Under the pieces are notes generated by a model. That model searched no databases, had not been told where the DNA came from, and was given only the letters and a program-made list of their open reading frames with translations. A DNA stretch of 64,000 nucleotides from Drouetiella sp. Lineage in GTDB: Bacteria > Cyanobacteriota > Vampirovibrionia > Obscuribacterales > Obscuribacteraceae. The translations under genes were made by a program, and so were the position numbers. Shown piece by piece: positions 1 to 64,000 of the stretch (within the stretch, counting starts at the first letter, position 1; every line of letters starts with the position of its first letter). The stretch covers positions 70,313 through 134,312 of the forward strand of contig DATNPZ010000001.1 in NCBI GenBank assembly GCA_036702965.1, written 5' to 3'.

Positions 1-408
1 GCGAAACATTTCGCGAGTCATGCCCGTGAGCTTGAGTCCAATCTGCTCTTCACCACCAGGTCCACGAAATTGCCTTGTCACATCTTTATTATTCTGATCT
101 CGGTCGACGACTTGGACCGCTCCATCATTGAAGTCGCGGATAATTTTCAGGCGCGTTCCATTGTTAGTAATATCGATACTGGCAATGTATGGCATTTTGG
201 AATTGGCATTTGGCCGACGCGCTTCACGTTCGCTCGGGCGACCTTCACGCTCTGGAAAATCATAAAGAATCGCCCAGACAGCGCTGGCGATTGTTGATTT
301 GCCGTACTCATTGCTTTCGACAACCAGATTCAGCTTGTTGTTTTTAAACTCGATTTTTTCACCGGAGATGTTTCCGAAACCGGCGAAGTCAATCCTTTCA
401 ATCCACAT
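1..408 (-). CDS. SbcC/YhaN-like AAA ATPase, N-terminal fragment (continues beyond window edge)
   Basis: My own minus-strand translation from the ATG at 408 gives MWIERIDFAGFGNISGEKIEFKNNKLNLVVESNEYGKSTIASAVW... The Walker A motif (NEYGKST) sits where SbcC/Rad50-type ATPases have it. The start overlaps the stop of the upstream phosphoesterase gene by 11 nt (ATGTGGATTGA). It is absent from the ORF track because there is no stop inside the window. Confidence 0.6.
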   Translation of the reverse strand, partial: MWIERIDFAGFGNISGEKIEFKNNKLNLVVESNEYGKSTIASAVWAILYDFPEREGRPSEREARRPNANSKMPYIASIDITNNGTRLKIIRDFNDGAVQVVDRDQNNKDVTRQFRGPGGEEQIGLKLTGMTREMFR

Positions 409-1669
409 CGCGAACAGTCACCCTCTTTTGTCTAAGCGCATCCAAACCGTAATATAGAGCATCTTCAATTAAGCTAGCAGTTTCATCGATGGTATCAGAA
501 GTAGTATCAAAGTTTTCCACGTTTCTCTTCAACCGCAAAAGTCTGTCGACAAATTTCGCTTCAGTCGTTCGCTCGTCAAAATCCTCAGAGAGATAATCAG
601 GTCGGGTATAGTCCATCACAGCGACATTGTAATAGCGTTCGCGCAAGGTTTCTATCACTTGCTCTCGATTACTGTCGACGCGATAGTTTCCTTCCAGTTG
701 CAAAAACACAAGATCCGTCTCAATGCGACCACCCTGATCCGCGATACTCATTGTGATCTCTTCCAACATTTCTTCCCCGGTTAGACCTGAAATATCAGCG
801 TGAACCATGACCATGCGGCGGTTATCCAGCTCCAAAGGTTCAATGGTACATTGCCAAACGCCAAATTCGTTGGTTTGTATCGAACCAAGTAAGGCAAACC
901 GCGGACCCAGTTCGTCGAAACTGCGACCGGCAAGGGACCCCGAATACGCTCCGAGAATCTCACCGCCGCCCGACAAGACCTCTGTGTAATCTTGATAATG
1001 TCCAAGTGCCGTGTAGGTGAATTGAGCTGCTTGCAGTTCTTCTGCAGTGAATGGGCTGTAAGGAGCTAGCTCGTGAGCGCGGTCGGGTCCGGTGTAGCCG
1101 TCGATCGAGCCACACAGAAGAAGGATATTAACGTCGGCGTCCGCATCTTTTGGAATTGCAAATTCAAGAGGATGATCCGGCTGCGGTTCAGGCGATTGCA
1201 ACGCACGTCCGGTAAAAGTCACCTCTTGTAGAGCGGGATGTTTGTAGTTTGAAAATTCCAGAGTTTTGAAAATGTGGACGTTCTTCGACCATGTCGGCAG
1301 TCCGTGCAGCTTGAGGAAATTATCGTTATAAAACGACTCTTCCGAGTAGCAATCCCTGTCGCCTGGGGCGATTAGAACTGGAATGTCGCCAAGTTCGGCG
1401 AATCCGGCAACAACCCTCTGCACAGTGTGCATTCGAATCGTTTCGTTATGCCATAGATCCCCTGGAACAAGAACAAAATCGACTTCTTCCTGCTTTGCTA
1501 CTTCCAGGGCGAGTAGAAAAACCTCGAGCAACTCTCGTCTCCGCACCTTCCTTTCGGGCAGAGATAGAGGCAACTTGAGAAAACTAAGCTGTGAATCCAG
1601 ATGAACATCTGAAAGCTGGAGAAACCTCAGTTGTCTGGATTCTTTCGACACGCTCTTCCTGATGCTCAA
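398..1669 (-). CDS. SbcD/Mre11/YhaO-like metallophosphoesterase (DNA repair exonuclease family)
   Basis: 423 aa. Calcineurin-like phosphoesterase motifs LSDVHLD, VLVPGDLWH and LIAPGDRD are in the N-terminal third. The gene is translationally coupled to a Walker-A ATPase gene downstream. Confidence 0.75.
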   Translation of the reverse strand: MSIRKSVSKESRQLRFLQLSDVHLDSQLSFLKLPLSLPERKVRRRELLEVFLLALEVAKQEEVDFVLVPGDLWHNETIRMHTVQRVVAGFAELGDIPVLIAPGDRDCYSEESFYNDNFLKLHGLPTWSKNVHIFKTLEFSNYKHPALQEVTFTGRALQSPEPQPDHPLEFAIPKDADADVNILLLCGSIDGYTGPDRAHELAPYSPFTAEELQAAQFTYTALGHYQDYTEVLSGGGEILGAYSGSLAGRSFDELGPRFALLGSIQTNEFGVWQCTIEPLELDNRRMVMVHADISGLTGEEMLEEITMSIADQGGRIETDLVFLQLEGNYRVDSNREQVIETLRERYYNVAVMDYTRPDYLSEDFDERTTEAKFVDRLLRLKRNVENFDTTSDTIDETASLIEDALYYGLDALRQKRVTVRDVD

Positions 1670-1679
1670 CGAGCGATTT

Positions 1680-1905
1680 GACTGCGTTTATCCCAGAATA
1701 GTGCAGGCACGTTACCCAGCGACCAGAGCTCGACGCCAGTGGCACTAACTTGCCTACGACCAGAGTTCGAGACAGTGGCACTGACTTGCCCTACGACCAG
1801 AGTTCGGCAAAAGTGGCACTGACCAGCCCTATGACTCGAGTTAGACGACAGTGGCACTGACTTGCCCTACGACTCGAGTTCGACAACAGTGGCAATGCCT
1901 TGCCC
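1680..1905. repeat. Tandem array, ~36-38 bp unit, ~5-6 copies, seeded from the thiolase 3' coding end plus stop
   Basis: The landmark AGTGGCA occurs at 1738, 1774, 1812, 1850 and 1888. The copy at 1867-1905 is the thiolase C-terminus ([12 protein letters not shown]) plus TAG. The outermost copy (~1680-1716) is degenerate. Confidence 0.85.
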
Positions 1906-3075
1906 TACGCCGATGCACATCGTCGCCAATCCATAGCGAGAACCGCGTCGTTTCATTTCGTGAATGAGCGTGCCGAGAATGCGCGAGCCGCTGCTTCCCA
2001 GAGGATGTCCTAGCGCGATAGCGCCACCATTCACGTTTACTTTCTTGCTATCCAATCCCAGTTCTCGCATGCAGCAGAGTACCTGCACAGCAAATGCTTC
2101 GTTCAATTCGATCAAATCGAGGTCTGAAATTTTCAGACCAGCTCGCTCGACAGCCTTACGGGTAGCTGGTATCGGTCCAGTGCCCATGATTGATGGATCG
2201 ACTCCAGCGACTGCAGAGCTGACAAATCTCGCGATAGGAATAAGACCAAGCTCTTTGCACTTCTCACGCGACATGATCAATAAGGCGCTTGCACCATCAT
2301 TGATACCAGAAGAATTGCCGGCAGTAACGGAGCCATTTTCACGAAACGCGGCTTTGAGCTTCTTCAAGTCTTCCAGCTTGGTTTCTGGACGAGGCTGTTC
2401 GTCAACAGAGAACAATTCAGGCTCAGCGCTTCCTTTTTTCTTCGGCAATTGAACAGGGACTATTTCATTCTCGAACTTACCAAGACGCGCAGCCTCAGCG
2501 TATCTCATCTGACTTTCAATCGCGTACTGATCTTGATCTTCGCGAGAAATCTTGAATCGTTCGGCGACATTCTCCGCAGTTTCACCCATCGAATCAGGTG
2601 GGAACATATCGGCAAGCTTCTTGTTCACGAAGCGCCAACCAAGCGTCGAATCGACGAGTTTCTGATTGCCGCGAGCAAAAGCTGTCGTATTTTTGAGCAC
2701 TACGTATGGTGCGCGAGTCATCGACTCGACGCCGCCAGCGATGTAAATGTCGCCATCGCCAACCTGGATCGCGCGACAAGCATCGTTGACTGCCATCAAA
2801 CCCGATCCGCAAAGTCGATTCACCGTGGCGCCAGGAACAGCGGCAGGCAAACCAGCAAGCAGCAAAGCCATTCTAGCCACGTTGCGATTATCCTCGCCAG
2901 CTTGATTGGTGCAACCGAGGATAACATCTTCGATCTGACCGGGGTTGACGAAGTTACGCTTGAGTATTTCTTCGATCACAACCGAGGCTAAATCGTCCGG
3001 TCGAATATCCTTCAACGCGCCACCGTAACGTCCTATCGGCGTACGTACAGCATCAACGATCACTGCTTCTTTCAT
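1867..3075 (-). CDS. Acetyl-CoA acetyltransferase (thiolase)
   Basis: 402 aa. Thiolase signatures are NRLCGSGL (active-site Cys), [15 protein letters not shown] and CIGVGQGIA. Confidence 0.95.
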
Positions 3076-3083
3076 GGCAACCT

Positions 3084-5054
3084 CTAATTGTATTGGCGCC
3101 GGCTAGGCGCTGCTATCCAAACTTCACTGTCACTGCTTAAAGCGCTTAGCACCGCCTCTGGTGCTGCAGAATTCGCAGCGACAGCTCTTCTAACTTCTGG
3201 TGTTTTGTCTTTTGCCAACTGCTCGAGCAGGTCACCTGGCATGTGAGGATTGCCTGCAGCAGCGATACGTACAACATCCTCATCTGATGCGAGTTTACGC
3301 AAGTCTTCAGGCGATGTAACTCGATTCATGGCGACCGTCGCACGAACCGAGGAGGAAGAATCAGACGCGAGCTTTGCAAGAGTCCCGACTGCAGTTGCTG
3401 GATTCAATGCCGCTGCCAAACGCACCGTGGCGTCATTGTCTCGTGCCAGAATATCCAGAACACCTGCGGTGGCTCTGTTGGTCTGCGCAAAAACAATTTT
3501 GAAAGCTGGGTCCTTGCAGTTTGCCAATTTTTCCAGAACTGAGTCTGCAGGCTTGTCACTGCGGGTGAGCAAGCGTTGCTGCACGTTCGAGTCGAGGTTG
3601 TCTGCGAGGGCAAGCAAAACAGCATCCGAGCTGTTCGGGTTGGAGGCAAGTGCTCGTTGCACAAGTACGGATCTGTCATTCGTCAAAGAAGAGAGAATGT
3701 TTGCATCTACTGACGGATTAGCGGCCAGGGCAAGACGAACATCTTCGTTAGTATCCTTAGCTAAGTTCGAGTAGATATTCGAACGCCAGGCTGGAGGTGT
3801 CGCATCTCTTTTGAAAGTATTGGTAGCAAGGGCGGTGCGGACTGTGGCGGCAGCGTCAGTCGATAGTTTCTTAGCCTCTGCTTCAGGTAGAGACTTGTTA
3901 GCAGCGACAGCAGTTCTCACAAGCGGCGAAACATCGCTTGCAAGTGCCGACCACATGGACGACGTTAAGGTCGGGCGAGCCGCAATCAGTTGAGACATGG
4001 CAGTCGAATTGGTCTTCAGCAGTTTAGCAACGATATCATCGGCGGTACCAACGTTGCGCGCCACGGCCTCTCGCACACGATAATCCTGATCAGCAGAAAG
4101 CTTTTCCACGACTGTGTTAGGAAGATTTTGATTTGTCGCCAGAGCCCAGCGTACTCGCATGTGTTTGTCCGCGGCGAGTTGCTCTATTAAGGAAGGATCT
4201 TCTTTTAATGCCGTCGGATTCTGAGCCACTTCCAACCGCACTTCCCATCGTGGGTCAGCAGACAGCTTCTTCAGCGCCGCAATCGGAGTAGCGCGATTCG
4301 AGGCGATGCCTTCACGCACGACTTCATTATTGTCGTGGGATAAAACTTCAAGTGCAGCAGAAGGTGTGTTTGGATTTTGCGCAACAAAAGTGCGAACTCC
4401 GAGATCACCATCCTGAGCCAATACGGCTAGAGCAGCAGGAGAAAGTTTTTGCTGTCGTGCCAAAAAAGTACGGACCAATCGATCTCCGACTTTTGACAGA
4501 CGCAAAACCTGATCCGGCGGAAGATGCGGATTGCGAGCGAGGGACAGAAGAAGATATTCAGTTTGAATTGGACCGAGTGCGAGTTTCGTCAGGACATCCG
4601 GCGAAGTCTTGGCGTTAGACGCGAGGGCTTCGACAATCTTCGGTTGCTTCGAACTGGCTAGAAAAGCCAGTGTTGCAGGGCTTACCCAGCGGGGATTGAT
4701 TAGAACGGCTTCGCTTACAAGATCGTTGTCGTCATGCGCGAGTCTATCCTTGTCCGCGTCCGCAGTATTGACGTTAGCAGCGACAGCACCGCGTATTTCG
4801 TCAGCGGAATCAGTAGAAAGCTTACTCAAAATTTGTGGTGGACAATGCGGATTCTGCGCGACAGCCAATCGAACTAGCATTGCAGGTCCAAAAAATTCTA
4901 TAGATGGAGCCGATGAACTGCCACCAAGAACATCCGCCGCAGGTGCTCCAACATTGCTGGATTCAGCCCCAAAAGCGGCTAATGGAGCCAGCACCACTGT
5001 TGATGCGACCAGGACATTTACCAATCGCAAATTCACATCTTTCTTGAACGACAT
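3084..5054 (-). CDS. Secreted HEAT / leucine-rich-repeat-variant-like repeat protein
   Basis: 656 aa. A signal-like N-terminus ([19 protein letters not shown]) is followed by roughly 20 degenerate ~30-aa repeats of the form VRxAVAxNPxxPxxxLxxLaxD. Confidence 0.6.
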
Positions 5055-5160
5055 GTCACTCTCCCGTTGCCCAAGATCACCAGAGCTTGATATCTCGGCG
5101 AACCACAGCCAATTTTAGCCTGTTCAGGCTTGCAAATTCAGCACAACATGAAAATGAATC

Positions 5161-5478
5161 ATCAAGAAGCCTGGTGGATTACTTGAATCGGAGCATGGGA
5201 TTAAGAGACCTGTTGAATTTCACGAATCAGAGCATGGGATTAAGAGTCCTTGGTGGATTTCTCGAATCAGAGCAAGGGATTAGGAGTCCTTGGTGGATTT
5301 CTCGAATCAGAGCAAGGGATTAAGAGTCCTTGGTGGATTTCTCGAATCAGAGCATGGGATTAAGAGTCCTTGGTGAATTTCTCGAATCGGAGCAAGGGAT
5401 TAAGAGGCCTGGTGAATTTCTCGAATCAGAGCAAGGGATTAAGAGGCCTGGTGGATTTCTCGAATCAGAGCAAGCAGG
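5161..5478. repeat. Tandem array, 39-40 bp unit, 8 copies, seeded from the 3' coding end plus stop of the 5439..7301 gene
   Basis: The landmark TTAAGAG/TTAGGAG occurs at 5201, 5240, 5280, 5320, 5360, 5400 and 5439, and there is a degenerate copy at 5161. The copy at 5439-5478 encodes LLALIREIHQAS plus TAA on the minus strand. Confidence 0.9.
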
Positions 5479-7301
5479 ATATCCCGATTCAATTCCTGAC
5501 TTACGTATTCGATGTACTTCACCTGCCAGTTTTCAATGTCTTTGATAATCACTGACAACGATGTCTGCGCAGACCGAGCTGCCGCCATATCGACTCCAAC
5601 TTCGCCACCAGCACCCATCGTGAAAATTCGCGCGCGACCAGAGTATCCAATACTGTCGCGCAGAGCCAGACGCAAAAACGCAAGACTGAGATTTGGGGTA
5701 ATTTTCTCTCCAACAGCGACAACAAGCTGCTGGAACTTGTCGAGAGGTCCGTGCAGATCCACTTTCGGCACCTTCAAAAGCTCGTGATGCAAAAGCAAAT
5801 TAACGGCAGTTGTCAGCTCAGATGTGGTGATATCACCCATGTACTTGATGGCAGTAGCTAGTGTCGTCAAACCATCCATTGCAGCCCAGACACGCTGTGC
5901 TCGCTCCATCTCCGCGGTGGAGACGGGCTTCTTCTCCTGTGGATCTTCCAACTGAGTTTCGAGTATCTCTTTTTCGTCAGGCACTTTCTCAAGAACAGAG
6001 TTCATTCCCTTCGGCAATTTCTTCAATACGGAATCCGTGTTGTCTTTTGCCAGCGCAGCATCGAGCAACAGCTTGTCCAGAGGCTTGCTCGTCTTACACG
6101 CTTCTTTGGCCAGATCGGCTGGTGGTGTGCGTTGAATGAATACGAAAATTCCTTCTGTCCACGACGACGCAAATTCAGTGACGGCCGAATTGCCAACAAC
6201 TTTTCCAACCTTTGCGTGCGTGATTCGACCAATCTCGAACATGGCTCGGAATTGCATATCTTTGTATTCAACAGAGAGCACGCCGGTTTCACGGTTGGTG
6301 GCAATATTTTGCAAAAGATTGGAAGGATCTGTTGTACCAAGGTGGCCGACAAGCGACTGCACTTGCGTCTCTTCGCCAGAGGTCTTGACCAACTTCACCT
6401 TTTCGGATTCAGATGATTGACCGTAGAACGAAAGATCCTGCAAAGCAATTTCGAGCTGCCGCGTGTTGAAAAATCCCTTCTTCACTGCAAGCGGACCGAT
6501 AGTGACGCGGTCTTTGACAGGAGTGGACTGGAGCTCAAACAGCAATTCGTCTAATTGATCTTGAGTCACCAGCCGTGATGCTAAAAGCAAATCCTTCAAA
6601 CTGAATGGAGTTTGATTGCGGAAGCAATTAACAAGAAACGGAACTTTGTTGAAAATCGGATAAATTGCTCGACTTTGCTCTAGTGCTTTCAACTCCTCGA
6701 TCAGCTCCTCTGCATCCATTTTCGATTGAGTTGTGAGTCGATGACTGATTGTGCTCAGTGGGGTGTAATTGTCGATAGCCGCGATAACGGCATTTCGTCG
6801 GCGAGGCTGATCCATCCCGGCTTTCAGTTTTATGCCGAGGTGAGTCAGGACTGGAACTGTTGACATCAACACCTGTTGTGACAGGTCCGTGCTCTCTTCG
6901 CTGAATCCGCCACTCTTTCCGAGGACGGATTGCACGTTGCGCGCGAGCGGTGCAGAGTAATCAAACAGCTCGGAATGATTTTCGAAAATGTGAAAGTTGA
7001 GCGAGCCCATCAAAGTATCTCGTACAATGGCGACCGCTTTATCAGACTTGAGAAAAACCAGGGCGCCCTGTACTTCAAGAAGCTGGTTTGCGAGGTGACC
7101 TGCTTCAATCAGAACTTCTGCGGGGAACAAGTATCCGCAGGCAGTCGCATCGATCAAGACCGCATCAAATAGATGCTTACCACCGGCGAGCCCTTGCAAT
7201 TCGGCGATCAAATCCGCCCCATATTTGAGAACAACAACGTTCTCCTGGGCCATCATGCGGCTTAACCGCTCGGTTATAACCTCGTTGGATTCGACTACCA
7301 T
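5439..7301 (-). CDS. DUF4388-like domain protein with receiver-like N-terminus
   Basis: The segment TGVLSVEYKDMQFRAMFEIGRITHAKVGKVVGNSAVTEFASSWTEGIFVF matches the DUF4388 pattern as I remember it. One GspE-N/MshEN-like helix pair is present (LVTQDQLDELLFELQ...GFFNTRQLEIALQ). The ORF track starts at TTG 7343, and the first ATG (MVVESNEV) is at 7301. Confidence 0.55.
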   Translation of the reverse strand: MVVESNEVITERLSRMMAQENVVVLKYGADLIAELQGLAGGKHLFDAVLIDATACGYLFPAEVLIEAGHLANQLLEVQGALVFLKSDKAVAIVRDTLMGSLNFHIFENHSELFDYSAPLARNVQSVLGKSGGFSEESTDLSQQVLMSTVPVLTHLGIKLKAGMDQPRRRNAVIAAIDNYTPLSTISHRLTTQSKMDAEELIEELKALEQSRAIYPIFNKVPFLVNCFRNQTPFSLKDLLLASRLVTQDQLDELLFELQSTPVKDRVTIGPLAVKKGFFNTRQLEIALQDLSFYGQSSESEKVKLVKTSGEETQVQSLVGHLGTTDPSNLLQNIATNRETGVLSVEYKDMQFRAMFEIGRITHAKVGKVVGNSAVTEFASSWTEGIFVFIQRTPPADLAKEACKTSKPLDKLLLDAALAKDNTDSVLKKLPKGMNSVLEKVPDEKEILETQLEDPQEKKPVSTAEMERAQRVWAAMDGLTTLATAIKYMGDITTSELTTAVNLLLHHELLKVPKVDLHGPLDKFQQLVVAVGEKITPNLSLAFLRLALRDSIGYSGRARIFTMGAGGEVGVDMAAARSAQTSLSVIIKDIENWQVKYIEYVSQELNRDILLALIREIHQAS

Positions 7302-7466
7302 CGCCCTCAGCTCAACAGCCGCCAGATTCGGACACCCCGCCAACAGGTAGTATGCCCAGGAAAGTACGATAGCAAATCCTTACGGTAAACTTCCGGTATT
7401 GGCTTTTGCGGAAGTTGCTTTGAATTGCCATAATCTAGACTTATCAGACGCAGAAAGTCGGAGCGG

Positions 7467-9242
7467 ATGTCGAATCGAATGAAAATTTCCGGTCTCCGAT
7501 TAGTCAAATCATTCTCAGTCGTAAGTTGCTGTAGTGTTCTTGGCGGGTTGTTGTGCGGCGCTGCTGTGGCGCAAAATCAAACGTGGACACAGTCGCCGAA
7601 TCCTATGCAAAACCAATATGGGATGCAGTCCTCAAATAACTCGCAAAATCAGTACGGGATGCAGTCCCCGAGTAACTCGCAAAATCGATATGGGATGCAG
7701 TCCCCGAGTAACTCGCAAAATCAACATGGGATGCAATCCCCGAATAACTCGCAAAATCAATATGGGATGCAGTCCCCAAATAACTTGCAAAATCGATATG
7801 GAATGCAGTCCCCAAACAACTCGCAAAATCAGTACGGGATGCAGTCCCCAAACAACTCGCAAAATCAGTATGGGCTGCAGTTTCCAAACAACTCGCAAAA
7901 TCAGTACGGGATGCAGTCCCCAAACAACTCGCAAAATCAATATGGGATGCAGTTCCCGAATAACTCGCAAAATCAATACGGGGTGCAGTCCCCAAATAAC
8001 TCGCAGAATCAATATGGGATGCAGTCCCCGAATAACTCGCAAAATCAATATGGGATGCAGTCCCCGAATAACTCGCAAAATCAATATGGAATGCAATCCC
8101 CGAATAGCTCACAAAATCAGTATGGAATGCAATCCCCGAATAGCTCACAAAATCAGTATGGAATGCAGTCCCCGAGTAACTCGCCCTTTAGTACTTCGAA
8201 TCTTCAGGACGAAGCAAACTTGAATCCCGAGGCTAAATCACTTTTTTCACAAGCTGTTCGACTCTTAAAGACCAACAAAGCTTATCAAGCCAGAGATCTA
8301 CTTGAACGCGCTTCGATGCTCGCTCCCAAGTCAGCGGAAATACACTGCAATCTTGGTTTGGCTTATCAAAATTCCGGCAATATGCAAAAAGCGTTGACTG
8401 AATTCAAAACAGCGCTGACACTCAATCCCAGCATGCCCGAAGCGAAACTGAACCTAGCTGGATGTTACCAGAGCATGGGTGCAAACAAAGATGCGATTAC
8501 ATGGTATTCAGCTTATTTACTGGATAGAGACGCAAACGATCCCCAGCGAAAGCAAATAGACGATATCATCACGGCGCTGAAGCAAACGAATCCAAAGACC
8601 GGCGGAGATGCAAATGCGGGCGACTATTTTACTAGTGTCACCGCCGACGGTGCATTTCGATGGACAAAAGAAAAGTTGCCAATCAAAGTTTACGTTCAAA
8701 ACGCGATTGTAAACTCTGCCGGGAATCCCGTTTCAGGATTTAAACAATCGTTTCGGACTTCCCTTCTCAGCGCATTCAAAGATTGGTGCGAAGCTTCCAA
8801 CAATCGCATAGCCTACGTTGTAGTTCCTGATAAAGAGCACGCTGATATTTACTGCACCTGGACGTCAGACCCGATAGAAGTAACTGATAATGGCACTTCC
8901 AGCGAGCGCGGAGCTGCGAAAGTAATAGTTAAAGGAAATAACATCGAGCGCGCTACTTTAAAAATCCTGACTCGCCCAGTACTCGAAGATGGCTTGCTGA
9001 GCGAGGATGATATGACCAAAGCATGTTTGCACGAAGTTGGACACGTTTTGGGACTTCAGGGTCACTCAACGAATAACCACGACGTTATGTTCTTCACGGT
9101 AGATACAGCAACCGTTTGGCCGGTTTTATCGAGAAGGGACAAATCAACGATTGCCAAGCTGTATAAAGACTATCCAGTCATGACAACGATGTCAGCAAAG
9201 AAGAAGGGTTCGACGAACGCGCGCGGAGCCCACCAGCGCTGA
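7467..9242 (+). CDS. Secreted Q/N-repeat - TPR - metzincin (matrixin-like) zinc metalloprotease
   Basis: 591 aa. The signal peptide ends ...GAAVA-Q. It is followed by 16 copies of QNQYGMQSPNNS, then TPR repeats (AEIHCNLGLAYQNSGNMQKALTEFKTALTLNP), then a C-terminal HEVGHVLGLQGH (HExxHxxGxxH) motif with a Met-turn candidate VMF. Confidence 0.75.
   Translation: MSNRMKISGLRLVKSFSVVSCCSVLGGLLCGAAVAQNQTWTQSPNPMQNQYGMQSSNNSQNQYGMQSPSNSQNRYGMQSPSNSQNQHGMQSPNNSQNQYGMQSPNNLQNRYGMQSPNNSQNQYGMQSPNNSQNQYGLQFPNNSQNQYGMQSPNNSQNQYGMQFPNNSQNQYGVQSPNNSQNQYGMQSPNNSQNQYGMQSPNNSQNQYGMQSPNSSQNQYGMQSPNSSQNQYGMQSPSNSPFSTSNLQDEANLNPEAKSLFSQAVRLLKTNKAYQARDLLERASMLAPKSAEIHCNLGLAYQNSGNMQKALTEFKTALTLNPSMPEAKLNLAGCYQSMGANKDAITWYSAYLLDRDANDPQRKQIDDIITALKQTNPKTGGDANAGDYFTSVTADGAFRWTKEKLPIKVYVQNAIVNSAGNPVSGFKQSFRTSLLSAFKDWCEASNNRIAYVVVPDKEHADIYCTWTSDPIEVTDNGTSSERGAAKVIVKGNNIERATLKILTRPVLEDGLLSEDDMTKACLHEVGHVLGLQGHSTNNHDVMFFTVDTATVWPVLSRRDKSTIAKLYKDYPVMTTMSAKKKGSTNARGAHQR
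7572..8183 (+). repeat. In-frame 36-nt coding tandem repeat (16 full copies plus 1 degenerate)
   Basis: The nucleotide unit caaaatcaatatgggatgcagtccccgaataactcg is repeated head-to-tail and encodes QNQYGMQSPNNS. All three frames on both strands give long spurious ORFs here. Confidence 0.95.
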
Positions 9243-9284
9243 TGGCTGAATCCACGACAGAGCCAAACTCTTGCGCCTGTCCGA

Positions 9285-9308
9285 AAATTTGTAGATATCT
9301 CTTAATTT
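9285..9308. repeat. Dispersed palindromic element copy (AAATTAAGnGATATCnCTTAATTT family)
   Basis: The sequence is aaatttgtaGATATCtcttaattt. The right half is perfect and the left half is degenerate. It is intergenic. Confidence 0.6.
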
Positions 9309-9402
9309 CCGAACCCAATCTCTTGGATACTTAATTGCCTGTAATTACTTGACAGCTCAATTTGACTTAAACTGCAGTGGTCTTTAGATAACGAAGGCTC
9401 TG

Positions 9403-10569
9403 ATGCGGAAACGATTTTTCGGAATAACTCAAGCTCTTGCTGTTTCAACAACTGTTGCATTACTGACAAGCAATTACGTAGCGGCATTTGCTGCTCCTGA
9501 AGCCGATTTAGAAGAAGCACCGCGTAATGTGTCGGCGAACGCTCAAACAGCCTCCGAGAAACCGAAGGCGAAAGGGCAAACGACGCAGCTCTTGAAGGGC
9601 TCCGTTGACTACGTTGTTCCGCAAGGCACCGAGTTCAAGCTGAAGTTAGCTTCTGTACCAAGCACCGGAATGCATCTGTTTGATCGCGATCTGGATGGAA
9701 ATTTATACCCGGCGGAAGTGGGTCAGGAAGTTACAGCCAAAACTTCCGAAGACATGTACATTGATGACAACAAAGTCATTCCAGAAGGCACGATTTTTCA
9801 TGGCACCGTCACGAAGATTGCGGACCCACGCAGGCTGCACAGAGATGGTTATCTCTCAATTTCTTTTGACCATTTAAAAACTCCAGACGGAAAAGTTTTC
9901 GCGTTCAAGGCTGATGCGAACAATTTCGTAAAATCAACGAACAAATCGAAGGCTCGTGAAGCAGGCCGAGTTGCAGCTCACGCGGCTGGTGGAGCCATTG
10001 TAGGAGCTTTAGTCGCTTATCAAATTTTCGGTTGGAGAGGCACGGTCGCCACCCACGGATATAACATCGCAGGTGGTGCCGCCGGCGGTGCGCTGATCGC
10101 CACTGGTTTTGCTTTGATGGACAAAGGCAAAAAAGCCGTGCTCGAACCAGGCGACAACTTGAATATGAAGATCGATACCGACTTGCTGATGCCTGCAGCC
10201 GTTGAGCCAACAGTCAAGGTAGGCTCGCAGAATTTGGACGGACTGGACGTTCAGGTGGAAAAGTCCAAGCTTGTGAAAGATGGATTGGATGGCCACCTGG
10301 TTCGCCTTGACGTCGTGATCGCCAACGATAGCGATAGGGAACTGAAGTCTATCGACCTCTACCTCGAAGACGGAAACGGCAACCGCAGCCCAATCTGTAA
10401 CGGCGTAGACATCGATTATGACAACACTGAATTTTTGTTTTCCATGAGACCTCACACTCGCCGGAAGGTGCGTCTAAACTTCGCAGTCGAATATCCGAAG
10501 CTACAGCGCCAGTTAGTATGGCTTGACCATAAAAGTCGGCAGGTTTGTTACCGACAAAAGCTTCCTTAA
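9403..10569 (+). CDS. Hypothetical secreted protein with glycine-zipper segment
   Basis: 388 aa. It has a signal-like N-terminus (ALAVSTTVALLTSNYVAAFAAPEA) and a Gly/Ala zipper (AAHAAGGAIVGALVAYQIFGW...GGAAGGALIATGFALM). No catalytic motif was recognised. Confidence 0.5.
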   Translation: MRKRFFGITQALAVSTTVALLTSNYVAAFAAPEADLEEAPRNVSANAQTASEKPKAKGQTTQLLKGSVDYVVPQGTEFKLKLASVPSTGMHLFDRDLDGNLYPAEVGQEVTAKTSEDMYIDDNKVIPEGTIFHGTVTKIADPRRLHRDGYLSISFDHLKTPDGKVFAFKADANNFVKSTNKSKAREAGRVAAHAAGGAIVGALVAYQIFGWRGTVATHGYNIAGGAAGGALIATGFALMDKGKKAVLEPGDNLNMKIDTDLLMPAAVEPTVKVGSQNLDGLDVQVEKSKLVKDGLDGHLVRLDVVIANDSDRELKSIDLYLEDGNGNRSPICNGVDIDYDNTEFLFSMRPHTRRKVRLNFAVEYPKLQRQLVWLDHKSRQVCYRQKLP

Positions 10570-10862
10570 TCGACAAACGTCCAATTCTGTGGGCTTTTCA
10601 GGAAAAGCAAAATTCTGTTTCGTGACTACGTATTTTCCCGTATTGACGAAAAGTTAGCCTGGTTTCATATTATATGCATCGACACGGTTAGATGTGCCTT
10701 CGATCCATCCTATAACCTTACTAGATGCATTGCGATGCACCGTCCGCGGTATCGCGCATCCAGTCCCCAGATCCTTTCGGGATTCGTTTTTCTGCGAATT
10801 CTGATGCGTTTTCACAAGTAGCAACGAGAAGAAGCCCTCTTGCCAGAATTAGGAGTCGCAAA

Positions 10863-12056
10863 ATGCGACCGGATATGACAATTAGTTCGATTGCATCAGA
10901 ATTGATTAGTTCAGCAGGTATATTGACCGGCGAAGTTTTAGTGCAAGCGCACATCCTGGCAAACCGTCATCACGTGCCTTTCGGGCGAGCGCTCGTAATG
11001 AGTGGGCACCTCGGTGAAGGCGACCTGACCTCGCTTCTGCAAGCTTCTCAGATGGTCAAACAGGGCGAAATAACCAAAGAAATGGCTGTTCCAGTAATCA
11101 AAAAAGCCATATCCGAGTGTCTACCATTTTTTAGCATCATCCATCGCGTGCAAGAAAAACCACGCAAGATGTTGGCTGAATTTTTACTGGATACGCACGT
11201 CCTGAACGAGGCGACGCTTGACTCATTCTTAGCGCAGGCAGAAGAGCGTGACTTGACTCTAGGTCGAGTCTTAATTCTCAGCGAAACTCTGACAGCAAAA
11301 CATGTAAAAGATGCAATCGATCTCTTAGTACTAACGAGAGGGAAGTGCATCACGCACGCTTGTTCGATTCGCGCATTCAAATTGATTTGGGCTTCGGAGA
11401 TAAGCCTTCTGGATGCTCTGGCAAAATGTGACGTAGAAATATTTGATGCGATGCCAAAATTAGGCGAGCTGCTCTGTGACGCCGGAGTGCTATCTGAAAC
11501 AGAAGCGCTGACTGCCGCAGAAATAGGACTGGAGCAGAACAAGCCAATTGGTGAAGTGCTTTTCGAAAGCGGATTGACACCACCGTTGGTGCTCAAAGCT
11601 GCACTTCGCCTGCAAAGCATGGTAATGAACGGTAAGTTGAATGACGCTCAGGCTCAAGTCTTGCTGAAGCAAGCACATGAACATCAGGTGCCTGTCGAAA
11701 AAGTTCTCGAAGAACTGGGAGAATTCAAAAAAGACATCGTAGATTTCTTGAGACGGTCAAGAAAAATCTCGGAAAAGGACCTAAGAACTGCAATCGAAAG
11801 ATTTCCATCTTTCCGCGACGATCACGCTCGAGCCCTGATGGCTAATGAAGCATTGCCACTGAAGACTCTTAAAACTGCCGTACACAGCCTTAACTTGGTG
11901 CGGGGCAGCGTCGCCAGCATGGACCAAGCGATTATGGTCTTCCACTATTGCTTGAGAACCGGAACATCGGTGAAAGAGGCTAGAAAAGAGTTGACCTGGA
12001 ACAGCAATATCGCTGACGCAAGTCGCATGATTCCCAGCGTCGCCATCGTAGCTTAA
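10863..12056 (+). CDS. Protein built of GspE-N/MshEN-like (T2SSE_N-like) helical repeats
   Basis: Recurrent modules include KLGELLCDAGVLSETEALTAAEIGLEQ, PIGEVLFESGLTPPLVLKAALRLQ, LAEFLLDTHVLNEATLDSFLAQAE and LGRVLILSETLTAKHVKDAIDL. The start was moved to ATG 10863 (MRPDMTISS), preceded by AGGAG 7 nt upstream. The ORF track extends to 10725. Confidence 0.5.
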   Translation: MRPDMTISSIASELISSAGILTGEVLVQAHILANRHHVPFGRALVMSGHLGEGDLTSLLQASQMVKQGEITKEMAVPVIKKAISECLPFFSIIHRVQEKPRKMLAEFLLDTHVLNEATLDSFLAQAEERDLTLGRVLILSETLTAKHVKDAIDLLVLTRGKCITHACSIRAFKLIWASEISLLDALAKCDVEIFDAMPKLGELLCDAGVLSETEALTAAEIGLEQNKPIGEVLFESGLTPPLVLKAALRLQSMVMNGKLNDAQAQVLLKQAHEHQVPVEKVLEELGEFKKDIVDFLRRSRKISEKDLRTAIERFPSFRDDHARALMANEALPLKTLKTAVHSLNLVRGSVASMDQAIMVFHYCLRTGTSVKEARKELTWNSNIADASRMIPSVAIVA

Positions 12057-12080
12057 AAACCCAACCACGACTCCATCTCC

Positions 12081-12104
12081 AATTTAAGAGATATCGCTTA
12101 TTTT
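12081..12104. repeat. Dispersed palindromic element copy
   Basis: The sequence is aattTAAGAGATATCGCTTAtttt. It lies between convergent genes. Confidence 0.75.
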
Positions 12105-12543
12105 ACAGAACCTCTTCCAGCTTGTCGCTGTGGACGTTCTCGTTATCACGATGGGTTGTCAGGTCTGTTCGATGGGCAGTCCATGAACCGTGCACCTGCA
12201 TAGTACTGTCGTAAATCGTCCATTTACCGCGCATCGTTTTTCCGTCATCACTCATCGTTCCAACATATTCGATCGGATGCATCCCGCGCCCGGACTGGAC
12301 GTACTGCTTTGTGAACTGAACGTGCGGGTAAGAGAAGGCTCCAGCACAAACGGCTGGACCAAGCTGTTCGTGGTCGATGATGTCACCGGAAATGGTGTTT
12401 TTATCGGCAACAAATTCCGCATCGAAACCGCTGCCCGAATCCGGAACAGAATGGTAAGTGTAGTGACCGCGCCACCGACCCTCTATGGTGTGAGACATCA
12501 AGCCACCTGCCAAGTCCTTCAAAACTAACATATCACGCCTCAA
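12103..12543 (-). CDS. Hypothetical protein
   Basis: 146-aa ORF that does not compete with a better ORF. The GRWRGHYTYH...GKTMRGKWTI pattern suggests a small beta-rich domain. No family was recognised. Confidence 0.45.
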   Translation of the reverse strand: MRRDMLVLKDLAGGLMSHTIEGRWRGHYTYHSVPDSGSGFDAEFVADKNTISGDIIDHEQLGPAVCAGAFSYPHVQFTKQYVQSGRGMHPIEYVGTMSDDGKTMRGKWTIYDSTMQVHGSWTAHRTDLTTHRDNENVHSDKLEEVL

Positions 12544-12584
12544 GAAGACGATTGTCGGCGCTTGTGGAGTAATCTGCTAATCTA

Positions 12585-13676
12585 ATGAGATGTCTGTTTG
12601 AAATACAGATTGGCAGTGCAGAGTTCAGACACGGTAAAGCTATGATCGTTCCTTGCCCAAAATGTGGCGGAGACTCCGATGACACCGGAAGCAAGTACGT
12701 TTGCGGTGAGTGCTATTGGGTATTCGATAAGGGAGCTCAGATGCAGCCCTCGGCTCCGGCAAGCGGCGGAGGAGGCATGTTCAAGACAGCGCCAGCAGCG
12801 CAGTCTGCGCCCGCTTACAACGGCCCCACGATGTGCCCTAAGTGCTCGGGGAAACTGCTCGATATCAGCGGAAAAATGGTTTGCGAAGACTGTTACCACG
12901 TCGTGGATCTACCGGCAGGAGCACGACCGGCGCCTCAGCCGATGGTCCAAGCTCCAGCCATGCAATCACCGCCGCAGCCTGCAGCAAGACCAGCGCAAGC
13001 AGCCACCGCGATGCCTTCTGCGTGCCCGAAATGCAATGGCAAATTAGTTGATATTGCAGGCAAGCCAGTCTGCGAAACTTGTTTTCACGTAGTTGATGGT
13101 CCCGGTGGTACTCCAGCGGTCCCGGCGAATGCGCCAGCACGTCCAGCTCAAGCTGCGGCACCTCAAGTAGGGGTCCCGACGCCAGCAATGCAGCCACAGC
13201 AAGGACAGCCGCAACAAGTACAACCACAGCAGGCACAGCCACAGCAAATGCCGCAGGCACCAGCCCAAGCGCAATCTCCTGGAGCGCAAAATCCCGCTCT
13301 CGCTCATACTCCAGCTCCTCAACCCACTTTGGTTCCAGCGGCACAACCGGCTGCGGTGCCAACTAACTGCCCGAAGTGCAATGGCAATCTAGTCAATATG
13401 GCCGGAGCCTACGTTTGCGAAAGTTGCTATCACACCGTCGACATTCCCGGAGCAACTCCACCGGCGCCGCCAAGTCCAACGCCATCGCCACTTCGACCGA
13501 CTGCGCCTTCTACACCCTCTAATTTTGCAATGCCGAATCCGGCACCACCGCCTACGTTGAGCCGAAACAGTTTCAAAACGCCAGAAGAAGGCGAGATGTC
13601 ACCGCAGATGATCGGCGGGATTTTGCTCATGGTCATGCTTGTTTTGATGATTGTTTTTCTTGCAATCAAACACTAG
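12585..13676 (+). CDS. Tail-anchored protein with four zinc-ribbon modules separated by Pro/Gln/Ala-rich linkers
   Basis: There are four modules: CPKCGG...YVCGECYWVFD, CPKCSGKLLDISGKMVCEDCYHVVD, CPKCNGKLVDIAGKPVCETCFHVVD and CPKCNGNLVNMAGAYVCESCYHTVD. A C-terminal TM helix is present (IGGILLMVMLVLMIVFLAIKH). An alternative start is ATG 12642 (MIVPCPKCGG). Confidence 0.65.
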   Translation: MRCLFEIQIGSAEFRHGKAMIVPCPKCGGDSDDTGSKYVCGECYWVFDKGAQMQPSAPASGGGGMFKTAPAAQSAPAYNGPTMCPKCSGKLLDISGKMVCEDCYHVVDLPAGARPAPQPMVQAPAMQSPPQPAARPAQAATAMPSACPKCNGKLVDIAGKPVCETCFHVVDGPGGTPAVPANAPARPAQAAAPQVGVPTPAMQPQQGQPQQVQPQQAQPQQMPQAPAQAQSPGAQNPALAHTPAPQPTLVPAAQPAAVPTNCPKCNGNLVNMAGAYVCESCYHTVDIPGATPPAPPSPTPSPLRPTAPSTPSNFAMPNPAPPPTLSRNSFKTPEEGEMSPQMIGGILLMVMLVLMIVFLAIKH

Positions 13677-13707
13677 CGTTACGACGTTGGCACTACATTT
13701 GGTGCGC

Positions 13708-14799
13708 TCAGAAACGCTCGGTTGTGAACGAAATTGGCGCATCTGGAATTTGCACTTTTGGCCAGCCTTCTGGATGGTCGCTCCAGAAGCCAGTCACAAG
13801 CTGAACGAGCTGCCCCGGCGTAAGTCCTTTGTCGTTGTTTTGACACATCACAGCAAGCGGATCACGCATTGAAACCTTACTCAAATTGACGTTCAAAGCC
13901 TTCTCAAACGCTTCCAAATTTACTACCCGAGAGAGATGCCCTGTGCTCAAGCGAATCACATTCGTCTGATCGATCAATCCCAACTTCAAGAGGCGCTCTG
14001 GCGTCGAATCAAGCCACTCGACGCTGCTATATTGGTTTCGCATGTTGGCGAAAAGTGCTAAGCCGTCTTTAAATGCATTATCCGAAAGGTAGACCCACTC
14101 TGCCACAACAAGTCGCCCCTTTTGTTGCGACCGCCCCAGATCCAAAATCATGTATCCATCTTCGTGTACAAGCGTTTGCCAAACAAAGTCTGGACCGAAA
14201 ATACTGGCCATACGCTGCCAGCGTTTCTCACTGCGGCGAATGCCTAAATTGCCGTTAGAGAGCCACTGCTCGCGCAATGCTGCTGCTTTTTCGTGACGAT
14301 TGCCGGGCACAATCGTGTAATTCTTCGCGCTTCCAAAGTTGCTCAAGTGCTCGAAGTAATCCAGGTTCAACTCAATTTGATAATGCCAATCCGAGACCGC
14401 CCATCCCATCGATTCGTAAATCGAAGGCTTCGACGCGCCCAGCATGGACAGCGGAATTTTTCGTCTGTGCGCTGACTTGAGGCACTCAGTCAGTAAAGCT
14501 TTTACCAGCCCCTGTCCTCGGCGCGTCGGAGTGCTCGCGACTGCAGCAATGCCAAGACAAGGAATCCATTTGCCGAAGGCACGAACTTCGAAGTCGTGCA
14601 TACCAACCACGGCCCCCAATTCTTCGCCGATGTAAGCGCCTAGAACCGAGTCCAACTCATTCTCGGCGTAGTCTCTCCAGAAAGCGCGGCGTAAATCGCC
14701 AAAAGATAGCACCCAGACATCAACCGCTTTTTCCAACTCAGGACGACTGATCGGTTTGACGGAAAAAGGCAGATGTTCGCGCGGGTCTTTCGTAGACAT
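13708..14799 (-). CDS. GNAT family N-acetyltransferase, Eis-like architecture
   Basis: The acetyl-CoA binding region is LGIAAVASTPTRRGQGLVKALLTECL, and the long C-terminal extension is typical of Eis-type enzymes. The start was moved to the ATG at 14799 (MSTKDPRE). The ORF track extends to 14880. Confidence 0.6.
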   Translation of the reverse strand: MSTKDPREHLPFSVKPISRPELEKAVDVWVLSFGDLRRAFWRDYAENELDSVLGAYIGEELGAVVGMHDFEVRAFGKWIPCLGIAAVASTPTRRGQGLVKALLTECLKSAHRRKIPLSMLGASKPSIYESMGWAVSDWHYQIELNLDYFEHLSNFGSAKNYTIVPGNRHEKAAALREQWLSNGNLGIRRSEKRWQRMASIFGPDFVWQTLVHEDGYMILDLGRSQQKGRLVVAEWVYLSDNAFKDGLALFANMRNQYSSVEWLDSTPERLLKLGLIDQTNVIRLSTGHLSRVVNLEAFEKALNVNLSKVSMRDPLAVMCQNNDKGLTPGQLVQLVTGFWSDHPEGWPKVQIPDAPISFTTERF

Positions 14800-14919
14800 A
14801 AGAGAAATACCAAAAGTTGCGGGCACATCATATCGCGATATGCAATCAATATTTTCCACACAACAATAAAATTGCACCACCGTTATCAGCCAGTCAGACC
14901 GGATTTGCGGTGGAACGAA

Positions 14920-14943
14920 TAATTAAGCGATATCGCTTAAAAA
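14920..14943. repeat. Dispersed palindromic element copy (perfect 18-bp palindrome)
   Basis: The sequence is ataaTTAAGCGATATCGCTTAAaaat. It lies between divergent genes. Confidence 0.85.
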
Positions 14944-15073
14944 TCCAGGTGCCTGAGGACGCCGGTTGCGCTTTTGCTTCCAGGAGAGGTGTCGCGTGAT
15001 TTACGTATTTGCGTGCGTGGATGTCACTGCTATCCTCTTCACAACTAGGGACAGCCTTTGAGGTCCGCGTGTA

Positions 15074-16561
15074 ATGAGCAATGAACAATTGCTTGGTTCG
15101 CGTCAGCGTCAGTTCATCGATGGACTGCCGGAACACTCGCCGACGAACCAGCTAGATCAACGGAATCCACTGTCTGAAGAGTATTCGAACCACGTGCTCA
15201 CGAACCGCGAGGGCACAACATCTGCACCGCTGCTGCGCGTTGAGAACAGCAATCCTGGCGCATCCATCTCAGCCCGCGACGCCAGCCAGCCGAAAAGCGA
15301 CGCGTCAGCACCCTCAACCTCGAGCGATGATAAAAGCGCATCGGGTCGTTCTGCAGGCGACACCACTGGTAGTGGCGACGCCTCAACGGGCAGCGGAGAA
15401 AAACTCTCTCTGCCTCAAGCTAAAATAGCATTTTCAGAAGAACACAAAATTAAAATTTCAACCGAGCACGACAAATTCGTCTATTCAATGCAGTACGGCG
15501 GCGCACAGCATAAGCTTTTCGAAACGAGCGCGGATCAAAAAGGTTTGGACAGCGCTTCAACTCAGCTCAAAAGTCTAGTCGCAGACGAAGAGAAAAGTCT
15601 CTCAGCAGCGTACAAAGTATCGTTTGCGAAAGCTGGCGAATTCGTCGCAAAACAGAAGGAGACATCAGAAAGTCCTGATTCTGCAAACGCAGTTGTGGCA
15701 AGAGATCCTGAGTTATTCGAATTGAAAGGTATTCGCGCTGCGCTAGAAAAAAGCGGACCAAGCAACGTTGCTGCGGACGGAAAAACTGGTGTCAAATTCT
15801 ACGAATTGACAGACCGTGTGATCACCGGCATCGATTCACTCGCAACCTTTCAGCAAGATAAGGACAACAAACCTTCCGTCTATCTCTGGCCAAAATTTCA
15901 ATCACTAGATTTTGCAACGGAAGCAGACAGAACGCCAGATCAAAGGCTCCCATTCACAGACGGCAATCGCCGAGAATCCGTTGAAGGCGCGGTTATCCAC
16001 GAACTAGGTCACCACCAATTCAGCAAACTCGGATATGACCCCAAAACAAACCCAAACGCACTTGCATCCGAGACAAAATTGTTCGAACGCATGGGTTGGA
16101 AAAAGCGATTGGACGAGAAAGACTCAGACTACAACTGGCTTTTGCAAGCGAAAGAAAAATCCGATAACGGGCAACCCGCCACCTACTTGCCCGAATTCAC
16201 TGGGATGTTTTTCTCGTTTGGACGTTGGCGACAAGTTGGCGGACCAGAAAACGAGCAAGGACACCTCGGACCTGCAGATAAAATGCAACGTTTGGGCGAA
16301 TCCGAAATGGAGGCTCATGCACGTGTAAAACCTCCGTCCTGGTATTTCGAATCACCAGAAGAAGAGTACGCAAAAGCGGTTCGAGCCTTTCGAACAAGCA
16401 CTGAATCGCGGGCTGCATTGCAAAAAAACAGCCCTGAATTGTTCACCTTGATGAAGGAAAACGATCAGAGGGAGATCAACCAACTATACGGTACAAATTC
16501 CGACGGCACGCCGAAAAAGACTCGCAACGAAAATGGCGAGATAGTGGATTCGAAAAGGTGA
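15074..16561 (+). CDS. Hypothetical protein with HExxH zinc-peptidase motif
   Basis: 495 aa. The N-terminal third is Ser-rich and looks disordered. A single AVIHELGHHQF motif is present. No signal peptide was seen. Confidence 0.45.
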   Translation: MSNEQLLGSRQRQFIDGLPEHSPTNQLDQRNPLSEEYSNHVLTNREGTTSAPLLRVENSNPGASISARDASQPKSDASAPSTSSDDKSASGRSAGDTTGSGDASTGSGEKLSLPQAKIAFSEEHKIKISTEHDKFVYSMQYGGAQHKLFETSADQKGLDSASTQLKSLVADEEKSLSAAYKVSFAKAGEFVAKQKETSESPDSANAVVARDPELFELKGIRAALEKSGPSNVAADGKTGVKFYELTDRVITGIDSLATFQQDKDNKPSVYLWPKFQSLDFATEADRTPDQRLPFTDGNRRESVEGAVIHELGHHQFSKLGYDPKTNPNALASETKLFERMGWKKRLDEKDSDYNWLLQAKEKSDNGQPATYLPEFTGMFFSFGRWRQVGGPENEQGHLGPADKMQRLGESEMEAHARVKPPSWYFESPEEEYAKAVRAFRTSTESRAALQKNSPELFTLMKENDQREINQLYGTNSDGTPKKTRNENGEIVDSKR

Positions 16562-16607
16562 CTGACACGTAAGTCCGACATCTAGTCTCCGAACTTCGAT
16601 CGACGGT

Positions 16608-16955
16608 TTAAGACTTGCCCTCGTCAGAAGAGGACTCAGCAGCGGCACTGGGATCGCCCTTGAAGTTGGCTTTCGCACTTACGAGCTGTTCTTCAATCGC
16701 TGAAATTTCATCTTCAAGCGCGCGGTATTTCTCGAAGTCTTCGCCGCAGGCCTTCAGAACTTCATCGCCCTTGAACGTCGAGTGCTCCTTATACAAGTCG
16801 AATACACTCTGCCCGATCTGCTTCAACAAGCGCTCTTTCTCTTGTTTCTTAGATTGGATTTCCAGCTTCAATTTTGTGAATTGAGTCGCAAAATTAGCCG
16901 TTTTTCCGATTACCTTTAAATCCGCTTTGGCCTTATCGAGAAAACTTTCTTTCAT
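16608..16955 (-). CDS. Small coiled-coil protein, function unknown
   Basis: 115 aa, heptad-rich and charged (KLKLEIQSKKQEKERLLKQIGQ...). It has a clean ORF. Confidence 0.45.
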   Translation of the reverse strand: MKESFLDKAKADLKVIGKTANFATQFTKLKLEIQSKKQEKERLLKQIGQSVFDLYKEHSTFKGDEVLKACGEDFEKYRALEDEISAIEEQLVSAKANFKGDPSAAAESSSDEGKS

Positions 16956-17057
16956 AACAATCCTTATTTAATTTGCGACGAACTGGCCCTAGATTACCTG
17001 AGCATAGCTCAAATCAGAAACCATAACAACGCTAACCTCAAACCTGAGAACGCTGGA

Positions 17058-18050
17058 CTAAAGATGCACAGCTTTCATCGCCTGTTCAGCATAACGGGGA
17101 CCAGATGTCGAACCCGCCGGTAGAATTTTATTCAACTCCTCAATCTCATCCACACTAATTTTTACGTTGACCGAATGCATATTGTCGAGCAGATATTTAA
17201 TTCTTTTGGTTCCGGGAATTGGAATCATATCCTTCCCTTGAGCCAACACCCAGGCTAATGCAAATTGGCTTGGTGTGCAGCTTTTAGCCTTTGCCATTTC
17301 TTCGATGCGCGCAACTAATTCCAGATTTTTTTGAAAATTTTTGCCCTGGAATCGAGGAGAGTTATGACGATAATCATTCGCCGGAATATCTGATGGTGTC
17401 TTGAACTGCCCCGTCAAGAAGCCGCGCCCGAGGGGACTATACGCAACAAATGCGACATCCAACGCTCGCGTAGTTTCAAGTAACGCACCTTCTGGATCGC
17501 GCGTCCACAAAGAGTACTCTGTCTGCAGTGCAGCAATCGGATGTACCTTTACTGCTTTCCGGATAGTCTCTGGAGCCGCCTCAGACAAGCCCAGGAAGCG
17601 AACCTTGCCCTCCTTGACTAAATCTTGCATCGCGCCCACAGTCTCTTCAATTGGAATTTTAGGATCAACCCTGTGCTGATAGTACAAATCGATCACATCC
17701 ACGTTCAATCGCTTCAAACTGGCTTCACAACACTCTTTCACGTACTGCCTGTCGCCACGAACGCCCATGAACTCGCCATTCGGTCCGCGAACGTTGCCGA
17801 ACTTAGTTGCGAGAATAGCTTTGTCTCGCTTCCCTGAAAGTGCCTTGCCGACAAGGATTTCGTTTCGTCCAGAACCATACATATCTGCCGTATCGAGAAA
17901 ATTCCCACCTTCATCGAAATATTTGTGGATAACTTTTATGGATTCGTCGTCATTCATATCCTCGGGTGAGTAGAACTCACTCATGCCCATACAACCGAGT
18001 CCAACTGCGGATACTTGTAAATCACTTGATCCTAGACGACGCTTTTCCAT
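17058..18050 (-). CDS. Aldo/keto reductase
   Basis: 330 aa. The N-terminus [27 protein letters not shown], plus DTADMYG and LYYQHRVD, are typical of AKR family members. Confidence 0.9.
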
Positions 18051-18236
18051 TCGACATACCTACGTTTCAAAGGTCACTGGTGCTCTTGATCGCAAACACT
18101 GTTACAACTATTGCGGAGAGATGATCGTAACCGACAGCTGAAAATATTCCTTAGAACCGCACGAACACAGCAATAACTGACAAGCATGTCAATTGGTTTA
18201 TGCTGATCACAAGAGCAATAATGGCGAGGAATTATC

Positions 18237-18722
18237 ATGCAAAAGGTAACACCGTTTTTGTGGTTTGATGAACAAGCAGAAGAAGCTGTCAACTTCTACA
18301 CGTCGATATTCAAGAATTCAAAAATCAAGCAAGTATCACGCTACGACAGAGACAGTGCTAAAGCTTCGGGGCGCGCGGAAGGCTCGGTCATGGTCATAAC
18401 TTTCGAACTGGATGGTCAGGACTACATGGCTTTAAATGGCGGTCCCGTGTTCAAATTCAATCCAGCGATCTCGTTTATGATCAACTGCGACACACAAGAA
18501 GAAATCGACAGAATGTGGGACGAGCTCAGCGATGGAGGCAGCATTCAAGGCTGCGGTTGGGTGACGGACAAGTTCGGAATTTCATGGCAAGTGGTGCCAA
18601 AAGTTTTCGGAACAATGATGAAAGATCCGGATGCTGCAAAAACACGTCGCGTCATGGCATCACTTTTGCAGATGCAAAAATTGGATATCGAGGCACTCGA
18701 AAAAGCATTCGCAGGCGTTTAA
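18237..18722 (+). CDS. VOC-superfamily protein, PhnB / 3-demethylubiquinone methyltransferase-like domain
   Basis: 161 aa. MQKVTPFLWFDEQAEEAVNFYTSIF...KFGISWQVVP is characteristic of this family. A GAGGAA RBS lies upstream. Confidence 0.85.
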   Translation: MQKVTPFLWFDEQAEEAVNFYTSIFKNSKIKQVSRYDRDSAKASGRAEGSVMVITFELDGQDYMALNGGPVFKFNPAISFMINCDTQEEIDRMWDELSDGGSIQGCGWVTDKFGISWQVVPKVFGTMMKDPDAAKTRRVMASLLQMQKLDIEALEKAFAGV

Positions 18723-18857
18723 TCACGCTTGTCGAGGGACAGCGCCTCGCAGGCGTTTAATCACGCTTGCCGAGAGACAGCACTCGCAGGCGTTTAATCA
18801 CGCTTGCCGAGGGACAGCACTCGCAGGCTTTTAATCACGCTTGCCGAGGGACAGAAT
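18709..18857. repeat. Tandem array, 37-38 bp unit, 4 copies, seeded from the 3' end plus stop of the VOC gene
   Basis: TCGCAGGCGTTTAA (TCGCAGGCTTTTAA in the last copy) starts at 18709, 18747, 18784 and 18821. The first copy contains the real FAGV codons plus the TAA at 18720-18722. Confidence 0.9.
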
Positions 18858-18936
18858 GCGCGTCCAGACAGAACCGTATTTAGTGCCACCGTATTAAGTG
18901 GCACAATCGCGAGCGTTCAGTTTCATAAACATAAAT

Positions 18937-19008
18937 CTGGGGTGCAAGGATTCGAACCTCGGAATGGCTGGATCAGAACCAGCTGCCTTACCACTTGGCG
19001 ACACCCCA
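18937..19008 (-). tRNA. tRNA-Gln (anticodon CUG)
   Basis: The minus-strand sequence is TGGGGTG TC GCCAAGTGGTAAGGC A GCTGG TTCTGAT CCAGC CATTC CGAGG TTCGAAT CCTTG CACCCCA G. It folds as a cloverleaf with a U1-A72 pair and G73 discriminator, as in bacterial tRNA-Gln. No CCA is encoded. Confidence 0.9.
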
Positions 19009-19024
19009 ATGTGCTTGTCTTAGC

Positions 19025-19053
19025 ATACTAGAAATCTTCCGAAGAAGTGTCAA
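19025..19053 (-). promoter_or_regulatory. Sigma70-like promoter for tRNA-Gln
   Basis: The minus strand reads TTGACA, a 17-nt spacer, then TAGTAT. The -10 element ends 16 nt upstream of the tRNA 5' end. Confidence 0.6.
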
Positions 19054-19072
19054 TAAGCTCAACGCAGTAAAG

Positions 19073-20170
19073 TTACTTTTGCGGCGGGAGCGCCACCACC
19101 AATCTCAACCAGCGCTTCATATCCGCTACCTCGTCACTTCTGTCAGTTGCGACGAGCAACTTCTCGAAATTAATCAACGTTCGTTGTGCCATGGGATGAA
19201 AAGGCTCATTCGCCCCGCTTCTGTAAGCAATATCCAGAAATTGCTCGCACAGGTCAAATTCTCCGCAATTGAAAAGCAACTCGCCTACTTCGTTGAATCT
19301 TTCTATCTCGGAAAGAGGCACAGCTGCTGCGCGATATCGAGCCAGATTGAGAAATTCCAGGCATGCGGATGTACCATGTGCTGGCTCGCCTTGCTTGAAG
19401 TAGTAAACGGCGGCGGCGGATAACATCGCGTATTTGTATTCGAACTGCCGAGAGATATCCGTGCTTTGAGCGACCCGAGAGTAGAATTCCTCGGTCATCT
19501 GAAAATAGGTTTGCGCCTCCAATAAATTGATGGGCTCGGAGTGCGTTTTCAAATACAACATAGAAAAAACAACAAACCAGCAGACGCTTGGACTGAAGCG
19601 ATCTGGAGTGTTGAGAACCGCTTGAACACATGGTTCAAGCAGCGTCGAAGCTTCATCGTAACGATGCAATCTAGACAGCGCGTTGGCAAGATTAGCTGTA
19701 ATCACGAATACAGAATCCAGTGATTTCGTTGCACCACCTCGATCCTGCACTTTTAGAGCTCGGCGAAAAAAATGTTCCGCTCTGTCGAAATTTGCAAGAG
19801 ATAACTCCCAGGTTCCGAGATTAGACAAACAAATAGCGTGAAATCTGTTGTTACGAAAAATACTGTACAAGGGCAGAAGCGACTGTTGCAAAAGAATTCG
19901 TCCACGCAAATTTTCTGGTTCGAATTTCTCGTAGGTAGCCACAACCATATGGATGAAGTAAGGGACAACAAACCATGAATAAATCGTCGCACAACTGAAA
20001 AGCAGACCCGCTGCGACCGGTGAATGCCCGATTGCACAGGCGATACCAAGCAATACCAGAGCAACCGGGATGGACACCATAACCACACAGATTATGATGC
20101 TTGGAATGGCCGCACGAGCAGCTTTAGAGCTTCCAACTGGAACGAGTGATGAATTGTCGGACTCGCTCAT
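19073..20170 (-). CDS. Membrane-anchored TPR repeat protein
   Basis: Two to three N-terminal TM helices (IIICVVMVSIPVALVLLGIACAIG...) are followed by TPR-like helical repeats. The start was moved to the ATG at 20170 (MSESDNSS). The ORF track extends to 20245. Confidence 0.5.
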   Translation of the reverse strand: MSESDNSSLVPVGSSKAARAAIPSIIICVVMVSIPVALVLLGIACAIGHSPVAAGLLFSCATIYSWFVVPYFIHMVVATYEKFEPENLRGRILLQQSLLPLYSIFRNNRFHAICLSNLGTWELSLANFDRAEHFFRRALKVQDRGGATKSLDSVFVITANLANALSRLHRYDEASTLLEPCVQAVLNTPDRFSPSVCWFVVFSMLYLKTHSEPINLLEAQTYFQMTEEFYSRVAQSTDISRQFEYKYAMLSAAAVYYFKQGEPAHGTSACLEFLNLARYRAAAVPLSEIERFNEVGELLFNCGEFDLCEQFLDIAYRSGANEPFHPMAQRTLINFEKLLVATDRSDEVADMKRWLRLVVALPPQK

Positions 20171-20314
20171 GAAATAGAACCTTTCAAAACATCTATTCTG
20201 CACGGACCCGGGATGTCGCATCCAGTGAGCTTTACGGTGTTGCAACTTCGGGCGGACTGGTGCCGGGGTAGTGGCATTTGCGCAGAAGGATAACTTGCGG
20301 CGACGAATATATTA

Positions 20315-20347
20315 TGACAAGAAAACGGGCACCATTTCTGGTGCCCG
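20315..20347 (-). terminator. Rho-independent terminator after the 20370..20615 gene
   Basis: The minus strand reads CGGGCACC-agaaat-GGTGCCCG followed by TTTTCTTGTC. Confidence 0.65.
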
Positions 20348-20369
20348 AATCGAATGCTTCAAATTCGTT

Positions 20370-20615
20370 TTAAGCGGCTTGCAACTGAACGTCGTAGATC
20401 AGTCTCACGAAATCATATTCAACGCGAATGGATACTGTATTTTCAGTTGCGAATTCCAGTCTGACGCGACCTAGAGTGCTTGTGCTGTATTCGCTCCAGT
20501 GTTCGGGAACGGAGACGATCACATTTTCTGGACCCCACTCTTCAACGTATGCCTTCAATACCTGACACAATTTGTCTTCGTCTTTAGGATCCTGAAACAT
20601 GCTCATTAAGTCCAC
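20370..20615 (-). CDS. Small hypothetical protein
   Basis: 81-aa ORF followed by an intrinsic terminator. No motif was recognised. Confidence 0.45.
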   Translation of the reverse strand: MDLMSMFQDPKDEDKLCQVLKAYVEEWGPENVIVSVPEHWSEYSTSTLGRVRLEFATENTVSIRVEYDFVRLIYDVQLQAA

Positions 20616-20748
20616 CTACGCTGAAGTCGCTGCTGCTTTGTGTGGAAATAATATGAAAACAAGCGGTCGGGGACAATTGGTGGAAATCCCACTGACTTCG
20701 TAGTTTTCCCACACCAGGATTAAACGCAAGCCTGTGGCGGTCTTTGGA

Positions 20749-20940
20749 CTACGACTTATAGCCTTTATCTATTCTGCATTCCATCGGCTCGACTTCGCCG
20801 GCGTCGGTATTCACGACTTGCAGCTTTCATCGGTTTGCATTCCATGTCTCGACTGCCCGGCGTCGATATTCTTGGTCACGACTTACAGCTTTTATCTGTT
20901 TTGCATTCCATCTGTTCGACCTGGATCGTCGTGTGATGGA
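20749..20940. repeat. Tandem array, 62-65 bp unit, 3 copies, seeded from the czcD-like 3' coding end plus stop
   Basis: ACGACTT starts at 20751, 20813 and 20878. The copy at 20876-20940 encodes TIQVEQMECKTDKSCKS plus TGA on the minus strand. Confidence 0.8.
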
Positions 20941-21805
20941 GGTCGAAATCGTCGTTGAGGATCTTCGTCACGGCTTTCAATACATCCTCTGATGGAACGC
21001 GGCTGTCGATGAGGATATGTCCAGACATGGAATCTAAACCTGCAGTGATAGTCCACACATGGATGTCGTGCACGTCGACTACGCCTTCGACTCCCGTGAT
21101 TGCCTTGCGTAAATTGGCCAGGTCAATGCGCCCAGGAGTTCCTTCCATGAGGATGTTCACGCACTCGGACAGCAAAAGCCAGGTGCGCGGAAGAATCGCA
21201 AATCCAATCAGTCCAGAGATGATCGGGTCGGCGGCATACCACCTGGTGAAGATGATGATTGTGCTGGAGACGATGACACCCAGCGAAGCAAGCGAGTCTC
21301 CGAGAATTTCGAGGTAGGCGGCGCGGACATTTATTGATGCATCTGCGCCCTGCTTAAGCATCTTCAGTGAGGCGAGCTGCATCGCCAGTCCGATGGCAGC
21401 GACGATTAAAACCGGCACGCCATGCACCTCTGGGGGATTGCTGATACGTCGATAAGCCTCCCAGACGATGAAGAGCGACAATCCGACCAGCGCTAGTGCG
21501 TTGAAAAATCCCGCCAGGATCTCACTGCGATAATAACCATAGGTTTTTCCTGGAGTTGCGGGTTTGCTCGAAAACCAGACAGCAAGCAATCCAAGGATTA
21601 ACGCAGCAACGTCGCTGAGCATGTGACCGGCGTCAGCGAACATTGCTAACGACCCTGTCAGGTAGCCGGTTATGACCTCTAAAACCATGAATGCCGCGGT
21701 TAAACCAAGGACTTTGAGCATTCCCTTTTTGCTCTCGTTGCGCACGTCGCCGTGGCTATGACCAGCACCATGACTGTGAGCACCTGAACCGTGACTATGT
21801 ACCAT
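20876..21805 (-). CDS. czcD: Cation diffusion facilitator (CDF) divalent-metal exporter
   Basis: It has a His-rich N-terminus (MVHSHGSGAHSHGAGHSHGD), six TM segments, and CDF motifs GSLAMFADAGHMLSD and HDIHVWTITAG. The ATG at 21805 overlaps the stop of the upstream metzincin gene by 11 nt. The ORF track extends to 21847. Confidence 0.85.
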   Translation of the reverse strand: MVHSHGSGAHSHGAGHSHGDVRNESKKGMLKVLGLTAAFMVLEVITGYLTGSLAMFADAGHMLSDVAALILGLLAVWFSSKPATPGKTYGYYRSEILAGFFNALALVGLSLFIVWEAYRRISNPPEVHGVPVLIVAAIGLAMQLASLKMLKQGADASINVRAAYLEILGDSLASLGVIVSSTIIIFTRWYAADPIISGLIGFAILPRTWLLLSECVNILMEGTPGRIDLANLRKAITGVEGVVDVHDIHVWTITAGLDSMSGHILIDSRVPSEDVLKAVTKILNDDFDLHHTTIQVEQMECKTDKSCKS

Positions 21806-22922
21806 CAGGCACCGCCGATTCGGCGTGGGTGGCAGCCGAGGGAGCATAGAGGCGCGTTATGGTGTGCGCATCGCGTTCGGTTAAATTGCGCCATTTGTCG
21901 GCGAGCAACGTCGAGTAAAACATTGCGTCATCAGGATTGGTTGTGTGACCGGTCAGACCCAGAGCGTGTCCAATCTCATGGAGAGAAATCATGCGTATGC
22001 GATTAGGCGTGATAGAAATACCGGGCATAAGCGGTACTGTGCAAAATTGAATCGTGCAGTGAACGATTCCGGCGCTATTGCTGGATAGGCGGGCTTCGCC
22101 AGCTTCGGCTCTGTTGGCTAATTTGGCCGGGTTATTGGTCCACGAAACTTCTACATCAGACTGTGCTGCTGCTGGAACGAACTTGAAACTGAGTTCGCCG
22201 CCAGAAGCCGCCGACCAATCCTTGAAAGACTGCTGCACGATCTCAGCGTATTTCGGTTGAAACCCAGGCACGCCGACACCCGCACGCATGTAGACCTTAA
22301 TCGGCAAACGTTCGCTCGGCCAGCGCATGGTGCCCTGACGTGTAACGTCGCCCAGATAGTCTTTAGGAGAAGGATTGGAAGGCGCCGTCATCCCAAGGGT
22401 GCGGACAGTGCTCGTTGTTTCCGCAGAGAACTCCTTTTGAAGCCCCTGGACGAGACTGCTGATTTTCGGTGCGTCTTTGCTTGTGGGAAAGCGTGTTAGA
22501 AAGCTCTTGTAGATTTTTATCGCCTCATCAACATTTCCGGATGATTGGTAGAGTCCACCGAGACTCAACCATCCGGTTTCAAGCGATGGCTTCAGCCTGA
22601 GAGCTTGATTGAGTTGGTCGATGGCATCAGGTGTGTCTCCAAGCTTAGCTAGAGCGAGAGCATAGTTGTGATGCGCTTCGGCGAAATCTGGAGCGATAGC
22701 TATTGCCTGTTTCAACTTTTCGGCAGCTTCCTGGTTGCGATTCGCGCGCAGCAGATTCGTGCCCTCGGTCAAGAATGGACCTGCCTCAAAATAGGAGCGC
22801 GGGACAGGTTTTCCATCCATCATGTAATGTTCGCCAGTCTGCGCGAAGGCACCACCCGTGATTGCGACGGATAGAAGTAACATCAGATTCGCGATGGAGA
22901 TTTTGCCGAGGGAAGAGTTCAT
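21795..22922 (-). CDS. Secreted TPR - metzincin (matrixin-like) zinc metalloprotease, paralogue of 7467..9242
   Basis: 375 aa with a signal peptide, TPR repeats and HEIGHALGLTGH plus AMF. MRWPSERLPIKVYMRAG aligns with FRWTKEKLPIKVYVQNA of the paralogue. Confidence 0.75.
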   Translation of the reverse strand: MNSSLGKISIANLMLLLSVAITGGAFAQTGEHYMMDGKPVPRSYFEAGPFLTEGTNLLRANRNQEAAEKLKQAIAIAPDFAEAHHNYALALAKLGDTPDAIDQLNQALRLKPSLETGWLSLGGLYQSSGNVDEAIKIYKSFLTRFPTSKDAPKISSLVQGLQKEFSAETTSTVRTLGMTAPSNPSPKDYLGDVTRQGTMRWPSERLPIKVYMRAGVGVPGFQPKYAEIVQQSFKDWSAASGGELSFKFVPAAAQSDVEVSWTNNPAKLANRAEAGEARLSSNSAGIVHCTIQFCTVPLMPGISITPNRIRMISLHEIGHALGLTGHTTNPDDAMFYSTLLADKWRNLTERDAHTITRLYAPSAATHAESAVPDGT

Positions 22923-22951
22923 ATCTACCCTAACTTTATCAAAGAATCAGC

Positions 22952-24175
22952 CTAGCGTTTTGCAGCAGCAGGTTCAGCTTCGTCCAGGCAAGAGACACCG
23001 GGAAGTTCCAGACCTTCGATAAACTCCAGCGACGCACCACCACCAGTACTTACGTGAGTAAGCTTCTCCGGGTCCACTCCTTTAGTTCCAAGAGCAGCAA
23101 CGGAGTCGCCTCCGCCGACTATCGTCTTGACACCATTGGCGGTGAGGTCGACGAGCGTGTCGATCAAATGATATGTGGCTTTTTCGAAACCTTTAGTCTC
23201 GAAAACACCAAGTGGACCGTTCCACAAAATTGTTTTGCAATTCGCTAACTCTTTATCGATCAATGCCGATGTCTTCGGACCAACGTCAAGTCCCATTTGG
23301 TCTGCGGGGATGCTGTCGACATCAACTGTCACGCTAGCGGCGCCTTCCTTGATTTCTTTGGCACAGATGACGTCGAGAGGAAGAACGATGGTCACACCTT
23401 TCGACTTTGCCTTTTCCAGAAGTTCACGACAATAGTCGACTCGATCTTCTTCAACTAGCGATTTACCAGTCTGCTTGCCCTGAGCTTTCAGGAAACTGAA
23501 AGCCATAGCGCCACCGATAACAATTACATTTGCTTTGCCCAGAAGATTTTCCAGCACGCCAATTTTGGACGAGACTTTGGCGCCACCGATGATAGTGGCA
23601 AACGGACGGACTGGATTGTCCAGAGCTTGCGAGAGATGTTGGATCTCTTTTTCCATCAAGAAGCCTGCCAATGCTGGTCTTACGACATGAGCCACACCTT
23701 CTGTACTGGCATGTGCTCTGTGCGCAGTGCCGAATGCGTCGTTGACATAAACATCGCCGAGCCAACCGAGTTTCTTCGCGAATTCTTTGTCGTTCTTCTC
23801 TTCCTCGGCATAAAACCGGAGATTTTCAAGCAAGCAGACATCGCCATCTTTCAATTCATTTACGACTTTTTCGGCTTCGGCGCCAACGCAATCTTTAGCA
23901 AAGAGAACTTTTGCGCCTATCAACTGACTGAGTTTTTCGGACACAGGACGCAGACTGAGCTTCTCAGAAGGACCTTTTGGTCGTCCGAGGTGGGACATGA
24001 GCACCACTCGAGCATTGCTCTCACGAAGGAAATTGATGGTTGGAATCGCAGCTTTGATACGCGAGTCGTCTGCGACCGAGCAATCTTCGTTCAAAGGAAC
24101 GTTGAAATCTACTCGAACCAATACTCGCTTTCCATCGAATGTTGATGGAGCAGCTTGTGCGATTGTTTTCTTCAT
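22952..24175 (-). CDS. pgk: Phosphoglycerate kinase
   Basis: 407 aa. RVDFNVPL, SHLGRPKG and the STGGGASLEF motifs are present. Confidence 0.97.
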   Translation of the reverse strand: MKKTIAQAAPSTFDGKRVLVRVDFNVPLNEDCSVADDSRIKAAIPTINFLRESNARVVLMSHLGRPKGPSEKLSLRPVSEKLSQLIGAKVLFAKDCVGAEAEKVVNELKDGDVCLLENLRFYAEEEKNDKEFAKKLGWLGDVYVNDAFGTAHRAHASTEGVAHVVRPALAGFLMEKEIQHLSQALDNPVRPFATIIGGAKVSSKIGVLENLLGKANVIVIGGAMAFSFLKAQGKQTGKSLVEEDRVDYCRELLEKAKSKGVTIVLPLDVICAKEIKEGAASVTVDVDSIPADQMGLDVGPKTSALIDKELANCKTILWNGPLGVFETKGFEKATYHLIDTLVDLTANGVKTIVGGGDSVAALGTKGVDPEKLTHVSTGGGASLEFIEGLELPGVSCLDEAEPAAAKR

Positions 24176-24306
24176 CAGTTCTTCCTCGAGAGTTGCACGG
24201 TCGGCGTACTAAAAATCGCCAACGCGACTAAGTTTGAATAAGTTATGCGCGGAGTCAATCTGGTGCTTTCGAAAACTCCGAAATAGTTGAATGTATCACC
24301 TGAGTA

Positions 24307-24336
24307 AAACACCTGCCTCTTGCGAAGCAGGTGTTT
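24307..24336 (-). terminator. Hairpin between gap and pgk (possible intrinsic terminator/attenuator)
   Basis: AAACACCTGC, a 10-nt loop, then GCAGGTGTTT give a 10-bp perfect stem. The A/T flanks make it potentially bidirectional. The U-tract is weak. Confidence 0.4.
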
Positions 24337-24353
24337 ATCAGATTCTTCGTGGA

Positions 24354-25376
24354 CTAGACTTTAACAGCCATCTTGTTGGCGACGATACCAGCAAGTTCGA
24401 TCAGTCTGTTGCTGTAGCCCCATTCATTGTCGTACCAGGCTAGAACTTTGACCATCTTATTTTCAACGATCATAGTCAACTCTGAGTCAACGATTGACGA
24501 GTTCTTGTTGCCGCCGAAGTCAGACGAAACCAGTGGAACGTCAGTAACCTGAAGCAAACCTTTCAATTTGCCGCCGGCTGCATCTTTCAGTGCCTGGTTG
24601 ACTGATTCTACAGTTACGTCTTTTTTGACGTTCACAACGAGGTCGACAACACTCACGTTTGGAGTTGGGACGCGCATTGCGAAACCGTTCAACTTGCCTT
24701 TCAAGTGAGGCAAGACAAGACCGATCGCTTTTGCAGCGCCAGTGCTTGATGGGATCATCGAGACAGCGGCTGCACGAGCGCGGCGCATGTCGCTATGGGC
24801 TGTGTCCAACAAGCGTTGGTCGAGAGTGTAGCTGTGGATGGTGGTCATCAAACCGTGCTCGATGCCGAAAGCTTCATCGAGAACTTTAGCTACTGGAGCC
24901 AAACAGTTTGTTGTGCATGAAGCATTAGAGATGATGTTGTGCTTCTCTGGGTCGTACAAGTTGTCGTTGACGCCGATAACGATGGTGATGTCTTCGCCCT
25001 TAGCTGGAGCAGAGATCAGCACCTTCTTAGCGCCTGCGTTGATGTGACCTTTTGCTTTTTCAGCATCAGTGAAAACGCCGCTGCACTCGAGAACGATGTC
25101 GATATTCAACTTACCCCAAGGGCAGTTGCCTGGTTCGCGTTCTTTCGAAACTTGGATTTCTTTGCCGTTGATGATCAACGATGTTTCGTTGTGGTCGACG
25201 GTATGCTTCAACTCACCAAGTACGGTATCGTACTTAAGTAAGTGAGCGGATGTTTTGATATCTTGCAATGGATCGTTGATTGCAACGATTTCTACGCCCT
25301 TTGGTTGGGCATCGAGAAACGCGCGCATTGCATTGCGACCAATGCGTCCGAATCCGTTAATTGCTACTCTAGCCAT
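24354..25376 (-). CDS. gap: Glyceraldehyde-3-phosphate dehydrogenase
   Basis: 340 aa. It has INGFGRIGR, the active site [12 protein letters not shown], and WYDNEWGYS. Confidence 0.97.
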
Positions 25377-25697
25377 AACTGCTTGAACTCCTCACGGTGT
25401 CTGACCTAGCTGCCTGAAACTACGCTGAATTTGACTGCACGAATGGCGCAAACAGGCGCAGGGCACAGATTTTTCTTTGCCAGAGTAGAGGATACTGCGA
25501 ATCCAGGCGGATCTCGATATGTTTTACTTACTCTTAAAAGTATTGCCTACAATTCTTCATTTTTGCTGAATCGCAGGGGTGATGAGCTGGCAAAGCGATA
25601 AGCTTATAAGTAGAGATGTGGATAAATGGCTTGCTGCAAAGGAATTCCTGAGCTAAGCTGGAGAAGGCAAGTCCACGTCAGAAATAGAGGTTTAACC

Positions 25698-25916
25698 ATG
25701 CACGAACAAGTTGAAGCAGTCCTGGACAAGCTGCGTCCAATGCTGATGATGGACGGCGGCAACATTGAATTGGTGGATGTCAAAGATAACGAAGTGTTCG
25801 TTCATCTCGTAGGCGCATGCGGCATGTGCCCAAGCTCCACAATGACGCTTAAAATGGGTGTCGAGCGTGCTTTGAAAGAAGCGATGCCGGAGATCATCCG
25901 AGTCGTAGCGGTTTAA
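25698..25916 (+). CDS. NifU-like (Nfu C-terminal domain) Fe-S scaffold protein
   Basis: [26 protein letters not shown]...GACGMCPSS contains a CxxC motif. An AGAGG RBS lies 7 nt upstream of the ATG at 25698. The ORF track extends to 25626. Confidence 0.85.
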
Positions 25917-25940
25917 GCAACCGTCAGTCAAATCAGTACC

Positions 25941-25978
25941 GAGCCGGACGCGCGAAAGAGCGTCCGGCTCTTTGCTTT
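25941..25978 (+). terminator. Rho-independent terminator after nfu-like gene
   Basis: GAGCCGGACG, a 10-nt loop, then CGTCCGGCTC, followed by TTTGCTTT. Confidence 0.8.
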
Positions 25979-25990
25979 AGCTCCCTCTAA

Positions 25991-26014
25991 AAATTAAGAG
26001 ATATCTGTTTATTA
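25991..26014. repeat. Dispersed palindromic element copy
   Basis: The sequence is aaaTTAAGAGATATCTGTTTAtta. The left half is perfect and the right half is partly degenerate. It is intergenic. Confidence 0.65.
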
Positions 26015-26133
26015 TCAGAGCCAGTCCTGACCCGACTCTTTGTCGAAGACTCGACACGCCCAACACTTGACTTCATGGATTATCCACAATGATCAGCCAT
26101 GCTCAAAAAAACAGCAGCCACAGGGGCATTGTC

Positions 26134-27738
26134 ATGATTAAGTCCACCCGGATCTGGTGCACCATTCTCGCCGCTCTCGGCAGCATGGGTGCCGCTGTGG
26201 CTCACGGGCACGGCGGTGGAGGCGGGCACATGTCGATGGGGCACTCATCGTTCCACGCAAGCTCCTTTCACTCATCTCCATCATTCCATTCGTTTCACTC
26301 GTCATCATCGTTTCACTCGACGCCTTCGTTTCATTCTTCGTCTTTCAGCTCTTCCCCATCCTTTCACTCGTCGTCGTTCAGTTCCTCGCCCTCTTACCAT
26401 TCGTCCTCTTTTGGTTCTTCAGATTTTGGAAGCTCGAGCCACACGAGCTCTGTATACTTTCCAAACCATACGAGTTTCGGAGAGAACGGCTTGAATAACG
26501 GCTCATCTGAGTCGCACCATCACGGCTTTCTCTTTTTTGGCGGACACCACAATCACAACACCATGGAAAATGCGCAGGGTGCATCATCCGTGGCTGGTGG
26601 CGGATTACAAAATGTCAGTACGATTCCGGGAAGCACAGGCGCGCAGAACGTGAACGCGCTGTCGGGCATGCAAGAGCATCACGGCGGCTTTTTGTTTTTC
26701 GGACATCATCACCACAATTCGATGGAAGATGCGAATGGAAATCCAGTGGCCTACTCGCATCACCATCATTCCAATTACAGCAATTTCAACAGCAACGTTT
26801 ATTCGAGCCAACTTCCGCCATCAGGCATGGTGATAAACATGGCGACACCACCAGCGGTGCAGCCTGTGCCGATCAATCTCTCAGTCGCGAAGTACTTCTA
26901 TAACTCGACTCCTCGCATTTACTATAATCCAGCCCGATACTACAACAGCTACACGAACTACAATCCGGGATATTTTGGCTCTTATGGCTCGAATTACAGC
27001 GGCTACGGCTATTCACCGACCGGTGGCATGACCTATCTTTTCTTCCGGCTGCTATCTCTGATTGGAATGGGTCCGAGTTATTACGGATACGGCTCGACAG
27101 CCGGTTATGGATACTCGCCGAATGCATTCCTTGGCACCTGGGGACCAGCTTCAAGCCTCGCTGGACCAGATATGGACCAGAATGCGAATGCAACGAATTT
27201 CGTCAATAACTACGACAACTTCAACTACGCTGGCGGACCGGTAGCACCATTCGCGAATATGGGACCAGCAAATGGCACTGCCGATGATGGCACGACACAT
27301 AATTTCTACGATCAAAACGGCGATCCTCAGATTGGGCAAGACCCCAATCTACAGGGACTCAGTGCTACAAGTGCAGGCAGTTTAGACGCCCAGCAAAATT
27401 TGACTGCAATGTTGGGACCGAACGCCGCGCCTGGATACCAGAATTTTGGTCAGCAAAATTATTCGCAGTCTATAGATAGTGCCGATTCGAACTCGATTCA
27501 ATCTGGAGATAGCGCAAATGAACCACCGCCGTTCAATCAGATTGCGCCTCAAACTTACGGATACCATAACCGCGGTGTGCTGGGCAGCGCTTTCGTGCAT
27601 TCCCGCGAGCTGCCTAAAGGTTCATATCAAGCTCCTGAGCTGCTTGGCATAGTGTTCACCCATCAATTTTGGAATCAGCAAAATGAGTCGCAAACTGACG
27701 ATAACGACCAAACTGATTCAATGACGGCTCAGAATTGA
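26134..27738 (+). CDS. Secreted low-complexity His/Ser/Phe- and Tyr/Gly/Asn-rich protein
   Basis: The signal peptide is MIKSTRIWCTILAALGSMGAAVA-HG. It is followed by (S/P)SFHS-type repeats, then two copies of a HHHGFLFFG(G)HH(H)HN(T/S)ME(N/D)A module, then a Y/G/N/S-rich region. An AGGGG RBS precedes the ATG at 26134. The ORF track extends to 26089. Confidence 0.6.
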   Translation: MIKSTRIWCTILAALGSMGAAVAHGHGGGGGHMSMGHSSFHASSFHSSPSFHSFHSSSSFHSTPSFHSSSFSSSPSFHSSSFSSSPSYHSSSFGSSDFGSSSHTSSVYFPNHTSFGENGLNNGSSESHHHGFLFFGGHHNHNTMENAQGASSVAGGGLQNVSTIPGSTGAQNVNALSGMQEHHGGFLFFGHHHHNSMEDANGNPVAYSHHHHSNYSNFNSNVYSSQLPPSGMVINMATPPAVQPVPINLSVAKYFYNSTPRIYYNPARYYNSYTNYNPGYFGSYGSNYSGYGYSPTGGMTYLFFRLLSLIGMGPSYYGYGSTAGYGYSPNAFLGTWGPASSLAGPDMDQNANATNFVNNYDNFNYAGGPVAPFANMGPANGTADDGTTHNFYDQNGDPQIGQDPNLQGLSATSAGSLDAQQNLTAMLGPNAAPGYQNFGQQNYSQSIDSADSNSIQSGDSANEPPPFNQIAPQTYGYHNRGVLGSAFVHSRELPKGSYQAPELLGIVFTHQFWNQQNESQTDDNDQTDSMTAQN

Positions 27739-27783
27739 TCCTAAATAAATGAATGAATAAATGAGTCTCAGCAAGCTGGAAAC

Positions 27784-28053
27784 TCACTTCGGCTGATTCT
27801 TCTCTCTCGGCTTCACCTGCGATTGCTTGTCCGAAATTGCCGGAAGATGCACTGTCGAGTTTTTTTCGTTCGACTCGATATGCTCATTTTTAGCCTGGCG
27901 CATCAGGAACGCATTATAGGCAGACTGGCGCCGTTCCTCATTCAAGTCGTGTATGCGGACACTGATCGCGTATTGAAGTAACAAGCAACCGACTCCAATC
28001 ACAAAGAAAAATATCGCGGCTTTGCCGTAGAACGCGGTCATATTCTTTCGCAT
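27784..28053 (-). CDS. Small single-pass membrane protein
   Basis: 89 aa with one TM helix (AAIFFFVIGVGCLLLQYAISV) and a charged tail. Confidence 0.4.
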   Translation of the reverse strand: MRKNMTAFYGKAAIFFFVIGVGCLLLQYAISVRIHDLNEERRQSAYNAFLMRQAKNEHIESNEKNSTVHLPAISDKQSQVKPREKNQPK

Positions 28054-28079
28054 AGTTTTCTCATCGTAGTTTGATTTGC

Positions 28080-28340
28080 TTATTGGTCTTCCTCCATTTT
28101 AACGAGACCAAACAAATCCAGATATGAATACATGCCCTCAGGCGACTCGTTTAGGACTTCGAGCATTTTGGAAACAGATGAACATGGAAACAGATGAACA
28201 GGGAAGAATCCAATAAGCACTGTATTTTTCAAAGCTGCGGTGATTGAAGAAAGAGCCGTCTGCTCAACCGTCTTGCAAATAGAATAATTTTTGGAGAAAA
28301 AACCGATTGAATCGTCTGAAAACAGAAAGGACGATATCAT
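28080..28340 (-). CDS. Hypothetical ORF (weak)
   Basis: 86-aa ORF only, with no motif. It lies 50 nt downstream of another short ORF in a different frame. Confidence 0.25.
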   Translation of the reverse strand: MISSFLFSDDSIGFFSKNYSICKTVEQTALSSITAALKNTVLIGFFPVHLFPCSSVSKMLEVLNESPEGMYSYLDLFGLVKMEEDQ

Positions 28341-28390
28341 CTGTCTGGCATCGTCCCCGTCGGTGGTTATTTTGTTCTACTGGGCGGCGA

Positions 28391-28609
28391 TCAAGCTATC
28401 TCTTTTTTTGTGAAAAGATCGATGATGCGAATCGCAGCCCGTCCAAAAAAATTGGTTCGCTGTATGCGTCGAAGATGCCTCATGTCGCGGCGTTTCCGGG
28501 CGACAGCAAGTTCGTCGCAAACAAAAGGTTGCGCGTCATCTGAAAGCACAGACAGATAAACCTTGTTCGGATCTACGCGACGAAGTGGATTAGCTTGACT
28601 GGATAACAT
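28391..28609 (-). CDS. Hypothetical ORF (weak)
   Basis: 72-aa basic ORF only, with no motif. Confidence 0.25.
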   Translation of the reverse strand: MLSSQANPLRRVDPNKVYLSVLSDDAQPFVCDELAVARKRRDMRHLRRIQRTNFFGRAAIRIIDLFTKKEIA

Positions 28610-28855
28610 GGTGCTGTACCTTTTCCGGGAACCACAGCAACAATAGAACTTTTACAGAGAACTTAAATCCAGCACGTGCGGTATCCCCCGAAAACATTTT
28701 TGAACAATTACTCGAGACACGAAACGCTGTAGACGCCCTTAACATGGGGCATTAGCAGCTCACTCAACCAACACGGCTCGAAAAATTTTCATCGCTGAAA
28801 TTCAAGATAATCACTCGCGAGAATTTTTTTTATTGTTTTCTGGTTGTTCTTCGCT

Positions 28856-29485
28856 TTATCGGACAGCGAGTTCTTGCGCTTTCTGGCTATAGCTTTGCAT
28901 CAAATTAGCATAGGCCGGAAGATGGTTCGACAATAACGCACCAAGTCCTTCGATATCATTACGCCAGTCACGGTGCAACTCACAAGCAACGCTAAACCAG
29001 TTCATCAGCTGCGCTCCGGCAGCACTCATACGCTCCCAGGCTGCATCTCGCACGGTGGTGTTGAAAGTGCCTGACGCGTCCGTCACCACGAAAACTTCGA
29101 ATCCTTCTTCGAGTGCAGACAGCGTTGGGAACGCTACACAAACGTCAGTTACAACTCCGGCAACAATCAACTGTTTCCGCCCAGTCTTTTTGACTGCTGC
29201 AACGAAGTCTGCGTTATCCCAGGCGTTGATCTGACCAGGTCTCGCGATATAAGGGGCATCCGGAAACTTAGCTTTCAACTCTGGAACGAGCGGACCGTTT
29301 GGACCCTGCTCGAAACTAGTAGTCAAAATTGTAGGTAGTTTGAAAAATTCCGCGATATCAGCCAGGGCCAGAACATTGTTTTTAAATTCGTCTGGACCGA
29401 AGTCACGCACTAAAGAGAGTAGTCCAGCCTGATGATCGATCATCAAAACGACGGCTTTATCTTTATCCAACTTGTTATATTTCAT
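28856..29485 (-). CDS. ycaC: Isochorismatase-family hydrolase, YcaC-like
   Basis: 209 aa. Long stretches are collinear with my recollection of E. coli YcaC, including VDHQAGLLSLVRD, PTILTTSFE.GPNGPLVPELKA.FPD.PYIARPG.INAWDN and CELHRDWRNDIEGL. Confidence 0.9.
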   Translation of the reverse strand: MKYNKLDKDKAVVLMIDHQAGLLSLVRDFGPDEFKNNVLALADIAEFFKLPTILTTSFEQGPNGPLVPELKAKFPDAPYIARPGQINAWDNADFVAAVKKTGRKQLIVAGVVTDVCVAFPTLSALEEGFEVFVVTDASGTFNTTVRDAAWERMSAAGAQLMNWFSVACELHRDWRNDIEGLGALLSNHLPAYANLMQSYSQKAQELAVR

Positions 29486-29533
29486 GGGATCTCCAATGTG
29501 AACGGTGTTTCCAAAAGCAGGTGAAACGAAGTA

Positions 29534-30103
29534 TCAAACGATCCGCAGAGTTGTCTGCGTCAAGGATTCAAGCAAACTGCTTTTGTTCTCTGTGTAGTTA
29601 TCCATTGCTTCTTTCAGCGCAGAGATAGCCATCTCAGGGCCGAGAAAGTCTTCAACAGTAACCGATTTATGCTCGAGTATTTTGTAATCCTCGAAAAAAC
29701 GTTTGACTTGCAACAACCGATGCGGCGGTAATTCACGAATAGAATCATAGTGAGCAAATTCAGCATCATCGACGTGAACCGCGATGATTTTGTCATCGAG
29801 TTCACCTTGATCGATCATTTTCATCAAACCGATAGGTTTGGCACGCACAAGGCAGAGTGGCATGAGAGGCTCCTGTCCGAGGACCAAGACATCCAGAGGA
29901 TCGTGATCGTCGCCTAGAGTTTGCGGAATGAATCCATAGTTTGCCGGATAGTGAACCGAACTGAACAGAATGCGATCGACGCGCAACAAGCCGCTTTTCT
30001 TATCCAATTCGTACTTCACATTCGAGCCCATCGGCACTTCAATTACAGCCGTAAATCTCGATGGTGCGTCTCGTCCTAACTCAACGTCATGCCAGGGGTG
30101 CAT
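29534..30103 (-). CDS. ppa: Inorganic pyrophosphatase
   Basis: MHPWHDV...[55 protein letters not shown] is the family I PPase signature. The ORF track extends to 30148. Confidence 0.9.
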
Positions 30104-30192
30104 GCAATTCTCCTCGTCGTGCCTAATACCAACAACCCAAAAGAGCACCGCTCACATCGGTGCTCCTCAAGGTACAAAACTGTCGCTCGAAA

Positions 30193-30588
30193 CTATTTGG
30201 CTACCCATCCGAACAACGAAATCATGTTTCCATCGGGATCTCTTAATTCGGCTGACATCCCGGTTTTATCAGGTCCGGCTTCACAGACCTCTTTAGGTTC
30301 CGTGACAAACTTAATGCCGGCGGATTTCAACTCTTTTACAGTTTCTTCAAATTTTTCCACTGTAAACACAGGTGTCGGCATGTTTTCAGCGGCAGAAACT
30401 TTGCCCTCTTTGATGCTATGAAGCGCCAGTGTCGCGGCTCCGGTTTCGAATTCAACCCAGCCCTGGTCATCTACTTTCAGAGTCAGACCGAGAGTGTCTC
30501 TGTAGAATGGGACTGCGGCTGCAGTGTCCTTGACATACAAAATCACATAGCCAAGGGTTCCGATATTGACATTGGTCTTAACGGGCAT
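30193..30588 (-). CDS. VOC / glyoxalase-family protein
   Basis: GYVILYVKDTAAAVPFYRDTLGL...DPDGNMISL is a VOC pattern. A GGAGG RBS lies 6 nt upstream of the ATG at 30588. The ORF track extends to 30633. Confidence 0.75.
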   Translation of the reverse strand: MPVKTNVNIGTLGYVILYVKDTAAAVPFYRDTLGLTLKVDDQGWVEFETGAATLALHSIKEGKVSAAENMPTPVFTVEKFEETVKELKSAGIKFVTEPKEVCEAGPDKTGMSAELRDPDGNMISLFGWVAK

Positions 30589-30726
30589 GACTGTTCCTCC
30601 AGCAATTGAGCAAAGATCATAGATCTTTTGCACAAGCCAAACATGAAACGTCCAGATGCACTGTTAATCTGCGTTACAGCCTGTCGAATATCGCGTGCAA
30701 CTTCACAATTCCATCGAAAGGTTTCC

Positions 30727-31482
30727 TCAGGACTTGTCCGACCGTCTACTCTTTAACTTGTCCTGGAAAACTTGACTGATGAAGGCTGAAACGACCTCTT
30801 TATCATTGTCTTCGGGGCAGAAAGCTTCTTTGCACGCTATACGGTTGATCGACTTCTTACATGAAATAACAGAGGACGACACGTTAGCACAAATACGTTT
30901 TGCATAAGTATCCGTCGTAGTCTTCAAGTTCGCAGCGGGCACCACTGTGTTGACGAGTCCCATATGGTACGCCTCAGAGGCGTTGATGGAGTCGCCGAGA
31001 AGAAGCAATTTTTTTGCGTTTGCGGGTCCCACAAGCTCAACTAAACGTGCCACTGTTGTGTCGTCGAGAGCTAAACCAAGCCTTGCTACAGGCACAGCGA
31101 AGTTGGATTCTTCCGATGCAACACGCAAATCGCAAGCGCTTGCAAGTAAACATCCACCACCGAAGCAGACTCCGTGGATCATCGCTATCGTCGGAAGCTC
31201 GAAGTTGTAGACGGCGCAAAGCGAATCACGAATCGCGTGCCAATGCTCTCGAGCCTCATCAAAACTGGTCAATTTCGCGGCTTCTGCAGTGTTTGCTCCA
31301 GACGAGAAATCATCGCCTTCTCCACTAATAACGACACAACGCGCACCTTCCTGCTGAAGTTGTGCCATCGCCTGTGGTAGCGCCTGCCACATCTCCTTGT
31401 TAATCGCATTGTGCTGTTCCGGTCGGTTCAGCAGAATATGCCCAATATGATCATTTAGAGACGGAATGATTCCAGGATTCAC
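30727..31482 (-). CDS. Enoyl-CoA hydratase/isomerase (crotonase) family protein
   Basis: 251 aa. LNRPEQHNAI...VVISGEGDDFSSGAN...AMIHGVCFGGG is a crotonase fold signature. Confidence 0.85.
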   Translation of the reverse strand: MNPGIIPSLNDHIGHILLNRPEQHNAINKEMWQALPQAMAQLQQEGARCVVISGEGDDFSSGANTAEAAKLTSFDEAREHWHAIRDSLCAVYNFELPTIAMIHGVCFGGGCLLASACDLRVASEESNFAVPVARLGLALDDTTVARLVELVGPANAKKLLLLGDSINASEAYHMGLVNTVVPAANLKTTTDTYAKRICANVSSSVISCKKSINRIACKEAFCPEDNDKEVVSAFISQVFQDKLKSRRSDKS

Positions 31483-31584
31483 TTAAGCTCCTCGCTATCG
31501 ACCAAACATTTTTGCACCGCAGTCAATATTACTACAACCAAGTCCAGGCTCAGCCTCCAGCCCTGAGTCTAACCTCCCCTCAGC

Positions 31585-31608
31585 GAATTTAGCGATATCT
31601 CCTAATTT
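31585..31608. repeat. Dispersed palindromic element copy (upstream flank of the IS1595-derived gene)
   Basis: The sequence is gaaTTTAGCGATATCTCCTAAttt. It lies 84 nt upstream of the ATG at 31692. Confidence 0.7.
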
Positions 31609-31691
31609 ATTGGCGTCTCAAATCAACGTCGTTTTCTTTGAACTTTTTACAGGCTTGCTGCGTAGTTGTTTATACGTATGGAGAACTGCCT

Positions 31692-32789
31692 ATGAAAAAT
31701 TCTAATTCCAACCCCAAGACCCAAAACAAAGGCACCAGAAAGGAGAAAATCAAATTAGGAAAAAGAGCTCAGTTCAACCAAAAACAACAGCGTAAATTTT
31801 TCGCTGCAATGCGACGGCTCGAGAGAGAATTTCCAACAGACGCGTCTTGCATAGATAAAATCTACCAGATGGTGATAAAGAAAAAGAGCTGCAAACGCTG
31901 TCACGGAAAACAATTCAACCATCAATCGGGCTCCCGAAAAGCCTACTGTAAAGGGTGTGATGAAGGAATGAGCTTCACAGCAGGTGACACTATTTTTTCT
32001 CACATGAAAAAAGTGCGACCATTCTTTTCAATGGTGATGCTGACCTTGCGCGGAGTGCCATTCAATCCATATCAAATACACAAGTATTTAAAAACCAAAT
32101 CTTATTCACCAAATTGGAAAGCACATCGGCGCATTATGGGCGCTGCACTTGAAGAACTGAAGAAAAAGAGCAAGAAAGTTTCGTCTTTTCTCTTTAACGC
32201 AGTTATCCAGAGACGCAGCGTGGAGACCGCGGCACGGCAACATCCAACTACTGAGCAAGTTAGCGAATTACGCTCTCAGTTTAAGAAAAAGGGGAAGCAT
32301 TGGTTCGAGAAAAAGATCATGGAATTCTGGGGCGAAACAGATTTGGATGCCGAGCACGCACGAGAAATAGCTGACTACCGCAAGGTTTATGACCTATTGG
32401 CAGATGGCCCATTGTCGCTTGAACAGATTATCGAAAAAAGTGATTTGCCGGTCGCAACACCGTTAATTGCGGTGAATATTCTGCTCGTGTGTAATTTGCT
32501 CCGAAAGACAAACAATGGACTATACGAGCACAATGACACAGCCACAGATGCACTAGATCTTCAAGATACGACACTGATTGTGAAGGTATCCGGTGCAATC
32601 GAGTTCATCGATTTTTTGTTTCAAGGCGTTAGCCGCAGATACATTCAGCTTTATACAGCTTCGTACTGGTGTTTTTCTGAACATTCAAGGAAGAAGAGGG
32701 CGAATCTTTTAAATCAATTTTGCACCAATAAATACAACGTCGCGAACATAGAAAATTATGTATCTCCACTATTGATCGATGTTGCTTAA
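31692..32789 (+). CDS. IS1595-type transposase N-terminal (Zn-ribbon + HTH) homologue without DDE domain; C-terminal winged-helix-like segment
   Basis: FPTDASCIDKIYQ...CKRCHGKQFNHQSGSRKAYCKGCDEGMSFTAGDTIFSHMKKVRPFF...SYSPNWKAHRRI follows the Zn_Tnp_IS1595 pattern (CxxC...YxCxxC..S.TAGTIF...K...WF...Y.TAW). No DDE-type acidic triad region (DExYxGG) follows. GGAGA lies upstream of the ATG at 31692. The ORF track starts at TTG 31638. Confidence 0.6.
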   Translation: MKNSNSNPKTQNKGTRKEKIKLGKRAQFNQKQQRKFFAAMRRLEREFPTDASCIDKIYQMVIKKKSCKRCHGKQFNHQSGSRKAYCKGCDEGMSFTAGDTIFSHMKKVRPFFSMVMLTLRGVPFNPYQIHKYLKTKSYSPNWKAHRRIMGAALEELKKKSKKVSSFLFNAVIQRRSVETAARQHPTTEQVSELRSQFKKKGKHWFEKKIMEFWGETDLDAEHAREIADYRKVYDLLADGPLSLEQIIEKSDLPVATPLIAVNILLVCNLLRKTNNGLYEHNDTATDALDLQDTTLIVKVSGAIEFIDFLFQGVSRRYIQLYTASYWCFSEHSRKKRANLLNQFCTNKYNVANIENYVSPLLIDVA

Positions 32790-32825
32790 AACCGCGGGTG
32801 ATAGTGGCATGCACGCATTGCTTGC

Positions 32826-32849
32826 AAATTAAGAGATATCACTTAATTT
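32826..32849. repeat. Dispersed palindromic element copy (downstream flank of the IS1595-derived gene)
   Basis: The sequence is aaaTTAAGAGATATCACTTAAttt. It lies 37 nt after the stop at 32789. Confidence 0.8.
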
Positions 32850-32909
32850 AGCCGATCTGTACAGGGAGGTCGAAAGGCAGATTGCAGAGTGGATTCGAAT
32901 CATTACTTG

Positions 32910-34682
32910 CTATCGTCTCGCGATAGCGCGCAGCTCTTCTGCTTTATTCAAATCACCCTGTCCAGCGCAAATATCTGCCAGAGACAAATATGTCCCAGTC
33001 AACAAAGGATCATGTGGATAACACTTTGTTTGGCGAATAGCCAGTGCCTGTTCCAACTCAACTCTTGCAGCTCGAAGGTCGTTCTTTTCTCTAAACATCC
33101 ATGAGAGATTCTCATAGGCAAAAGCAACGCCGAGGTCTGCCTCTCCGAGCTTACTGACCTTATTTGCCAGACTCATCCGGAAATACTTTTCGGACTTTGC
33201 AAAATCTTTGGACAGCTTGAAGTGGAAAGCTAAATCGTTGTACGTGTCTGCAAGTTCAACTGAATCTACACCAAATATAGTGGCACGCTTTTCAATCACT
33301 TGTTGATAGAGAACCTCAGCCTCATCATAACGACCCAAGTGCGTCAACAAACAGGCATAGACGTTTTCGGCATAAAGACATTTTGGGTCGTTTGCAGGCA
33401 AATTGTTGCCATAAATAGCGCGCGCTTCCAGAAGAAGCGCTTCAGCTTGCTGGTACATTTGCATGACATCGTAGAGAGTGCCCAAATCAAGAAGACTTTC
33501 AGCAAGAGTAAGCGGCTCAAAGTTATTGAGTCTTTTCGACTCAACGACGCGCTCATACAGAGCCATCGCCGACTTAGTGTCGCCACTCCACCTAGTTGAA
33601 TAAGCCATTCCGCTAAGCACAGGCAAAACTCGCAAAGGTTGAGCATCTGAATTCGCTTCGATCAATTTCAAGTACGCGCTCAATATTCGAAGCGCTTGCG
33701 CATGAAGTTGTTTGTCCTGCAACCTGCGGACGGCGACAGAGACGACGTAATCAAGCTGTGCGTCATCAATGCCTTTGTCAGTTACCAACATTGCTTTGCA
33801 AAACCACCGAACCGCTCCATCAAAATCTTGCTGCAGTTCAGACTGCTCACCTTGATTCCACAAATCCTTGAACGTCTCGTTTTCGAGTGGCGCATTTGCA
33901 TCCGACCACGACTTGAAGTGTGGACAAACAGGACGCTGATCCGGCAGCACTCCGCGAAGATAGTCCATGTTTCTACCGTTGTATATCTCAGGTCGGCGAC
34001 GCTCGTACCACTCATCCCAAAGAGGCGGGCGTCCGTCGACTGCTCTCAAATCGTAGCCGGCCTGATCGCTGTTCATGACGAACATTTGTGCAATAGGTTC
34101 GCCTTTTTGAATAGTAAATTTTCCGGGCTTATTAGCCAAACAAACAATGCCAAACTCAGAAGGCGACCACCATGATTCGATCATCGCCTCTAGCACAGTG
34201 AACGGCTGCCTGAGCTGGTTTGCGACACCTTTGATGTAAACGAAATCACCCAGTCTTTTTGTTCTTGCAATAAATTTGGTCTGCACTGTAAAACTACCGT
34301 GCGCAGAGTGAGTATCGATTACACAGTGACTAGCAGCATCGCTTATCGTGACTACACAATCATGCGTTTGCTCACCATCCCACTCAACTGTAAAAGTAGC
34401 CGGCGAAAGGATGTAGTAGCCTAATCCGCTCGCCATCGTCAACGGCAAACAGAATCTAGCGTGCATCTTCGTTTTCTCGTCAGCTTCCCACCACTGACGC
34501 AACATCTTTGCTTTAGTTGGCAGAAGCGACTTGTCATAGTTCGGCGGGAGAAAAAGCGTTATCGCTTGATCTAGCAACTCTTGGTTCATCTGAGCAATTT
34601 GCTCGGGACCAAATTTGGGCTTCTCCGACGTCTCTGCTTCATCGCGAGCCGGACATTTTCTTTTATCGTTATCGCTTCGCAT
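32910..34682 (-). CDS. Hypothetical protein: N-terminal ~270-aa globular domain of unknown function fused to C-terminal TPR repeats
   Basis: 590 aa. The C-terminal half has kinesin-light-chain-like TPRs (LAESLLDLGTLYDVMQMYQQAEALLLEA..., LADTYNDLAFHFKL...). The N-terminal domain (FCLPLTMASGLGYYILSP...) may be DUF6065-like, but I cannot verify that. Confidence 0.5.
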   Translation of the reverse strand: MRSDNDKRKCPARDEAETSEKPKFGPEQIAQMNQELLDQAITLFLPPNYDKSLLPTKAKMLRQWWEADEKTKMHARFCLPLTMASGLGYYILSPATFTVEWDGEQTHDCVVTISDAASHCVIDTHSAHGSFTVQTKFIARTKRLGDFVYIKGVANQLRQPFTVLEAMIESWWSPSEFGIVCLANKPGKFTIQKGEPIAQMFVMNSDQAGYDLRAVDGRPPLWDEWYERRRPEIYNGRNMDYLRGVLPDQRPVCPHFKSWSDANAPLENETFKDLWNQGEQSELQQDFDGAVRWFCKAMLVTDKGIDDAQLDYVVSVAVRRLQDKQLHAQALRILSAYLKLIEANSDAQPLRVLPVLSGMAYSTRWSGDTKSAMALYERVVESKRLNNFEPLTLAESLLDLGTLYDVMQMYQQAEALLLEARAIYGNNLPANDPKCLYAENVYACLLTHLGRYDEAEVLYQQVIEKRATIFGVDSVELADTYNDLAFHFKLSKDFAKSEKYFRMSLANKVSKLGEADLGVAFAYENLSWMFREKNDLRAARVELEQALAIRQTKCYPHDPLLTGTYLSLADICAGQGDLNKAEELRAIARR

Positions 34683-34762
34683 TCATTCCTTCAACACGCG
34701 GCACGGCGCTATTTCACGCGATGCGGCACGGGCTCCTTCACCACGATGCAGCCCAGCGTAAA

Positions 34763-35245
34763 TTACTTTGGCAAATCAAATGAAACTGGGTCGCCAACTT
34801 TGACGTTGTGTCTCTTCGCAAAACCTGCAGACACCTCGACTACTTGATTGACTTCAAGACCGGCTCCCTCTGGATATGTCGGGCAATCGCGTTCACTCTG
34901 AGCGCGGCAAGGTGGAACATTCTCGAACACCTTGATCACTTTTCCGTTTTTGACGAAAACCATGTCTAAAGAGATGAAGCAGTGCGCCATCCAAAAATTG
35001 ACTGGACGCGGCGGCTGGAAGAGAAAAACCATTCCCTGGTCTTCTGGCAGCGAAGTGCGATACATCAAACCGCGCTCGATCTCGGCCTCGCTTGCAGCTA
35101 CTTCTAACTTCACCTCAGTGTCACCCAGTTTCACCGTAGGCGCCTTGGCCTGAGCGGCTTGAGCCAGGGGCAACGCCGTCAAAATTGCTAACGCAGACAG
35201 AATAGCAACTTGACGCAAGAGATTTAGACGTTTCATAACCACCAC
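34763..35245 (-). CDS. DUF192 domain protein (secreted)
   Basis: Signal peptide plus GLMYRTSLPEDQGMVFLF...FWMAHCFISLDMVFV, the characteristic DUF192 core. Confidence 0.75.
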   Translation of the reverse strand: MVVMKRLNLLRQVAILSALAILTALPLAQAAQAKAPTVKLGDTEVKLEVAASEAEIERGLMYRTSLPEDQGMVFLFQPPRPVNFWMAHCFISLDMVFVKNGKVIKVFENVPPCRAQSERDCPTYPEGAGLEVNQVVEVSAGFAKRHNVKVGDPVSFDLPK

Positions 35246-36861
35246 ATTTTACTGAAAGGAGTGTGACCGTAGAGGAATTGTACCGTGTCAGTAAGCGTCC
35301 CACGCTTGCCAGGATAAGAGACGCTAGTGACGATACCAGAAGGGTCGATAACCGCAGAGATACCGGTGTTGGTAGAGAGTACGAGAAACCGCCCGTTCTC
35401 GACAGCTCGGAAGATTCCAGCCGCAAGAATTTGACGATCCAGCCTTGATTTGTGGAACCACCCAAGGTTCGACACATTGATAAGCAAATTGGCTCCGTGA
35501 CGAACCTCGTTCGAAATCAAGTGAGGATAAATCAACTCCACACAAATGGAAGTTCCAATTCCACCAAAAATACTGCGCAAAGGTCGAGCCGATTTGCTTT
35601 TCAAAAATCCTTCCGAAGTTAACGGTAAGCGGTTATTGATCTGCGCACCAATCGGACCAAGCGGCGCAAACTCACCAAACGGAACAAGGCGCTGTTTGAC
35701 GTACAAATTATCTTTTTGAGTTGGCGACCCAATCAGTCGTGCACCGTTTACGAGCCCATTTTGCATGGTCTCGATAGAACCAACCAGAATTTCCTTTTTC
35801 TCCCGGGTAGCGGCACCTTTAAGCCGAGCAGCGAGAAGACCAGGTGCCATCTGTCCGGGATTGATCAAGCCCTCCGGAAGCGCAATCACTGGGGCACCGA
35901 GGTTGGTTGCAAGTTTCGAGTAACGGTTCGCAATTTCAGTCGGAGTCGATGTCTTCAATCGATCCTCTTCTATTGTCACGTTTCCCTGCAACAATGAAAC
36001 TGGAACAGTCGGTGTTTGCTTGTAGAAGTTAGATTCGCTGCTTGGTCGGGTCGTCAGTGCAGTTTCTTCAATCTGAGAGGATCCCCAGGTAACAGCTCCT
36101 ACCACCACCACCAGTACCACTAAAGCATCAACAAAGCATCCCGCCTTCGGCGAAATCTGATCGACCCGTCCTTGAATTTTTTGAGCAAGACCGCTCAATT
36201 CCAAAAATATTTCGGCAGTCACACAGTTGGCTAATATCAGCAAGAAATCCACTAGCCCGCTGCCACCAAGCTTGGCGATTTGAATCAATTCAGTTTGCTT
36301 AGACTGAGAGTAAGCAAGCTGACTGACAGGCATACCAATGAAGAGTTCCGACGTCCCAATCGCCCACTGTAAAAATACCCAGAGTAGTGGAACACTCAAG
36401 AGATACGGAAAAAATGGACGTTTAAAATGTGGAAAGTAACCCGCCCTTAGTGGCAAACAAAAAACCATCAGAGCGAAGGCACCGATCAACAGAGCCTCAT
36501 GCACAGACTCAACCAACCAGACTAATCCTGCTGCTTGAATGGCGAGCCAGTCATCGAGCCCCAACCATCGCAGCGGAAACAGTCCAAGAAACCAGCTCAA
36601 AGAGACAAGATAGTATCCGACACCAAAACTCAATCCTGTGAGAAATGCTTCCATTCTGGTGGCACATCCGCGTAGTAGCACCAGAAGTGGTGCTACAGCG
36701 AACCACGCCAGCCACCAGTGATCGAAGCCCGGACTGCTCAATCCGAGCAGACATCCGAAAGCAAAAGAGAACGGCAACTTCTCATACGAGGTGAAACGTT
36801 GAAGCCAGGCCGTCGTTGAGGTCGGCCCGAGATTCTCAATCAGAGTCTCACTAGTTTGCAT
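35233..36861 (-). CDS. lnt: Apolipoprotein N-acyltransferase
   Basis: 542 aa. A multi-TM N-terminal half is followed by a CN-hydrolase domain with ICVELIYP (catalytic Cys) and LLINVSNLGWF. Confidence 0.85.
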   Translation of the reverse strand: MQTSETLIENLGPTSTTAWLQRFTSYEKLPFSFAFGCLLGLSSPGFDHWWLAWFAVAPLLVLLRGCATRMEAFLTGLSFGVGYYLVSLSWFLGLFPLRWLGLDDWLAIQAAGLVWLVESVHEALLIGAFALMVFCLPLRAGYFPHFKRPFFPYLLSVPLLWVFLQWAIGTSELFIGMPVSQLAYSQSKQTELIQIAKLGGSGLVDFLLILANCVTAEIFLELSGLAQKIQGRVDQISPKAGCFVDALVVLVVVVGAVTWGSSQIEETALTTRPSSESNFYKQTPTVPVSLLQGNVTIEEDRLKTSTPTEIANRYSKLATNLGAPVIALPEGLINPGQMAPGLLAARLKGAATREKKEILVGSIETMQNGLVNGARLIGSPTQKDNLYVKQRLVPFGEFAPLGPIGAQINNRLPLTSEGFLKSKSARPLRSIFGGIGTSICVELIYPHLISNEVRHGANLLINVSNLGWFHKSRLDRQILAAGIFRAVENGRFLVLSTNTGISAVIDPSGIVTSVSYPGKRGTLTDTVQFLYGHTPFSKMWWL

Positions 36862-36975
36862 TGAAGTCGCTCATGATGCCAAAGACAATGTTACACTTTG
36901 TTTGCGTGTAGGTGATTTGTGGACGTTTAGTTTCCGGTTAGAAAGGCGATCATTCTGAAAAGTGAATCACATGGT

Positions 36976-37548
36976 TTGCGCATTCTCGGAATAGACCCTG
37001 GCACAGCCACAGTCGGATATGGCGTAGTGCAATCGTTTGGTGGCGGAGGCAAATCCTCGCTGCGTTATGTCACCTCTGGCATCATAAAGACAACGAATCG
37101 AGACACCACTGGCGACAGGCTCTCTATTATACGAGCAGATATGCTCGAACTTATCAGTCTATATAATCCTGATGTAGTTTCAGTCGAAGCAATTTTCTTT
37201 TTCAAAAATGCCAAAACTTTGGTGCCGGTTGCGCAAGCTCGAGGCGTAATTCTCGAAGCTGCCGCCAGCAGGAAGCTTCCGACATTCGAATATACGCCGA
37301 TGCAAGTCAAGCTGCATTTAACCGGATACGGTCGAGCCGAAAAATTGAGCGTGCAAACGATGATCGCTGAGCTCTTAAATTTGCCAGAAATAATCAAGCC
37401 CGACGATGCATCTGACGCGCTTGCCATCGCAGTATGTCATGCACGTATGTGTCCGATCCCTTATGTTGCAGAGGCTCCGGCAAAAGTGGACGAAGGACCA
37501 ATCAATGTCGCCGAAGCACCAATCAATGTCGCAGAAGCACCAATCTGA
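36976..37548 (+). CDS. ruvC: Crossover junction endodeoxyribonuclease RuvC with repeat-containing C-terminal tail
   Basis: (M)RILGIDPGTATVGYGVV and DASDALAIAVCHA are present. The start is a TTG at 36976. The tail ends GPINVAEAPINVAEAPI, encoded by a 21-nt tandem repeat. Confidence 0.9.
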   Translation: MRILGIDPGTATVGYGVVQSFGGGGKSSLRYVTSGIIKTTNRDTTGDRLSIIRADMLELISLYNPDVVSVEAIFFFKNAKTLVPVAQARGVILEAAASRKLPTFEYTPMQVKLHLTGYGRAEKLSVQTMIAELLNLPEIIKPDDASDALAIAVCHARMCPIPYVAEAPAKVDEGPINVAEAPINVAEAPI

Positions 37549-37645
37549 ATTCCGAAACAACAACAAACAACGATCGATGTCGCGGACTGCAGTTCGAACC
37601 AATCCAGCCCATGCTGTTAGTGTCTGAGCAACAATATTTCGCGGG

Positions 37646-38569
37646 CTATGCTTCGTAGCGAATCCAACCCGTGCCTTCGTGCCCGAATTTGAAATTTGTT
37701 GGGTCAAAGATTTCTGCAAGAATCTCCAGGGATTCGACCACTCTTGGTCCAGGACGATTGAAATACTGGTTGCCGTCAGCGACATATATGGACTTGCTTG
37801 TTACCGCTTTCAACGATGCAAAGTTCGGCTTCTCTTTCAAGATAAACATCTCTTCCATTGTTCGTTTTATATCAAACCCGCACGGGCTAACAATGATGAT
37901 GTCCGGGTCATCATTGACGAGTTGCTCCCACGCCATCCACGGTGAGTGTTTGCCAGCCTCACCGTACAAATTTTTGCCGCCAGCCAACTCGATCAACTCC
38001 GGCATCCAGTTACCTGCAGCCATGAGCGGATCAATCCACTCAATACAGGCGACAGTCGGCGTCCTGGTTCTGCCTTCAGCTTTAAGCGATATCGCTTTAA
38101 TTCGAGATTGCAGTTTCTCGATCGTCGCATCGCCCTGCCCTTTAATACAAAGTCCACGCGCGACGCGTCTGATGTCATCCCAAATGTCGTCCAAACAGTT
38201 TGGCTCGAGAGAGATTATCTTCGGCTGTGATTTGATCATCTCGCAAGCTGCTGCTTCGACATCTTTCAAACTCACGGCACAAACTTCGCATTGAGCTTGA
38301 GTGATGATATGGGTGGGTGAAAGCCCATCAAGCAGCGCAGCATCGACGCGATAGACGCTAACAGCCTCCTGCAAGATAGCTTTGACCCGCTGGTCTATTT
38401 CGTAGCTCGTGCCGTCGGGGCTAAACTTTGGGGACGTGCATTGAGGCAGCTCTTTTACGAATTCAGGATAGTCACATTCGTGCGAACGCCCAACTAAATC
38501 TGATTCGAGACCAAGCGCACAAACGATTTCAGTGGCACTGGCGATTAACGAGACAATTCTGTTGGACAT
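37646..38569 (-). CDS. Periplasmic-binding-protein family 2 (BtuF / Fe-siderophore-binding-like) protein
   Basis: MSNRIVSLIASATEIVCALGLESDLVGRSHECDYP... is a typical Peripla_BP_2 N-terminus. The start was moved to the ATG at 38569, 24 nt after the stop of the upstream gene. The ORF track extends to 38746 and overlaps that gene. Confidence 0.7.
   Translation of the reverse strand: MSNRIVSLIASATEIVCALGLESDLVGRSHECDYPEFVKELPQCTSPKFSPDGTSYEIDQRVKAILQEAVSVYRVDAALLDGLSPTHIITQAQCEVCAVSLKDVEAAACEMIKSQPKIISLEPNCLDDIWDDIRRVARGLCIKGQGDATIEKLQSRIKAISLKAEGRTRTPTVACIEWIDPLMAAGNWMPELIELAGGKNLYGEAGKHSPWMAWEQLVNDDPDIIIVSPCGFDIKRTMEEMFILKEKPNFASLKAVTSKSIYVADGNQYFNRPGPRVVESLEILAEIFDPTNFKFGHEGTGWIRYEA
38082..38099. 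repeat. Intragenic near-perfect copy of the dispersed palindrome
   Basis: TTAAGCGATATCGCTTTA matches 17 of 18 positions of the perfect copy at 14923-14940. It lies inside the binding-protein CDS, at codons KAISLKA. Confidence 0.6.
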
Positions 38570-38592
38570 CGAAAGTTCCGCTCCGCCGCAAA

Positions 38593-39705
38593 TTACCGAG
38601 ACTGTTTGTACGTACGATCGACCAAATCCGGCGTGATATCGCCGATGGTTGCGCATCCACTCAGAGCCATGGCTAGATCGAACTCCGAACGCAACATCTC
38701 CAGAACGGTCGACACTCCACTTTGCCCGGCAACAGCCAACCCCCACAAAAACGGACGACCAATCAAAACTGCTCGCGCTCCCAGTGCGAGTGCCTTCAGC
38801 ACATCGGTACCTCGACGTATGCCACCATCCAGATACACCTCAACGCGTCCGCCGACTGCCGATACAACCTCCGGCAATGCATGAATTGTAGGAATAGTCG
38901 TATCCAACTGGCGACCACCATGATTTGAAACGACGATCGCACCGGCACCATATTCGATGGCACGGTTGGCGTCATCTCCTCGCAAAATTCCTTTGACGAC
39001 CACTGGAAGTTTTGTGATCGACTTGAACCACTCCAGGTCTTTCCAGGTCAATGAAGTGTCATACAAAGAAGCAATGTAGGATGCAAGACCAGAATCGGGA
39101 CCGCCGGGAGGAAGTTGTTCCAGATAATTTCCAATCAAATTTTTGCAAACAAGCCCCGCCGGTAAATTGAATTTGTTTCGCACGTCACGCTCACGGCGTC
39201 CCAGAAGCGGGGAATCTACAGTCAGGACAAGAGCAGTGTAACCTGCAGCCTCGGCGCGCTCTATCAAACTTCGCGTCACGCTTTTATCTTTGTATACGTA
39301 AAGCTGAAACCAGAGATTCCCTTTCGATGCATCGCGCACTTCTTCAATTGAAAAATTCGCAAGCGTGCTCAGACACATCGTCGTGCCGAATTTTTGCGCA
39401 GCCCTTGCGGACGCACGCTCACCTTCGGCATCTGCCAATCCCTGAAAGGCAGCAGGAGCGAGGATTATAGGCGCAGATATAGAATTGCCCAAAATGGTTG
39501 TTTCCATGCTCCGTTGACTAACATCGACGAGCATGCGCGGACGCAACCACACATCCTGAAATGCAGCGATATTTGCCGCCAATGTCTTCTCATCGCAGGC
39601 ACCGCTGGAATAATAATCGTAAGCAAGCGTGGAGAGCTTTGTTTTGGCAACAGCTTCGAGATCAAAAATATTGATCGAGCTATTCGGCATCTCTAAATTT
39701 TTCAT
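38593..39705 (-). CDS. FMN-dependent alpha-hydroxy-acid dehydrogenase/oxidase (lactate/glycolate oxidising)
   Basis: 370 aa. LTVDSPLLGRRERDVRN, VKGIL and VSNHGGRQLD are signatures of the family. Confidence 0.9.
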   Translation of the reverse strand: MKNLEMPNSSINIFDLEAVAKTKLSTLAYDYYSSGACDEKTLAANIAAFQDVWLRPRMLVDVSQRSMETTILGNSISAPIILAPAAFQGLADAEGERASARAAQKFGTTMCLSTLANFSIEEVRDASKGNLWFQLYVYKDKSVTRSLIERAEAAGYTALVLTVDSPLLGRRERDVRNKFNLPAGLVCKNLIGNYLEQLPPGGPDSGLASYIASLYDTSLTWKDLEWFKSITKLPVVVKGILRGDDANRAIEYGAGAIVVSNHGGRQLDTTIPTIHALPEVVSAVGGRVEVYLDGGIRRGTDVLKALALGARAVLIGRPFLWGLAVAGQSGVSTVLEMLRSEFDLAMALSGCATIGDITPDLVDRTYKQSR

Positions 39706-39884
39706 CGCCCACGCGCCTCAAAATCAGCACAAGTAGTTTACCGTGTTTGCATTGAAAGCAGACAAGCCAACACCCGTAAGGTGCTGGCTAATCTGTTGAC
39801 GCGGGGAAAAACTCTTTACCTTTCTAACTTAGCAATGAAGTTTGGCATTTTTATGGCAAATCCAAGAACAAGAAAAATCTTTCG

Positions 39885-40067
39885 CTAGCGCTTGAAGGCT
39901 TCGTAATTACTACGAACGTGGGCGATTGCGACTTCAAGTTCGGCCATCTCACGTTTAAACCGACGCTTTTGAAAAATTGCTGACATGCACTCTTGCTCTA
40001 AATAGATAAGAACAATGCCGACCAGAGGAAGAAAGACGATGGATAAAAGGATTACGTAACTGCTCAT
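39885..40067 (-). CDS. Small single-pass membrane protein (weak)
   Basis: MSSYVILLSIVFLPLVGIVLIYL... followed by a basic tail. ORF evidence only. Confidence 0.3.
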   Translation of the reverse strand: MSSYVILLSIVFLPLVGIVLIYLEQECMSAIFQKRRFKREMAELEVAIAHVRSNYEAFKR

Positions 40068-40243
40068 TTTTATTGACTCCTCGAATAAGGGTTTCCGTTT
40101 TCGCGACACTTGTCGCAGCGAGGACCGTCTAATTACAAAACATCTCTGTTAAGCCTTTGTGTTGACAAACCAGGCTTCTTTAAAGATTTTGTAAAGACGC
40201 AAAAGCTTGATATGATGCGCTTGATGGAGGACGAGCGACAAAC

Positions 40244-40969
40244 ATGCAGACACCGAACACTCTCACGCGTTTACTACTTGTTGATGATGACCAAAAGTTC
40301 TGCCGGTTAATTTCGGATTATCTTTCACGGTTCGGCTACGAAGTGCACGCGGTGCACAGCGGTACTGAAGGCATACAGAAGGGCACCGAGGACTCATGGC
40401 ACGCAATCATTCTGGACGTTATGCTGCCGGGGATGGACGGATTCGAAGTATTGCAAAAACTTCGAGAGCACATCGCAACACCAGTGTTGATGCTGACCTC
40501 GCTCGGGGAAGAGACAGACCGCATCGTTGGTCTGGAATTAGGAGCCGATGATTATCTGCCAAAGACTTCATCACCAAGAGAGCTTTTAGCGCGATTGAGA
40601 GCTGTTTTGCGAAGGACGGCAAGACCAGTGCCCGAGGGCAACGATCAACCAGCACAAGAAATTGTCATCGGTCCGCTGCGAATCAACCTTGGTGCCAGAG
40701 TTGCATTCCTCGAGGAGGAGACTCTGCCGCTAACTCCCGTTGAGTTCGATATCCTCGTTGTGCTTGCGCAATCAAAAGGGCGTGTAAAGTCGCGAGAAGA
40801 GTTGATCAACGAAATTCGTGACAGGAACTATGACGTATACGATCGTTCAATCGACGTACACGTTTCAGCATTGCGAAAAAAATTGCACGATGATCCCAAA
40901 TCTCCTCGCTTTATTCGTACTGTCCGAGCTGCGGGATACATGCTGATTCCGCCTAACGAGAAACTGTGA
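40244..40969 (+). CDS. OmpR-family response regulator
   Basis: It has a receiver domain (LLVDDD, ILDVMLPGMDG, KTSSPREL) and a winged-helix output domain (LTPVEFDILVVLA...IRTVRAAGYML). Confidence 0.92.
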   Translation: MQTPNTLTRLLLVDDDQKFCRLISDYLSRFGYEVHAVHSGTEGIQKGTEDSWHAIILDVMLPGMDGFEVLQKLREHIATPVLMLTSLGEETDRIVGLELGADDYLPKTSSPRELLARLRAVLRRTARPVPEGNDQPAQEIVIGPLRINLGARVAFLEEETLPLTPVEFDILVVLAQSKGRVKSREELINEIRDRNYDVYDRSIDVHVSALRKKLHDDPKSPRFIRTVRAAGYMLIPPNEKL

Positions 40970-42714
40970 TGAGAGTGCGATTTCCATTGTATGCGCAGAC
41001 AATAAGCTTTCTGCTTATTCATCTGATACTACTATTGGTGCTATTTCTAACGCTCTTCAATACCAAATTTGGACCGGGATGGGATGCTGTTTTATCGAGT
41101 CCCATAGGCGATCGGGTAGAAGCGATTGGTTGGGTAATTCAGAAGCAGCTCGAGGTGAATCCGAGAGCAGAGTGGAGCAATGTTCTAGACGAATTCGGAA
41201 AGTTCTACGGAGTGGATTTCTATCTATTCGACTTTGCCGGTAGACAACTTGCCGGCGAAACTATCAAATTGCCCGATGCAGTGGCAAAAGAAGTCGTCAG
41301 ACATCGCCATCCGCAACGAGAAAACGGCCGCGCCCCTGGAGCACAACAACCAGGTGTACAAAATGAGAGAGCACCAGCAGTGGGGCTACAATCAGATGAT
41401 AATTCAGGGCACGCACCAGCAATCGGCGGGCCCGAATCCAATGGAGAGAGTGACAGAGCTCCTGCGCTCAGGTCAGAATCCACTGGACAGGGTGACAGAG
41501 CTCCTGCGCTCAGGTCAGAATCCGATAGTCAGGACGTCGGTCCAGATGAAAAACCACAACAGGTTGATGTGCCACAACCATCAACTTTTCCGCCAACCAC
41601 AGGCGCGCCACCAGGGGCGATGCGCAGACATTTCCGTGGAAGGTACGTAATTCACACAACATCACCTGACAAATTTTGGATTGGCATTCGCATTCCAACT
41701 TTAAGGAACGGTCGATTAGTTCCAAGCACACTGCTCGCAGCAGCAGACAATCTCTGGCAAACGGGCGTTTTCTTCGACTTCAAACCAATTCTCGTTTTGG
41801 TCGGAGGAGTGCTATTGCTCTCGGTTATATTCTGGTGGCCATTTGCTTACCGCATAACTCGAGCATTGGCAGAGATGACAAAAGTGACTGAACGTATCGC
41901 AGAAGGAAGATTCGAATCGCGAGTCAAAGTCAACAAATGGGATGAAATCGGCTCGATGGGTGAAGCCGTGAATCAACTAGCATCGAGGCTTAACACCTTC
42001 GTGACCGGCGAGAAAAGATTTCTTGGAGACATCGCTCACGAATTATCCTCACCGCTGGCAAGACTGCAAATCGGGTTGGAATTGCTTGAGACTTCAGCAA
42101 CGAGCGAACAAGAATCGATGATTTCAGACATACGCGAAGAAGTGGAAGAGATGACACATCTAGTCAATGAATTGCTTGCATTTTCTAAGGCTGGATTGCA
42201 AGGAAAAGAGATAGAGTTGGTGCCGCTCAACCTTTCAAACTTACTCACGAATGTGACGCTCAAGACAGCTTCTGAACAGCTAGTGAAACTAAATATCGAC
42301 AAAGATCTGACAGTGTTGGGTGATCAGCTTTTGCTTGAACGTGCATTTGGAAACGTCTTCAGAAACGCTGTCCGTTATGCCTCCGCGGATGGTGACATTA
42401 AGGTGAAAGCGGTTCGCACAGGCGACACGATATGCGTCACCACGTCCGACAATGGGCCAGGAGTGCCCGCTGCAGCGATAGAACATCTAACAGAACCGTT
42501 TTTCCGCCCCGAGCCTTCACGCAGTCGCAGCTCTGGAGGAGTCGGACTCGGTCTAGCCATCGTACAAACTTGCATCGAGTCATGTGATGGCGCTCTTTCA
42601 ATCAGGAACAAGCAACCCAAAGGCTTAGAAGTCGAGATCCGATTAAAAGCGGCTACAAGTGTGCCAAAACCCAGCGATCGCCCACCGACCGCCAAAGAAG
42701 CGAAGCAAGTGTAA
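40966..42714 (+). CDS. Sensor histidine kinase (HAMP-HisKA-HATPase) with low-complexity extracytoplasmic region
   Basis: The H-box is IAHELSSPLARL, the N-box is NVFRNAVRYA and the G-boxes are DNGPGV / GGVGLGLAIV. The start overlaps the response-regulator stop (GTGATGA). Confidence 0.9.
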   Translation: MMRVRFPLYAQTISFLLIHLILLLVLFLTLFNTKFGPGWDAVLSSPIGDRVEAIGWVIQKQLEVNPRAEWSNVLDEFGKFYGVDFYLFDFAGRQLAGETIKLPDAVAKEVVRHRHPQRENGRAPGAQQPGVQNERAPAVGLQSDDNSGHAPAIGGPESNGESDRAPALRSESTGQGDRAPALRSESDSQDVGPDEKPQQVDVPQPSTFPPTTGAPPGAMRRHFRGRYVIHTTSPDKFWIGIRIPTLRNGRLVPSTLLAAADNLWQTGVFFDFKPILVLVGGVLLLSVIFWWPFAYRITRALAEMTKVTERIAEGRFESRVKVNKWDEIGSMGEAVNQLASRLNTFVTGEKRFLGDIAHELSSPLARLQIGLELLETSATSEQESMISDIREEVEEMTHLVNELLAFSKAGLQGKEIELVPLNLSNLLTNVTLKTASEQLVKLNIDKDLTVLGDQLLLERAFGNVFRNAVRYASADGDIKVKAVRTGDTICVTTSDNGPGVPAAAIEHLTEPFFRPEPSRSRSSGGVGLGLAIVQTCIESCDGALSIRNKQPKGLEVEIRLKAATSVPKPSDRPPTAKEAKQV

Positions 42715-42947
42715 ACTCTGCCAATTCCCTGAGGTGCGGTAATTGAATGCCAGCTCCTCTTGGAATGCGGCTATTGACACCCTCCAGCCGATCGCAATCC
42801 CAGTGAAAAACAAAACGATATTCAATTCTATTCTTCAAAACAATCGAAGATTGAGTTGGACGGAAAGAATGGTTTGACAGGGACAGCCTCTGCTACCGAA
42901 AACTCAACGCCTGCAACGGGTTCCAGTAGAGCCCAGTCAGGCTTGAA

Positions 42948-42971
42948 AAACTAAGCAATATCGCTTAATTT
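42948..42971. repeat. Dispersed palindromic element copy
   Basis: The sequence is aaaCTAAGCAATATCGCTTAAttt. It lies between convergent genes. Confidence 0.7.
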
Positions 42972-43027
42972 CCCAGAGGAATTTGAGGGGGTCGTTTAAG
43001 AATTGACCCGAACTGGCGCTTTGCAAC

Positions 43028-44530
43028 CTAGTGCTTGTTGCCCTGTTGGTCTGTTGCTGACGCGCCGGTTTCTTGCAACTTTTTGTCTGATGGTTTGATT
43101 TCGCTTGGCTCGTTCGACTCATTGTTCTTGTCATGCGGACGACGCGATTCCAGGAATTTCACGACATCCTCGAGTTCTTTCGGCGAAATATTTCCAGCAT
43201 ATGCAGGCATGTTCACGCCACCATTGACGATTCGCACCGTTAACTGGTCGTGCGTGAGACGCTCTCCGACGTCAGTCAGGTCTGGACCACGTCTGCCACC
43301 ATGTCCCGAGATTGCGTGGCAGAACAGACAACCACGATCGTTGAAGACTTTCGCACCAGCTGCAATTGGACCTGTAGTTGCCCCGATCGCTGCAGGTGGA
43401 ACAGGCTTCGCGGCAAATTTCGGTGTCCAGTATTCGTTGATACCTTCTTGCCATAACGCAAGAACAGAGCCAACTACGACAACAACGATCGCTACAGCCC
43501 ACGGACGTCTGCGCGCACTACGCTCACCCGAGTTGGACAGGAACGGTGGCGTCAACATCCCAACTACTAGAAATACAGGGAAGAGAAGAATGAACCAGTC
43601 TTCGATTCCAGCAGGCACCAGCGCCAGCAACGCAAAGTACCAGGTCAGATACCAATCCGGTTTCGGCTCAGCATTGATCAATGATGGGTCTGGAGGATTT
43701 TCGATCATTGGCGGACCGAAATACAGAGCGCAAGCGCAAATTCCCAAAACTACGATGACACTAAATACGGCATCACGCCAAGCTGCATCCGGCCAGAATG
43801 GAGCACCATCTGTCTTCAGAAGCTCGTGATACTCTTCACGATAAGTGTCCTTGTTTACCGGTTTTCCAGGTGTTGGAGGTTCAGAAATTCCATGATGAAG
43901 CACAAGCCACACATGCAATCCGATCAAGCCGATTAGTAAAACAGGGAAGATGAAAACATGCATCGCATAAAAATGGCTCAGCGACGCAGAACTGACGTTG
44001 TCACCGGAACACAGAACGCGAACCAAGATAGGACCGACAAACGGCGCGCGCAGAGCCTGCTCAGCACCCACCGCTACAGTCCACACGGCAGTCTGGTCCC
44101 AGCGCAATACCTGTCCTGTGAATGCAATCGATACGCTCAGGAACAAGAGGAAGACGCCAGTGATCCAATTCAACTCACGCGGAAACTTGAATGCACCATA
44201 AAGATAAGTTTGAATCGCGTGACAGCCAACGAAAATGATCATCGCCGAAGCGCCAAAGTAGTGGGTTGCACGCAACCACGCTCCAAACGGCACTTTCTCA
44301 GTTATCCATTTGACAGATTCCCAGGCTTCACCACCACTGGGAACATACATTGTGGAAAGCGCCACACCACTGGCTAGTTGCACGATGAACGCCGTCATGA
44401 TCGCTGTGCCGAAGACATACGCCCAGGTGGATTTTCTCGGCACAGGATGCAACATCACGTGCATGAACGGCTTAACCAAGCCTGTTCTATCCTGCAACCA
44501 ATCGAGAGCTGTGTCTAATACCTTTTCCAT
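43028..44530 (-). CDS. Cytochrome b (bc1/b6f-type, b plus subunit-IV-like helices) fused to a C-terminal mono-haem cytochrome c domain
   Basis: 500 aa. The N-terminal cytochrome b pattern is WAYVFGTAIM...ATHYFGASAMIIFVGCHAIQ...FYAMHVFIFP. The C-terminal segment GCLFCHAISG...NMPAY carries a CxxCH motif. Confidence 0.85.
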   Translation of the reverse strand: MEKVLDTALDWLQDRTGLVKPFMHVMLHPVPRKSTWAYVFGTAIMTAFIVQLASGVALSTMYVPSGGEAWESVKWITEKVPFGAWLRATHYFGASAMIIFVGCHAIQTYLYGAFKFPRELNWITGVFLLFLSVSIAFTGQVLRWDQTAVWTVAVGAEQALRAPFVGPILVRVLCSGDNVSSASLSHFYAMHVFIFPVLLIGLIGLHVWLVLHHGISEPPTPGKPVNKDTYREEYHELLKTDGAPFWPDAAWRDAVFSVIVVLGICACALYFGPPMIENPPDPSLINAEPKPDWYLTWYFALLALVPAGIEDWFILLFPVFLVVGMLTPPFLSNSGERSARRRPWAVAIVVVVVGSVLALWQEGINEYWTPKFAAKPVPPAAIGATTGPIAAGAKVFNDRGCLFCHAISGHGGRRGPDLTDVGERLTHDQLTVRIVNGGVNMPAYAGNISPKELEDVVKFLESRRPHDKNNESNEPSEIKPSDKKLQETGASATDQQGNKH

Positions 44531-44544
44531 TATCAGTTCTTCTT

Positions 44545-45084
44545 CTAACCTTCGGCCAGCACCGGACCAACTTTGATTTCAACTTGACCGTTCGCGATGC
44601 GGGTCGGGTATTTATGCAACGGACGCGGAGGCGGACCACCTGCGACGTGACCGTCACTGTAGTAAACGCCACCATGACACGGACACATAAAGAGTTCTGC
44701 GCCTGCTTCCCAACGAACCGGGCAGCCCAAGTGCGTGCAGTTCACGGCGAAAGCTTCGAAGTTACCATCTTCCATACGACGCAACCAGGCGCTTCTCTTA
44801 GCGCACACGCCATCCCAGGGAGTTCCCGTCGTGTCGGTGAAGACGATGTCTACGGTCTTTCCAGGCTCATATTTATCGACTGGACCAACTTTTATCCAAT
44901 CTTCTTGTCGCGGAACGAGGAAATATCCAAAGGCAAATCCAATACCTGGAATCGCCACAACAAGCCCGATAAAGGCTGCGGAAACAGCAGCGACAACCTT
45001 GAAAAATTCGTCGCGACTGACAAGAACCCGAGACCAATCTACCGAGATTTTCGGTTCTTCTTTTTGTGGATCACTGCAACACAT
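44545..45084 (-). CDS. Rieske [2Fe-2S] protein
   Basis: 179 aa with an N-terminal TM helix, and the motifs CTHLGCPV and CPCHGGVY. Confidence 0.9.
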   Translation of the reverse strand: MCCSDPQKEEPKISVDWSRVLVSRDEFFKVVAAVSAAFIGLVVAIPGIGFAFGYFLVPRQEDWIKVGPVDKYEPGKTVDIVFTDTTGTPWDGVCAKRSAWLRRMEDGNFEAFAVNCTHLGCPVRWEAGAELFMCPCHGGVYYSDGHVAGGPPPRPLHKYPTRIANGQVEIKVGPVLAEG

Positions 45085-45475
45085 CTTTCCTCAAATCCTC
45101 AATCCAACCTGCTGCTCCCAACAGGAAAAGGAATAATCCAGCCACTGACAAAATCCAGTGGGTAACGACACCAAATGCGATACCAGTAACACCGAGTGCC
45201 AGAGTTGCCGGCCAAATTGTCGGCGGCGGAATCTTGATCAACTCCAGATGCTCGCCCGGAATCCACTCTGTCTCGAACTTATCTGGGCTTATGGCTACTG
45301 ACTTTGCAGGCTCTGGCTTGGACGGAAGCATCTCGTCTTTGACAGCATCTACTTTGGCCGGCAACAAACGCTCGCTCGATTGCTCAGTTATTTCAGCCGC
45401 AGAAGTCTTTTTCGATTCAGCTTCTTGTGCTAACACAGGCTCTTTTTCCTGGTCAGAATCACGCTGTTCGGACAT
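45071..45475 (-). CDS. Small two-TM membrane protein within the respiratory operon
   Basis: 134 aa. An acidic N-terminal half is followed by two TM helices (WPATLALGVTGIAFGVV, ILSVAGLFLFLLGAAGW). Both ends overlap the neighbouring genes, which is consistent with co-translation. Confidence 0.55.
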   Translation of the reverse strand: MSEQRDSDQEKEPVLAQEAESKKTSAAEITEQSSERLLPAKVDAVKDEMLPSKPEPAKSVAISPDKFETEWIPGEHLELIKIPPPTIWPATLALGVTGIAFGVVTHWILSVAGLFLFLLGAAGWIEDLRKDVLQ

Positions 45476-46274
45476 CGTTGCCTCCCCCGTCTGTCTCTCT
45501 CAGCCACTCGATCATTACTGCCATCAATGCCCAGAAGAAATTGAGCGTACAGATAACCCACATGATCGCACCGCCGAGTTTCTGATCCTCCAGATGTGTC
45601 AAACCCCATTGCTCGCGGATAAGCGGCAAGAGATTGTGATGATCGTCTGGGTTTGCGTAAGCCGCATAAAAAGGAAATTCTGCAATGGTGTAGACAATTC
45701 CCAAAATCGAGGCGAGGAACATCGCCACAGTCAAATAGATAACCGCCGGTAGTGGCTTCAAACGACCTTCTGGAATCGGTTTGAATACCGGCCACCACAA
45801 CATCGTACCGGACACCATAAAGGTGAGATGCTCGATGATATGGACAGTTTCGTTCTCCAAAGTGATGTTGTAAATCGGTGGAACATGCCAGATCAACATC
45901 ACGATCGTCGCTATCGTCAGCGCAAATACTGGATTACCTAAAAATCGCTCTGCTGCTCGAACGCCAGGAATTTTCATCCAGCTCTGCACCATCTCTTCAG
46001 GTAGAGCAGCAACTAACAGAACCGGTCCAATGAACTCGAGGATCATGTGTTGCGCCATATGAGCGCTGAAAAGGTACTCGTCACCAAGCTCATCCAGCGG
46101 CGACATCAAACCGATCCACAAGATCGCGATTCCTGTAAGGAAAGAGAGCGTCTTCCAGTTGAACTTCAATTTGGTGCCCCAGAGGTAGCCAACCGTCAAT
46201 GCGACCAATCCTACTGCAATGGATGGAACGGGCTCCCAGTGGGACTTGAGCATTGCCATCAATTCTGGTGTCAT
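45459..46274 (-). CDS. ctaG: Cytochrome c oxidase assembly factor CtaG (caa3-type)
   Basis: It is a multi-TM protein with SPLDELGDEYLFSAHMAQHMILEFIGPVLLVAALP, as in Caa3_CtaG proteins. The ATG at 46274 overlaps the subunit III stop (ATGA). Confidence 0.7.
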   Translation of the reverse strand: MTPELMAMLKSHWEPVPSIAVGLVALTVGYLWGTKLKFNWKTLSFLTGIAILWIGLMSPLDELGDEYLFSAHMAQHMILEFIGPVLLVAALPEEMVQSWMKIPGVRAAERFLGNPVFALTIATIVMLIWHVPPIYNITLENETVHIIEHLTFMVSGTMLWWPVFKPIPEGRLKPLPAVIYLTVAMFLASILGIVYTIAEFPFYAAYANPDDHHNLLPLIREQWGLTHLEDQKLGGAIMWVICTLNFFWALMAVMIEWLRETDGGGNDVRTA

Positions 46275-46885
46275 TGAACAAATCTCCATAAATACACAAC
46301 GGAGAAAACTGCTACCCAGACAACGTCAACAAAGTGCCAGTACAAGGACACGCATGTCAAGCCGGCTTCAGTAATCTCGTGCTCTTTCCCACGTGCCATC
46401 ACCCACAGTGCGACACAGAGAAGAATCAATCCAACAATGACGTGGAATCCGTGGAATCCAGTCAAAGTGAAAAATGTCGTGCCGAATAGATCTCGGCTGA
46501 TTGTCAGGTTTTCCTTGATCAACTCAGTGTACTCAAGCGCCTGACCAGCGATAAAGACAGCTCCCAATCCAATCGTCACAAGCATCCAGACAATGGCCAT
46601 GCCACTATTTTTTGCGTGTGCTTTTTCTGCCAACCAGAGCGTAAAGCTGCTGGAGAAAAGGGCAATCGAGAACATGCCTGTCTTGAAGACATCTAGATGC
46701 CACGCGGCCATGGAACCGGTTCCATATTGATTGTGGAAGTTGACGTAAGCCAAAATCAACAAAAGGAAGAACATCGATTCAGAGCCGATGAAAAGCAACA
46801 TCCCCATGATGTTTCTGTTCATTTTCAAGTTGGAATCAAGTGGGTGCGGTGGGGGTGGAGCCACTGCAGTCGAATGATTATGCAT
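46271..46885 (-). CDS. ctaE: Cytochrome c oxidase subunit III
   Basis: FFTLTGFHGFHVIVGLILL and WHFVDVVWV motifs are present. The ATG at 46885 (MHNHS) overlaps the subunit I stop by 8 nt. The ORF track extends to 46951. Confidence 0.85.
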   Translation of the reverse strand: MHNHSTAVAPPPPHPLDSNLKMNRNIMGMLLFIGSESMFFLLLILAYVNFHNQYGTGSMAAWHLDVFKTGMFSIALFSSSFTLWLAEKAHAKNSGMAIVWMLVTIGLGAVFIAGQALEYTELIKENLTISRDLFGTTFFTLTGFHGFHVIVGLILLCVALWVMARGKEHEITEAGLTCVSLYWHFVDVVWVAVFSVVYLWRFVQ

Positions 46886-48551
46886 GGTAGTTTTCTCCGT
46901 CTCCGCCACTGCCGAATTGCAAATCCCACAACGGTCTTCGGCTGCGTACAACCGGCACGCGCTCGAAGTTTTCAGCTATTGGCGGCGATTCGCAAAGCCA
47001 TTCCAAAGTCCATGCGTTCCAGGGATTTGGACCAGCAATCTGCCCGTGATAAAAACTCCAGATCAAGTTGTAGACGAAAAGCAAAATTGAAAAAACAAGG
47101 ATAAAAGAGCAGCATGACGAGAAGAAATTCAACTCAGCCCAGCCTGGCATTCCCAGCGGATAAGTGTAAACACGTCGTGGCATTCCCAAAATTCCAAGAA
47201 TATGGAGAACGAAGAAAGTGCCATTGAATCCGACAGTCATCAACCAGAACTGCCATTTGCCCAGGGTCTCGGACATCATTCTGCCCGTGGCTTTCGGATA
47301 CCAGTAATAGACACCGGCAATAAGTGAGAACAACATGCCGCCGACAAGAACATAATGGAAGTGTGCAACGACGAAGTAGCTGTCTGTGAGCTGCCAGTCC
47401 AGCGGAATGACCGCAAACATAACGCCGCTCAATCCACCGATTGTGAACTGGATCAAAAACGCCATCGAATGCAACATGGCTGTCGTGAACTTCAGTTTGC
47501 CACCCCACATGGTGGCAAGCCACGACCAGACTTTGATCCCAGTCGGTACTGCAATCAACAAGCTGGTTACAGCGAAGATGTAGAGCGGAGCGAATCCAAG
47601 ACCCGTCGCAAACATATGGTGGACCCAGACGCCGAAGCTCAAAAAGGTGATAGCTACGGTGGATGCGGCCATCACGCCGGCTCCGAAAAGCAGCTTACGA
47701 GAGAAGACAGGGATGATTTCAGAAATTGCCCCCCACCCTGGAAGAATCAAGATGTAGACTTCAGGATGACCGAAGAACCAGAAGAAGTGCTGCCACAGAA
47801 GCGGTGAACCACCAACGGTTGCATCGAAGAAGTGAGTGTTCAAAATTCGGTCGAAGAGGATCATCACAAGCGCAGCGTTCAGTGCAGGCAGTGAGAAGAT
47901 GACGAGGAAGGCATCCATCAAGATCATCCAGACGAAAAGCGGAACACGCTTCAAAGTCATGCCAGGAGCGCGCATCGTCAAAATTGTGACGACCAGATTG
48001 ACCCCTGTTGCCACCGAACCAATACCGGTGACAAAAAGGCTGAGTGCCCAGTAATTCTGTCCACTATTAAAGAGATATCCCTTTTCGCTCAAAGGCGGAT
48101 AGGCGAACCATCCCGCTGCCGGCGCTCCACCAGCTAAGAAGCTGAAGAACATCATGATTGCGCCGAAAACGTAAACCCAGTATCCAAATGAGTTTAAACG
48201 CGGAAACGCCATATCGCGAGCGCCGATCATCAATGGAGTAAGGTAGACAGCGAAGCCGAAAAGTAAAGGCATCCCGACGAAGAAAACCATAGTGGTACCG
48301 TGGACGGTGAACACCTGGTTGTAAGCTTCTTGCGAAATGACGTGGTTCATCGGGAACATCAACTGAATACGAATCAGCAGTCCAAGAAACGCACCAACCA
48401 CGAGAAAAGCAAACGCCGAAAGGATATAAAGGATACCGAGTTGCTTGTGGTCGATCGATGTCAACCAGCTCAGGATGCCCTGATACTCAGGTACATCACG
48501 TAACCAATTCACTGGTTTGTGCGAGTGTGGATGCAACGCACTGTCGGTCAT
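46878..48551 (-). CDS. ctaD: Cytochrome c oxidase subunit I
   Basis: 557 aa. HGTTMVFF, WFFGHPEVYILILP and HHMF...VAHFHYV are haem-copper oxidase signatures. Confidence 0.97.
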   Translation of the reverse strand: MTDSALHPHSHKPVNWLRDVPEYQGILSWLTSIDHKQLGILYILSAFAFLVVGAFLGLLIRIQLMFPMNHVISQEAYNQVFTVHGTTMVFFVGMPLLFGFAVYLTPLMIGARDMAFPRLNSFGYWVYVFGAIMMFFSFLAGGAPAAGWFAYPPLSEKGYLFNSGQNYWALSLFVTGIGSVATGVNLVVTILTMRAPGMTLKRVPLFVWMILMDAFLVIFSLPALNAALVMILFDRILNTHFFDATVGGSPLLWQHFFWFFGHPEVYILILPGWGAISEIIPVFSRKLLFGAGVMAASTVAITFLSFGVWVHHMFATGLGFAPLYIFAVTSLLIAVPTGIKVWSWLATMWGGKLKFTTAMLHSMAFLIQFTIGGLSGVMFAVIPLDWQLTDSYFVVAHFHYVLVGGMLFSLIAGVYYWYPKATGRMMSETLGKWQFWLMTVGFNGTFFVLHILGILGMPRRVYTYPLGMPGWAELNFFSSCCSFILVFSILLFVYNLIWSFYHGQIAGPNPWNAWTLEWLCESPPIAENFERVPVVRSRRPLWDLQFGSGGDGENYHA

Positions 48552-49504
48552 TTCAAGTTCTCCAGATAAACAGCGATGTCATGCGCTTCTTCGTTGGTCA
48601 AGCGCATATTAGGCATGTTGCAGCCTGGTTTAAATTGTTGTGGATTCTGCATCCACTTCGCGAGATTGTCAGTGGTGTTCTCCAACACTCCGGCACCGAG
48701 AGTTCCTCTCGTTGCGATGTGAGTCAAATCAGGACCAATCCGCGCGGTCGCTTCGGCATCACCAGCGATGCGATGACACTGCACGCAAGTAGCAGAGTTG
48801 AAGAGCTCTTTGCCTTTTACTGCAGCCGGATCGGTTGATTGCTGCGGCAACGCAGCTTGCTGTTTGATCCAATCATCGAATTCAGGTTTGGATACGACAT
48901 GGGCAATGATTCTCATCAATCCGTGCTGCGCGCCGCAATACTCAGAGCACGTACCAAGGAAGAGTCCTGTTTTAGTTGGATGGACAAACATATTTGTTGG
49001 ATGTCCGGGAATCGCATCCATCTTCTGTCCGAACGCCACAACCCAGAAGGAGTGCACTACGTCGGCGGCGCGAATTTCAAAGAGAGCGTTCTCACCGACT
49101 GGTAAATAAAGTTCATTCGCTGTCGTGACACCGTATTTGGGGTATTGATACTCCCACCACCACTGGTGCCCTACAACAATCACGTCAGGCTTTTTAGTTC
49201 CCACTGCTGGATTGACCATGATCATGGTGACCGCAGTCAGCACGCCAAGAACAGTGACGATAAGCATTGGTATCGCCGTCCAAATTATCTCGAGCCTGGT
49301 GTTGCCGTGAATCTGTTTCGGTTCGCTGCCATCATCGTTTTCAGGCGTTCTGAACTTCGCAATGATTGCCACCATCAATCCTGTGACAACGAATGCGATC
49401 ACAAGACAGATGCCGAGCGTGAACCAGTGCAAGTCGACAAGCAGCTTGTTCTGCGCAGTTGCGACATTGAATATGCTAGTAAAATCCGCGTTCTTTAAAT
49501 CCAT
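48548..49504 (-). CDS. ctaC: Cytochrome c oxidase subunit II with fused cytochrome c domain (caa3-type)
   Basis: The CuA site is HSFWV...CSEYCGAQHGLM. A C-terminal CVQCH haem c motif is present. Confidence 0.92.
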   Translation of the reverse strand: MDLKNADFTSIFNVATAQNKLLVDLHWFTLGICLVIAFVVTGLMVAIIAKFRTPENDDGSEPKQIHGNTRLEIIWTAIPMLIVTVLGVLTAVTMIMVNPAVGTKKPDVIVVGHQWWWEYQYPKYGVTTANELYLPVGENALFEIRAADVVHSFWVVAFGQKMDAIPGHPTNMFVHPTKTGLFLGTCSEYCGAQHGLMRIIAHVVSKPEFDDWIKQQAALPQQSTDPAAVKGKELFNSATCVQCHRIAGDAEATARIGPDLTHIATRGTLGAGVLENTTDNLAKWMQNPQQFKPGCNMPNMRLTNEEAHDIAVYLENLK

Positions 49505-50439
49505 CGCAACATCCGATCTATGATTACCGCCGCAAAGATTGCCGGCAAATAGAGGAGACTGAAAAGCAGCACCCTACGCGCGCCTTCACGCGTACGATTT
49601 TTCCACCATTGCACCGAGCTTGCCACCAATGTTAAGCCGCCAACAACTGAAGCGACACAATATGCAGGTCCAGCAAACGGATTGCCGGTCCAATAGAGCA
49701 TCACCGAGAGTGGCAACAAGAGAATTGCCGTGAACACGGTCAATCCGAATGTTTTTTCACCGCTTTCTTCCAACACCGGCAACATCTTGAAACCGGCTGC
49801 GGCATAGTCGCTTCGATACATCCAGGCAATCGGCAAGAAGTGCGTGTGTTGCCAGATGAAGAGAACTGCAAAAAGGATCCAACCACCTGGGTTCATGGTG
49901 CCCGAGGCCGCAGCCCAACCGATCATCGGAGGAATGGCTCCAGGTACTGCACCGATAGATGTGTTCAACCAGGTCCAGCGTTTAGATGGTGTGTACATAA
50001 AGAGGTAGATTGCACTGGCGGCAACACCAAGCCCAGCACACAACGTATTGACGGATAAAAGGAATAACGCACCTGTGGCAATCAAAAATACGCCATACGT
50101 CAAGGCTAACTGCGGAGAGATGACGCCTGCAGGAATCGGCCGATTTGCAGTTCGAGGCATAAGCGCATCGAGGTCGCGTTCGATGTAGCAATTAAGCGCG
50201 CATGAACCGCCGCTAAGCAAGCCAGTCCCAATCAAAGCACATGCAAAGCGGATGCAATCAAATCTTCCGTTGTAAGCAAGCACAAATCCAACTGCACATG
50301 AGATCACCACCATGAATGCAATTCGAGTGCGAGCTAAATCCCAAAACGCTGCGAGTGTCCCCTGAAGGCGATTCGTATGTAATATTTGACCGCTGCTCAA
50401 CACAAGCAGTACTCCAAACACCAGTGCTTCCGCCGTCAA
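49495..50439 (-). CDS. ctaB: Protoheme IX farnesyltransferase (heme O synthase)
   Basis: 314 aa, UbiA-family multi-TM protein with DRDLDALMPRTANRPIP. The start is a TTG at 50439 according to the ORF track. The stop overlaps the ctaC start by 10 nt. Confidence 0.9.
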   Translation of the reverse strand: MTAEALVFGVLLVLSSGQILHTNRLQGTLAAFWDLARTRIAFMVVISCAVGFVLAYNGRFDCIRFACALIGTGLLSGGSCALNCYIERDLDALMPRTANRPIPAGVISPQLALTYGVFLIATGALFLLSVNTLCAGLGVAASAIYLFMYTPSKRWTWLNTSIGAVPGAIPPMIGWAAASGTMNPGGWILFAVLFIWQHTHFLPIAWMYRSDYAAAGFKMLPVLEESGEKTFGLTVFTAILLLPLSVMLYWTGNPFAGPAYCVASVVGGLTLVASSVQWWKNRTREGARRVLLFSLLYLPAIFAAVIIDRMLRWI

Positions 50440-50705
50440 TTCTTACGTACTTGAGCGCCATTCTTCGACAATGTAACGATTAGTTTGCACAAAACCTGCT
50501 TAAGAAGCCGGTCTCAGCAGTCAAAATTGGACACTTCAAAACGATGCGCATGAGAAAGCGATCAGAAAGAAACGATTGATCATCAAAATCAATGACGCCG
50601 ACGCTAAAACTTCCTTCAATCTTTGTTGGCAACTGCAACAAGCGCGATAAGCTTTACCAGATGCAAGATCTGACACAACGTATTTTTGTTTAGCGGTGAT
50701 ACACG

Positions 50706-51989
50706 ATGGCGAAAGCTAAAGAGAAGGCAGATAAGAACAGCGAGAAGTACAAGATGCATATGGCGCTCGGCCTTATGTTTCTTACGGTCTTCATCGACTT
50801 AATCGGTTTTGGAATCATCATTCCGGTTCTGCCACTTTATGCGAAACAGTTTGGCGCAGACGGATTCACAGTCGGACTGCTGCTCACATCCTATTCATTA
50901 ATGCAGTTCTTTTTTGCGCCGATGTGGGGTCGGTTGTCCGACAAAATTGGTCGCCGTCCGGTGCTTTTGATTAGTCTTTGCACATCAGCAATCGGTTACA
51001 CCATCTGGGGATTTTCAAATTCCTTACCGATGCTTTTTCTCTCGCGAATCGTTGCCGGATTTGGAAATGCGAACTTAGCCGTTGCACAAGCATTCATATC
51101 CGACGTTACGCCTGAAGACTACAGGTCGCAGGGCATGGGAATGATCGGTGCGGCGTTCGGTCTTGGCTTCGTACTCGGACCCGCTATCGCTGGTATTTCG
51201 ACGAGTTTCGGTGTTCACCCGAATACACTTGGATTCGTCGCAGCAGTTTTCAGCGTCATCGATTTGATCTTCACTGCAATCTATCTGCCGGAACCGAAAA
51301 GCCGCTCGGAAAGTTCACACAATCCATTTGCTAACGGCGCATCCTTTTATTTCAGCACGGTCACAGACAAGCGTTTCTTTCTGTCGATGTTCATCATCTT
51401 CATCTCGACATTTGCATTTGCAAACATGGAAACAACGTTGGTCCTTTTAACCGCACAGTACTACAACTTCAATTACAGAGAGAACAGCTCCCTCTTTGTC
51501 GGATTGGGGATTGTCATGGTCTTCATTCAGGGATTTTTGATCCGCAAGATCGGAAAGAAGTATCCGGATCAGCCGCTGATCGCAGTGGGCACAGCATTGA
51601 TCGCAGTCGGTCTTGTAATGGTCCCGATTACACACAACCTGGTTGTGCTGTGCATCGGATTGATTCTGCTTGCGACAGGTTCGGGCATCAACAATCCATC
51701 GAGCAGCAGTTTATTGTCCAAGCTCGCACCGAAAGAACACACCGGTGGAATCATGGGTGTTGGTCAATCGATGTCTACACTGGGACGAATTCTTGGTCCC
51801 GTTGTCGGCGGGTACCTGTTCGATAAGGGCGCAAGCGTTCCTTATTGGCTGGGAGCAGCATGCATGTTGGTGGCTTGCGGACTGAGTTTCAAACTACCAG
51901 TTATCCAAAAGATTCAGCCGACCAAGGAAACAGACGCGTCTTCATCCGCGCCGGAACCAGAATTGCATGCCACTGAACGTGGTGCTTAA
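50706..51989 (+). CDS. MFS transporter (DHA1 / Tet-like efflux family)
   Basis: 427 aa with 12 TM segments and motif A, MWGRLSDKIGRRPVLL. Confidence 0.85.
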   Translation: MAKAKEKADKNSEKYKMHMALGLMFLTVFIDLIGFGIIIPVLPLYAKQFGADGFTVGLLLTSYSLMQFFFAPMWGRLSDKIGRRPVLLISLCTSAIGYTIWGFSNSLPMLFLSRIVAGFGNANLAVAQAFISDVTPEDYRSQGMGMIGAAFGLGFVLGPAIAGISTSFGVHPNTLGFVAAVFSVIDLIFTAIYLPEPKSRSESSHNPFANGASFYFSTVTDKRFFLSMFIIFISTFAFANMETTLVLLTAQYYNFNYRENSSLFVGLGIVMVFIQGFLIRKIGKKYPDQPLIAVGTALIAVGLVMVPITHNLVVLCIGLILLATGSGINNPSSSSLLSKLAPKEHTGGIMGVGQSMSTLGRILGPVVGGYLFDKGASVPYWLGAACMLVACGLSFKLPVIQKIQPTKETDASSSAPEPELHATERGA

Positions 51990-52009
51990 GTCTACAAAAC
52001 TGCGTCGTT

Positions 52010-52306
52010 CTAGAACGGTCGCCGTTTAGTAATCAAATTACCGATCACAATAAACATGGAGACAAGTCCTGCCGCTTGTCCGACGCGCTGCGCTTGCCAG
52101 GCACCCGAACCGATTGTGTGCCGTTCAGGTTCTTTCACGAGCTCGACTTTCGGAATCACCTTGCCGTTGGCACAGGTATTGACGATATCGCGCACTCCAT
52201 CGATTGGACCCTGGATCAGAGTATGGGCAAAGGATTGAGTGAATCCGCCGACAATGTCATTGTCTCGGCTTTCATCTCTGCATCCGTCAAATGTCTCGTC
52301 CATCAT
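52010..52306 (-). CDS. Small hypothetical protein with C-terminal TM helix
   Basis: 98-aa ORF with a C-terminal AAGLVSMFIVIGNLI. No motif was recognised. Confidence 0.35.
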   Translation of the reverse strand: MMDETFDGCRDESRDNDIVGGFTQSFAHTLIQGPIDGVRDIVNTCANGKVIPKVELVKEPERHTIGSGAWQAQRVGQAAGLVSMFIVIGNLITKRRPF

Positions 52307-52432
52307 TCACCTCACAAGTCACTTGCTTCACTTTACATGCCCACCATCTTAGTGAAACTAGGTAAAACCCAAGTCAAGAGAAAGATAAAATCACGGGCTT
52401 TTCGGGGGACCCTGCTAGATACAGGGTGCTGA

Positions 52433-52456
52433 GAATAAAGAGATATCTCTTAAATT
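52433..52456. repeat. Dispersed palindromic element copy
   Basis: The sequence is gaaTAAAGAGATATCTCTTAAatt. It lies between divergent genes. Confidence 0.75.
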
Positions 52457-52575
52457 GCCAACTGAGTAAGGGTGGCGGTTTTAATGCGGTTGTGGAACCG
52501 CTAAATCCATTTTGGATGGAGCTGTTAAGATGCCTTATCGGCCTTTGTTCGATTTAGCCAGTCAAGGAGTAATTA

Positions 52576-55074
52576 ATGAAACTCGTCAGGTCTGCTGTTG
52601 CGACTGGGTCCGTTGCGACGCTTTTGGTAGCGCTGTCGATGCAAGGGGCGCCAACCCAGGCCATCTCGACTAGAAGGATGACTCAAGCAGACCTTGAACG
52701 CCAGGAAGCTCTGAAAAAGCACCGCGACGGTAGCGGAACACTTGAATTGATTGATGCTACCGGCAAGAATCTCGGTCAGGCCGTTCTGCAACATACCGAT
52801 TTCCATGCCAGCGTCGCAGGCTACGTCAATCGCGTCAAAGTCGAACAGACATTTTCCAATCCATACGACCAGACAGTTGAAGCGGTTTACACATTTCCAC
52901 TGTCGGATACTGGTGCTGTAGATCAGATGGTGATGAAGATTGGTAGTCGCACCATTACCGGTATCATCAAGAAAAAAGAAGAAGCCAGAGCAACATACGA
53001 AAAAGCAAAGCAAGAAGGCAAAACCGCGGCATTGCTGGATCAAGAACGCCCCAACGTATTCACTCAATCTGTCGCAAACATTCCTGCGCACGGAACGGTA
53101 AAAATTCAGATTCAGTACGTTGAATATTTGTCGTTCGAAAATGGCACTTATTCGTTGGTACTGCCAATGGTGGTAGCACCCAGATACATGCCCGGAGATA
53201 AGACTGGCAAAACTCAAGGCACTGGCTGGTCAGAGGATACGACAAGAGTGCCGGATGCATCGAAAATCTCACCACCAGTAATGCCTAAGGATACGAGAGC
53301 CGGTCATGATGTCTCTGTTATGGTCGATCTGGATGCTGGAGTTCCAATCCAATCGATCGAATCCAAACTGCACAAAGTTGAAGTAAAAAGAACAGGAGAA
53401 CAACTCGCTCAGATCACTCTGGTGCCATCAGATTCGATACCAAATCGGGATTTCGTTCTAGACTGGAAAGTAGCAACTGCAAATTTGCAATCCGGCTATC
53501 TCGTCCACAAGACTGGGAACACCGGTTACTTCAGCGTCATGCTCGTACCGCCGACGAAGCCGACTGCGGCTCAAATCAGTCCTCGCGAGCTCAATTTCAT
53601 AATCGACAGGTCCGGCTCTCAGAACGGACTTCCTTTGCAGAAAGCGAAGGAAACGATGTTATACATTCTCGACCGACTGAATCCGAACGATACCTTTCAG
53701 ATCATTAGCTTCAGCAGCGATACCGAAAAACTATTCGATAAACCTGAACTAGCAACACAGCGAAATATCAACGACGCGAAATTCTATATCGCCGACATGG
53801 ATGCTAATGGTGGAACAGAAATGCGTCCAGCAGTCGAAGAAGCAACCAAACTACCAGCTCCTGAACATCGACTGCGGCTCTTCATCCCCATGACAGATGG
53901 ATTGATAGGCAACGATAACGAATTGATTGGACTCGTACAAAAGACGCGGGGAGTTTCGAGATGGTTCACCTTTGGCACCGGTGATAGTGTCAATAGATAC
54001 TTGCTGGACGGAATGGCAAAAGCCGGTGGCGGTGAGGCTGAGTACGTTCTTTTGAAATCTAACGGAGAAACAATAGCGAAAAGCTTCTTCGACAAAATTT
54101 CGAGCCCAGTTCTGACAGACATAAAAGTGAAAGTATCAGGAAACGACCTGACAGATCTCGAACCGAAAGTAATCAATGATGTATGGGCACAGCGACCAGT
54201 CTACATTCTGGGTCGATACAAGCATGCCGGCAAAGCGACACTTACCATAACCGGGTATTCCGCCGGGAAACCTTACACACACTCTGTTAACATCGACCGG
54301 CCCGAGAACGATGCGAAAAACGACGTACTTCCGTCGATATGGGCTCGAAAAAGAGTCGACGAGCTGACCGATACGATCAATATGCAAGCACCAAATGCGC
54401 TACCACAAGATGCAATACCTGCAGAAGTAAAAGCGGCAAAAGAGGAGGTCGAGGGCTTAGGGCTCGAGTATCACATCCTCACCAATTACACTTCGTTCGT
54501 CGCTGTTGATGATTCGGAAAAACATCAACCAGCTACACAGCAAATCGTTGTACCGAGTGAAGCTCCTGAGGGCATGGATATGGGAGCAGTGTTCCCAGGT
54601 GCTGCGCCGCGGGGAAGGAGAGCATCACACAATAGTACTGCATCAATAGTGCCGCCACCACCCGCTGCACCACTAACACTACAAGCAGCTCAAGCTCCAG
54701 CGAAAGGTTTCAATGTGCCCGCGCCGTCACCATATATGATGGCTCAGTCCCAGGGAAATCACATGCGAATGGTCAAAATGAGAGGAACCATGACTGGAGG
54801 ATACTCTGCGTCAGACTCCTATTTAAAGGCTCGAACAAAATTGTCTGCCGAGCTTTTGAATAAACTGCTAACTACACCGGCAGATAGCAAAAAGATTCTG
54901 ACTCTAGAATTGACTTTGAGCAAAGCTGATGAGCAGGCAATCCAAATGATCAAAGATATTGCAACTATCGAAATCATTACAAAGGAAACCAGCAAGGTGA
55001 TAGTTAAAGTACCATTGGATCTCGTCTTGTCGTTAGCGAAACTGCAGTTCGTGCAGCACCTGTCCGAGAAGTAA
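52576..55074 (+). CDS. Secreted VIT - von Willebrand factor A domain protein
   Basis: 832 aa. It has a signal peptide and a VIT domain (VKVEQTFSNPYDQTVEAVYTFPL...GTVKIQIQY). The vWA domain has MIDAS-like DRSGS (LNFIIDRSGSQNG...FQIISFSSD). An AGGAG RBS is present. Confidence 0.8.
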   Translation: MKLVRSAVATGSVATLLVALSMQGAPTQAISTRRMTQADLERQEALKKHRDGSGTLELIDATGKNLGQAVLQHTDFHASVAGYVNRVKVEQTFSNPYDQTVEAVYTFPLSDTGAVDQMVMKIGSRTITGIIKKKEEARATYEKAKQEGKTAALLDQERPNVFTQSVANIPAHGTVKIQIQYVEYLSFENGTYSLVLPMVVAPRYMPGDKTGKTQGTGWSEDTTRVPDASKISPPVMPKDTRAGHDVSVMVDLDAGVPIQSIESKLHKVEVKRTGEQLAQITLVPSDSIPNRDFVLDWKVATANLQSGYLVHKTGNTGYFSVMLVPPTKPTAAQISPRELNFIIDRSGSQNGLPLQKAKETMLYILDRLNPNDTFQIISFSSDTEKLFDKPELATQRNINDAKFYIADMDANGGTEMRPAVEEATKLPAPEHRLRLFIPMTDGLIGNDNELIGLVQKTRGVSRWFTFGTGDSVNRYLLDGMAKAGGGEAEYVLLKSNGETIAKSFFDKISSPVLTDIKVKVSGNDLTDLEPKVINDVWAQRPVYILGRYKHAGKATLTITGYSAGKPYTHSVNIDRPENDAKNDVLPSIWARKRVDELTDTINMQAPNALPQDAIPAEVKAAKEEVEGLGLEYHILTNYTSFVAVDDSEKHQPATQQIVVPSEAPEGMDMGAVFPGAAPRGRRASHNSTASIVPPPPAAPLTLQAAQAPAKGFNVPAPSPYMMAQSQGNHMRMVKMRGTMTGGYSASDSYLKARTKLSAELLNKLLTTPADSKKILTLELTLSKADEQAIQMIKDIATIEIITKETSKVIVKVPLDLVLSLAKLQFVQHLSEK

Positions 55075-55197
55075 ATCCATTGCTACTCCGGCAGCCCGAA
55101 ACGCGCTCTGGATGACGAGTCGGCTCGAAATCGGTCGATCTCGTTAATCCGCTAAAAACTTTGATACCCTCAAATCATTAGAAGCGAGGGTACGAAA

Positions 55198-56211
55198 ATG
55201 TTATTAGAAAATTACGACTTCGACGTGGAGGAGAACAGTTCTCCAACGACCGAAGAGACAACCTCCAGCGATGGAGATCTTCTTGATGCATACTCTCGCG
55301 CAGTCATTCAAGCGACGGACAAGGCATCCCCTTCAGTAGTCAACGTCGAGATTGCACGAGTTGCAAAAAATTCCAAGCAACGCACAAGACAACCCGCAGG
55401 CTCGGGTAGCGGATTCATCTTCACTCCTGACGGTTATGTTTTCACGAACGCGCACGTCGTCGAATCCGCAGACGAAATCATTGTCACATCAGCGGATGGA
55501 CACAAATCAACAGCCAGACTAGTAGGTATCGATCCGCATACCGATCTGGCTGTTGTTCAAATTTGGGCACCACATATGGTAGCAGCCAGACTGGGCAATT
55601 CCGAACAACTTCGAGTGGGACAATTAGTCGTAGCAATCGGTAGCCCGTTTGGATTCCAATCGACTGTCACAGCAGGCGTGGTCAGCGCTCTGGGGCGCTC
55701 GATGCGAGCGCAGACTGGACGTTTAATCGACAACGTCATACAAACCGATGCAGCATTGAATCCCGGAAATTCTGGCGGACCACTCGTAAACACGAGAGGT
55801 GAAGTAGTCGGCGTCAACACAGCAATCATTCTTCCAGCGCAAGGCATCTGCTTAGCGGTCCCCGTCAACACCGCTTCCTCCGTTGCAGTCTCGCTAATGC
55901 GCGACGGTTTCGTTCGTCGCGCCTGGCTCGGAGTTATGGCTCAAAATCTTCCGCTAAATCGAAGGTTGGTTCGCTCCCACAACTTGCCGAACTACGGATC
56001 CGTACTTGTGACCGGCTTTGACAATGACGGAGCAGCCAGGAAATCTTCATTGAGAGAGGGCGACGCGATCGTGTCGATTGACGGTCAGACGATAAATAAC
56101 GTGGATGATTTGCACCGTCAACTGATCGATAAACACGCTAGTTCAGTGGATTTGAAAGTGATTCGCCACTCAGAACTGTTGGACATCAACTGCAAGATAG
56201 AAATGCGATAA
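55198..56211 (+). CDS. HtrA/DegP-family trypsin-like serine protease with PDZ domain
   Basis: GSGSGFIFTPDGYVFTNAHVV contains the catalytic His. DLAVVQI contains the Asp. GNSGGPLVN contains the Ser. A C-terminal PDZ-like segment is present. Confidence 0.9.
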   Translation: MLLENYDFDVEENSSPTTEETTSSDGDLLDAYSRAVIQATDKASPSVVNVEIARVAKNSKQRTRQPAGSGSGFIFTPDGYVFTNAHVVESADEIIVTSADGHKSTARLVGIDPHTDLAVVQIWAPHMVAARLGNSEQLRVGQLVVAIGSPFGFQSTVTAGVVSALGRSMRAQTGRLIDNVIQTDAALNPGNSGGPLVNTRGEVVGVNTAIILPAQGICLAVPVNTASSVAVSLMRDGFVRRAWLGVMAQNLPLNRRLVRSHNLPNYGSVLVTGFDNDGAARKSSLREGDAIVSIDGQTINNVDDLHRQLIDKHASSVDLKVIRHSELLDINCKIEMR

Positions 56212-56315
56212 CCGACCGCACATCCAATTGGGAGCACCCGGGTTTGTCAACGGTGAAAGCGTTGATCCGCCCGGTTTCTTCTTCGATTCGCTTAGCTGAT
56301 TGCCGGGTCCGCACT

Positions 56316-56686
56316 GTCCATCCAGCTCTTCCAAATCCTCACGCTCTCAGGATATCCAGCTCTCTCAATCCTTAATGCCTCTGGATATCCAGCTCTCTCA
56401 AGCCTTACTGCCTCTGGATATCCGGCTCTTTCAGAATCCTCACGCTCTCAGGATATCCAGGTCTTCCAAATCCCCACGCTCTCAGGACATCCAGCTCTTC
56501 CAAATCCTCACGTTCTCAGGATATCCAGCTCTTTCAATCCTTACGGCCTCAGGATATCCAGCTCTTTCAATCCTTACGGACTCAGGATATCCAGCTCTTT
56601 CAATCCTTACGGACTCTGGATATCCGGCTCTTTCAGAATCCTCACGCTCTCAGGATATCCAGCTCTTCAAAATCCTCACTGTCCTC
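56316..56686. repeat. Intergenic tandem array, 33-35 bp unit, 11 copies
   Basis: The unit is GGATATCCAGCTCTTTCAATCCTTACGGACTCA with variants. Every unit starts with the 8-bp palindrome GGATATCC (GGACATCC in one copy, and degenerate GTCCATCC in the first). There are no unique spacers. Confidence 0.9.
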
Positions 56687-56752
56687 GGACATGTGAAAAC
56701 GGCGAACTCTTCCCTGACCAGCGGGTGAGTCGTACCGCCCGGCTCCACACCG

Positions 56753-56868
56753 CCCCTCGGACATGACGCCCCTCGGACATACGGACGGTCCCTCTGATAC
56801 ACGGTCCCTCTGATACACAGTCCCTCGGACACATAATCCCTCGAATACACAGTCCCTCGGGCACACAA
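56753..56868. repeat. Intergenic tandem array, 16 bp unit (one 20-bp copy), 7 copies
   Basis: The copies read CCCCTCGGACATGACG, CCCCTCGGACATACGGACGG, TCCCTCTGATACACGG, TCCCTCTGATACACAG, TCCCTCGGACACATAA, TCCCTCGAATACACAG, TCCCTCGGGCACACAA. Confidence 0.85.
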
Positions 56869-57108
56869 TCAATGGACCCCACGAAGCGAAAAGCCCTCGC
56901 GCTTCCGCACCCCCGACATCAGAAACAACAACCCGAGAGCGTCGCTTGCTTATAGAAGCCCACCAGTGGACGTTTTCCAGCCTTTACAATTCCTTTGCAA
57001 AAAAACCTCCAAAAAACATAAGTGCTTTACGCGGTTGCGATTAGATAAATAGTGTCAGCAGTTGGACTGTTGATTCATAAAACAAAGCGACGTTAAACCG
57101 GAGCTGAA

Positions 57109-57258
57109 ATGTACAAAGAGGAGCACACTGAACAAAAAGGCAAAAAGCCAGTTGAGGCATTCAAAATTGCACTGATTGTTCTGGTCCTAGTTCTCCTGAT
57201 TTTAATTGCAGTTTCGGTAGCGACTGTCACCTCGACCAACCATCCAGGAGTTTTGTGA
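57109..57258 (+). CDS. Small single-pass membrane protein (49 aa; below ORF-track cutoff)
   Basis: My own translation gives MYKEEHTEQKGKKPVEAFKIALIVLVLVLLILIAVSVATVTSTNHPGVL. GGAG lies 5 nt upstream of the ATG. Confidence 0.4.
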   Translation: MYKEEHTEQKGKKPVEAFKIALIVLVLVLLILIAVSVATVTSTNHPGVL

Positions 57259-57329
57259 TTTAGGATTCAACTGCTAAGTCTTTCCGTGAAATATTCACAT
57301 TAATCGACGCAATAAATGGAGTTCAACAA

Positions 57330-57986
57330 ATGAAATTATTTAACGCACTATTAGCCAACGTTCTTTTGGCCGGCGGTCTATTGGCAGTTCCTGCACTTGC
57401 GGCCGACAAAACTGACACCATTTCCAGTGGCACTCGCACAGACGTAATCGCTGAAGGTCCTGGCGGCGGAGAAGGTCATGGAGACTGGCACAAACCACAC
57501 TTCACCGATGACCAATTGATTCAGATGGCTGCTTTGAAAGATAAATACTTCTCGTCAACTGCATCCCAGAAGACTCAATTAATGAGTTTGCATCGCCAGT
57601 TACGTGGTGCTCTCGCAAAATCTGACATCAATCGCAGCGAAGTACTCTCGCTCCAAAGTCAAATGAACACTATCCACGATGACCTGGCAAACAAGAAGAT
57701 GAATGAAAAACTCGACTTCATCGCACTTCTAACACCAGAACAGAAAGAGCACTTCCGTCACCACATGCTTGTAGCTAACGCATTCGGCGGACACAAGATG
57801 GGACATCATGGCGGTGGATGCGGCGGCGGCGGCGGAATGCGCGGCGGTCACCACCACCACCACAAAATGGGTCAAGGTGGACCTGGCGTTGAACAGCCAA
57901 GAGTTGGATTCGAAGGAGACGGTCCTGGACCAGTAGCCTTTGATGGACCAGGTCAAATGGGTCCAGAAGCGCCAGACGCAGAATAA
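57330..57986 (+). CDS. Spy/CpxP/ZraP-family periplasmic protein with Gly/His-rich tail
   Basis: It has a signal peptide (LLAGGLLAVPALAADK), LTPEQKEHFRHH (an LTxxQ-type motif) and a tail GHHGGGCGGGGGMRGGHHHHHKMGQGGPG. Confidence 0.65.
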   Translation: MKLFNALLANVLLAGGLLAVPALAADKTDTISSGTRTDVIAEGPGGGEGHGDWHKPHFTDDQLIQMAALKDKYFSSTASQKTQLMSLHRQLRGALAKSDINRSEVLSLQSQMNTIHDDLANKKMNEKLDFIALLTPEQKEHFRHHMLVANAFGGHKMGHHGGGCGGGGGMRGGHHHHHKMGQGGPGVEQPRVGFEGDGPGPVAFDGPGQMGPEAPDAE

Positions 57987-58007
57987 AACTCTGAGTTTCC
58001 CACAAGC

Positions 58008-58044
58008 AAGAAGCCGAGCCTTTAGTGCTCGGCTTCTTCGCTTT
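58008..58044 (+). terminator. Rho-independent terminator
   Basis: AAGAAGCCGAGC, a 7-nt loop, then GCTCGGCTTCTT, followed by CGCTTT. Confidence 0.75.
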
Positions 58045-58155
58045 AATCCAAAAGTTTTAATTGCAAGCTAGCCACCTCGAGCAAAAAGTGTGCGAAATTA
58101 TTCAGTTGAATTTGCATAATCACATTAGAAACTCGTACGTAACAGGAACCCAGCT

Positions 58156-58728
58156 ATGCAGCGCTTTCTCAAGATGCTAACCATCATCGCAATGTGCTCG
58201 TCCATCCAACCGGCATTTAGTGCGAAATCTGACAAAGACATGATTGCCACTTTCAAAAGCTCCAAAAAGTTTGCATATCTTTCAGACTCATTGGCTCGCA
58301 TCGACAAAACAAAATTGCTGAGAGGTCCGGGTCCATTCACATTCTTCGTTCCAGAAAACGACGCGTTTGATGATCTCGAATATGGAAAGTGGGTCGAGGT
58401 TTGGAACAACAAACCCCTACTCAACAAAATCCTAATGCGCGGATTGGTGAAGGGTCGATTCGACAAAAAAAGCTTCGAAGACGGAAGCAGCTTGAGCACT
58501 GCAAACGGTGGCATGCTGAAAATCGAAAAACGCGATGGTCGCCTCTGGATCGGGAACTCACGCATAGTCGATACAGACATCGAATGCTCCAACGGGATCG
58601 TGCATGTCTTGTCGAAATTCTTAAGCAAAGACACGGATCCGAAAAACGCTGCGGACTTCACACGACATTCAAAATTACTGCACCCGGTTAGCCAGTCACG
58701 TAAATCCAATCCAGCTACGCAGAAATAA
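58156..58728 (+). CDS. Fasciclin (FAS1) domain protein, secreted
   Basis: Signal peptide plus GPGPFTFFVPENDAF...NGIVHVLSKFL, which match the FAS1 H1/H2 motifs. Confidence 0.85.
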   Translation: MQRFLKMLTIIAMCSSIQPAFSAKSDKDMIATFKSSKKFAYLSDSLARIDKTKLLRGPGPFTFFVPENDAFDDLEYGKWVEVWNNKPLLNKILMRGLVKGRFDKKSFEDGSSLSTANGGMLKIEKRDGRLWIGNSRIVDTDIECSNGIVHVLSKFLSKDTDPKNAADFTRHSKLLHPVSQSRKSNPATQK

Positions 58729-59077
58729 AAGTAAATGCAGCACACAGTGAGGATGACTTCAGTCGACATGCGATGAGTTTTCTATCGTCGCTACGGACAG
58801 TCTTTAACAGACAACTAGTAACGTTTTTCTGACACTAATTTGAGCGCATCGCACAAAATCCGATCAAAAAATTAGTTATCGATGTGCGTTTAACCTTTCT
58901 GGGCATGCAACTTTCGAGATTTTATCTACTCTATCAATCTCAATTTTTTCTGTTCCAAGAAGGTCAACTGGTGGCTCTCTTGAACACGGTGAGTGAGCAC
59001 CACATTTGATGCCTGACGCGCGCAAAGCCGAATTTCGTAGTCTAACAACATAGCAAAAAGCTGAGTTAAGGAGCATA

Positions 59078-59362
59078 GTGAGAGCAAGCAGCTGTTTTTT
59101 TCTTGTTATCACGGGTTACCATCGGATGCCTAGAGTCATAGGTTCACTAGTAGTGAGCCAAAAAGATACAGCAGCTAAATTCGTCCTCCATGAGCCCACA
59201 ACCACAGAATTGCCCTGGCAGAAACTGCGCGACAGGGAGCTTATCCGCGCATTCCTCGAGAAATTCTCACCGGCGTGCAGCGTGCAAACCGAAGGAATGA
59301 CGATCTACTCGGTCGATTGTGATGCGGCCGAATTAGAAGCTTGGTTTAAGAATCTTCCGTAA
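59078..59362 (+). CDS. Hypothetical protein
   Basis: 94-aa ORF with a GTG start preceded by AAGGAG 5 nt upstream. No motif was recognised. Confidence 0.4.
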   Translation: MRASSCFFLVITGYHRMPRVIGSLVVSQKDTAAKFVLHEPTTTELPWQKLRDRELIRAFLEKFSPACSVQTEGMTIYSVDCDAAELEAWFKNLP

Positions 59363-59377
59363 GAAGACAATCAATTG

Positions 59378-59557
59378 TCACTGTTTCGCGTCGCGAACAT
59401 AAGTCAATGGTTTGGCATCGCGAACATAAGTCATGGTTTGGCATCACGAACATAAGTCACGGTTTGGCATCACGAACATTCACGGTTTGGCATCACGAAG
59501 ATAAGTCATGGTTTGGCATCGCGAAGATAAGTCATGGTTTGGCATCGCGAACATAAA
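59378..59557. repeat. Tandem array, 23-27 bp unit, 7 copies, seeded from the 3' coding end plus stop of the GT-C gene
   Basis: Units start with TCA (TGA on the minus strand) at 59378, 59404, 59431, 59457, 59480, 59506 and 59532. The last unit, TCATGGTTTGGCATCGCGAACATAAA, encodes YVRDAKP plus stop. Confidence 0.9.
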
Positions 59558-61202
59558 CGCGATACTTCCACGGAACGACGTCAGGAGATTCGGAAAACGA
59601 ATCTACTTCACGGAATCCAGATAACAACCGCTGGGAAAAATTTGACTGCGCGCGACAGGAATCCAACTCTTTCGACTCTTGCTTGAGAAAAATGATCCGC
59701 GGCTGGCGAGCACTCGCGTCGTCCAAAATCTTTCCGATCTCCTCGCCAACACGTTCATGAAATTTGGCAGCACTCGTAGAATTATTGCTGGAGATCGCCT
59801 GAAACTCGGCGAGTTTGTTGATACCCATCAAGAATGGAAAAGGGTATCGACTGCCCAACTGCACACCGTACTGTAAAATCGCCGGGTACTCGGGCAGCAG
59901 AATCTCACTGATCATAAGCTCTCTATCGCCCGGTTTAACCTCTCGCATTAAAGTGGCAAGCATTGGACTGACTTTTGCTTTTTCATCGAGTGCCTCTTTC
60001 AAGCGAGCGCTCAGCGCACGACCCGCTGTCGGTTCTTCTAAACTAAAAGCATTAATTGCTGGCAAAATTTTTGCACTGTCCATCCCAAAGAATCCCAGAC
60101 CAGCTACCGCCAGAGTGACCATCACCAATTTCTCGTAAAAGCCTTCGGACGTTCCGGACTGCTTCAACTTGAACCCCGCGCCACGGATTAGCGCGGCGAC
60201 GACAATGCCAGCAAGCATGAGAATGCCTAGCCACATCGGGATCTTGTAGTAGTCCCACCACTTCCGCTGAATCACCACACTCAAGTATCCAGCAATCGTG
60301 AATACAATTAGTGGCGGGATGATGGGATGTTTTTTCCGCAAAAAGGACGCAGTCAAAACACTGCCTAAAAAGGCTACGAATATCTGAGGCCAGTATCTTC
60401 CGCCCAGAACCAAACTGAGTAACCAGCTACATCCATAGAAATTTTGGAAAAGCGGATATTCAACAATGATTTGTTTGAATGCGTCCCGCATCGCATGTGG
60501 TACCAGTAAAAAATGCACCGGATACGACACCAACGCAATCAAGCAAGTGATTGTTTCTGGAGTGAAAAGCGTGCGCCACTTTCTGAACCTGAACAACCAG
60601 TAGAGTTCGCACAGAATCGGCATCGTCAGAAACTGAGGTTTTAAACACAATCCGATCGCTGCAAACAATCCAGCGATGATTGCAATGGTGCGATTTGGTG
60701 TTTGTCCTTCCCATCGAGACCAGCGCACAAAGAAGAACGGTAAGTAAGAGAGTAAGAAAATATGTTCCCGCTGACCAAATTCGCGGCCGATGACAGAACC
60801 CGTGCAGGCAATCACCGCCAGAACACAAGCCAGATACAGCCATTTCTCGTCGTCTAAAAATCTTCGTTTAACCGTTGCCAGGATCAGACAAAAGGAGAAG
60901 ATGGCAAACAATTCAATCACAAACTTGAAGATGACAATTATGTGCACGTTGATCAGGTGAGCGACAAATGCCGGAATGACACTCAAGTAGATGATCAGTG
61001 GTGGATTGATGTCCACAAAGTCCACATACGGAACGCCTCCGTTCAACAACATTTGCGCGAAATGCAAATACATCGAAGGGTCCCAGTTCAACTGCAAAGG
61101 ATCAGCAAGTTGCACAACGGTGGAATGCGCGAAACAAAAAACATAGACAGCGATCAAACACAAAAATGCGCTGCGACTGATCGTGTTCTGAGGAGTGTTC
61201 AT
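59532..61202 (-). CDS. Polytopic membrane glycosyltransferase, GT-C fold (GT39/83/87-like)
   Basis: 556 aa with about 12 TM helices. An N-terminal loop GGVPYVDFVDINPPL resembles the acidic first-loop motif of polyprenyl-phosphate-sugar dependent transferases. There is a soluble C-terminal domain. Confidence 0.5.
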   Translation of the reverse strand: MNTPQNTISRSAFLCLIAVYVFCFAHSTVVQLADPLQLNWDPSMYLHFAQMLLNGGVPYVDFVDINPPLIIYLSVIPAFVAHLINVHIIVIFKFVIELFAIFSFCLILATVKRRFLDDEKWLYLACVLAVIACTGSVIGREFGQREHIFLLSYLPFFFVRWSRWEGQTPNRTIAIIAGLFAAIGLCLKPQFLTMPILCELYWLFRFRKWRTLFTPETITCLIALVSYPVHFLLVPHAMRDAFKQIIVEYPLFQNFYGCSWLLSLVLGGRYWPQIFVAFLGSVLTASFLRKKHPIIPPLIVFTIAGYLSVVIQRKWWDYYKIPMWLGILMLAGIVVAALIRGAGFKLKQSGTSEGFYEKLVMVTLAVAGLGFFGMDSAKILPAINAFSLEEPTAGRALSARLKEALDEKAKVSPMLATLMREVKPGDRELMISEILLPEYPAILQYGVQLGSRYPFPFLMGINKLAEFQAISSNNSTSAAKFHERVGEEIGKILDDASARQPRIIFLKQESKELDSCRAQSNFSQRLLSGFREVDSFSESPDVVPWKYRVYVRDAKP

Positions 61203-61314
61203 TTAGGCACTAATCCGGCGAATTGCAAGGTCAATTCCGGAACTGTGATAACATGCATGTTACGACTTTTGCCCATGTATTTTACCAGAGAGCTTTGCGC
61301 GGAAAGACTACTGA

Positions 61315-62349
61315 ATGAAGCATTTAGTAACCGGTGGTAGTGGTTACCTTGGTAATCTGATTGCGCGCAGATTTGCGGCACGTGGCGATCAAGTCATAGC
61401 ACTTGATTTGTGGAAAGACGACTCGGTACCGGCAGGCATTCAATTCGTTCACGGAGACGTGACGGACCGCGACATGGTGCGACAGGTGATGCAAGGTGTA
61501 GACATCGTGCACCACACTGCCGCGCTTGTACCACTGACAAAATCCGGCGGAAAATTCGATCATGTCAATGCCGAGGGCAGTCGCATAGTAGCTGAAGAGG
61601 CAGCGGCGGCGAAGGTCGAAGCATTTATCCACCTCAGCTCCTCCGCGATTTTTGGCACACCCGATTGCCCTGCCGATAACTCCAGTCCACTCGGTCCAAA
61701 AGAGATTTACGGCAAGAGCAAACTCGAAGGCGAACGTGCAGTTCAAGCAGTCGCTGAGAAGTCGGGCATGAAGCTGATTTCGGTTCGGCCGCGAACAATT
61801 ATCGGCAAGGAACGGCTGGGTATATTCCAAATTCTCTTTGATTGGATCAAAGACAACGCCAACATTTTTGTTATCGGCGACGGCTCTAACAAAATCCAAT
61901 TCGTCCACACAGATGATTTGATCGATGCCTACATGCTCGTCCACGATGTCGGAAAACCCGGTCTGTACAACATGGGAACCGATCGATTCGGCACGTTGAG
62001 AGATGACCTGGAAGCACTTTGCCGCCACGCCGGTTCGAACAGTCACGTGCGCTCGCTGCCAAAGGGGCTGACCATCTCCACGCTTTCACTACTCGATCAA
62101 TTGGGACTGAGCCCGCTCGCTCCCTGGCATTATCTGACGTACGGCGAACCGTTCTACTTCGACGTGAGCGAGCTGAAGCAACTGGGATGGCAACCCAAGT
62201 ACTCGAATTTGGAAATGCTGCAAGAATCTTACGACTCCTTCGTTGCGGGGCATGACGAGCTCATGAAACAGAAGGGCGGGTCGGCACATAGAAAACCTGT
62301 AAAGCAAAGCGTGCTGGCAGTCGCCAAGATAATGTCCAGATTGATATAA
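61315..62349 (+). CDS. NAD-dependent epimerase/dehydratase (extended SDR)
   Basis: The MKHLVTGGSGYLGNLI Rossmann motif and the YGKSK catalytic YxxxK are present. Confidence 0.88.
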   Translation: MKHLVTGGSGYLGNLIARRFAARGDQVIALDLWKDDSVPAGIQFVHGDVTDRDMVRQVMQGVDIVHHTAALVPLTKSGGKFDHVNAEGSRIVAEEAAAAKVEAFIHLSSSAIFGTPDCPADNSSPLGPKEIYGKSKLEGERAVQAVAEKSGMKLISVRPRTIIGKERLGIFQILFDWIKDNANIFVIGDGSNKIQFVHTDDLIDAYMLVHDVGKPGLYNMGTDRFGTLRDDLEALCRHAGSNSHVRSLPKGLTISTLSLLDQLGLSPLAPWHYLTYGEPFYFDVSELKQLGWQPKYSNLEMLQESYDSFVAGHDELMKQKGGSAHRKPVKQSVLAVAKIMSRLI

Positions 62350-62394
62350 GCGACCCAGGGTCGGGAAAAAAATACTGGGCGACCGCTTCGAGAC

Positions 62395-63918
62395 ATGAGC
62401 GAAACTAAAAGACCTACTACTTTTGTGCGCTGGCAAACTGCAACTTTGACCTGCGTTGTTGCTGCGTTGCTCGTCAAACTGGTTTTCTACAACTTTGATA
62501 CAAAACAGCTAGAAACGTTGAGTTCAACGAGTCATCTCGTGGAGTGGATGGCAATCGCGGTTTTCGTTTATATCGGGGGATTTATCCTCCGAGGCATGAG
62601 ATTGCGCTGGCTCATCGAACTTGATTGCCAATGTAATTTATTGACGGCGATGAACGTCATCATGATTGGACATGCACTGAATTGCATCGCTCCTTTCAGA
62701 CTTGGCGAGCCAGTTCAAGCGGGAGTGTTGAGTGAACGGACTGGATTGAGCTTTGTGCAGTCACTGAGTGTGGTGGCACTGCAACGATTGTTTGATCTGC
62801 TGGCGATCGTTGTTATTCTGCTGATTGCAACAAGCAGCATCCCCCTGCAGGGATTTATGGTGGAGTGGCGTGAGCGCAGTATCGAATTTTGTCTTATGTT
62901 CAGTGTGGCGGCGATCGCGATGGCGTCCGTACCGAGGTGGGCGCTGAACGTCACATCCATGCTCACTTACAAAGTAACACCTAGCGTACACAAGTATCTC
63001 ATTGTGGCACTACACGATATCCTGCGCGCATTGAGACCATTCAATTCTTTGAGCAAAACAACCAGGATTTTTGCGCTAAGCATAGCGGTTTGGTCCACAG
63101 AAGCTCTGTTCTTCGGATGTGTAATGGTGGCTCTGTCACTGCCATTTTCGCCAAGGGTCGCGGCCGCTGTTATGAGTTACACGAATTTGTCGATTGCATT
63201 TCCGACCGCTCCAGCATTTTCCGGACAATATCAACTTTCAAGCGTACATTCGCTACTCACTCTGTTTGCGACTTCACAACAGATCAATGTGGATGCGCTC
63301 ACTGCGAGCCATTTCGCCGCACTCGTTCACATCACTTTCTTAACTGTCACTTCTACATGGGGACTGACCGCACTAGCATCATATGTGGTGCGCAAAGGTA
63401 ACGTAGTTTTATCCAAACTTGAAACGCAACCACTGGTAATCAGCCCCGAAGAACCAATTGTGCCCCTGGAAGTTTTGGCTTCAACACAAGGTCCGGGGAA
63501 TCAGCTTTTCCAACCAGCACCATTCTGGTACGCGCTAGCTGAGAGCCTGGTCGGTGAGAATCATGTACAGATGGTCAATGCCGAGAGAACGGAGATCTTT
63601 GGAGAAACAGTTCGTTTCATGCTCGAAACGTTATCAGCCTTGCCAATGCTCCTGCGTTTGCAGCTATGGGTGGGGATAGCAGGCTTTCGATGCATTACAG
63701 GCGTAATGCACCTGCGCCGATTCACAGGAATGACACTCGAACAACGATGTGGAATCGTCAGAAATTGGGCGGAGGGTCCGATTCCAGTTTTCAGAAAATT
63801 GTTTCGCCCGCTAAGGAGCCTGGCGCTGCTTGGATTTTTCGAAAGTACCAAAGTGCAAGAAGCTTTACGCGAAAGCGTGAAGCGAGAAGCCATTTCCGAG
63901 ATTCCTCGCAATGGATGA
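62395..63918 (+). CDS. Flippase-like (LPG-synthase-TM family) membrane protein with extra C-terminal domain
   Basis: FILRGMRLRWLI...CIAPFRLGEPVQAGVL matches the RxxRW...P.RxGE pattern of the family. It has about 8 TM helices and then ~170 aa of unknown function. Confidence 0.55.
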   Translation: MSETKRPTTFVRWQTATLTCVVAALLVKLVFYNFDTKQLETLSSTSHLVEWMAIAVFVYIGGFILRGMRLRWLIELDCQCNLLTAMNVIMIGHALNCIAPFRLGEPVQAGVLSERTGLSFVQSLSVVALQRLFDLLAIVVILLIATSSIPLQGFMVEWRERSIEFCLMFSVAAIAMASVPRWALNVTSMLTYKVTPSVHKYLIVALHDILRALRPFNSLSKTTRIFALSIAVWSTEALFFGCVMVALSLPFSPRVAAAVMSYTNLSIAFPTAPAFSGQYQLSSVHSLLTLFATSQQINVDALTASHFAALVHITFLTVTSTWGLTALASYVVRKGNVVLSKLETQPLVISPEEPIVPLEVLASTQGPGNQLFQPAPFWYALAESLVGENHVQMVNAERTEIFGETVRFMLETLSALPMLLRLQLWVGIAGFRCITGVMHLRRFTGMTLEQRCGIVRNWAEGPIPVFRKLFRPLRSLALLGFFESTKVQEALRESVKREAISEIPRNG

Positions 63919-64000
63919 AACAACTACTAAACCGATATCGGCTCAAGTACTAATCATTGGATCGGGTGCCGGCGGAGCCACTACAGCAGCGATTCTAGCT
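63911..64000 (+). CDS. FAD/NAD(P)-binding oxidoreductase, N-terminal fragment (continues beyond window)
   Basis: My own translation gives MDETTTKPISAQVLIIGSGAGGATTAAILA, a GxGxxG dinucleotide-binding motif. The ATG overlaps the upstream stop (ATGGATGA). Confidence 0.55.
   Translation, partial: MDETTTKPISAQVLIIGSGAGGATTAAILA

Follow-up and report, generated by a model that had tools for sequence, protein, structure and literature searches.

Five noncoding tandem-repeat arrays in the window, the 64,000-nt stretch of contig DATNPZ010000001.1 that we analyzed (GCA_036702965.1, positions 70,313-134,312, forward strand), begin within the last codons of genes, cover the stop codon, and extend downstream, as seen by Tandem Repeats Finder (TRF) and alignment. 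They probably represent a lineage-specific burst of ordinary minisatellites formed by slippage, with the anchoring at stop codons arising mainly from purifying selection. The host, Drouetiella sp. (Obscuribacterales), is a soil bacterium and a non-photosynthetic relative of cyanobacteria, and the total sample was ~76 kb of one genome. Arrays were called with TRF, and genes were confirmed by ORF listing and Pfam.

The first-pass annotation had described this geometry, and what it said of the repeat periods also stands. Periods at the thiolase, DUF4388, VOC, CDF, and 556-aa gene ends are 38, 40, 37, 62-65, and 26 nt, respectively, none a multiple of 3; both strands are represented, and the copied segment is the final 20-60 bases of the gene. 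Elsewhere that account needed correction. The arrays at 56.3-56.9 kb are not the only other noncoding ones, as two small two-copy arrays are also present. The gene labeled as a GT-C glycosyltransferase encodes a 556-aa protein without a Pfam match even at E<=1. The stop triplet, said to be usually kept in downstream copies, is conserved no better than other columns of the array copies. Altogether, ~76 kb of the host genome held nine noncoding arrays. Beyond the sample of the first-pass annotation, we found two further stop-spanning cases, one in the same genome just outside the window and the other in a second lineage (L020), where the orthologous VOC gene end carries an independent 25-nt x2.8 array.

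Table. Genes, array copies, and TRF calls in the window.
Feature	Positions	Strand	Description	Basis
Thiolase gene	1867-3075	-		ORF listing and Pfam
Thiolase coding copy	1867-1909	-	final 38 nt including TAG at 1867-1869, plus 5-nt CGTAG match that carries the homology on to 1909	
Thiolase noncoding copies 2-5	1717-1866	-	38/38/37/37 nt; decayed partial copy beyond copy 5, reaching ~1690	
Thiolase array	1720-1909		38 nt x5.1, 83% matches	TRF
DUF4388 protein gene	5439-7343	-		ORF listing and Pfam
DUF4388 coding copy	5439-5479	-	ends ..LLALIREIHQAS + TAA	
DUF4388 noncoding copies 2-8	5162-5438	-	39-40 nt each	
DUF4388 array	5172-5474		40 nt x7.7, 91% matches	TRF
VOC / 3-dmu-9_3-mt protein gene	18237-18722	+		ORF listing and Pfam
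VOC coding part of first unit	18704-18722	+	ends ..AFAGV + TAA	
VOC noncoding part	18723-18854	+	three full 37-38-nt copies and a 20-nt partial copy	
VOC array	18704-18854		37 nt x4.1, 92% matches	TRF
Two-copy noncoding array	18873-18904		15 nt x2.1	TRF
CDF transporter gene	20876-21847	-		ORF listing and Pfam
CDF coding copy	20876-20935	-	HTTIQVEQMECKTDKSCKS + TGA	
CDF noncoding copies 2-3	20749-20875	-	65 and 62 nt	
CDF array	20749-20935		3 copies of 60/65/62 nt, 58-71% identity	reading and alignment; not called by TRF
Intergenic two-copy duplication	34698-34749		25 nt x2.1; begins 14 nt past stop of 34763-35245(-)	TRF
RuvC in-frame array	37491-37545	+	E(G/A)PINVA, 21 nt x2.6	TRF
Intergenic 33-34-nt array	56319-56679		unanchored; begins 108 nt past protease gene stop	TRF
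Intergenic 16/32-nt array	56788-56870		same spacer as the 33-34-nt array	TRF
556-aa hypothetical protein gene	59532-61202	-		ORF listing
556-aa protein coding copy	59532-59558	-	ends ..YVRDAKP + TGA	
556-aa gene noncoding copies 2-7	59378-59531	-	23-27 nt	
556-aa gene array	59383-59556		26 nt x6.8, 90% matches	TRF

The coding copy is ancestral and the arrays are derived, built of local sequence. The earlier claim that coding copies encode a family-conserved C-terminus, made for thiolase and CDF, extends to all five genes. In the thiolase, the Pfam Thiolase_C match spans residues 280-399 of 402 (profile positions 3-122 of 123), and relatives' thiolases share the conserved ending with the coding copy. 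Relatives of the CDF transporter end in HHTTIQVEQLECKGTGESCSA and those of the DUF4388 protein in ..LL(G/A)LIREIHQAS, each followed directly by the stop, which is TGA in the latter. The VOC family has a length of 160-161 aa and a C-terminus of ..A(Y/F)xxx, and the closest homologues of the 556-aa protein (45-46% identity) end ..FRVY(V/L)Rxxxx before the stop. Outgroup DNA (79-90% amino-acid identity) supports the coding copy as the source, having no array at the thiolase, DUF4388, or CDF gene ends. The arrays are lineage-specific, as they are missing at these three orthologous ends in four to seven relatives: in DNA after the thiolase stop of L003-L006 and past the DUF4388 stop (relatives at 82-90% amino-acid identity for both), and from L007, L009, L011, L021, and L027-L029 for CDF (79-84%). 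Likewise, no array was present in the four syntenic VOC orthologues examined (L021, L027-L029). Relatives contributed ~150 kb of distinct sequence, in which there was a single noncoding array away from a contig end (period >=15 nt, >=2.5 copies), besides a terminal 17-nt array in L005.

If a stop-spanning segment is simply duplicated in tandem, ancestral downstream sequence should directly adjoin the last copy, and it does so in the DUF4388 and CDF arrays. By outgroup comparison, the last DUF4388 copy also retains the ancestral TGA. In the CDF array, ~6-8 nt of ancestral 3' flank (CCAAGA..) open copy 2, and the sequence beyond copy 3 matches relatives' downstream sequence. Founding units include ~16-18 nt of 3' flank at the VOC gene, ~0-2 nt at the DUF4388 gene, and 0-1 nt at the 556-aa gene. 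Inner copies are the most similar (up to 98%), so that arrays are homogenized inside and decayed distally; in the DUF4388 array, pairwise identity is 95-98% for inner and 77-82% for distal copies. Divergence is greatest in the distal copy of the thiolase, DUF4388, CDF, and 556-aa arrays, four of five when counting multi-copy arrays with >3 copies or an identifiable distal end. Units showed no similarity to one another and no common motif, with the longest match elsewhere in the window being 10-17 nt, and no common structure, with fold z-scores from +0.3 to -3.0. Of 55 substitutions between copies, 34 are transitions, and A is involved in 23. Founding junctions carry short direct repeats, such as CGTAG (thiolase) and ~9 nt of AGAGATTG (L013), or a hairpin at the VOC gene. 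These features fit experiments in which direct repeats and same-strand complementary sequences gave rise to de novo tandem repeats (PMC4169377).

Array periods depend on location. Seven of the eight in-gene TRF arrays (score >=50) have a period that is a multiple of 3, the eighth lying in a doubtful 86-aa ORF, and no array spans a start codon. Together, these are the signature of a reading-frame filter. The in-frame arrays are not massed at 3' ends, with relative gene positions of 0.13-0.76 and RuvC alone at 0.95. The RuvC array, which runs up to the stop codon (37546-37548), lies in an unconserved C-terminal tail; the core stops near residue 160, and relatives' tails are unrelated and variable in length.

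We can postulate how such a filter would act. Slipped-strand or template-switch events would recently have duplicated 25-65-nt segments in the host's Obscuribacterales lineage, with later expansion and homogenization through further slippage or unequal exchange. An in-gene duplication whose length is not a multiple of 3 would cause a frameshift and be purged. One reaching from inside a gene to past its stop would keep the gene and its stop whole in the first copy, and would be among the few duplications tolerable in a gene-dense genome because the protein is unchanged. A start-spanning duplication would put a truncated reading frame upstream of the gene and would probably be counter-selected; if it excluded the ribosome-binding site, it would also deprive the intact copy of one. 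What we infer is that slippage is the mechanism, that the arrays are neutral, and why they form so often in this lineage.

With random placement, five or more of seven arrays spanning a stop has P = 1.4e-7. Under an ORF-preserving null, P for the same outcome rises to 0.004 with all intergenic DNA taken as permissive, to 0.037 with half of it, and to 0.11 with a third; with two-copy and out-of-window arrays included (6 of 11), P ranges from 0.012 to 0.30. Applying the reading-frame filter therefore removes most of the apparent stop enrichment. The first-pass annotation knew of no described repeat class with this geometry and listed a stop-proximal mechanism among possible meanings; a need for a new class or a stop-specific mechanism is not supported once the ORF-preserving null takes P from 1e-7 to 0.004-0.1. 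Ordinary replication slippage whose products survived only where no gene was damaged is most likely, ahead of a new kind of genetic element.

A stop-proximal mutational hotspot, at which duplications form preferentially at gene 3' ends and selection is secondary, is unlikely but draws on several observations. Candidate causes include, for example, polymerase stalling at hairpins overlapping or following the stop, transcription termination or R-loops, and replication-transcription collisions. Five of seven remains an excess at P = 0.004 if all intergenic DNA is equally tolerant, which counts against purifying selection as the main anchor and for a hotspot, though this excess is not significant if only a third is permissive. 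Founding units are also mostly coding-derived (mean coding fraction ~0.76 versus 0.5 expected, on our own reading of the alignments), and the L020 array arose independently at the same gene end; both sit uneasily with the preferred explanation. A hairpin spans the VOC stop (5' arm 18704-18722, z = -3.0), with the right-hand junction of both VOC arrays just 3' of the arm, and of five reconstructed ancestral ends, two rank under the 10th percentile for folding z-score among 49 control gene ends. However, hairpins are not consistent: the reconstructed ends have z = +0.5, -0.2, -1.9, -0.5, and -2.3, and the median for controls is 0.0. The right-hand junction may lie <=2 nt from the stop in three of six arrays, yet offsets range from 0 to ~18 nt, and the thiolase and L013 junctions are ambiguous through pre-existing direct repeats. 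Furthermore, in-frame arrays, which selection would tolerate anywhere, do not cluster near stops, and most relatives are array-free at these gene ends.

It is more doubtful still that the arrays are 3'UTR or intercistronic elements under selection, whether protein or RNase binding sites or copy-number-variable spacers tuning the downstream gene. Three arrays do separate genes that run in the same direction (thiolase then metallophosphatase, DUF4388 then LRV protein, and CDF then an 81-aa gene), lengthening the spacers by ~110-280 nt, and tandem-repeat copy number affects expression of neighboring genes in M. tuberculosis (PMC2734929). Against this, the units are mutually unrelated and share neither motif nor fold, which makes repeated binding sites unlikely, and the suggested back-up stops are impossible, as the periods place copied stops out of frame. 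Nor are stop triplets or other columns specially conserved; arrays are missing from close relatives and distal copies decay. No copy-number variation of the thiolase array was seen across Logan contigs from at least five samples.

That short-read metagenome assembly made or inflated the repeats is highly improbable. The window comes from a 154,965-bp contig of a short-read MAG, and array copy numbers are given as assembled there. The window was matched at every sampled 40-mer (1 per 20 nt) by independent Logan contigs, which came from at least 10 SRA runs. These hold the complete thiolase array, identical in L001 and L002 and in at least five samples, and end inside the other four, whose copy numbers rest on the MAG contig: L012 ends 53 nt past the VOC stop, three contigs all end 82 nt past the 556-aa gene stop, and others begin inside the DUF4388 array. 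Contigs also end inside the intergenic 33-34-nt array. Such breaks point to repeats within the reads themselves; for the arrays other than thiolase, contigs of other runs carry the first or last copies in identical form, and point substitutions between copies are patterned as in real arrays. Finally, it is hardly credible that the intergenic repeat came first and supplied the stop for a reading frame that drifted into it. This reading has only the stop-spanning geometry in its favor, and it is refuted by array-free outgroup DNA for thiolase, DUF4388, and CDF and by conserved C-termini for the VOC and 556-aa genes; the coding copies encode the family C-termini at ancestral length.

The closest known systems are bacterial minisatellites or VNTR loci, locus-specific ~10-100-nt tandem repeats formed and resized by slipped-strand mispairing. 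The arrays here resemble them in being head-to-tail, with 16-65-nt periods, locus-specific units, homogenized interiors, and decayed edges, and in having periods that are multiples of 3 in genes and arbitrary outside. In prokaryotes, tandem repeats are generally enriched in the intergenic DNA flanking genes on either side (PMC12418385). Unlike usual minisatellites, most noncoding arrays here straddle a stop, with functional coding sequence as the first copy, and their density is high and lineage-specific. Searchable literature yielded no description of this stop-straddling geometry as a genome-wide pattern. Burkholderia penA repeats are similarly short duplications with few-base direct repeats or a hairpin (PMC4169377), but are in frame, inside the gene, antibiotic-selected, and of two copies only, whereas the present arrays are out of frame, stop-spanning, and of 3-8 copies, without sign of selection. 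In MIRUs, too, tandem 40-100-nt units sit precisely on gene boundaries, and the junction follows a reading-frame logic. MIRUs form one dispersed, apparently mobile family that inserts at start codons and brings a small ORF of its own, which overlaps the downstream gene by 4 nt and is thereby coupled to it (PMC12548453); here, each array has its own sequence from the adjacent gene 3' end, no unit is dispersed, and anchoring is at the stop. Variable-region/template-repeat pairs of DGRs also have a copy of a gene 3' end just downstream, but with one template repeat of 100-150 nt rather than many tandem copies. The substitutions here are transition-biased, not adenine-specific, and the ~50 window proteins scanned included no reverse transcriptase. 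In organelle genomes, tandem duplications of a gene 3' end plus spacer have been read as slippage, as isolated single loci in mitochondria or plastids. The unit here is likewise a gene end with adjacent spacer, but recurs at many loci of a free-living bacterial chromosome.

Tandem Repeats Finder (TRF) was run over the whole 64-kb window (49% G+C) and recovered four of the five noncoding arrays described in the first-pass annotation, at essentially the same coordinates. The array of the CDF transporter gene was not called by TRF, yet it was clear by reading and alignment, and with it all five were confirmed. Each one covers the stop codon of a genuine gene: the first copy is always the gene end itself, stop included, and the later copies follow downstream in the same orientation as the gene. 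The label of GT-C glycosyltransferase given to one of these genes was not borne out: its 556-aa product had no Pfam match even at E ≤ 1, and a metagenome scan with that protein returned no relatives.

Coordinates of the stop-spanning arrays and of other arrays (positions in the window unless a locus is named)
Array	Position	Gene (strand)	Unit and copies	Basis
Thiolase	1720-1909	1867-3075(-)	38 nt x 5.1	TRF
DUF4388	5172-5474	5439-7343(-)	40 nt x 7.7	TRF
VOC / 3-dmu-9_3-mt	18704-18854	18237-18722(+)	37 nt x 4.1	TRF
CDF	20749-20935	20876-21847(-)	copies of 60/65/62 nt, 58-71% identity	Reading and alignment
556-aa protein	59383-59556	59532-61202(-)	26 nt x 6.8	TRF
RuvC tail, in frame	37491-37545		21 nt x 2.6	TRF
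Within 86-aa ORF	28169-28205	28080-28340(-)	16 nt x 2.3	TRF
Locus L013, same genome	1049-1259	185-aa gene(-)	51 nt x 4.2	
Locus L020, different lineage	3479-3548	VOC orthologue	25 nt x 2.8	

The direction of copying could be read from relatives. The DUF4388 and thiolase genes lie in the same order in four relatives (82-90% amino-acid identity) without an array; in these the DUF4388 protein has a conserved C-terminus, ..LIREIHQAS*, and the thiolase C-terminus is likewise conserved. The last DUF4388 copy keeps the ancestral TGA and adjoins ancestral downstream sequence, and the remaining copies carry TAA. Dozens of homologues have the CDF tail HHTTIQVEQ.ECK...SC.. in common; at seven outgroup loci the CDF array is absent, and the sequence past copy 3 in the window matches that found downstream at those loci. 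VOC homologues are 160-161 aa long and end ..A(Y/F)xxx, and for the 556-aa protein the closest homologues terminate in ..FRVY(V/L)Rxxxx. Array-free outgroup DNA, conserved C-termini, and distal copies joined to ancestral flank thus confirm the proposal that copying started from the coding copy; this copy is ancestral, and the arrays are recent insertions, each a tandem duplication of a stop-spanning segment. The same outgroups and C-termini rule out an array-first origin.

We then considered why the arrays should sit at stop codons. A duplication wholly within a gene whose length is not a multiple of 3 would destroy the reading frame, and one reaching from within the gene to past the stop would leave its first copy as the intact gene. 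The arrays bear the mark that such a filter would leave. In seven of the eight within-gene TRF arrays (score ≥50) the period is divisible by 3 (36, 15, 18, 33, 21, 42, and 18). The only exception is the 16-nt array within an 86-aa ORF that has no Pfam match and is itself doubtful as a gene. The stop-spanning periods are 38, 40, 37, 62-65, and 26, in agreement with the earlier remark that unit lengths are mostly not multiples of 3, and no start-codon-spanning array was found in the window at any TRF score. The in-frame arrays lie mostly in N-terminal or central low-complexity sequence (relative positions 0.13-0.76), and only in the unconserved RuvC tail do they reach a 3′ end. Gene 7467-9242(+), which encodes a TPR and matrixin-like protein, has an in-frame expansion at 7570-8184, in its N-terminal part, where a 12-residue unit, QNQYGMQSPNNS, is present 17 times. 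Alignment with relatives begins only at about residue 245, which makes this expansion lineage-specific too, and one paralogue, at 21795-22922, is without the repeat.

The enrichment at stop codons was measured as the probability that at least five of seven arrays span a stop. Random placement was rejected (P = 1.4e-7), but the enrichment was mostly accounted for by a null in which only duplications that leave reading frames intact are possible: P was 0.004 with all intergenic DNA permissive, 0.037 with half of it permissive, and 0.11 with a third. When two-copy and out-of-window arrays were added, 6 of 11 arrays spanned a stop (P = 0.012-0.30). Because P rises from 1.4e-7 to 0.004-0.11 under the ORF-preserving null, most of the enrichment is survivorship, though a modest residual excess remains. 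The best explanation, which we regard as probable, is that slippage duplications arose in a burst specific to this lineage and that purifying selection then filtered them, deciding which ones persist. Neither a new repeat class nor a stop-specific mechanism, as the first-pass annotation had entertained, is required by the data. If survivorship is the true account, the window offers a clean natural case of purifying selection, in a compact genome, setting where tandem duplications can last: in frame within genes, at any length across a stop, and never across a start.

Four features remain unexplained by such a filter, namely the residual excess, the mostly coding-derived founding units, the recurrence at the VOC gene end, and the lineage-specific abundance of arrays. 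We counted nine noncoding arrays over ~76 kb of this genome. Relatives contributed ~150 kb of distinct sequence; among noncoding arrays there with a period ≥15 nt and at least 2.5 copies, only that of L020 lay away from a contig end, and a 17-nt array lay at the contig end of locus L005. In-frame coding arrays do occur in relatives. The window also points to a lineage in which minisatellites are born at an unusually high rate. The 3′ flank included in the founding unit is ~0-2 nt for DUF4388, 0-1 nt for the 556-aa protein, 6-8 nt for CDF, and 16-18 nt for VOC. At the thiolase and L013 loci the junctions are ambiguous, because the coding end and the flank already resembled each other. Four of the five units had first seemed wholly coding, with a right-hand junction exactly at the stop; the outgroups gave the flank in the CDF unit and the two ambiguities, and the junction may show only a weak tendency to lie at the stop codon.

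The main rival, a mutational hotspot close to stop codons, draws on the residual excess and on the VOC gene end, which was hit independently in two lineages. A general hairpin trigger finds no support, since gene ends reconstructed in their ancestral form do not fold consistently better than controls (z = +0.5, -0.2, -1.9, -0.5, and -2.3, against a median of 0.0 for 49 control ends), and overall we consider the hotspot unlikely. In its fullest form, gene 3′ ends in this Obscuribacterales lineage could be true hotspots of minisatellite birth, where slippage or template switching, coupled to the termination of translation or transcription or to stop-overlapping hairpins, would repeatedly copy the last 25-65 nt behind the stop and continually make evolvable 3′UTRs or intercistronic spacers; this we hold to be quite improbable. 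Were a hotspot to underlie the residual excess and the VOC recurrence, the termination of gene expression would be tied to a specific class of bacterial DNA rearrangement, a link not known to have been described, which one complete genome would make directly testable.

The VOC recurrence comes from a Logan contig (L020, ERR11523670) of a different lineage, in which the orthologue of the window gene, 73% identical in protein, carries an independent array across its stop; the contig breaks inside that array. No array was present at the gene end in four other orthologues. The L020 and window units have a downstream hairpin arm, ACGCTTGCGA, in common: the 3′ arm (ACGCTTG.CGA) lies inside both arrays and the coding end forms the 5′ arm, and the hairpin region in the window folds with z = -3.0. 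Between the VOC stop and a convergent tRNA there are ~215 nt in the window (18723-18936) versus 15-17 nt in relatives, and this spacer holds ~80 nt beyond the array itself, including an inverted repeat at 18873-18904. The L013 array, ~6 kb past the window end, is a sixth stop-anchored case from outside the sample of the first-pass annotation; it occupies a convergent spacer and is flanked by an older direct repeat of ~9 nt, AGAGATTG. On the other side, ~2.5-2.7 kb before the window start, a 94-nt x 2.2 intergenic array (L001 7741-7946) begins ~20 nt past the stop of an acyltransferase gene and does not span it. Within the window, the unusually long 1.1-kb spacer 56211-57330 holds two unrelated arrays (33-34 nt x 10 and 16 nt x 4.6); the 142-aa ORF 56300-56728 is an artefact of the 33-nt periodicity.

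The units themselves are locus-specific, with longest matches elsewhere in the window of 10-17 nt and no similarity between units of different arrays. A common RNA structure, or a terminator-like hairpin in each unit, was not found. The fold z-scores of the arrays were +0.3, +0.2, -0.5, -0.6, -2.1, and -3.0, and only VOC (-3.0) and, weakly, thiolase (-2.1) beat shuffled sequences. Similarity is highest among inner copies (up to 98%), and divergence is greatest in the distal ones. The substitutions that separate coding from noncoding copies are transition-biased (34 of 55, with all four kinds of transition represented). The copied stop triplet, which the first-pass annotation described as usually kept in downstream copies, is conserved no more than other windows of three columns, and selection on it was rejected. 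Nor can the copied stops serve as back-up, a role also suggested for them, because periods that are not multiples of 3 place them out of frame.

The 64-kb window is part of a 154,965-bp MAG contig (NCBI TPA). The MAG's NCBI label, "Drouetiella sp.", denotes a photosynthetic cyanobacterium and looks wrong, since the close relatives found for its proteins are all Obscuribacterales/Melainabacteria MAGs. At least 10 SRA runs (SRR128441xx) gave Logan contigs that agree with the window at every sampled 40-mer (step 20 nt). As these independent contigs either hold the whole thiolase array, identical across at least five samples, or end within the other arrays, the repeats exist in the reads and an assembly artefact was rejected. 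For the high-identity arrays, the copy numbers given are those of the MAG contig and should be taken as provisional; array presence or absence differs between species. Every Logan contig also breaks 230 nt past the protease gene, in spacer 56211-57330. Arrays of this kind interrupt short-read assembly where genes end, and gene prediction could mistake the copied tails for small ORFs or for extensions of the gene.

Finally, we compared the arrays with known repeat classes. They differ, as the first-pass annotation held, from REP/BIME, STRR/HIP, CRISPR, and DGR repeats. REP/BIME and cyanobacterial STRR/HIP1 elements have a short palindromic or heptameric dispersed consensus, whereas the periods here are 26-65 nt with no common consensus or consistent hairpin. 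CRISPR repeats alternate with unique spacers of similar length, whereas these copies are contiguous, and a Pfam scan of ~50 window proteins found no Cas or transposase domains. That scan found no DGR reverse transcriptase either; DGR mismatches between VR and TR are confined to template adenines, and only 23 of the 55 substitutions here involve A. MIRUs are dispersed and inserted at start codons (PMC12548453), as one family at many loci whose small ORF overlaps the downstream start codon; the present units are unrelated, occupy one locus each, and are stop-anchored, with none spanning a start. At the gathering score of Rfam 15, the sole match in the window was the tRNA at 18937-19008(-), and no array matched. 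Tandem repeats are reported to be enriched on both sides of genes in a survey of 5,374 prokaryotic genomes, which does not mention stop-anchoring (PMC12418385). Our literature search (stop-spanning arrays; Obscuribacter/Melainabacteria repeats) did not find this geometry as a genome-wide pattern, and a prior description is still possible. De novo tandem repeats have been documented from short direct repeats or same-strand complementary sequences (PMC4169377), an origin that the founding junctions here fit. Like bacterial minisatellites (VNTRs), the arrays consist of spacer-less head-to-tail copies with periods within ~10-100 nt (26-40 nt with 4-8 copies, and 62-65 nt x 3 for CDF), and their unit is local and locus-specific, its first copy being the gene's own 3′ end. 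The arrays therefore fit the definition of bacterial minisatellites.

Follow-up and report, generated by a model that had tools for sequence, protein, structure and literature searches.

A lineage-specific minisatellite copied from the 3' end of a thiolase gene in Drouetiella sp., and its probable origin by slippage between microhomology arms

Why should the last codons of a thiolase gene, together with its stop codon, be repeated several times over in front of the next gene, and does this repetition serve the cell? The question arises for a locus in a window of 64,000 nucleotides (64 kb; the whole stretch of DNA analysed here) from Drouetiella sp., of an uncultured lineage of Obscuribacterales, which are non-photosynthetic relatives of the cyanobacteria; here the repeat lies between a thiolase gene and a gene for an SbcD/Mre11-like nuclease (Table 1). 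The first-pass annotation of this DNA had suggested that the repeat occupies the complete spacer and that its copy number sets the leader or promoter spacing of the nuclease operon.

TRF delimits a tandem array of period 38 at positions 1720–1909 of the window (5.1 copies, 83% matches, score 247), composed of one coding unit (U0) and four non-coding units (U1–U4) that abut head-to-tail without spacers. At a lag of 38 nt the array matches itself at 96 of 150 positions, compared with 54 ± 2.4 (maximum 63) in shuffled sequences, which bears out the central claim of the first-pass annotation, i.e., that the C-terminal coding sequence of the thiolase and its TAG are reiterated downstream, also under the comparison with shuffled sequence that it had proposed. 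The array is thus a minisatellite in the usual sense: contiguous direct repeats, a unit within the range of ~10–100 bp, and lag-38 matches far above those of shuffles. The non-coding units diverge from the coding copy by 13–24%.

Table 1. Genes, repeat units, microhomology arms and further gene-tail arrays. Coordinates are window positions, except for array 5, which lies on contig L009 of the same population.
Feature	Coordinates	Strand	Description
Thiolase (acetyl-CoA acetyltransferase family)	1867..3075	(-)	Pfam Thiolase_N 1.2e-84, Thiolase_C 3.7e-51; PDB 1ulq E = 2.7e-144
SbcD/Mre11-like metallophosphoesterase	398..1651	(-)	Pfam Metallophos; homologues named SbcD by their sources
Unique residual spacer	1652..1719	(-)	68 nt; match to unit consensus at shuffle level; includes AGGAAG 1660-1655
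U0, coding	1870-1907	(-)	TAGGGCAAGGCATTGCCACTGTTGTCGAACTCGAGTCG; last 38 nt of thiolase ORF
U1, non-coding apart from stop	1832-1869	(-)	TAGGGCAAGTCAGTGCCACTGTCGTCTAACTCGAGTCA; 33/38 identical to U0
U2, non-coding	1794-1831	(-)	TAGGGCTGGTCAGTGCCACTTTTGCCGAACTCTGGTCG; 30/38 identical to U0
U3, non-coding	1757-1793	(-)	37 nt, 1-nt deletion; 32/38 identical to U0
U4, non-coding, most diverged from U0	1720-1756	(-)	37 nt, 1-nt deletion; 29/38 identical to U0
Proximal arm CGTAG	1905..1909	(-)	within thiolase codons GGC GTA GGG
Distal arm CGTAG	1867..1871	(-)	within TCG TAG; holds thiolase stop (1869-1867)
Array 2	5172-5474		40 nt × 7.7; ...LLALIREIHQAS + TAA of DUF4388 gene
Array 3	18704-18854		37 nt × 4.1; last 4-5 codons + TAA of PhnB-like gene, plus 18 nt
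Array 4	59383-59556		26 nt × 6.8; ...VRDAKP + TGA of 556-aa gene
Array 5	L009:10495-10706		51 nt × 4.2; ...KKMLLED + TAA of 185-aa gene

The array is somewhat shorter than first described. A supposed sixth, degraded copy at ~1680–1716 shares 19 of 38 positions with the unit consensus, where shuffled sequence gives 21 ± 2.2, so that the units number five and not six. Part of the spacer lies outside the array, which ends at 1720, and the remaining 68 nt up to the probable sbcD start are unique. TAG had been seen at the unit start in the first three downstream copies, which is correct for those three but too narrow, since TAG opens all four. The thiolase stop is the first triplet of U1, and the U0 copy of this TAG lies out of frame within GTA GGG of the thiolase; because 38 ≡ 2 (mod 3), the triplet enters the frame exactly one unit downstream of U0. 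Past the stop, the thiolase frame stays open for 66 codons, up to a TGA at 1668–1666, and the 1-nt deletions in U3 and U4 leave the later TAGs out of frame; we regard this open frame as incidental.

The genes around the array are those of a probable operon, predicted from spacing and gene order. An LRV/HEAT-repeat protein is encoded 8 nt from the thiolase start, a DUF4388/PatA_N protein is also encoded upstream, and at the other side sbcD overlaps a gene for a 925-aa SbcC-like protein, which is seen on contig L001; LRV, thiolase, sbcD and sbcC would thus be co-transcribed. Given the short spacers, the sbcD/sbcC overlap and the conserved gene order, the array is located between genes of one such operon. 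The start of sbcD had been placed at a TTG at 1669. We prefer the GTG at 1651–1649 because the N-termini of SbcD in relatives, V-(S/G)-K-E-S-G-Q-F-K-F-L-Q-F-S-D-V-H, align with VSKES here, because a Shine-Dalgarno-like AGGAAG lies 4 nt upstream, and because an independent gene call has this start, giving a protein of 417 aa. With the GTG start the spacer between thiolase and sbcD measures 215 nt, i.e., 147 nt of repeat and 68 nt of unique sequence, the 3' part of which is similar to the short spacers of relatives. Beyond these genes, the window carries chromosomal housekeeping functions, among them PGK, GAPDH, RuvC, cytochrome oxidase, a cytochrome b/Rieske complex, and pyrophosphatase, and the 40 ORFs scanned in it include no reverse transcriptase, transposase, cas or mobile-element genes.

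Which of the five copies is the original can be read from related genomes. The twelve relative loci compared (L004–L008 and L014–L020, from ~eight lineages of Melainabacteria/Obscuribacterales MAGs and contigs; the SbcD proteins of L015 and L017–L019 are the same as those of L014 and L016) all keep the order DUF4388-LRV-thiolase-sbcD. The eight thiolase tails that were read all end ...GVGQGIAT[VI]VALE(S/N)*, with the stop within one codon of that in the window: at the same codon position in seven of them, and one codon earlier in L007 and L020. The Thermus thiolase 1ulq also aligns through the C-terminal tail of the window thiolase and ends three residues later. Because this C-terminus is conserved in relatives and in solved thiolases, U0 is the ancestral source copy. 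The non-coding units depart from U0 at codons conserved in the relatives, GGC ATT (Gly-Ile) having become GTC AGT and GAG (Glu) having become TGG, and their states are, therefore, derived. None of the twelve relative loci has a tandem array after the thiolase gene; they show the single-copy state, in which an unrepeated tail ends at a stop no more than one codon away from ours and is followed by a short spacer of ~25–50 nt to sbcD, although the nucleotide arms discussed below differ. The array is, consequently, a lineage-specific insertion of 150 nt (four units), copied from the thiolase's own tail.

The relatives that define this state are not close ones. Four MAGs, all ~86% identical in the DUF4388 protein, were obtained when species-representative genomes were scanned with that protein; three are labelled Melainabacteria, Obscuribacterales or Cyanobacteria bacterium SZAS and the fourth Drouetiella sp. 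The search for closer relatives with the SbcD protein gave nothing between 100% and 76% identity, and the metagenome scan added one locus, at 73%. The copy number is five here against one in relatives at ~71–76% SbcD identity. A comparison of copy number across reads or strains had been proposed as a check; across assemblies there is no variation, and the number of units is the same in all four assemblies compared, which belong to one population.

The sequence at the array boundary points to how the first duplication may have come about. Two copies of CGTAG stand exactly 38 nt, i.e., one unit, apart, one within thiolase codons and the other including the thiolase stop (Table 1). We consider it likely that the array is a lineage-specific minisatellite made by slippage from the thiolase's own 3' end, without a dedicated function and essentially neutral. 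The ancestor would have carried a single copy, ...GG-CGTAG-GGCAAGG...GAGT-CGTAG, with the stop in the second CGTAG and a spacer of ~25–70 nt to sbcD. Replication slippage between the two 5-nt arms would then have duplicated the last 38 coding bases, an event of microhomology-mediated tandem duplication. The junction would have rebuilt ...GAG TCG TAG in frame, leaving the protein the same and the duplication neutral; with the protein unchanged, it would be understandable that a duplication of part of the essential, conserved tail of an enzyme became fixed. The downstream copy, being unselected, would have gathered changes, and later amplification, by slippage or unequal exchange in two or more additional rounds, would have produced the four non-coding units, the outcome being 150 nt of filler within the intercistronic spacer. 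We infer the CGTAG-armed single-copy ancestor rather than observe it, since no relatives between 100% and 76% SbcD identity were found.

The order of these events is suggested by the substitutions. Every non-coding unit carries G10T and T13G; U1, U3, and U4 share T23C, and U2–U4 share G33T and A34G. Such shared derived changes indicate that there were at least two further rounds from already diverged copies and not one burst. The distal end of the array, ...GGTCG followed by CTGGG, has no clean CGTAG arm, for which the slippage model requires decay or a small deletion. According to the text searched of a preprint (bioRxiv 10.64898/2026.02.28.708716), microhomology-mediated tandem duplication is the dominant bacterial route to tandem repeats and seeds multi-copy repeats; that text mentions neither stop codons nor intergenic placement. 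In yeast, microhomology-mediated tandem duplication becomes more frequent when the flap nuclease Rad27 is lost. As in that process, a single-copy segment flanked by arms would here have been duplicated head-to-tail and then expanded, with arms that decay with age. The thiolase array is unlike it in that one arm holds the stop, so that the duplication is protein-silent and every new unit carries a TAG. Another paper reportedly deals with the same mechanism in the formation of tandem repeats.

The thiolase array does not stand alone. We made a census of 79.7 kb of the lineage, i.e., the window and ~15 kb of flanks from the same population (contigs L001 and L009), and of ~134 kb from relatives. 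The 79.7 kb hold five strong stop-spanning arrays including that of the thiolase (array 1), each of which repeats the last codons and the stop in every unit (Table 1), and no array that spans a start codon; the ~134 kb from relatives hold no strong stop-spanning array. The five have unrelated units, their host genes lie on both strands, and no significant motif or fold is common to them. TCGAG, which was considered as a shared motif, occurs in three units, where an estimated ~0.4 such 5-mers are expected by chance, and was discarded as such; CTCGAG is mildly over-represented. In the two further arrays that were checked, 2 and 4, the coding copy ends at about the native terminus: in relatives the DUF4388 protein terminates in ...LIREIHQAS* at that position, and ~100 nt of conserved spacer without an array come next, so that array 2 is likewise a lineage-specific insertion, and the homologues of the array 4 protein, at 46% identity, end within one residue of the coding copy's end. 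Three other arrays of the lineage are plainly intergenic (56319–56679, 56788–56870, and L001:7742–7946). Within coding sequence, a TPR-matrixin protein (7467..9242) contains 17 in-frame repeats of 36 nt and measures 591 aa here compared with 384–429 aa in relatives.

These neighbouring arrays bear on age and rate. The neighbours of the thiolase array have 90–93% matches, and its own units, with 33, 30, 32, and 29 of 38 positions identical to U0, indicate that it is the older one. No variation in copy number occurs in the contigs spanning arrays 1 and 5; arrays 2, 3, and 4, which are more uniform than the thiolase array, interrupt the short-read contigs of this population. A raised rate of slippage or duplication in this lineage would fit, since the other arrays are young, of unrelated sequence, both coding and non-coding, and without counterparts in relatives.

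Such a set of arrays also raises a more specific reading of their origin, namely that duplication is anchored at stop codons, the last 25–50 nt of genes being preferentially copied and placed 0–4 nt after the stop at many loci. Its cause may be an R-loop or a polymerase conflict where ribosomes leave the mRNA, or a defect in the processing of Okazaki fragments or flaps that selection has filtered to gene ends. This reading concerns how the array arose and is compatible with an array that has no function. It would account for five strong stop-spanning arrays in ~79.7 kb against none in ~134 kb of relatives and for the lack of arrays across start codons. RuvC, moreover, has a 21-nt repeat in frame, the end of which coincides with the stop of the gene. 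The bases of the unit that follow the stop number about 0, 4, 18, 1, and 4 for units of 38, 40, 37, 26, and 51 nt, so that four of the five units end no more than 4 nt behind it, a position not expected from random slippage (rough binomial probability ~0.0015, or ~0.01 if the threshold, chosen post hoc, is allowed for, and based on five cases). However, the sample is small, and most of the pattern can be explained by a filter of survivorship: a gene stays intact if the duplication takes in its stop, is disrupted if the duplication falls within it, and acquires decoy starts if the duplication runs across its start. Since spacers and units are of similar, short length, many of the surviving duplications should span a stop. 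This filter does not predict the position of the stop within the unit. Against an anchored process there are also the three plainly intergenic arrays, the occurrence of the affected genes on both strands, and the fact that none of the 40 ORFs scanned in the window is a reverse transcriptase, transposase or Cas gene. The tie between duplication endpoints and stop codons is suggestive but unproven, and as an account of the thiolase array we regard a stop-anchored process as rather doubtful, though it is the least improbable of the alternatives to ordinary slippage between the CGTAG arms.

Does the array, whatever made it, act on the genes behind it? The suggestion that the array behaves like a contingency locus, in which the number of units tunes the promoter spacing of sbcDC or the length of its leader and hence nuclease expression, draws on the position of the array, 68 nt upstream of the sbcD start, and on the intercistronic distance, which the array lengthens by 150 nt to about four- to nine-fold that of relatives. 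Such a difference in distance could alter the expression of sbcD. However, we found neither a sigma-70-like promoter nor an intrinsic terminator in the region 1300–2300, and the predicted fold of the transcript 1640–1910 is no better than that of shuffled sequence (z = -0.58). Since sbcD in relatives follows the thiolase by only ~25–50 nt, without an array, it is most likely co-transcribed and independent of a promoter spacing set by the array. A divergence of 13–24% between units makes a poor substrate for rapid phase variation, and copy number is the same in all four assemblies. Furthermore, the equivalent arrays 3 and 5 face a convergent neighbour and have no downstream gene to regulate. 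The view of the first-pass annotation, in which the nuclease operon owes its leader or promoter spacing to copy number, is, therefore, not sustained, and we think a regulatory spacer unlikely.

A role for the repeated sequence itself, either as an iteron-like operator array that binds a protein or as REP-like hairpins that stabilise the 3'-UTR, is less probable still. Its attraction lies in T13G, common to the non-coding units, which turns CATTGCCACTG into the 11-bp palindrome CAGTGCCACTG. Units 1 and 3 alone have this palindrome in perfect form, since units 2 and 4 contain one more mismatch each, and it occurs only once elsewhere in the 64 kb, i.e., it is not enriched. The sole inverted repeat in 1600–1950 is the self-palindrome ACTCGAGT, and a hairpin with a 1-nt loop is impossible. 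The DNA of a single unit folds no better than shuffles (z = -0.55), as does the RNA, and the array lacks the terminator-like site and the fold scores that a terminator or REP-like stem-loop would show. Rfam gives no match to the array, its only match in the window being a tRNA elsewhere, and the other gene-tail arrays have no significant motif or structure in common with it. We, therefore, consider this very improbable. Misassembly, be it the collapse or expansion of a repeat or a chimeric join, might be suspected because short-read contigs of the same population break inside other, more uniform arrays, but it can practically be dismissed because three independent Logan contigs from different sequencing runs (L001–L003) span the array and are identical to the window base for base (311 of 311 aligned positions), and because the units, at 83% matches, are distinct enough for unambiguous assembly.

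The slippage-made minisatellite favoured here may be set beside the repeat systems that it resembles. Mechanistically it agrees with microhomology-mediated tandem duplication and subsequent expansion, and its form is that of a bacterial minisatellite/VNTR. MIRUs of Mycobacterium tuberculosis are reportedly head-to-tail repeats of ~40–100 bp between operon genes, the number of which varies by lineage; they are said to be dispersed over many loci as a family of related units and to contain short ORFs arranged for translational coupling. The thiolase array resembles them as a set of spacerless head-to-tail repeats between operon genes and differs in that each array of this lineage has its own unit, taken from the adjacent gene tail, without an evident design of coupling ORFs. 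A dispersed family of the MIRU kind was rejected: no copy of the unit occurs in the window outside 1720–1909 at up to three mismatches, and the units of the other arrays are unrelated.

The repetition of a gene's 3' end just downstream of its stop also recalls the VR/TR pairs of diversity-generating retroelements (DGR), which consist of two copies of ~100–150 bp separated by other sequence, together with a reverse transcriptase gene and adenine-specific differences. Here, five units of 38 nt abut. Mutagenesis of the DGR kind was likewise discarded, since the differences between units are not restricted to adenines but include G>T, T>G, T>C, A>G, and other changes, and no reverse transcriptase is encoded in the 40 ORFs scanned. 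Direct repeats of 26–40 nt in a member of the cyanobacterial radiation further call to mind CRISPR and the cyanobacterial LTRR/STRR repeats. STRRs are heptamer repeats. A CRISPR array was rejected because the units abut directly, without unique spacers, and there are no cas genes and no leader. A literature search on stop-codon-spanning bacterial tandem repeats and on the repeat biology of Melainabacteria, of incomplete coverage, returned nothing relevant, and the lack of a report of stop-codon-spanning gene-tail arrays in bacteria is weak evidence that they are novel.

By itself, the thiolase array is an ordinary and probably neutral minisatellite, yet it is an unusually clear example of how one can arise, since both arms are visible, sister lineages show the single-copy state, and the stop codon lies inside one of the arms. 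It gains wider value from its company, since this uncultured lineage carries at least five gene-tail arrays within a short stretch of sequence. Should a stop-anchored process prove to be true, this would link the end of translation or transcription with replication slippage, or point to a defect in flap or Okazaki-fragment processing, and would represent a lineage-specific mutational process. The arrays of this lineage also break short-read assemblies, and they could serve as markers for the typing of its strains.

Behind the DUF4388/PatA_N gene lies a gene-tail array, i.e., a tandem repeat of the last codons of a gene together with its stop codon, whose unit consists of the final ~11 codons plus TAA. 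The DUF4388 protein of the relatives, Melainabacteria/Obscuribacterales loci that keep the local gene order, terminates in ...LIREIHQAS* at the equivalent position, and no array was found after this gene in the relatives compared. The coding and proximal units carry TAA, whereas the most distal unit retains TGA, the stop codon of the DUF4388 gene in the relatives. One of these loci, L006 (DATNPY010000065.1), derives from a MAG labeled “Drouetiella sp.”, a label that we take to denote a photosynthetic cyanobacterium. This assignment looks doubtful, because the proteins of the locus are 86–88% identical to those of the Obscuribacterales/Melainabacteria loci and its genes stand in entirely the same order.

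Other gene-tail arrays occur in the same lineage (see Table). The array of the PhnB-like gene begins ~5 codons ahead of the TAA and takes in 18 nt beyond this stop; a tRNA-Gln (CTG) gene (18936–19009, minus strand) lies just past it. The unit behind the 556-aa protein gene comprises ...VRDAKP plus TGA; no Pfam domain was found in this protein, and its distant homologues (46% identity) have the same terminus to within one residue. On the short-read contig L009, the unit is formed by the final 14 codons plus TAA of a 185-aa gene, with a higher-order period of 102 nt. This array is identical in two samples (L009 and L010), and the stop codon of a convergent gene is located 12 nt beyond its end.

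Table. Tandem repeats in the window and on short-read contigs of the same lineage.
Feature	Associated gene	Position	Strand	Repeat
Gene-tail array	DUF4388/PatA_N (5439..7343)	5172-5474	-	40 nt × 7.7
Gene-tail array	PhnB-like, PF06983 (18237..18722)	18704-18854	+	37 nt × 4.1
Gene-tail array	556-aa protein (59532..61202)	59383-59556	-	26 nt × 6.8
Gene-tail array	185-aa protein	L009 10495-10706 (~6.7 kb past right end of window)		51 nt × 4.2
In-frame coding array	TPR-matrixin ORF (7467..9242)	7570-8184	+	seventeen 36-nt (12-aa) repeats
In-frame repeat	RuvC (36976..37548)	37491-37545	+	21 nt × 2.6
In-frame duplication	Histidine kinase (40966..42714)	41434-41523	+	42 nt × 2.1 (93% matches)
Intergenic array		56319-56679		33 nt × 10.3 (higher-order period 169 nt)
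Intergenic array		56788-56870		16/32 nt × 2.6-4.6
Intergenic repeat		L001 7741-7946 (left of window)		94 nt × 2.2

Past the TAG of the thiolase gene, whose tail is likewise repeated, the frame stays open for 66 codons (window 1666–1866, minus strand) until a TGA at 1668–1666, the later TAGs being held out of frame by 1-nt deletions of units 3 and 4. This open frame is probably incidental; the window sequence contains no evidence for readthrough of the TAG.

Repeats also occur within coding sequence. Those of the TPR and matrixin (Peptidase_M10) protein occupy its N-terminal part. Judged from sequence comparison, this array is likewise lineage-specific, since the orthologues in relatives are shorter (384–429 aa vs. 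591 aa) and align only from residue ~235–250 onward. The C-terminal tail of RuvC is itself a repeat (EGPINVA EAPINVA EAPI*) that ends exactly at the stop codon. The two arrays in the 1.1-kb intergenic region at 56212–57329 are mutually unrelated, and for neither was an obvious gene-end origin found. The repeat on the short-read contig L001 separates the end of the SbcC-like gene from an acyltransferase gene in convergent orientation and overlaps neither stop codon.

Short-read (Logan) contigs of the same population end repeatedly inside the more uniform arrays, i.e., those behind the DUF4388, 556-aa protein and PhnB-like genes. Three of them (L009, L011, and L013) start inside the array of the 556-aa protein gene, L021 terminates within that of the PhnB-like gene, and the starts of L001/L002 are also among these ends. 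Assemblies of this organism are therefore broken up by these repeats.

Follow-up and report, generated by a model that had tools for sequence, protein, structure and literature searches.

A family of short palindromes is dispersed through the intergenic DNA of an Obscuribacterales genome, where it is enriched over expectation and is conserved as DNA sequence rather than as an RNA hairpin. The family was characterized in a 64-kb stretch (hereafter the window, meaning the whole stretch that was analyzed) and in adjoining DNA of the same organism. We suggest herein, with moderate confidence, that these palindromes are binding sites of a transposase-derived protein encoded by gene 31692-32789 of the window, and that they have been multiplied through intergenic DNA.

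When the 64-kb window was searched with the pattern TTAAGNGATATCNCTTAA, up to three mismatches being allowed, 10 matches were found against 0.18 expected, a number that was reached in none of 100 shuffled sequences (Table 1). All nine copies listed in the original prediction were recovered at their positions, while the tenth, a weak match at 48068, may be a chance match. A position-weight scan gave at least 25 bits for each of the ten copies and at most 13.7 bits for all other sequence. From zero to six mismatches, the numbers of matches in the window were 2, 3, 3, 2, 3, 10 and 51, so there is no surplus of intermediate matches; the score distribution is bimodal, without intermediates or half-decayed copies, and isolated half-sites occurred in the window scan at chance-level frequency only. 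Intergenic DNA makes up 13.4% of the sequence but holds eight of the ten copies (binomial P = 3.6e-6). Within the window, both the frequency above that expected from composition and the intergenic bias that had been anticipated are thus borne out. The copies are also spread over convergent (2/8), divergent (2/9) and co-directional (4/23) regions alike, as originally described, this uniformity being that of eight copies. About 20% of intergenic regions hold a copy, and a stop codon precedes six of the eight that are intergenic. To the left of the window, the organism's adjoining DNA (L101) contributed two more copies in 4.6 kb, and the 9.9 kb to the right of the window (L097) contributed none, which brings the total to 12 copies in 78.5 kb, or about 1 per 6.5 kb. 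At least 4 of these 12 copies (window and adjoining DNA) are flanked by convergent gene pairs.

Table 1. Palindrome copies and neighboring features, in positions of the window (a dot denotes a feature without strand)
Feature	Position	Strand	Sequence	Remarks
Palindrome copy	9288..9305	.	TTTGTAGATATCTCTTAA	3 mismatches; co-directional; 46 nt past stop, 98 nt before next start
Palindrome copy	12084..12101	.	TTAAGAGATATCGCTTAT	1 mismatch; 28 nt past stop of gene 10725-12056; CT-rich tract on left
Perfect palindrome copy	14923..14940	.	TTAAGCGATATCGCTTAA	Divergent intergenic region
Canonical GC-rich terminator	25941-25970			Ends 24 nt before palindrome copy 25994
Palindrome copy	25994..26011	.	TTAAGAGATATCTGTTTA	Right arm of TAAAC type; upstream of His/Gly/Tyr-rich gene 26089-27738
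Palindrome copy	31588..31605	.	TTTAGCGATATCTCCTAA	86 nt before ATG of candidate binder gene, 33 nt before TTGAACTTTTTA; CT-rich on outer side
-35-like box	31638..31649	+	TTGAACTTTTTA	Single occurrence in window
Gene of candidate cognate protein, 365 aa	31692..32789	+		Palindrome copy on either side
Perfect-core copy	32829..32846	.	TTAAGAGATATCACTTAA	Convergent; 39 nt past stop of candidate gene; CT-rich on outer side
In-gene palindrome copy	38082..38099	.		Within Peripla_BP_2 (cobalamin-binding-type) gene; coding strand reads IKAISLK
Palindrome copy	42951..42968	.	CTAAGCAATATCGCTTAA	Convergent, between histidine kinase gene and cytochrome b/c gene
Weak match	48068..48085	.	TAAAGAGATATCCCTTTT	3 mismatches; within COX1
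Palindrome copy	52436..52453	.	TAAAGAGATATCTCTTAA	4 nt past stop codon, 123 nt before VIT/VWA gene
Related dyad, other arm type	63928..63945	.	TAAACCGATATCGGCTCA	2 mismatches to dyad of L091 and L112

Each palindrome is built from two 9-bp half-sites, TTAAGMGAT, around a GATATC center, and each arm extends weakly to 17 nucleotides (TCTGGAAA-TTAAGMGAT). Conservation drops outward from this center: 21-22 of the 22 arms retain GAT, and for TTAAG the share is about 85-90%, for AAA about 80% and for the outer TCTG about 55%. Whether position M is A or C varies independently between the two arms (the same in six copies, mixed in four and other in one), and no deviation in an arm was compensated for in the opposite arm (11 copies, 22 arms). 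The A-run and T-run flanks previously ascribed to the copies are real, positions -3 to -1 being A in 15-20 of 22 arms. The CT-rich block that had been seen beside several copies also holds up, in that it lies on exactly one side of 8 of 13 copies compared with 19% of random intergenic positions, under thresholds that were chosen after the data had been seen. As RNA, the window copies fold with only -2 to -7 kcal/mol, and six of nine are within 1 SD of shuffled sequence. These weak folds, together with the uncompensated arms and the independent choice of A or C at M, confirm that the sequence rather than the stem is conserved, and conservation acts at the level of DNA. The dyad symmetry, independently varying half-sites and position-specific conservation seen here are those expected at an operator of a dimeric HTH or winged-helix DNA-binding protein.

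The copy predicted to lie within a coding sequence was located in the Peripla_BP_2 gene at 38082, with no indel relative to 23 orthologues. Its left arm pre-existed as coding sequence (TCTAGAATGAAAGCAAT in L110 versus TCTCGAATTAAAGCGAT in the window), and its right arm has acquired the family consensus ATCGCTTAA through change at 8 of 12 nucleotides; were the left arm to follow the consensus as well, a TAA stop would interrupt that reading frame. This copy appears to have arisen without change in length, one arm having been replaced as a block, an origin which we read as templated conversion or duplication and not as classical cut-and-paste insertion. The same 18-bp core, with the same choice of A or C at M, also occurs in an Obscuribacterales MAG (SMAG_U16523) whose GAPDH is 79% identical to that of the window, where the flanks are CGC/GCG and not AAA/TTT. 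The SMAG copies are without a T-tract, carry GCGTC within the paired stem on the 3' side and fold well (-10 to -20 kcal/mol). The three copies share a G.T asymmetry. One copy of the family has been caught in a 94-bp local tandem duplication, with two copies in a single intergenic region. Among closer relatives, no copy of the window type was found in the 12-42 kb searched at each of L091, L110, L104 (91% GAPDH clade), L094 (86%) and L096 (81%).

The gene at 31692-32789 encodes an unannotated protein with an IS1595-type zinc ribbon (C67, C70, C86 and C89), a helical region, a winged helix (residues 220-285, approximately) and, at the C-terminus, a motif resembling IS1595. The two ends of the IS1595 transposase core are kept; the DDE triad is absent, and the family alignment has no conserved Asp column. 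The family comprises 584 representative clusters. All 60 aligned members match DprA_WH, 10 of the 60 match Zn_ribbon_IS1595 (PF12760; best E = 9e-7, the window protein itself being below detection) and 40 match the NCBIfam IS1595 transposase model NF033547, below cutoff and with matches confined to profile positions 2-84 and 176-212, while CxxC...CxxC is invariant across the alignment. The structure model of the product is confident (pLDDT 89), and the winged helix is the only part of it that matches solved structures. An intact IS1595-family transposase was rejected on the grounds that the DDE catalytic domain is missing, a winged helix occupies the middle and the profile hits are below cutoff. 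To judge from its domains and predicted fold, the product resembles a transposase-derived DNA-binding protein; since a winged helix stands in place of the catalytic middle, the protein could bind DNA but probably could not cut or move it. The gene was found on 7 contigs, the same number as its single-copy neighbors, and is therefore single-copy, so that a multi-copy mobile gene was likewise rejected. Compared with five related loci, it is, together with gene 32910-34682, an insertion between ECH and DUF192. CT-rich tracts lie outside both of its flanking palindromes, in inverted orientation.

Two distant homologues of this protein, P0243 (33% identical; locus L111) and P0246 (30% identical; locus L112), have GATATC-centered dyads of their own upstream, with arms that differ from those of the window. 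L111 has four to five TAAAGTGATATC-type sites 200-360 nt upstream of the gene; in L112, CTAAACCGATATCGGTTTAG and CTAAAGCGATATCGGTTGAG precede the gene by 92-146 nt, and another pair is found 3 kb off. The TTGAACTTTTTA 12-mer precedes the ATG by 38-43 nt in all three genes (window, L111 and L112). At these three loci, a dyad whose sequence co-varies is found upstream of the candidate binder's own gene, as an operator would be. Dyads also occur in L091, where the orthologue of gene 26089-27738 has two TAAACCGATATCGGTTTA dyads upstream, and in L091, L111 and L112 they are often paired 33-41 bp apart. Three arm variants can be distinguished overall, namely TTAAGM, TAAAGT and TAAACC. At the level of sequence, gene and site were found together in three organisms. 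The link between them is one of guilt by association at three loci, with a rough combined chance of 1e-3 to 1e-4 for a pattern that was noticed before it was tested.

We therefore favor, at the confidence given above, a reading in which the palindromes are putative recognition sites in double-stranded DNA, each composed of two 9-bp half-sites and flanked by A/T-rich DNA (up to 17 nt per arm), and would be bound by a dimeric sequence-specific protein. The best candidate for the binder is the protein encoded by 31692-32789, a single-copy relative of IS1595 transposases, and the putative target of this 365-aa protein is AAATTAAGMGATATCKCTTAATTT. The site upstream of the conserved promoter box presumably serves in self-regulation of the gene, and a second site lies directly past its stop. 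The remaining sites (about 10 per 78 kb) would be extra landing sites in intergenic regions of every type, and new sites would appear as whole units, at least one of them by block replacement without change in length. No promoter is expected between convergent genes. The density of the sites is far above that of a normal regulon and at least a third of them (4 of 12) lie between convergent genes, so most copies cannot be ordinary operators. The lack of copies of this type in the searched stretches of closer relatives also weighs against the reading, as does the one-sided CT-rich tract of most copies.

Several other explanations have to be weighed against this one. The placement of most intergenic copies after a stop codon, their A-run and T-run flanks and the stable folds of the SMAG variant would suit RNA elements, either bidirectional intrinsic terminators or mRNA-stabilizing 3' hairpins. 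We regard such a role as highly improbable: the window copies mostly fold no better than shuffled sequence, compensatory changes are lacking, two copies sit in divergent promoter regions, the T-tract is missing in SMAG, and the copy at 25994 has a canonical terminator beside it. An intrinsic terminator, which would call for a GC-rich stem and a U-tract, conserved in structure but free in sequence, was rejected for the same reasons; as was initially proposed, a terminator is less likely than a protein-binding site or a mobile palindrome of miniature size. Equally little probability attaches to a DNA-uptake signal or a methylation/restriction word that accumulates by mutation and biased recombination like USS/DUS or HIP1. 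The in-gene copy, which arose by substitution within the limits set by the reading frame, and the restriction-type hexamer GATATC at the center speak for such a word; however, GATATC alone occurs 36 times against 30.8 expected and is neither depleted nor enriched, so that the suggested restriction or methylation context left no sign, and the nearest relatives are without the motif in the stretches searched. There is, moreover, no excess at four to six mismatches. This lack of one-off variants and the very strong intergenic bias led us to reject a HIP1/USS-type over-represented word, as USS and also HIP1 (PMC5861425) are frequent within genes.

A miniature selfish element (REP-, SDR- or solo-TIR-like), copied in trans and devoid of host function, is unlikely but deserves to be taken seriously. 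The IS1595-like gene would then be the dead remnant of a parent element whose ends were the palindrome. The lineage-specific, patchy distribution agrees with such an element, as do the equal occurrence across intergenic types and the absence of intermediates, which is expected from whole-unit copying. The genome-specific flanks (AAA versus CGC), the asymmetry common to the SMAG copies and the 94-bp duplication, with its two copies in one intergenic region, point to descent by copying, which fits a selfish element equally well. The same can be said of the IS-like nature of gene 31692-32789, with a copy on each side and inverted CT-rich tracts beyond, and of its insertion along with one neighbor relative to related genomes. 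On the other hand, no target-site duplications were found at the examined copies, the in-gene copy added no length, conservation is graded from the center and does not decay evenly, and two genomes have the same A/C degeneracy. Members of the protein family are full-length and well conserved across the 584 clusters, and the gene is single-copy here and keeps a conserved promoter, as would be expected of a gene in use and not of a pseudogene; no active transposase or RAYT was detected in the 78 kb that was covered. A search for MITE or IS ends found none, and terminal inverted repeats of this kind were rejected because the arms abut without internal DNA, flanking direct repeats are missing and no active transposase is nearby. 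Rather improbable, in our estimation, is that the sites belong to some nucleoid-associated protein or global regulator whose gene is elsewhere in the genome, and that 31692-32789 lies between two copies by coincidence. The operator-like features would be explained, and, with about 20% of intergenic regions occupied, two adjacent ones would both hold a copy by chance in about 4% of cases; but this leaves unexplained the two distant homologues with upstream dyads, each with its own arms, and the common promoter box.

Human SETMAR is a domesticated transposase that still binds dispersed Hsmar1/MiHsmar1 ends. The proposed system resembles it in pairing a transposase-derived DNA-binding module with many cognate sites across a genome, but SETMAR-type systems are eukaryotic, with MITE ends as sites and demonstrated binding, whereas the present one is bacterial, with complete dyads and putative binding. 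By analogy, the arrangement of site and protein also parallels that of REP elements and the RAYT transposase (Di Nocera et al. 2013, PMC3733652; Bertels and Rainey 2011, PMC3116915). Dyads of 24-34 bp, extragenic and present in many copies over the 78.5 kb examined, have the size and placement of REP; in both cases short (20-40 bp), lineage-specific extragenic palindromes have occasional in-gene copies, and a single-copy transposase-derived gene has repeat copies on either side. REP ends on one side in an unpaired tag, GTAG or CGTC (PMC3733652), whereas the palindromes here have symmetric arms and no such tag. Their stems are weak, AT-rich and uncompensated, the eight intergenic copies show no bias to convergent or unidirectional regions, and the in-gene copy adds no residues. 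The partner, too, is different, being an IS1595 (DDE-type) relative without catalytic core and not an HUH/Y1 transposase, and no Y1 transposase was found in the window or its flanks. ArsR/MarR/IclR repressors likewise combine a winged helix with a dyad operator upstream of their own promoter; the protein here differs in its 365-aa length, its zinc ribbon and transposase-like ends, and its sites differ in their density and in lying also between convergent genes. The small dispersed repeats (SDRs) of Nostoc reportedly show compensatory changes and nest within themselves. SDRs are 21-27 nt long, according to the accounts of Elhai et al. 2008 given in PMC3116915 and PMC3733652, and HIP1 is a cyanobacterial octamer palindrome maintained at the DNA level (PMC5861425, PMC4390886). 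Both are, like the family described here, very short and highly repeated sequences, and they belong to the sister lineage; however, HIP1 is 8 bp long and abundant within genes, and neither is known to have a binding protein encoded beside its copies.

A more far-reaching scenario, which we put forward tentatively and with considerable doubt, is that an IS1595 DDE transposase, having lost the catalytic core and acquired a winged helix, was turned into a DNA-binding protein of the host. Its sites, in hundreds per genome, would act as protein-bound landmarks between transcription units (e.g. as insulators, as boundaries of domains or as a regulatory grid of global reach) and would spread by templated conversion and not by transposition. 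If so, bacteria would have an equivalent of SETMAR or CENP-B, and the REP/RAYT arrangement would have been invented a second time, independently, from another transposase superfamily. Most of what is known of dispersed extragenic palindromes comes from Proteobacteria, where they go with the HUH-type transposase RAYT and their role is debated. The present family belongs to the Melainabacteria/Obscuribacterales, an uncultured sister group of cyanobacteria, and its putative partner is a different protein, a transposase relative without catalytic core. If this pairing is true, then an uncharacterized protein family of 584 clusters would gain a DNA target open to testing, with the three arm variants as a natural specificity series, and bacteria would more than once have made a genome-wide system of protein and sites from a transposase and its sites.

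A search of the window with TTAAGNGATATCNCTTAA, in which up to 3 mismatches were allowed, gave 10 matches against 0.18 expected. All nine copies listed in the original prediction were recovered, and a tenth was added at 48068. A symmetric weight matrix gives these ten copies at least 25 bits, and no other sequence of the window more than 13.7 bits. In the mismatch spectrum (0:2, 1:3, 2:3, 3:2, 4:3, 5:10, 6:51), near misses are not in excess. Contigs of the same organism beyond the window contribute 2 further copies, both in the 4.6 kb to the left; the 9.9 kb to the right have none, so that the total is 12 copies in 78.5 kb. According to a gene map that combines ORFs with Pfam, NCBIfam and synteny, the window has 8 of its 10 copies in intergenic DNA, which makes up 13.4% of the sequence (P = 3.6e-6). 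As originally described, copies occur in every type of intergenic region, and there is no preference among them (4 of the 23 co-directional regions, 2 of the 9 divergent ones and 2 of the 8 convergent ones). The 528 bp at 12057-12584 hold no confident gene, and a minus-strand ORF at 12103-12543 has no family match; should this ORF be genuine, the genes on either side of copy 12084 are convergent.

Copies in the window are not RNA structures. Their fold energies range from -2 to -7 kcal/mol, in six of nine cases no more than one standard deviation from those of shuffled sequence, and a deviation from the consensus in one arm was never found to be compensated in the other; the earlier view that the sequence and not the stem is conserved is thereby borne out. 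Conservation declines outwards along an arm whose full length is 17 nt: GAT is intact in about 95% of arms, TTAAG in roughly 85-90%, AAA in some 80% and the outer TCTG in about 55%. At one further position, 21 of 22 arms have A or C, the choice being independent between the two arms of a copy (of 11 copies, 6 are the same in both arms, 4 are mixed and 1 is other). This graded, position-specific constraint, the occurrence of the same A/C position in the Obscuribacterales MAG SMAG_U16523 and the lack of decayed copies point to double-stranded DNA recognized by a symmetric protein. An Rfam and tRNA search of the window returned only tRNA-Gln.

Table. Coordinates of the palindrome copies and associated features (window positions unless a locus is named)
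Feature	Position	Remarks
Copies with a C/T-rich tract 25 nt outside the core	12084, 25994, 31588, 32829, 42951, 52436; L101 (left of the window) 7745; L042 (another locus) 372	
In-gene copy	38082	inter-lobe helix of a cobalamin-binding-type periplasmic protein; encodes IKAISLK
Weak tenth copy	48068	inside COX1; found by the TTAAGNGATATCNCTTAA search
TAAACC-type near copy, CTAAACCGATATCGGCTCAA	63927-63946	17 nt into the gene following 62395-63918; resembles the L091 and L112 dyads
Candidate binder gene	31692-32789	365 aa, annotated hypothetical
Intergenic tandem array, 40-bp unit	5161-5472	
Intergenic tandem array, 37-38-bp unit	1697-1907	
Intergenic tandem array, 37-bp unit	18699-18855	
Intergenic tandem array, 16-bp unit	56769-56864	
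Intergenic tandem array, 26-bp unit	59383-59584	

One gene, the candidate binder gene, is flanked by copies on both sides, one of them 86 nt upstream of the ATG and the other 39 nt downstream of the stop, with CT-rich tracts outer to both in inverted orientation. Together with gene 32910-34682 (TPR/DUF6065) it constitutes an insertion between ECH and DUF192 (window 31483-34762), two genes that are adjacent in five related loci (L096, L104, L105, L107 and L110). Its 365-aa product is found on 7 contigs, as are its single-copy neighbours. A full HMMER search with the 365-aa protein yielded 584 representative clusters of similar length. Among 60 aligned members of the family, a CxxC...CxxC motif is invariant, the DprA_WH winged helix is matched by all 60 and Zn_ribbon_IS1595 by 10; the NCBIfam IS1595 transposase model is matched by 40, below cutoff and only at profile positions 2-84 and 176-212, and no column of conserved Asp is present. 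In the AlphaFold model, which is confident (pLDDT 89, pTM 0.79) and mostly helical, the winged helix is the one part with similarity to solved structures (ArsR, MarR, IclR and DprA). We read the protein as a relative of IS1595 transposases with a winged helix in place of the catalytic middle, one that would bind DNA and not transpose; it does not qualify as an active IS1595 transposase. Searches of a plasmid collection, PADLOC and PHROGs with the protein gave nothing useful, and one homologue matches an uncharacterised phrog via its N-terminus.

Association between gene and site recurs in two other organisms. Of the homologues, only P0243 and P0246 could be compared together with their flanking DNA, and both have related dyads directly upstream. 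P0243 (33% identical; locus L111) is preceded at 200-360 nt by four to five sites of the TAAAGTGATATC type, and P0246 (30% identical; locus L112) at 92-146 nt by CTAAACCGATATCGGTTTAG and CTAAAGCGATATCGGTTGAG; in L112 a second dyad pair lies 3 kb off in a convergent intergenic region. Moreover, the three genes have in common the 12-mer TTGAACTTTTTA at 38-43 nt before the ATG, which occurs only once in the 64-kb window. A rough chance estimate for the three upstream associations, made after the pattern had been seen, is 1e-3 to 1e-4. Between genomes, the arms vary (TTAAGM, TAAAGT, TAAACC) around an unchanged GATATC centre, as co-evolution of protein and site would produce. In L091, a locus of a relative, a pair of TAAACC-type dyads precedes the gene orthologous to window gene 26089-27738, and copy 25994, upstream of the latter gene, has one TAAACC-type arm.

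Other features were observed in the window and in related loci. A block of about 45 nt, upstream of or at the start of a gene for a His/Gly/Tyr-rich protein, is conserved in three genomes (window 26030-26100, L091 9120-9200 and L104 9094-9170) even though the proteins share only 39% identity; the start annotated at 26089 may be incorrect. Among loci of relatives, L094 contains at 5771-5906 an inverted pair, ACCTTGAATTGCCGAAATCGGCAATT and AATTGCCGATTTCGGCAATTCAAGGT, 104 bp apart, a palindrome with a GAWATC centre, and L110 contains at 4171-4245 two TATTTGCTGWACAGTAAATA palindromes, 55 bp apart and upstream of a gene, which look like an ordinary operator pair. In the window, the TPR-protein gene 7467-9242 carries a 36-bp tandem repeat at 7499-8290 (about 15 units, core AACTCGCAAAATCAA) that encodes a 12-residue repeat. 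Every 40-bp unit of the array at 5161-5472 includes GGGATTAAGAG, which is the palindrome's outer arm minus the GATATC centre; the tandem arrays may represent a second type of landing pad, or this may be coincidence.

As an exact match, the 18-mer is not widespread. In a collection of 185,579 species genomes, from which the window's own species is absent, it gave 70 single matches, about as predicted by chance, and the sole genome with multiple matches was SMAG_U16523. The 20-mer had 18 matches in JGI metagenomes, again at chance level, and a viral contig scan gave one chance match to the motif and no homologue of the 365-aa protein. Two contigs of SMAG_U16523 carry a total of three copies, each of them intergenic and next to ordinary genes with no transposase nearby; their core is as in the window, the flanks are CGC/GCG versus AAA/TTT, and the GAPDH of this genome is only 79% identical to that of the window. 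Since no window-type copy was found in 12-42 kb from each of the closer relatives (L091, L110 and L104 of the 91% clade, L094 at 86% and L096 at 81% identity), the palindrome family is patchy. The window genes are ordinary chromosomal ones. A search for paralogues elsewhere in the genome with the TPR protein returned the query alone. NCBI tags the source MAG, in whose assembly protein HEY9676441.1 (locus tag V6C76_00465) is found, and identical proteins "Drouetiella sp.", a photosynthetic cyanobacterium; this label is probably wrong, because all close homologues come from Candidatus Obscuribacterales (Melainabacteria). A literature search found no paper containing the palindrome sequence.

The copy at 38082 suggests how new copies are made. 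It involves no indel relative to 23 aligned orthologues, and its left arm pre-existed as coding sequence (TCTAGAATGAAAGCAAT in L110, TCTCGAATTAAAGCGAT in the window). In the right arm, 8 of 12 nt have changed, and it now equals the family consensus ATCGCTTAA rather than the complement of its own left arm; a consensus left arm would place a stop codon in the reading frame. Thus, at least one copy was made as a block, with length unchanged, to the full extent that the reading frame permits. Copies also seem to descend from one another by duplication, as flanks are genome-specific, the three copies in SMAG_U16523 have one G.T asymmetry in common, and one copy sits within a 94-bp local tandem duplication. 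The CT-rich block reported earlier was found as a CCTCCC-like tract on exactly one side of 8 of 13 copies, compared with 19% of random intergenic positions. Its orientation relative to genes is not significant (by hand count, a co-oriented upstream gene before 7 of 10 copies versus about 5.5 expected).

Several explanations compete for this pattern. The main rival, that the copies are selfish relics and gene 31692-32789 a remnant, appears unlikely; against it, the protein family is conserved, single-copy and full-length, and its promoter is conserved. The palindrome fails the tests for MITEs. Comparison with relatives revealed no clean insertion, the orthologous NifU-downstream intergenic regions being unalignable outside a promoter-proximal block. 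It likewise fails the defining tests of tagged REPs (PMC3733652), as it is without a GTAG/CGTC tag, a compensated stem or an HUH transposase.

An unrelated global regulator is improbable. That they are terminators is very hard to credit: the palindrome fails the tests for intrinsic terminators, and a terminator of the canonical GC-rich kind lies at 25941-25970, 24 nt ahead of copy 25994, indicating that the organism has proper terminators and that the palindrome is something else. Equally little can be said for uptake or methylation words. Tests for HIP1- or USS-type words are failed, and isolated 9-bp half-sites occur in the window at chance frequency, which speaks against inverted pairs of uptake sequences. 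The restriction context proposed originally did not hold up, since GATATC occurs 36 times versus 30.8 expected and is thus not avoided.

The best-supported reading, held with moderate confidence, is that the palindromes would be binding sites of the transposase-derived protein encoded by 31692-32789. The palindrome passes the sequence-level tests for a dimeric operator; at least four copies lie between convergent genes, which argues that the dispersed copies are not ordinary operators. The arrangement parallels that of REP sequences and their RAYT transposases, with a protein superfamily that differs here. The site at the gene's own promoter would serve self-regulation of the 365-aa protein, and the remaining sites would represent a large extra set spread through intergenic DNA.

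Follow-up and report, generated by a model that had tools for sequence, protein, structure and literature searches.

A stop-spanning tandem array at the 3′ end of a VOC-family gene and its probable origin by local duplication

At the end of a VOC / PhnB-like gene in the stretch of 64,000 nt of Drouetiella DNA analysed here (the window), the stop codon and its surroundings occur four times in succession, and an earlier note on this DNA had drawn each copy as a hairpin with the TAA exposed in the loop. The question that the locus raises is whether this arrangement is a structure with a bearing on expression of the gene, an element that came from elsewhere, or a product of duplication on the spot. 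The reading favoured here, with a probability of about 0.7, is that the array is a local VNTR-like minisatellite, generated by slippage-type tandem duplication across the stop and tolerated since its first copy keeps the gene intact.

The array and the gene end that it copies

The array is made up of four head-to-tail units of 38, 37, 37 and 37 nt starting at 18709, 18747, 18784 and 18821, and the fourfold repetition reported earlier at these positions was recovered by TRF, by repeat finding and by a mismatch search alike. TRF places it at 18704-18854 with a period of 37, 4.1 copies and 92% matches. A search of the window with the consensus, allowing up to 3 mismatches, gave four matches with 2, 1, 0 and 3 mismatches where 0 are expected (100 shuffles), and repeat finding gave unit spacings of 38, 37 and 37 nt, with the units abutting and no spacer between them. 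(A CRISPR array was considered and rejected because the units abut and there are no unique spacers.) Pairwise identity among the units is 84–97%; the inner two copies are closest to each other and the edge copies are the most diverged, which is as expected under unequal exchange. The features of the locus are as follows.

18237-18722, plus strand: VOC / PhnB-like gene of 161 aa (PF06983, E 9e-47), its C-terminus and length as in the family
18704-18712, plus strand: 5′ flanking partial repeat AGCATTCGC, read from the sequence; it resembles the unit junction AGCACTCGC and the 3′ flank AGAATGCGC
18709-18746, plus strand: unit 1, the native copy, TCGCAGGCGTTTAATCACGCTTGTCGAGGGACAGCGCC, 38 nt; arms 18709-18718 and 18725-18735 (bulge at 18732), loop 18719-18724, TAA 18720-18722
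18747-18783, plus strand: unit 2, 37 nt; TAA 18758-18760
18784-18820, plus strand: unit 3, 37 nt, identical to the consensus; TAA 18795-18797, in frame with the real stop
18821-18857, plus strand: unit 4, 37 nt, degenerate; TAA at 18832, a G-to-T change at 18829 that weakens the stem, 3′ end merging into unique sequence
18853-18861, plus strand: 3′ flanking partial repeat AGAATGCGC, read from the sequence; 7/9 identical to 18704-18712
18873-18904, no strand assigned: 15-nt direct repeat in two copies (18873-18902) with a perfect 7-bp hairpin GTGCCAC-CGTATTAA-GTGGCAC (18883-18904), between the array and tRNA-Gln
18936-19009, minus strand: tRNA-Gln(CTG), convergent to the VOC gene, a structured-RNA (Rfam) match

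Unit 1 contains the last four codons of the VOC gene (about 14 nt) together with its TAA at 18720-18722. Two further statements of the earlier note hold: the third TAA is in frame, 75 nt past the first, and the array ends about 80 nt (79–82 nt) before the convergent tRNA-Gln(CTG). No in-frame stop lies between the first TAA and the third.

The protein itself bears on which came first, the gene end or the repeat. It ends ...LEKAFAGV at 161 aa (FAGV-TAA), and 80 of the 110 listed VOC homologues shorter than 180 aa are 160–161 aa long and end ...AY/F-x-G-x; the family's C-terminal pattern is ...L-x-x-A-Y/F-x-G-x, with LQLAFAGK and LKKAYAGQ as examples among the listed homologues. The ending at 161 aa fits that of the family, and copy 1 is therefore native coding sequence. 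By this comparison the gene end is older than the repeat, copies 2–4 being duplicates of copy 1 plus about 20 nt of 3′ flank. An independent short-read contig from the same locus (L001) reads through copy 1 and the GCGCC junction into copy 2, where it carries the GAGA variant peculiar to that copy, and then ends inside the array; with these features reproduced, the repeat is not the artefact of one assembly. No second assembly crosses the VOC array, and it counts against the minisatellite reading that copy-number polymorphism could not be shown for it.

With about the right size (37 nt), an imperfectly palindromic sequence and an extragenic position, the unit might be taken for a mobile or dispersed repeat of the REP, MITE or MIRU-like kind, inserted where the VOC gene ends. 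The earlier note had allowed for such dispersal, and the unit proved to be confined to its array. At up to 3 mismatches the window holds only the four matches of the array itself, exact-pattern scans gave 0 matches in 185,579 GTDB species genomes and 0 in JGI metagenome contigs, and other fetched loci, apart from L001 of the same locus, gave none. In addition, copy 1 encodes the family-typical C-terminus, so that it was the gene that gave rise to the unit. Arrival of a mobile repeat is already largely refuted and is extremely improbable. The regular spacing of the repeats beside a tRNA gene could also bring to mind DNA-binding sites (iteron-like or regulatory) or the remnant attachment site of an element at tRNA-Gln. 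However, the window carries no duplicate of the tRNA-Gln 3′ end, no integrase or replication gene is nearby, and relatives keep the same gene order without the array, and this alternative too is very improbable; an island attachment site at tRNA-Gln in particular was rejected, with neither a duplicate of the tRNA 3′ end nor an integrase among the neighbours.

The relatives in question were reached through the aldo-keto reductase beside the VOC gene, whose homologues on the JGI contigs L156 and L157, both syntenic with the window, are 80% identical to it. Reductase, VOC gene (63% identical), tRNA-Gln (1 mismatch), a TPR gene, a cation-efflux gene and a TPR-matrixin gene are shared, and the two contigs additionally carry an AraC gene and an endonuclease/exonuclease/phosphatase-family gene (Pfam Exo_endo_phos). 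Neither has the array, a homologous unit or a stop-spanning hairpin at its VOC stop. From that stop to the 3′ end of the convergent tRNA-Gln there are 16 nt in L156 and 27 nt in L157, compared with 213 nt in the window; the syntenic relatives manage with so short a spacer without an array, and the 213-nt spacer is therefore a derived expansion. The VOC-tRNA spacer of L157 holds an 11-nt duplication (two copies) where L156 has a single copy, and a 14-nt unit with a TAG in it runs across the AraC stop, twice in L156 (about 4775-4800) and about nine times in L157 (2036-2155).

The nearest homologue of the VOC protein (P0002, 73% identical) is encoded on contig L002, which has different neighbours and is not syntenic. 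There an array at 4479-4548, with the 25-nt unit AAGTAAACGCTTGCGATTAACAAGC in at least 2.8 copies, starts at the last sense codon of the VOC gene (AAG), just before TAA, and the contig ends inside it. (A second array on L002, of 30 nt in four copies at 3694-3810, lies upstream of the 25-nt one.) Among 51 more distant metagenome VOC loci, 47 of them with a family-type C-terminus, there was no stop array with a period of 14 nt or more, short-read contigs being biased against arrays; 5 of the 51 have repeats of 10–12 nt in two to three copies across the stop. With no array of period 14 nt or more in these distant loci, arrays as a general background at VOC genes were rejected.

The course of events proposed for the minisatellite is simple. 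A segment of ~37 nt, in which the final 14 coding nt of VOC are followed by the TAA and ~20 nt of 3′ flank, would have been duplicated in tandem. The likely cause would be slipped-strand mispairing or unequal exchange between the flanking direct repeats AGCATTCGC and AGAATGCGC, which, from their resemblance, are candidate microhomology for the first slippage event, and the array would then have grown to four copies. As judged from its anatomy, it would have persisted since copy 1 keeps the full reading frame and the stop; copy 1 retains both complete, so the VOC protein is unchanged. With a duplicated segment that spans the stop, every copy brings its own TAA. The array comes from the 3′ end of the gene itself, is absent in the syntenic relatives, is unique to its locus and is one of many alike in anatomy.

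Arrays elsewhere in the window and their placement at stop codons

In a census of the window that took in periods from 15 nt upwards and 2.5 or more copies, ten arrays were counted; four of them span a stop and run downstream, each with an unrelated unit. They are given here with a fifth from the same genome.

1720-1909, minus strand: thiolase-end array, 38 nt, 5.1 copies; gene 1867-3075; unit 1 is the last 13 codons, and the stop is created at the start of copy 2
5172-5474, minus strand: DUF4388-end array, 40 nt, 7.7 copies; gene 5439-7343; begins in the last 33 coding nt, with TAA in every unit
18704-18854, plus strand: VOC array, 37 nt, 4.1 copies; begins 16 nt before TAA
59383-59556, minus strand: array of 26 nt, 6.8 copies; gene 59532-61202; begins in the last 22 coding nt before TGA, and most units hold TGA
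L153, 10495-10706: array of 51 nt, 4.2 copies, in the same genome, ~6 kb to the right of the window; the final 47 nt of a gene lie within it

The four sisters of the VOC array (38, 40, 26 and 51 nt) each start 22–44 coding nt before the stop (25–47 including the stop) and run downstream. In the thiolase gene unit 1 is conserved domain sequence, with a Pfam Thiolase_C alignment that reaches residue 399 of 402. Two other assemblies or sequencing runs have this array without a single base difference, a point against the minisatellite reading; the three assemblies are probably from one population. (In GTDB this thiolase gene has no close relative, its best match being 59–60% identical.) The short-read contigs L153 and L155 both start inside the 26-nt array. 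Compared across genomes, the VOC array is absent in the syntenic relatives, the AraC array has two copies as against about nine, and the thiolase array is the same in three assemblies; look-ups for the left-edge protein and the TPR neighbour, seeking copy-number polymorphism, found nothing on record.

Arrays inside genes and arrays across stops differ in period. Within genes the periods are 36, 15, 18, 21, 45 and 30, all six divisible by 3, and seven of seven are so if a 33-nt array at 56320, in ORF 56300-56728, is counted; that ORF has no Pfam match and is probably just the array read in frame. The stop-spanning arrays have periods of 38, 40, 37, 26, 14, 25 and 51, of which one in seven (51) is divisible by 3. 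Out-of-frame duplications survive only where the protein stays intact, which confines them to intergenic DNA and the 3′ ends of genes; intergenic constraint is lowest over the first few tens of nt past a stop.

Several arrays and gene ends deserve mention in their own right. A 36-nt repeat of 17 copies at 7570-8184, encoding QNQYGMQSPNNS, lies in frame in a protein with TPR and matrixin domains (7467-9242). In RuvC (36976-37548) an in-frame 21-nt repeat of 2.6 copies at 37491-37545 abuts the stop; it lies beyond the Pfam RuvC domain (residues 3-155 of 190) and so forms a repeat-made C-terminal tail. Downstream of a gene for an HtrA-like protease (55198-56211) are the 33-nt array, of 10.3 copies (56320-56667), and a 16/32-nt array (56788-56870). 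Between closely related strains (L148 vs L145-147; L149 vs L150) called lengths differ for cytochrome b-c (534 vs 513 aa), AlaRS (913 vs 898 aa) and NAD kinase (312 vs 300 aa), and these differences between orthologs may reflect differences in repeat number or start site at gene ends. The minus strand at 43028-50439 bears a respiratory operon with genes of both complex III and complex IV (Rieske protein, cytochrome b-c fusion, CtaG, COX3, COX1, COX2, UbiA). Its COX1 is 89–90% identical to proteins of MAGs, of which the nearest with a name (89%) is labelled 'Oculatellaceae cyanobacterium', and the fusion of complexes III and IV in one operon hints that the organism may be a non-photosynthetic relative.

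For comparison, 1.4 Mb of loci from 80 other bacteria served as controls and were analysed like the window, and the clade set amounts to ~185 kb. Per Mb there are 94 non-genic arrays in the window, 66 in the clade and 9 in the controls (p ~1e-4 and 7e-6). The lineage is rich in tandem repeats, at 7–10 times the control density, and the VOC array is one instance of a process unusually active in it.

Whether that process is also aimed at stops is a separate matter. A directed or hotspot mechanism that seeds arrays at stop codons in this lineage can be envisaged, for example replication slippage provoked by the uncoupling of translation from transcription at gene ends, or reverse transcription or template switching on mRNA 3′ ends. 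In the window four of the six non-genic arrays span a stop and none spans a start, where a null of uniform seeding gives 0.10–0.17 per array (p ~0.001–0.01, in a test that is post hoc, ignores promoter constraint and deals with small numbers and crude ORF calls); the excess over that null may point beyond neutral drift with a selection filter. In the clade 7/12 span a stop, and three of the five 'intergenic' arrays are within 11 nt of one. Borg elements have the same habit (PMC9879509). However, 3–4 of the 13 non-genic arrays in the controls likewise span a stop, and the 7/12 of the clade is not significantly higher (Fisher p 0.11–0.24). Moreover, a selection filter alone already predicts a 3′ bias, given the constraint on promoters and 5′ UTRs and its absence just past the stop. 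No reverse-transcriptase gene is among the 33 ORFs of the window scanned against Pfam. We conclude that the 3′ anchoring of arrays is at least largely what the selection filter predicts, and regard a seeding hotspot as decidedly unlikely. If the 3′ bias should be mutational, the birth of tandem repeats would be linked to the end of gene expression units.

Folding of the units

Units were folded with ViennaRNA and scored against shuffled sequence. The hairpin with TAA in its loop, as the earlier note had it, can be drawn for every unit. For units 1–3 it has a 10-bp stem with one bulge and a 6-nt loop, UUAAUC, at −12.2 kcal/mol, and z is −1.64, −2.79 and −2.40 for the three, with shuffle means of −6.4 to −8.7 kcal/mol. 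For unit 4, in which a stem G has become U, the corresponding values are −7.8 kcal/mol and −0.64, which is no better than shuffles. Greater stability than shuffled controls, a check that the earlier note had itself named, is thus borne out for three of the four units, marginally or somewhat (z −1.6 to −2.8), and fails for the fourth.

Taken singly, then, units do form the TAA-loop hairpin; in tandem they prefer another pairing. Complementarity between the two arms also lets the 3′ arm of each unit pair with the 5′ arm of its downstream neighbour, and this inter-unit register, whose loop is GGACAGCA, attains −16.4 kcal/mol and beats the within-unit hairpin. The whole 246-nt region has a z of −4.1, yet the frequency of its MFE structure is 0.0002 and the centroid retains one helix in the array, the fold of the whole array being, as modelled, ill-defined. 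The TAA is unpaired in both registers, which means that 'displaying the TAA' does not describe a definite feature of the fold. The functional reading implied by the earlier proposal, of a structure built to display a stop codon, is not supported: the array favours inter-unit pairing, and the three sister arrays that were folded, as well as the syntenic relatives, do without the hairpin.

Three of the four sister arrays were folded, those of 38, 40 and 26 nt, and gave no significant hairpin. Since these stop arrays lack hairpins, repetition of the stop follows from the position of the duplicated segment and not from a hairpin. At the level of single units only the two VOC arrays, of the window and of L002, fold better than shuffles (z −2.1 and −2.9), and units of the 38, 40, 33 and 26 nt arrays are no better than shuffles in any rotation or on either strand (z −0.7 or higher). 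Hairpins as a general property of arrays in this genome were rejected on the latter result. Common to the VOC genes of the window and L002 is an inverted repeat, TCGCAGG...CTTGCGA, across the stop; as it is present in two VOC genes that are not syntenic, some selection on structure is possible. From this likeness we infer that the hairpin was probably single-copy in the common ancestor of the two genes and was multiplied later; it would recur in the array because the single-copy ancestor already had an inverted repeat across the stop.

Known classes of structured RNA give no explanation of the array. Rfam, searched at E up to 1 for the region and at the gathering threshold for the whole window, returned tRNA only, and a known RNA family was rejected. 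An intrinsic terminator, as a GC-rich hairpin followed by a U tract, was rejected too; there are 0 terminator-like sites within 18100-19200 and no U tract after the hairpin. The sole helix outside the array kept in the centroid fold is the GTGCCAC/GTGGCAC hairpin, again with no U tract, which on the modelled fold may be a bidirectional 3′ stem-loop.

These results also bear on the possibility that the array is a selected 3′-UTR element, either protecting VOC mRNA from 3′ exonucleases or acting as a terminator without U tract, or an insulator, between the convergent VOC and tRNA-Gln genes. Three of four units at −12.2 kcal/mol with z down to −2.8, the z of −4.1 for the 246-nt region and conservation of the stop-spanning inverted repeat in L002 are all in its favour, and an ancestral spacer of 16–27 nt between convergent genes could have favoured a longer one. 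However, the fold is ambiguous, with its MFE frequency of 0.0002 and a more stable inter-unit register, the stem has lost a pair in unit 4, and a U tract is lacking. The three sister arrays that were folded (38, 40 and 26 nt) lack structure, the relatives manage without the array, and the location of 4/5 of the inter-copy differences at unpaired positions is not significant (p ~0.14). Selection for a role in the 3′ UTR is accordingly considered unlikely. On the minisatellite reading, the array would lengthen a formerly tiny spacer between VOC and tRNA-Gln and, on the predicted folds, add three stem-loops to the VOC 3′ UTR, and any effect of the longer spacer or the extra stem-loops, be it on stability or termination of the VOC mRNA or in relieving interference with the convergent tRNA gene, would most likely be a by-product.

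Comparison with known repeat systems

The array itself is an ordinary local minisatellite, and the VOC protein is unaffected by it; what is out of the ordinary is the context, a bacterial chromosome on which tandem arrays, each with a unit of its own, are about ten times as dense as usual. There is also a practical side, as short-read assemblies break off in such arrays at the ends of genes, and spurious ORFs or C-terminal extensions can result from them.

Bacterial VNTRs and MIRUs offer the first comparison. The VOC array has the head-to-tail copies, free of spacers and made from local sequence, that mark a VNTR or minisatellite, and the change in copy number of the AraC array between related genomes (two as against about nine) is VNTR-like as well. 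The MIRUs of mycobacteria, reportedly described by Supply et al. in 1997, form a single sequence family with about 40 scattered loci. Their place is between the cistrons of operons, where they overlap the stop of the upstream one and the start of the next. Tandem units of tens of nt at gene ends, which can overlap the upstream stop, are common to these systems and to the arrays described here, but here each array has its own unit, and the VOC array overlaps a stop only and faces a convergent tRNA gene.

REP/BIME sequences of enterobacteria occur as hundreds of dispersed copies, with alternating orientation in clusters that act as 3′ protectors of mRNA or as terminators. Like them, the VOC unit is an imperfect palindrome of ~35 nt after a stop, and stem-loops at the 3′ end could stabilise the upstream mRNA. 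Unlike them, it is unique to one locus and strictly head-to-tail, with all four copies direct. In Beggiatoaceae the heptamer TAACTGA forms direct repeats, one 7-nt motif being used genome-wide and mostly upstream of start codons (PMC4679880). These too are intergenic direct repeats with stop codons that sometimes overlap the stop of the upstream gene, whereas the 37-nt unit is confined to one locus.

The closest described analogue of the VOC array and its sisters is the tandem direct repeats of Borgs (Schoelmerich et al. 2023, PMC9879509). These are head-to-tail and occur throughout one genome, each locus having a unit of its own; in ORFs their periods are always divisible by three and in intergenic arrays mostly not; partial repeats occur at their flanks, hairpins are formed by some of the units, and close relatives have different arrays or none (PMC9879509). 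The present genome resembles Borgs in the pervasiveness of arrays (94 vs 9 per Mb), in unrelated, locus-unique units, in the frame rule (6/6 vs 1/7), and likewise in partial repeats at array flanks, hairpins in some units and differences between close relatives. It differs in that the host is a bacterial chromosome of a cyanobacteria-related lineage and not an archaeal element, in that copies are imperfect (83–92% matches) where those of Borgs are perfect, and in base composition. Borg repeats are A-rich, and a bias of that kind is absent here, A making up 18–27% of the arrays as against 25% of coding sequence.

It is conceivable, though doubtful, that this thinly sampled lineage carries a Borg-like repeat-making process that preferentially seeds stops, through a hotspot at the end of translation or transcription or through a dedicated enzyme, with the VOC array as one of its products. 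What the comparison does suggest, with the same frame rule and the same habit of starting inside gene ends on both sides, is that this habit is not peculiar to Borgs, and the habit that the two share may simply reflect where out-of-frame duplications are tolerated.
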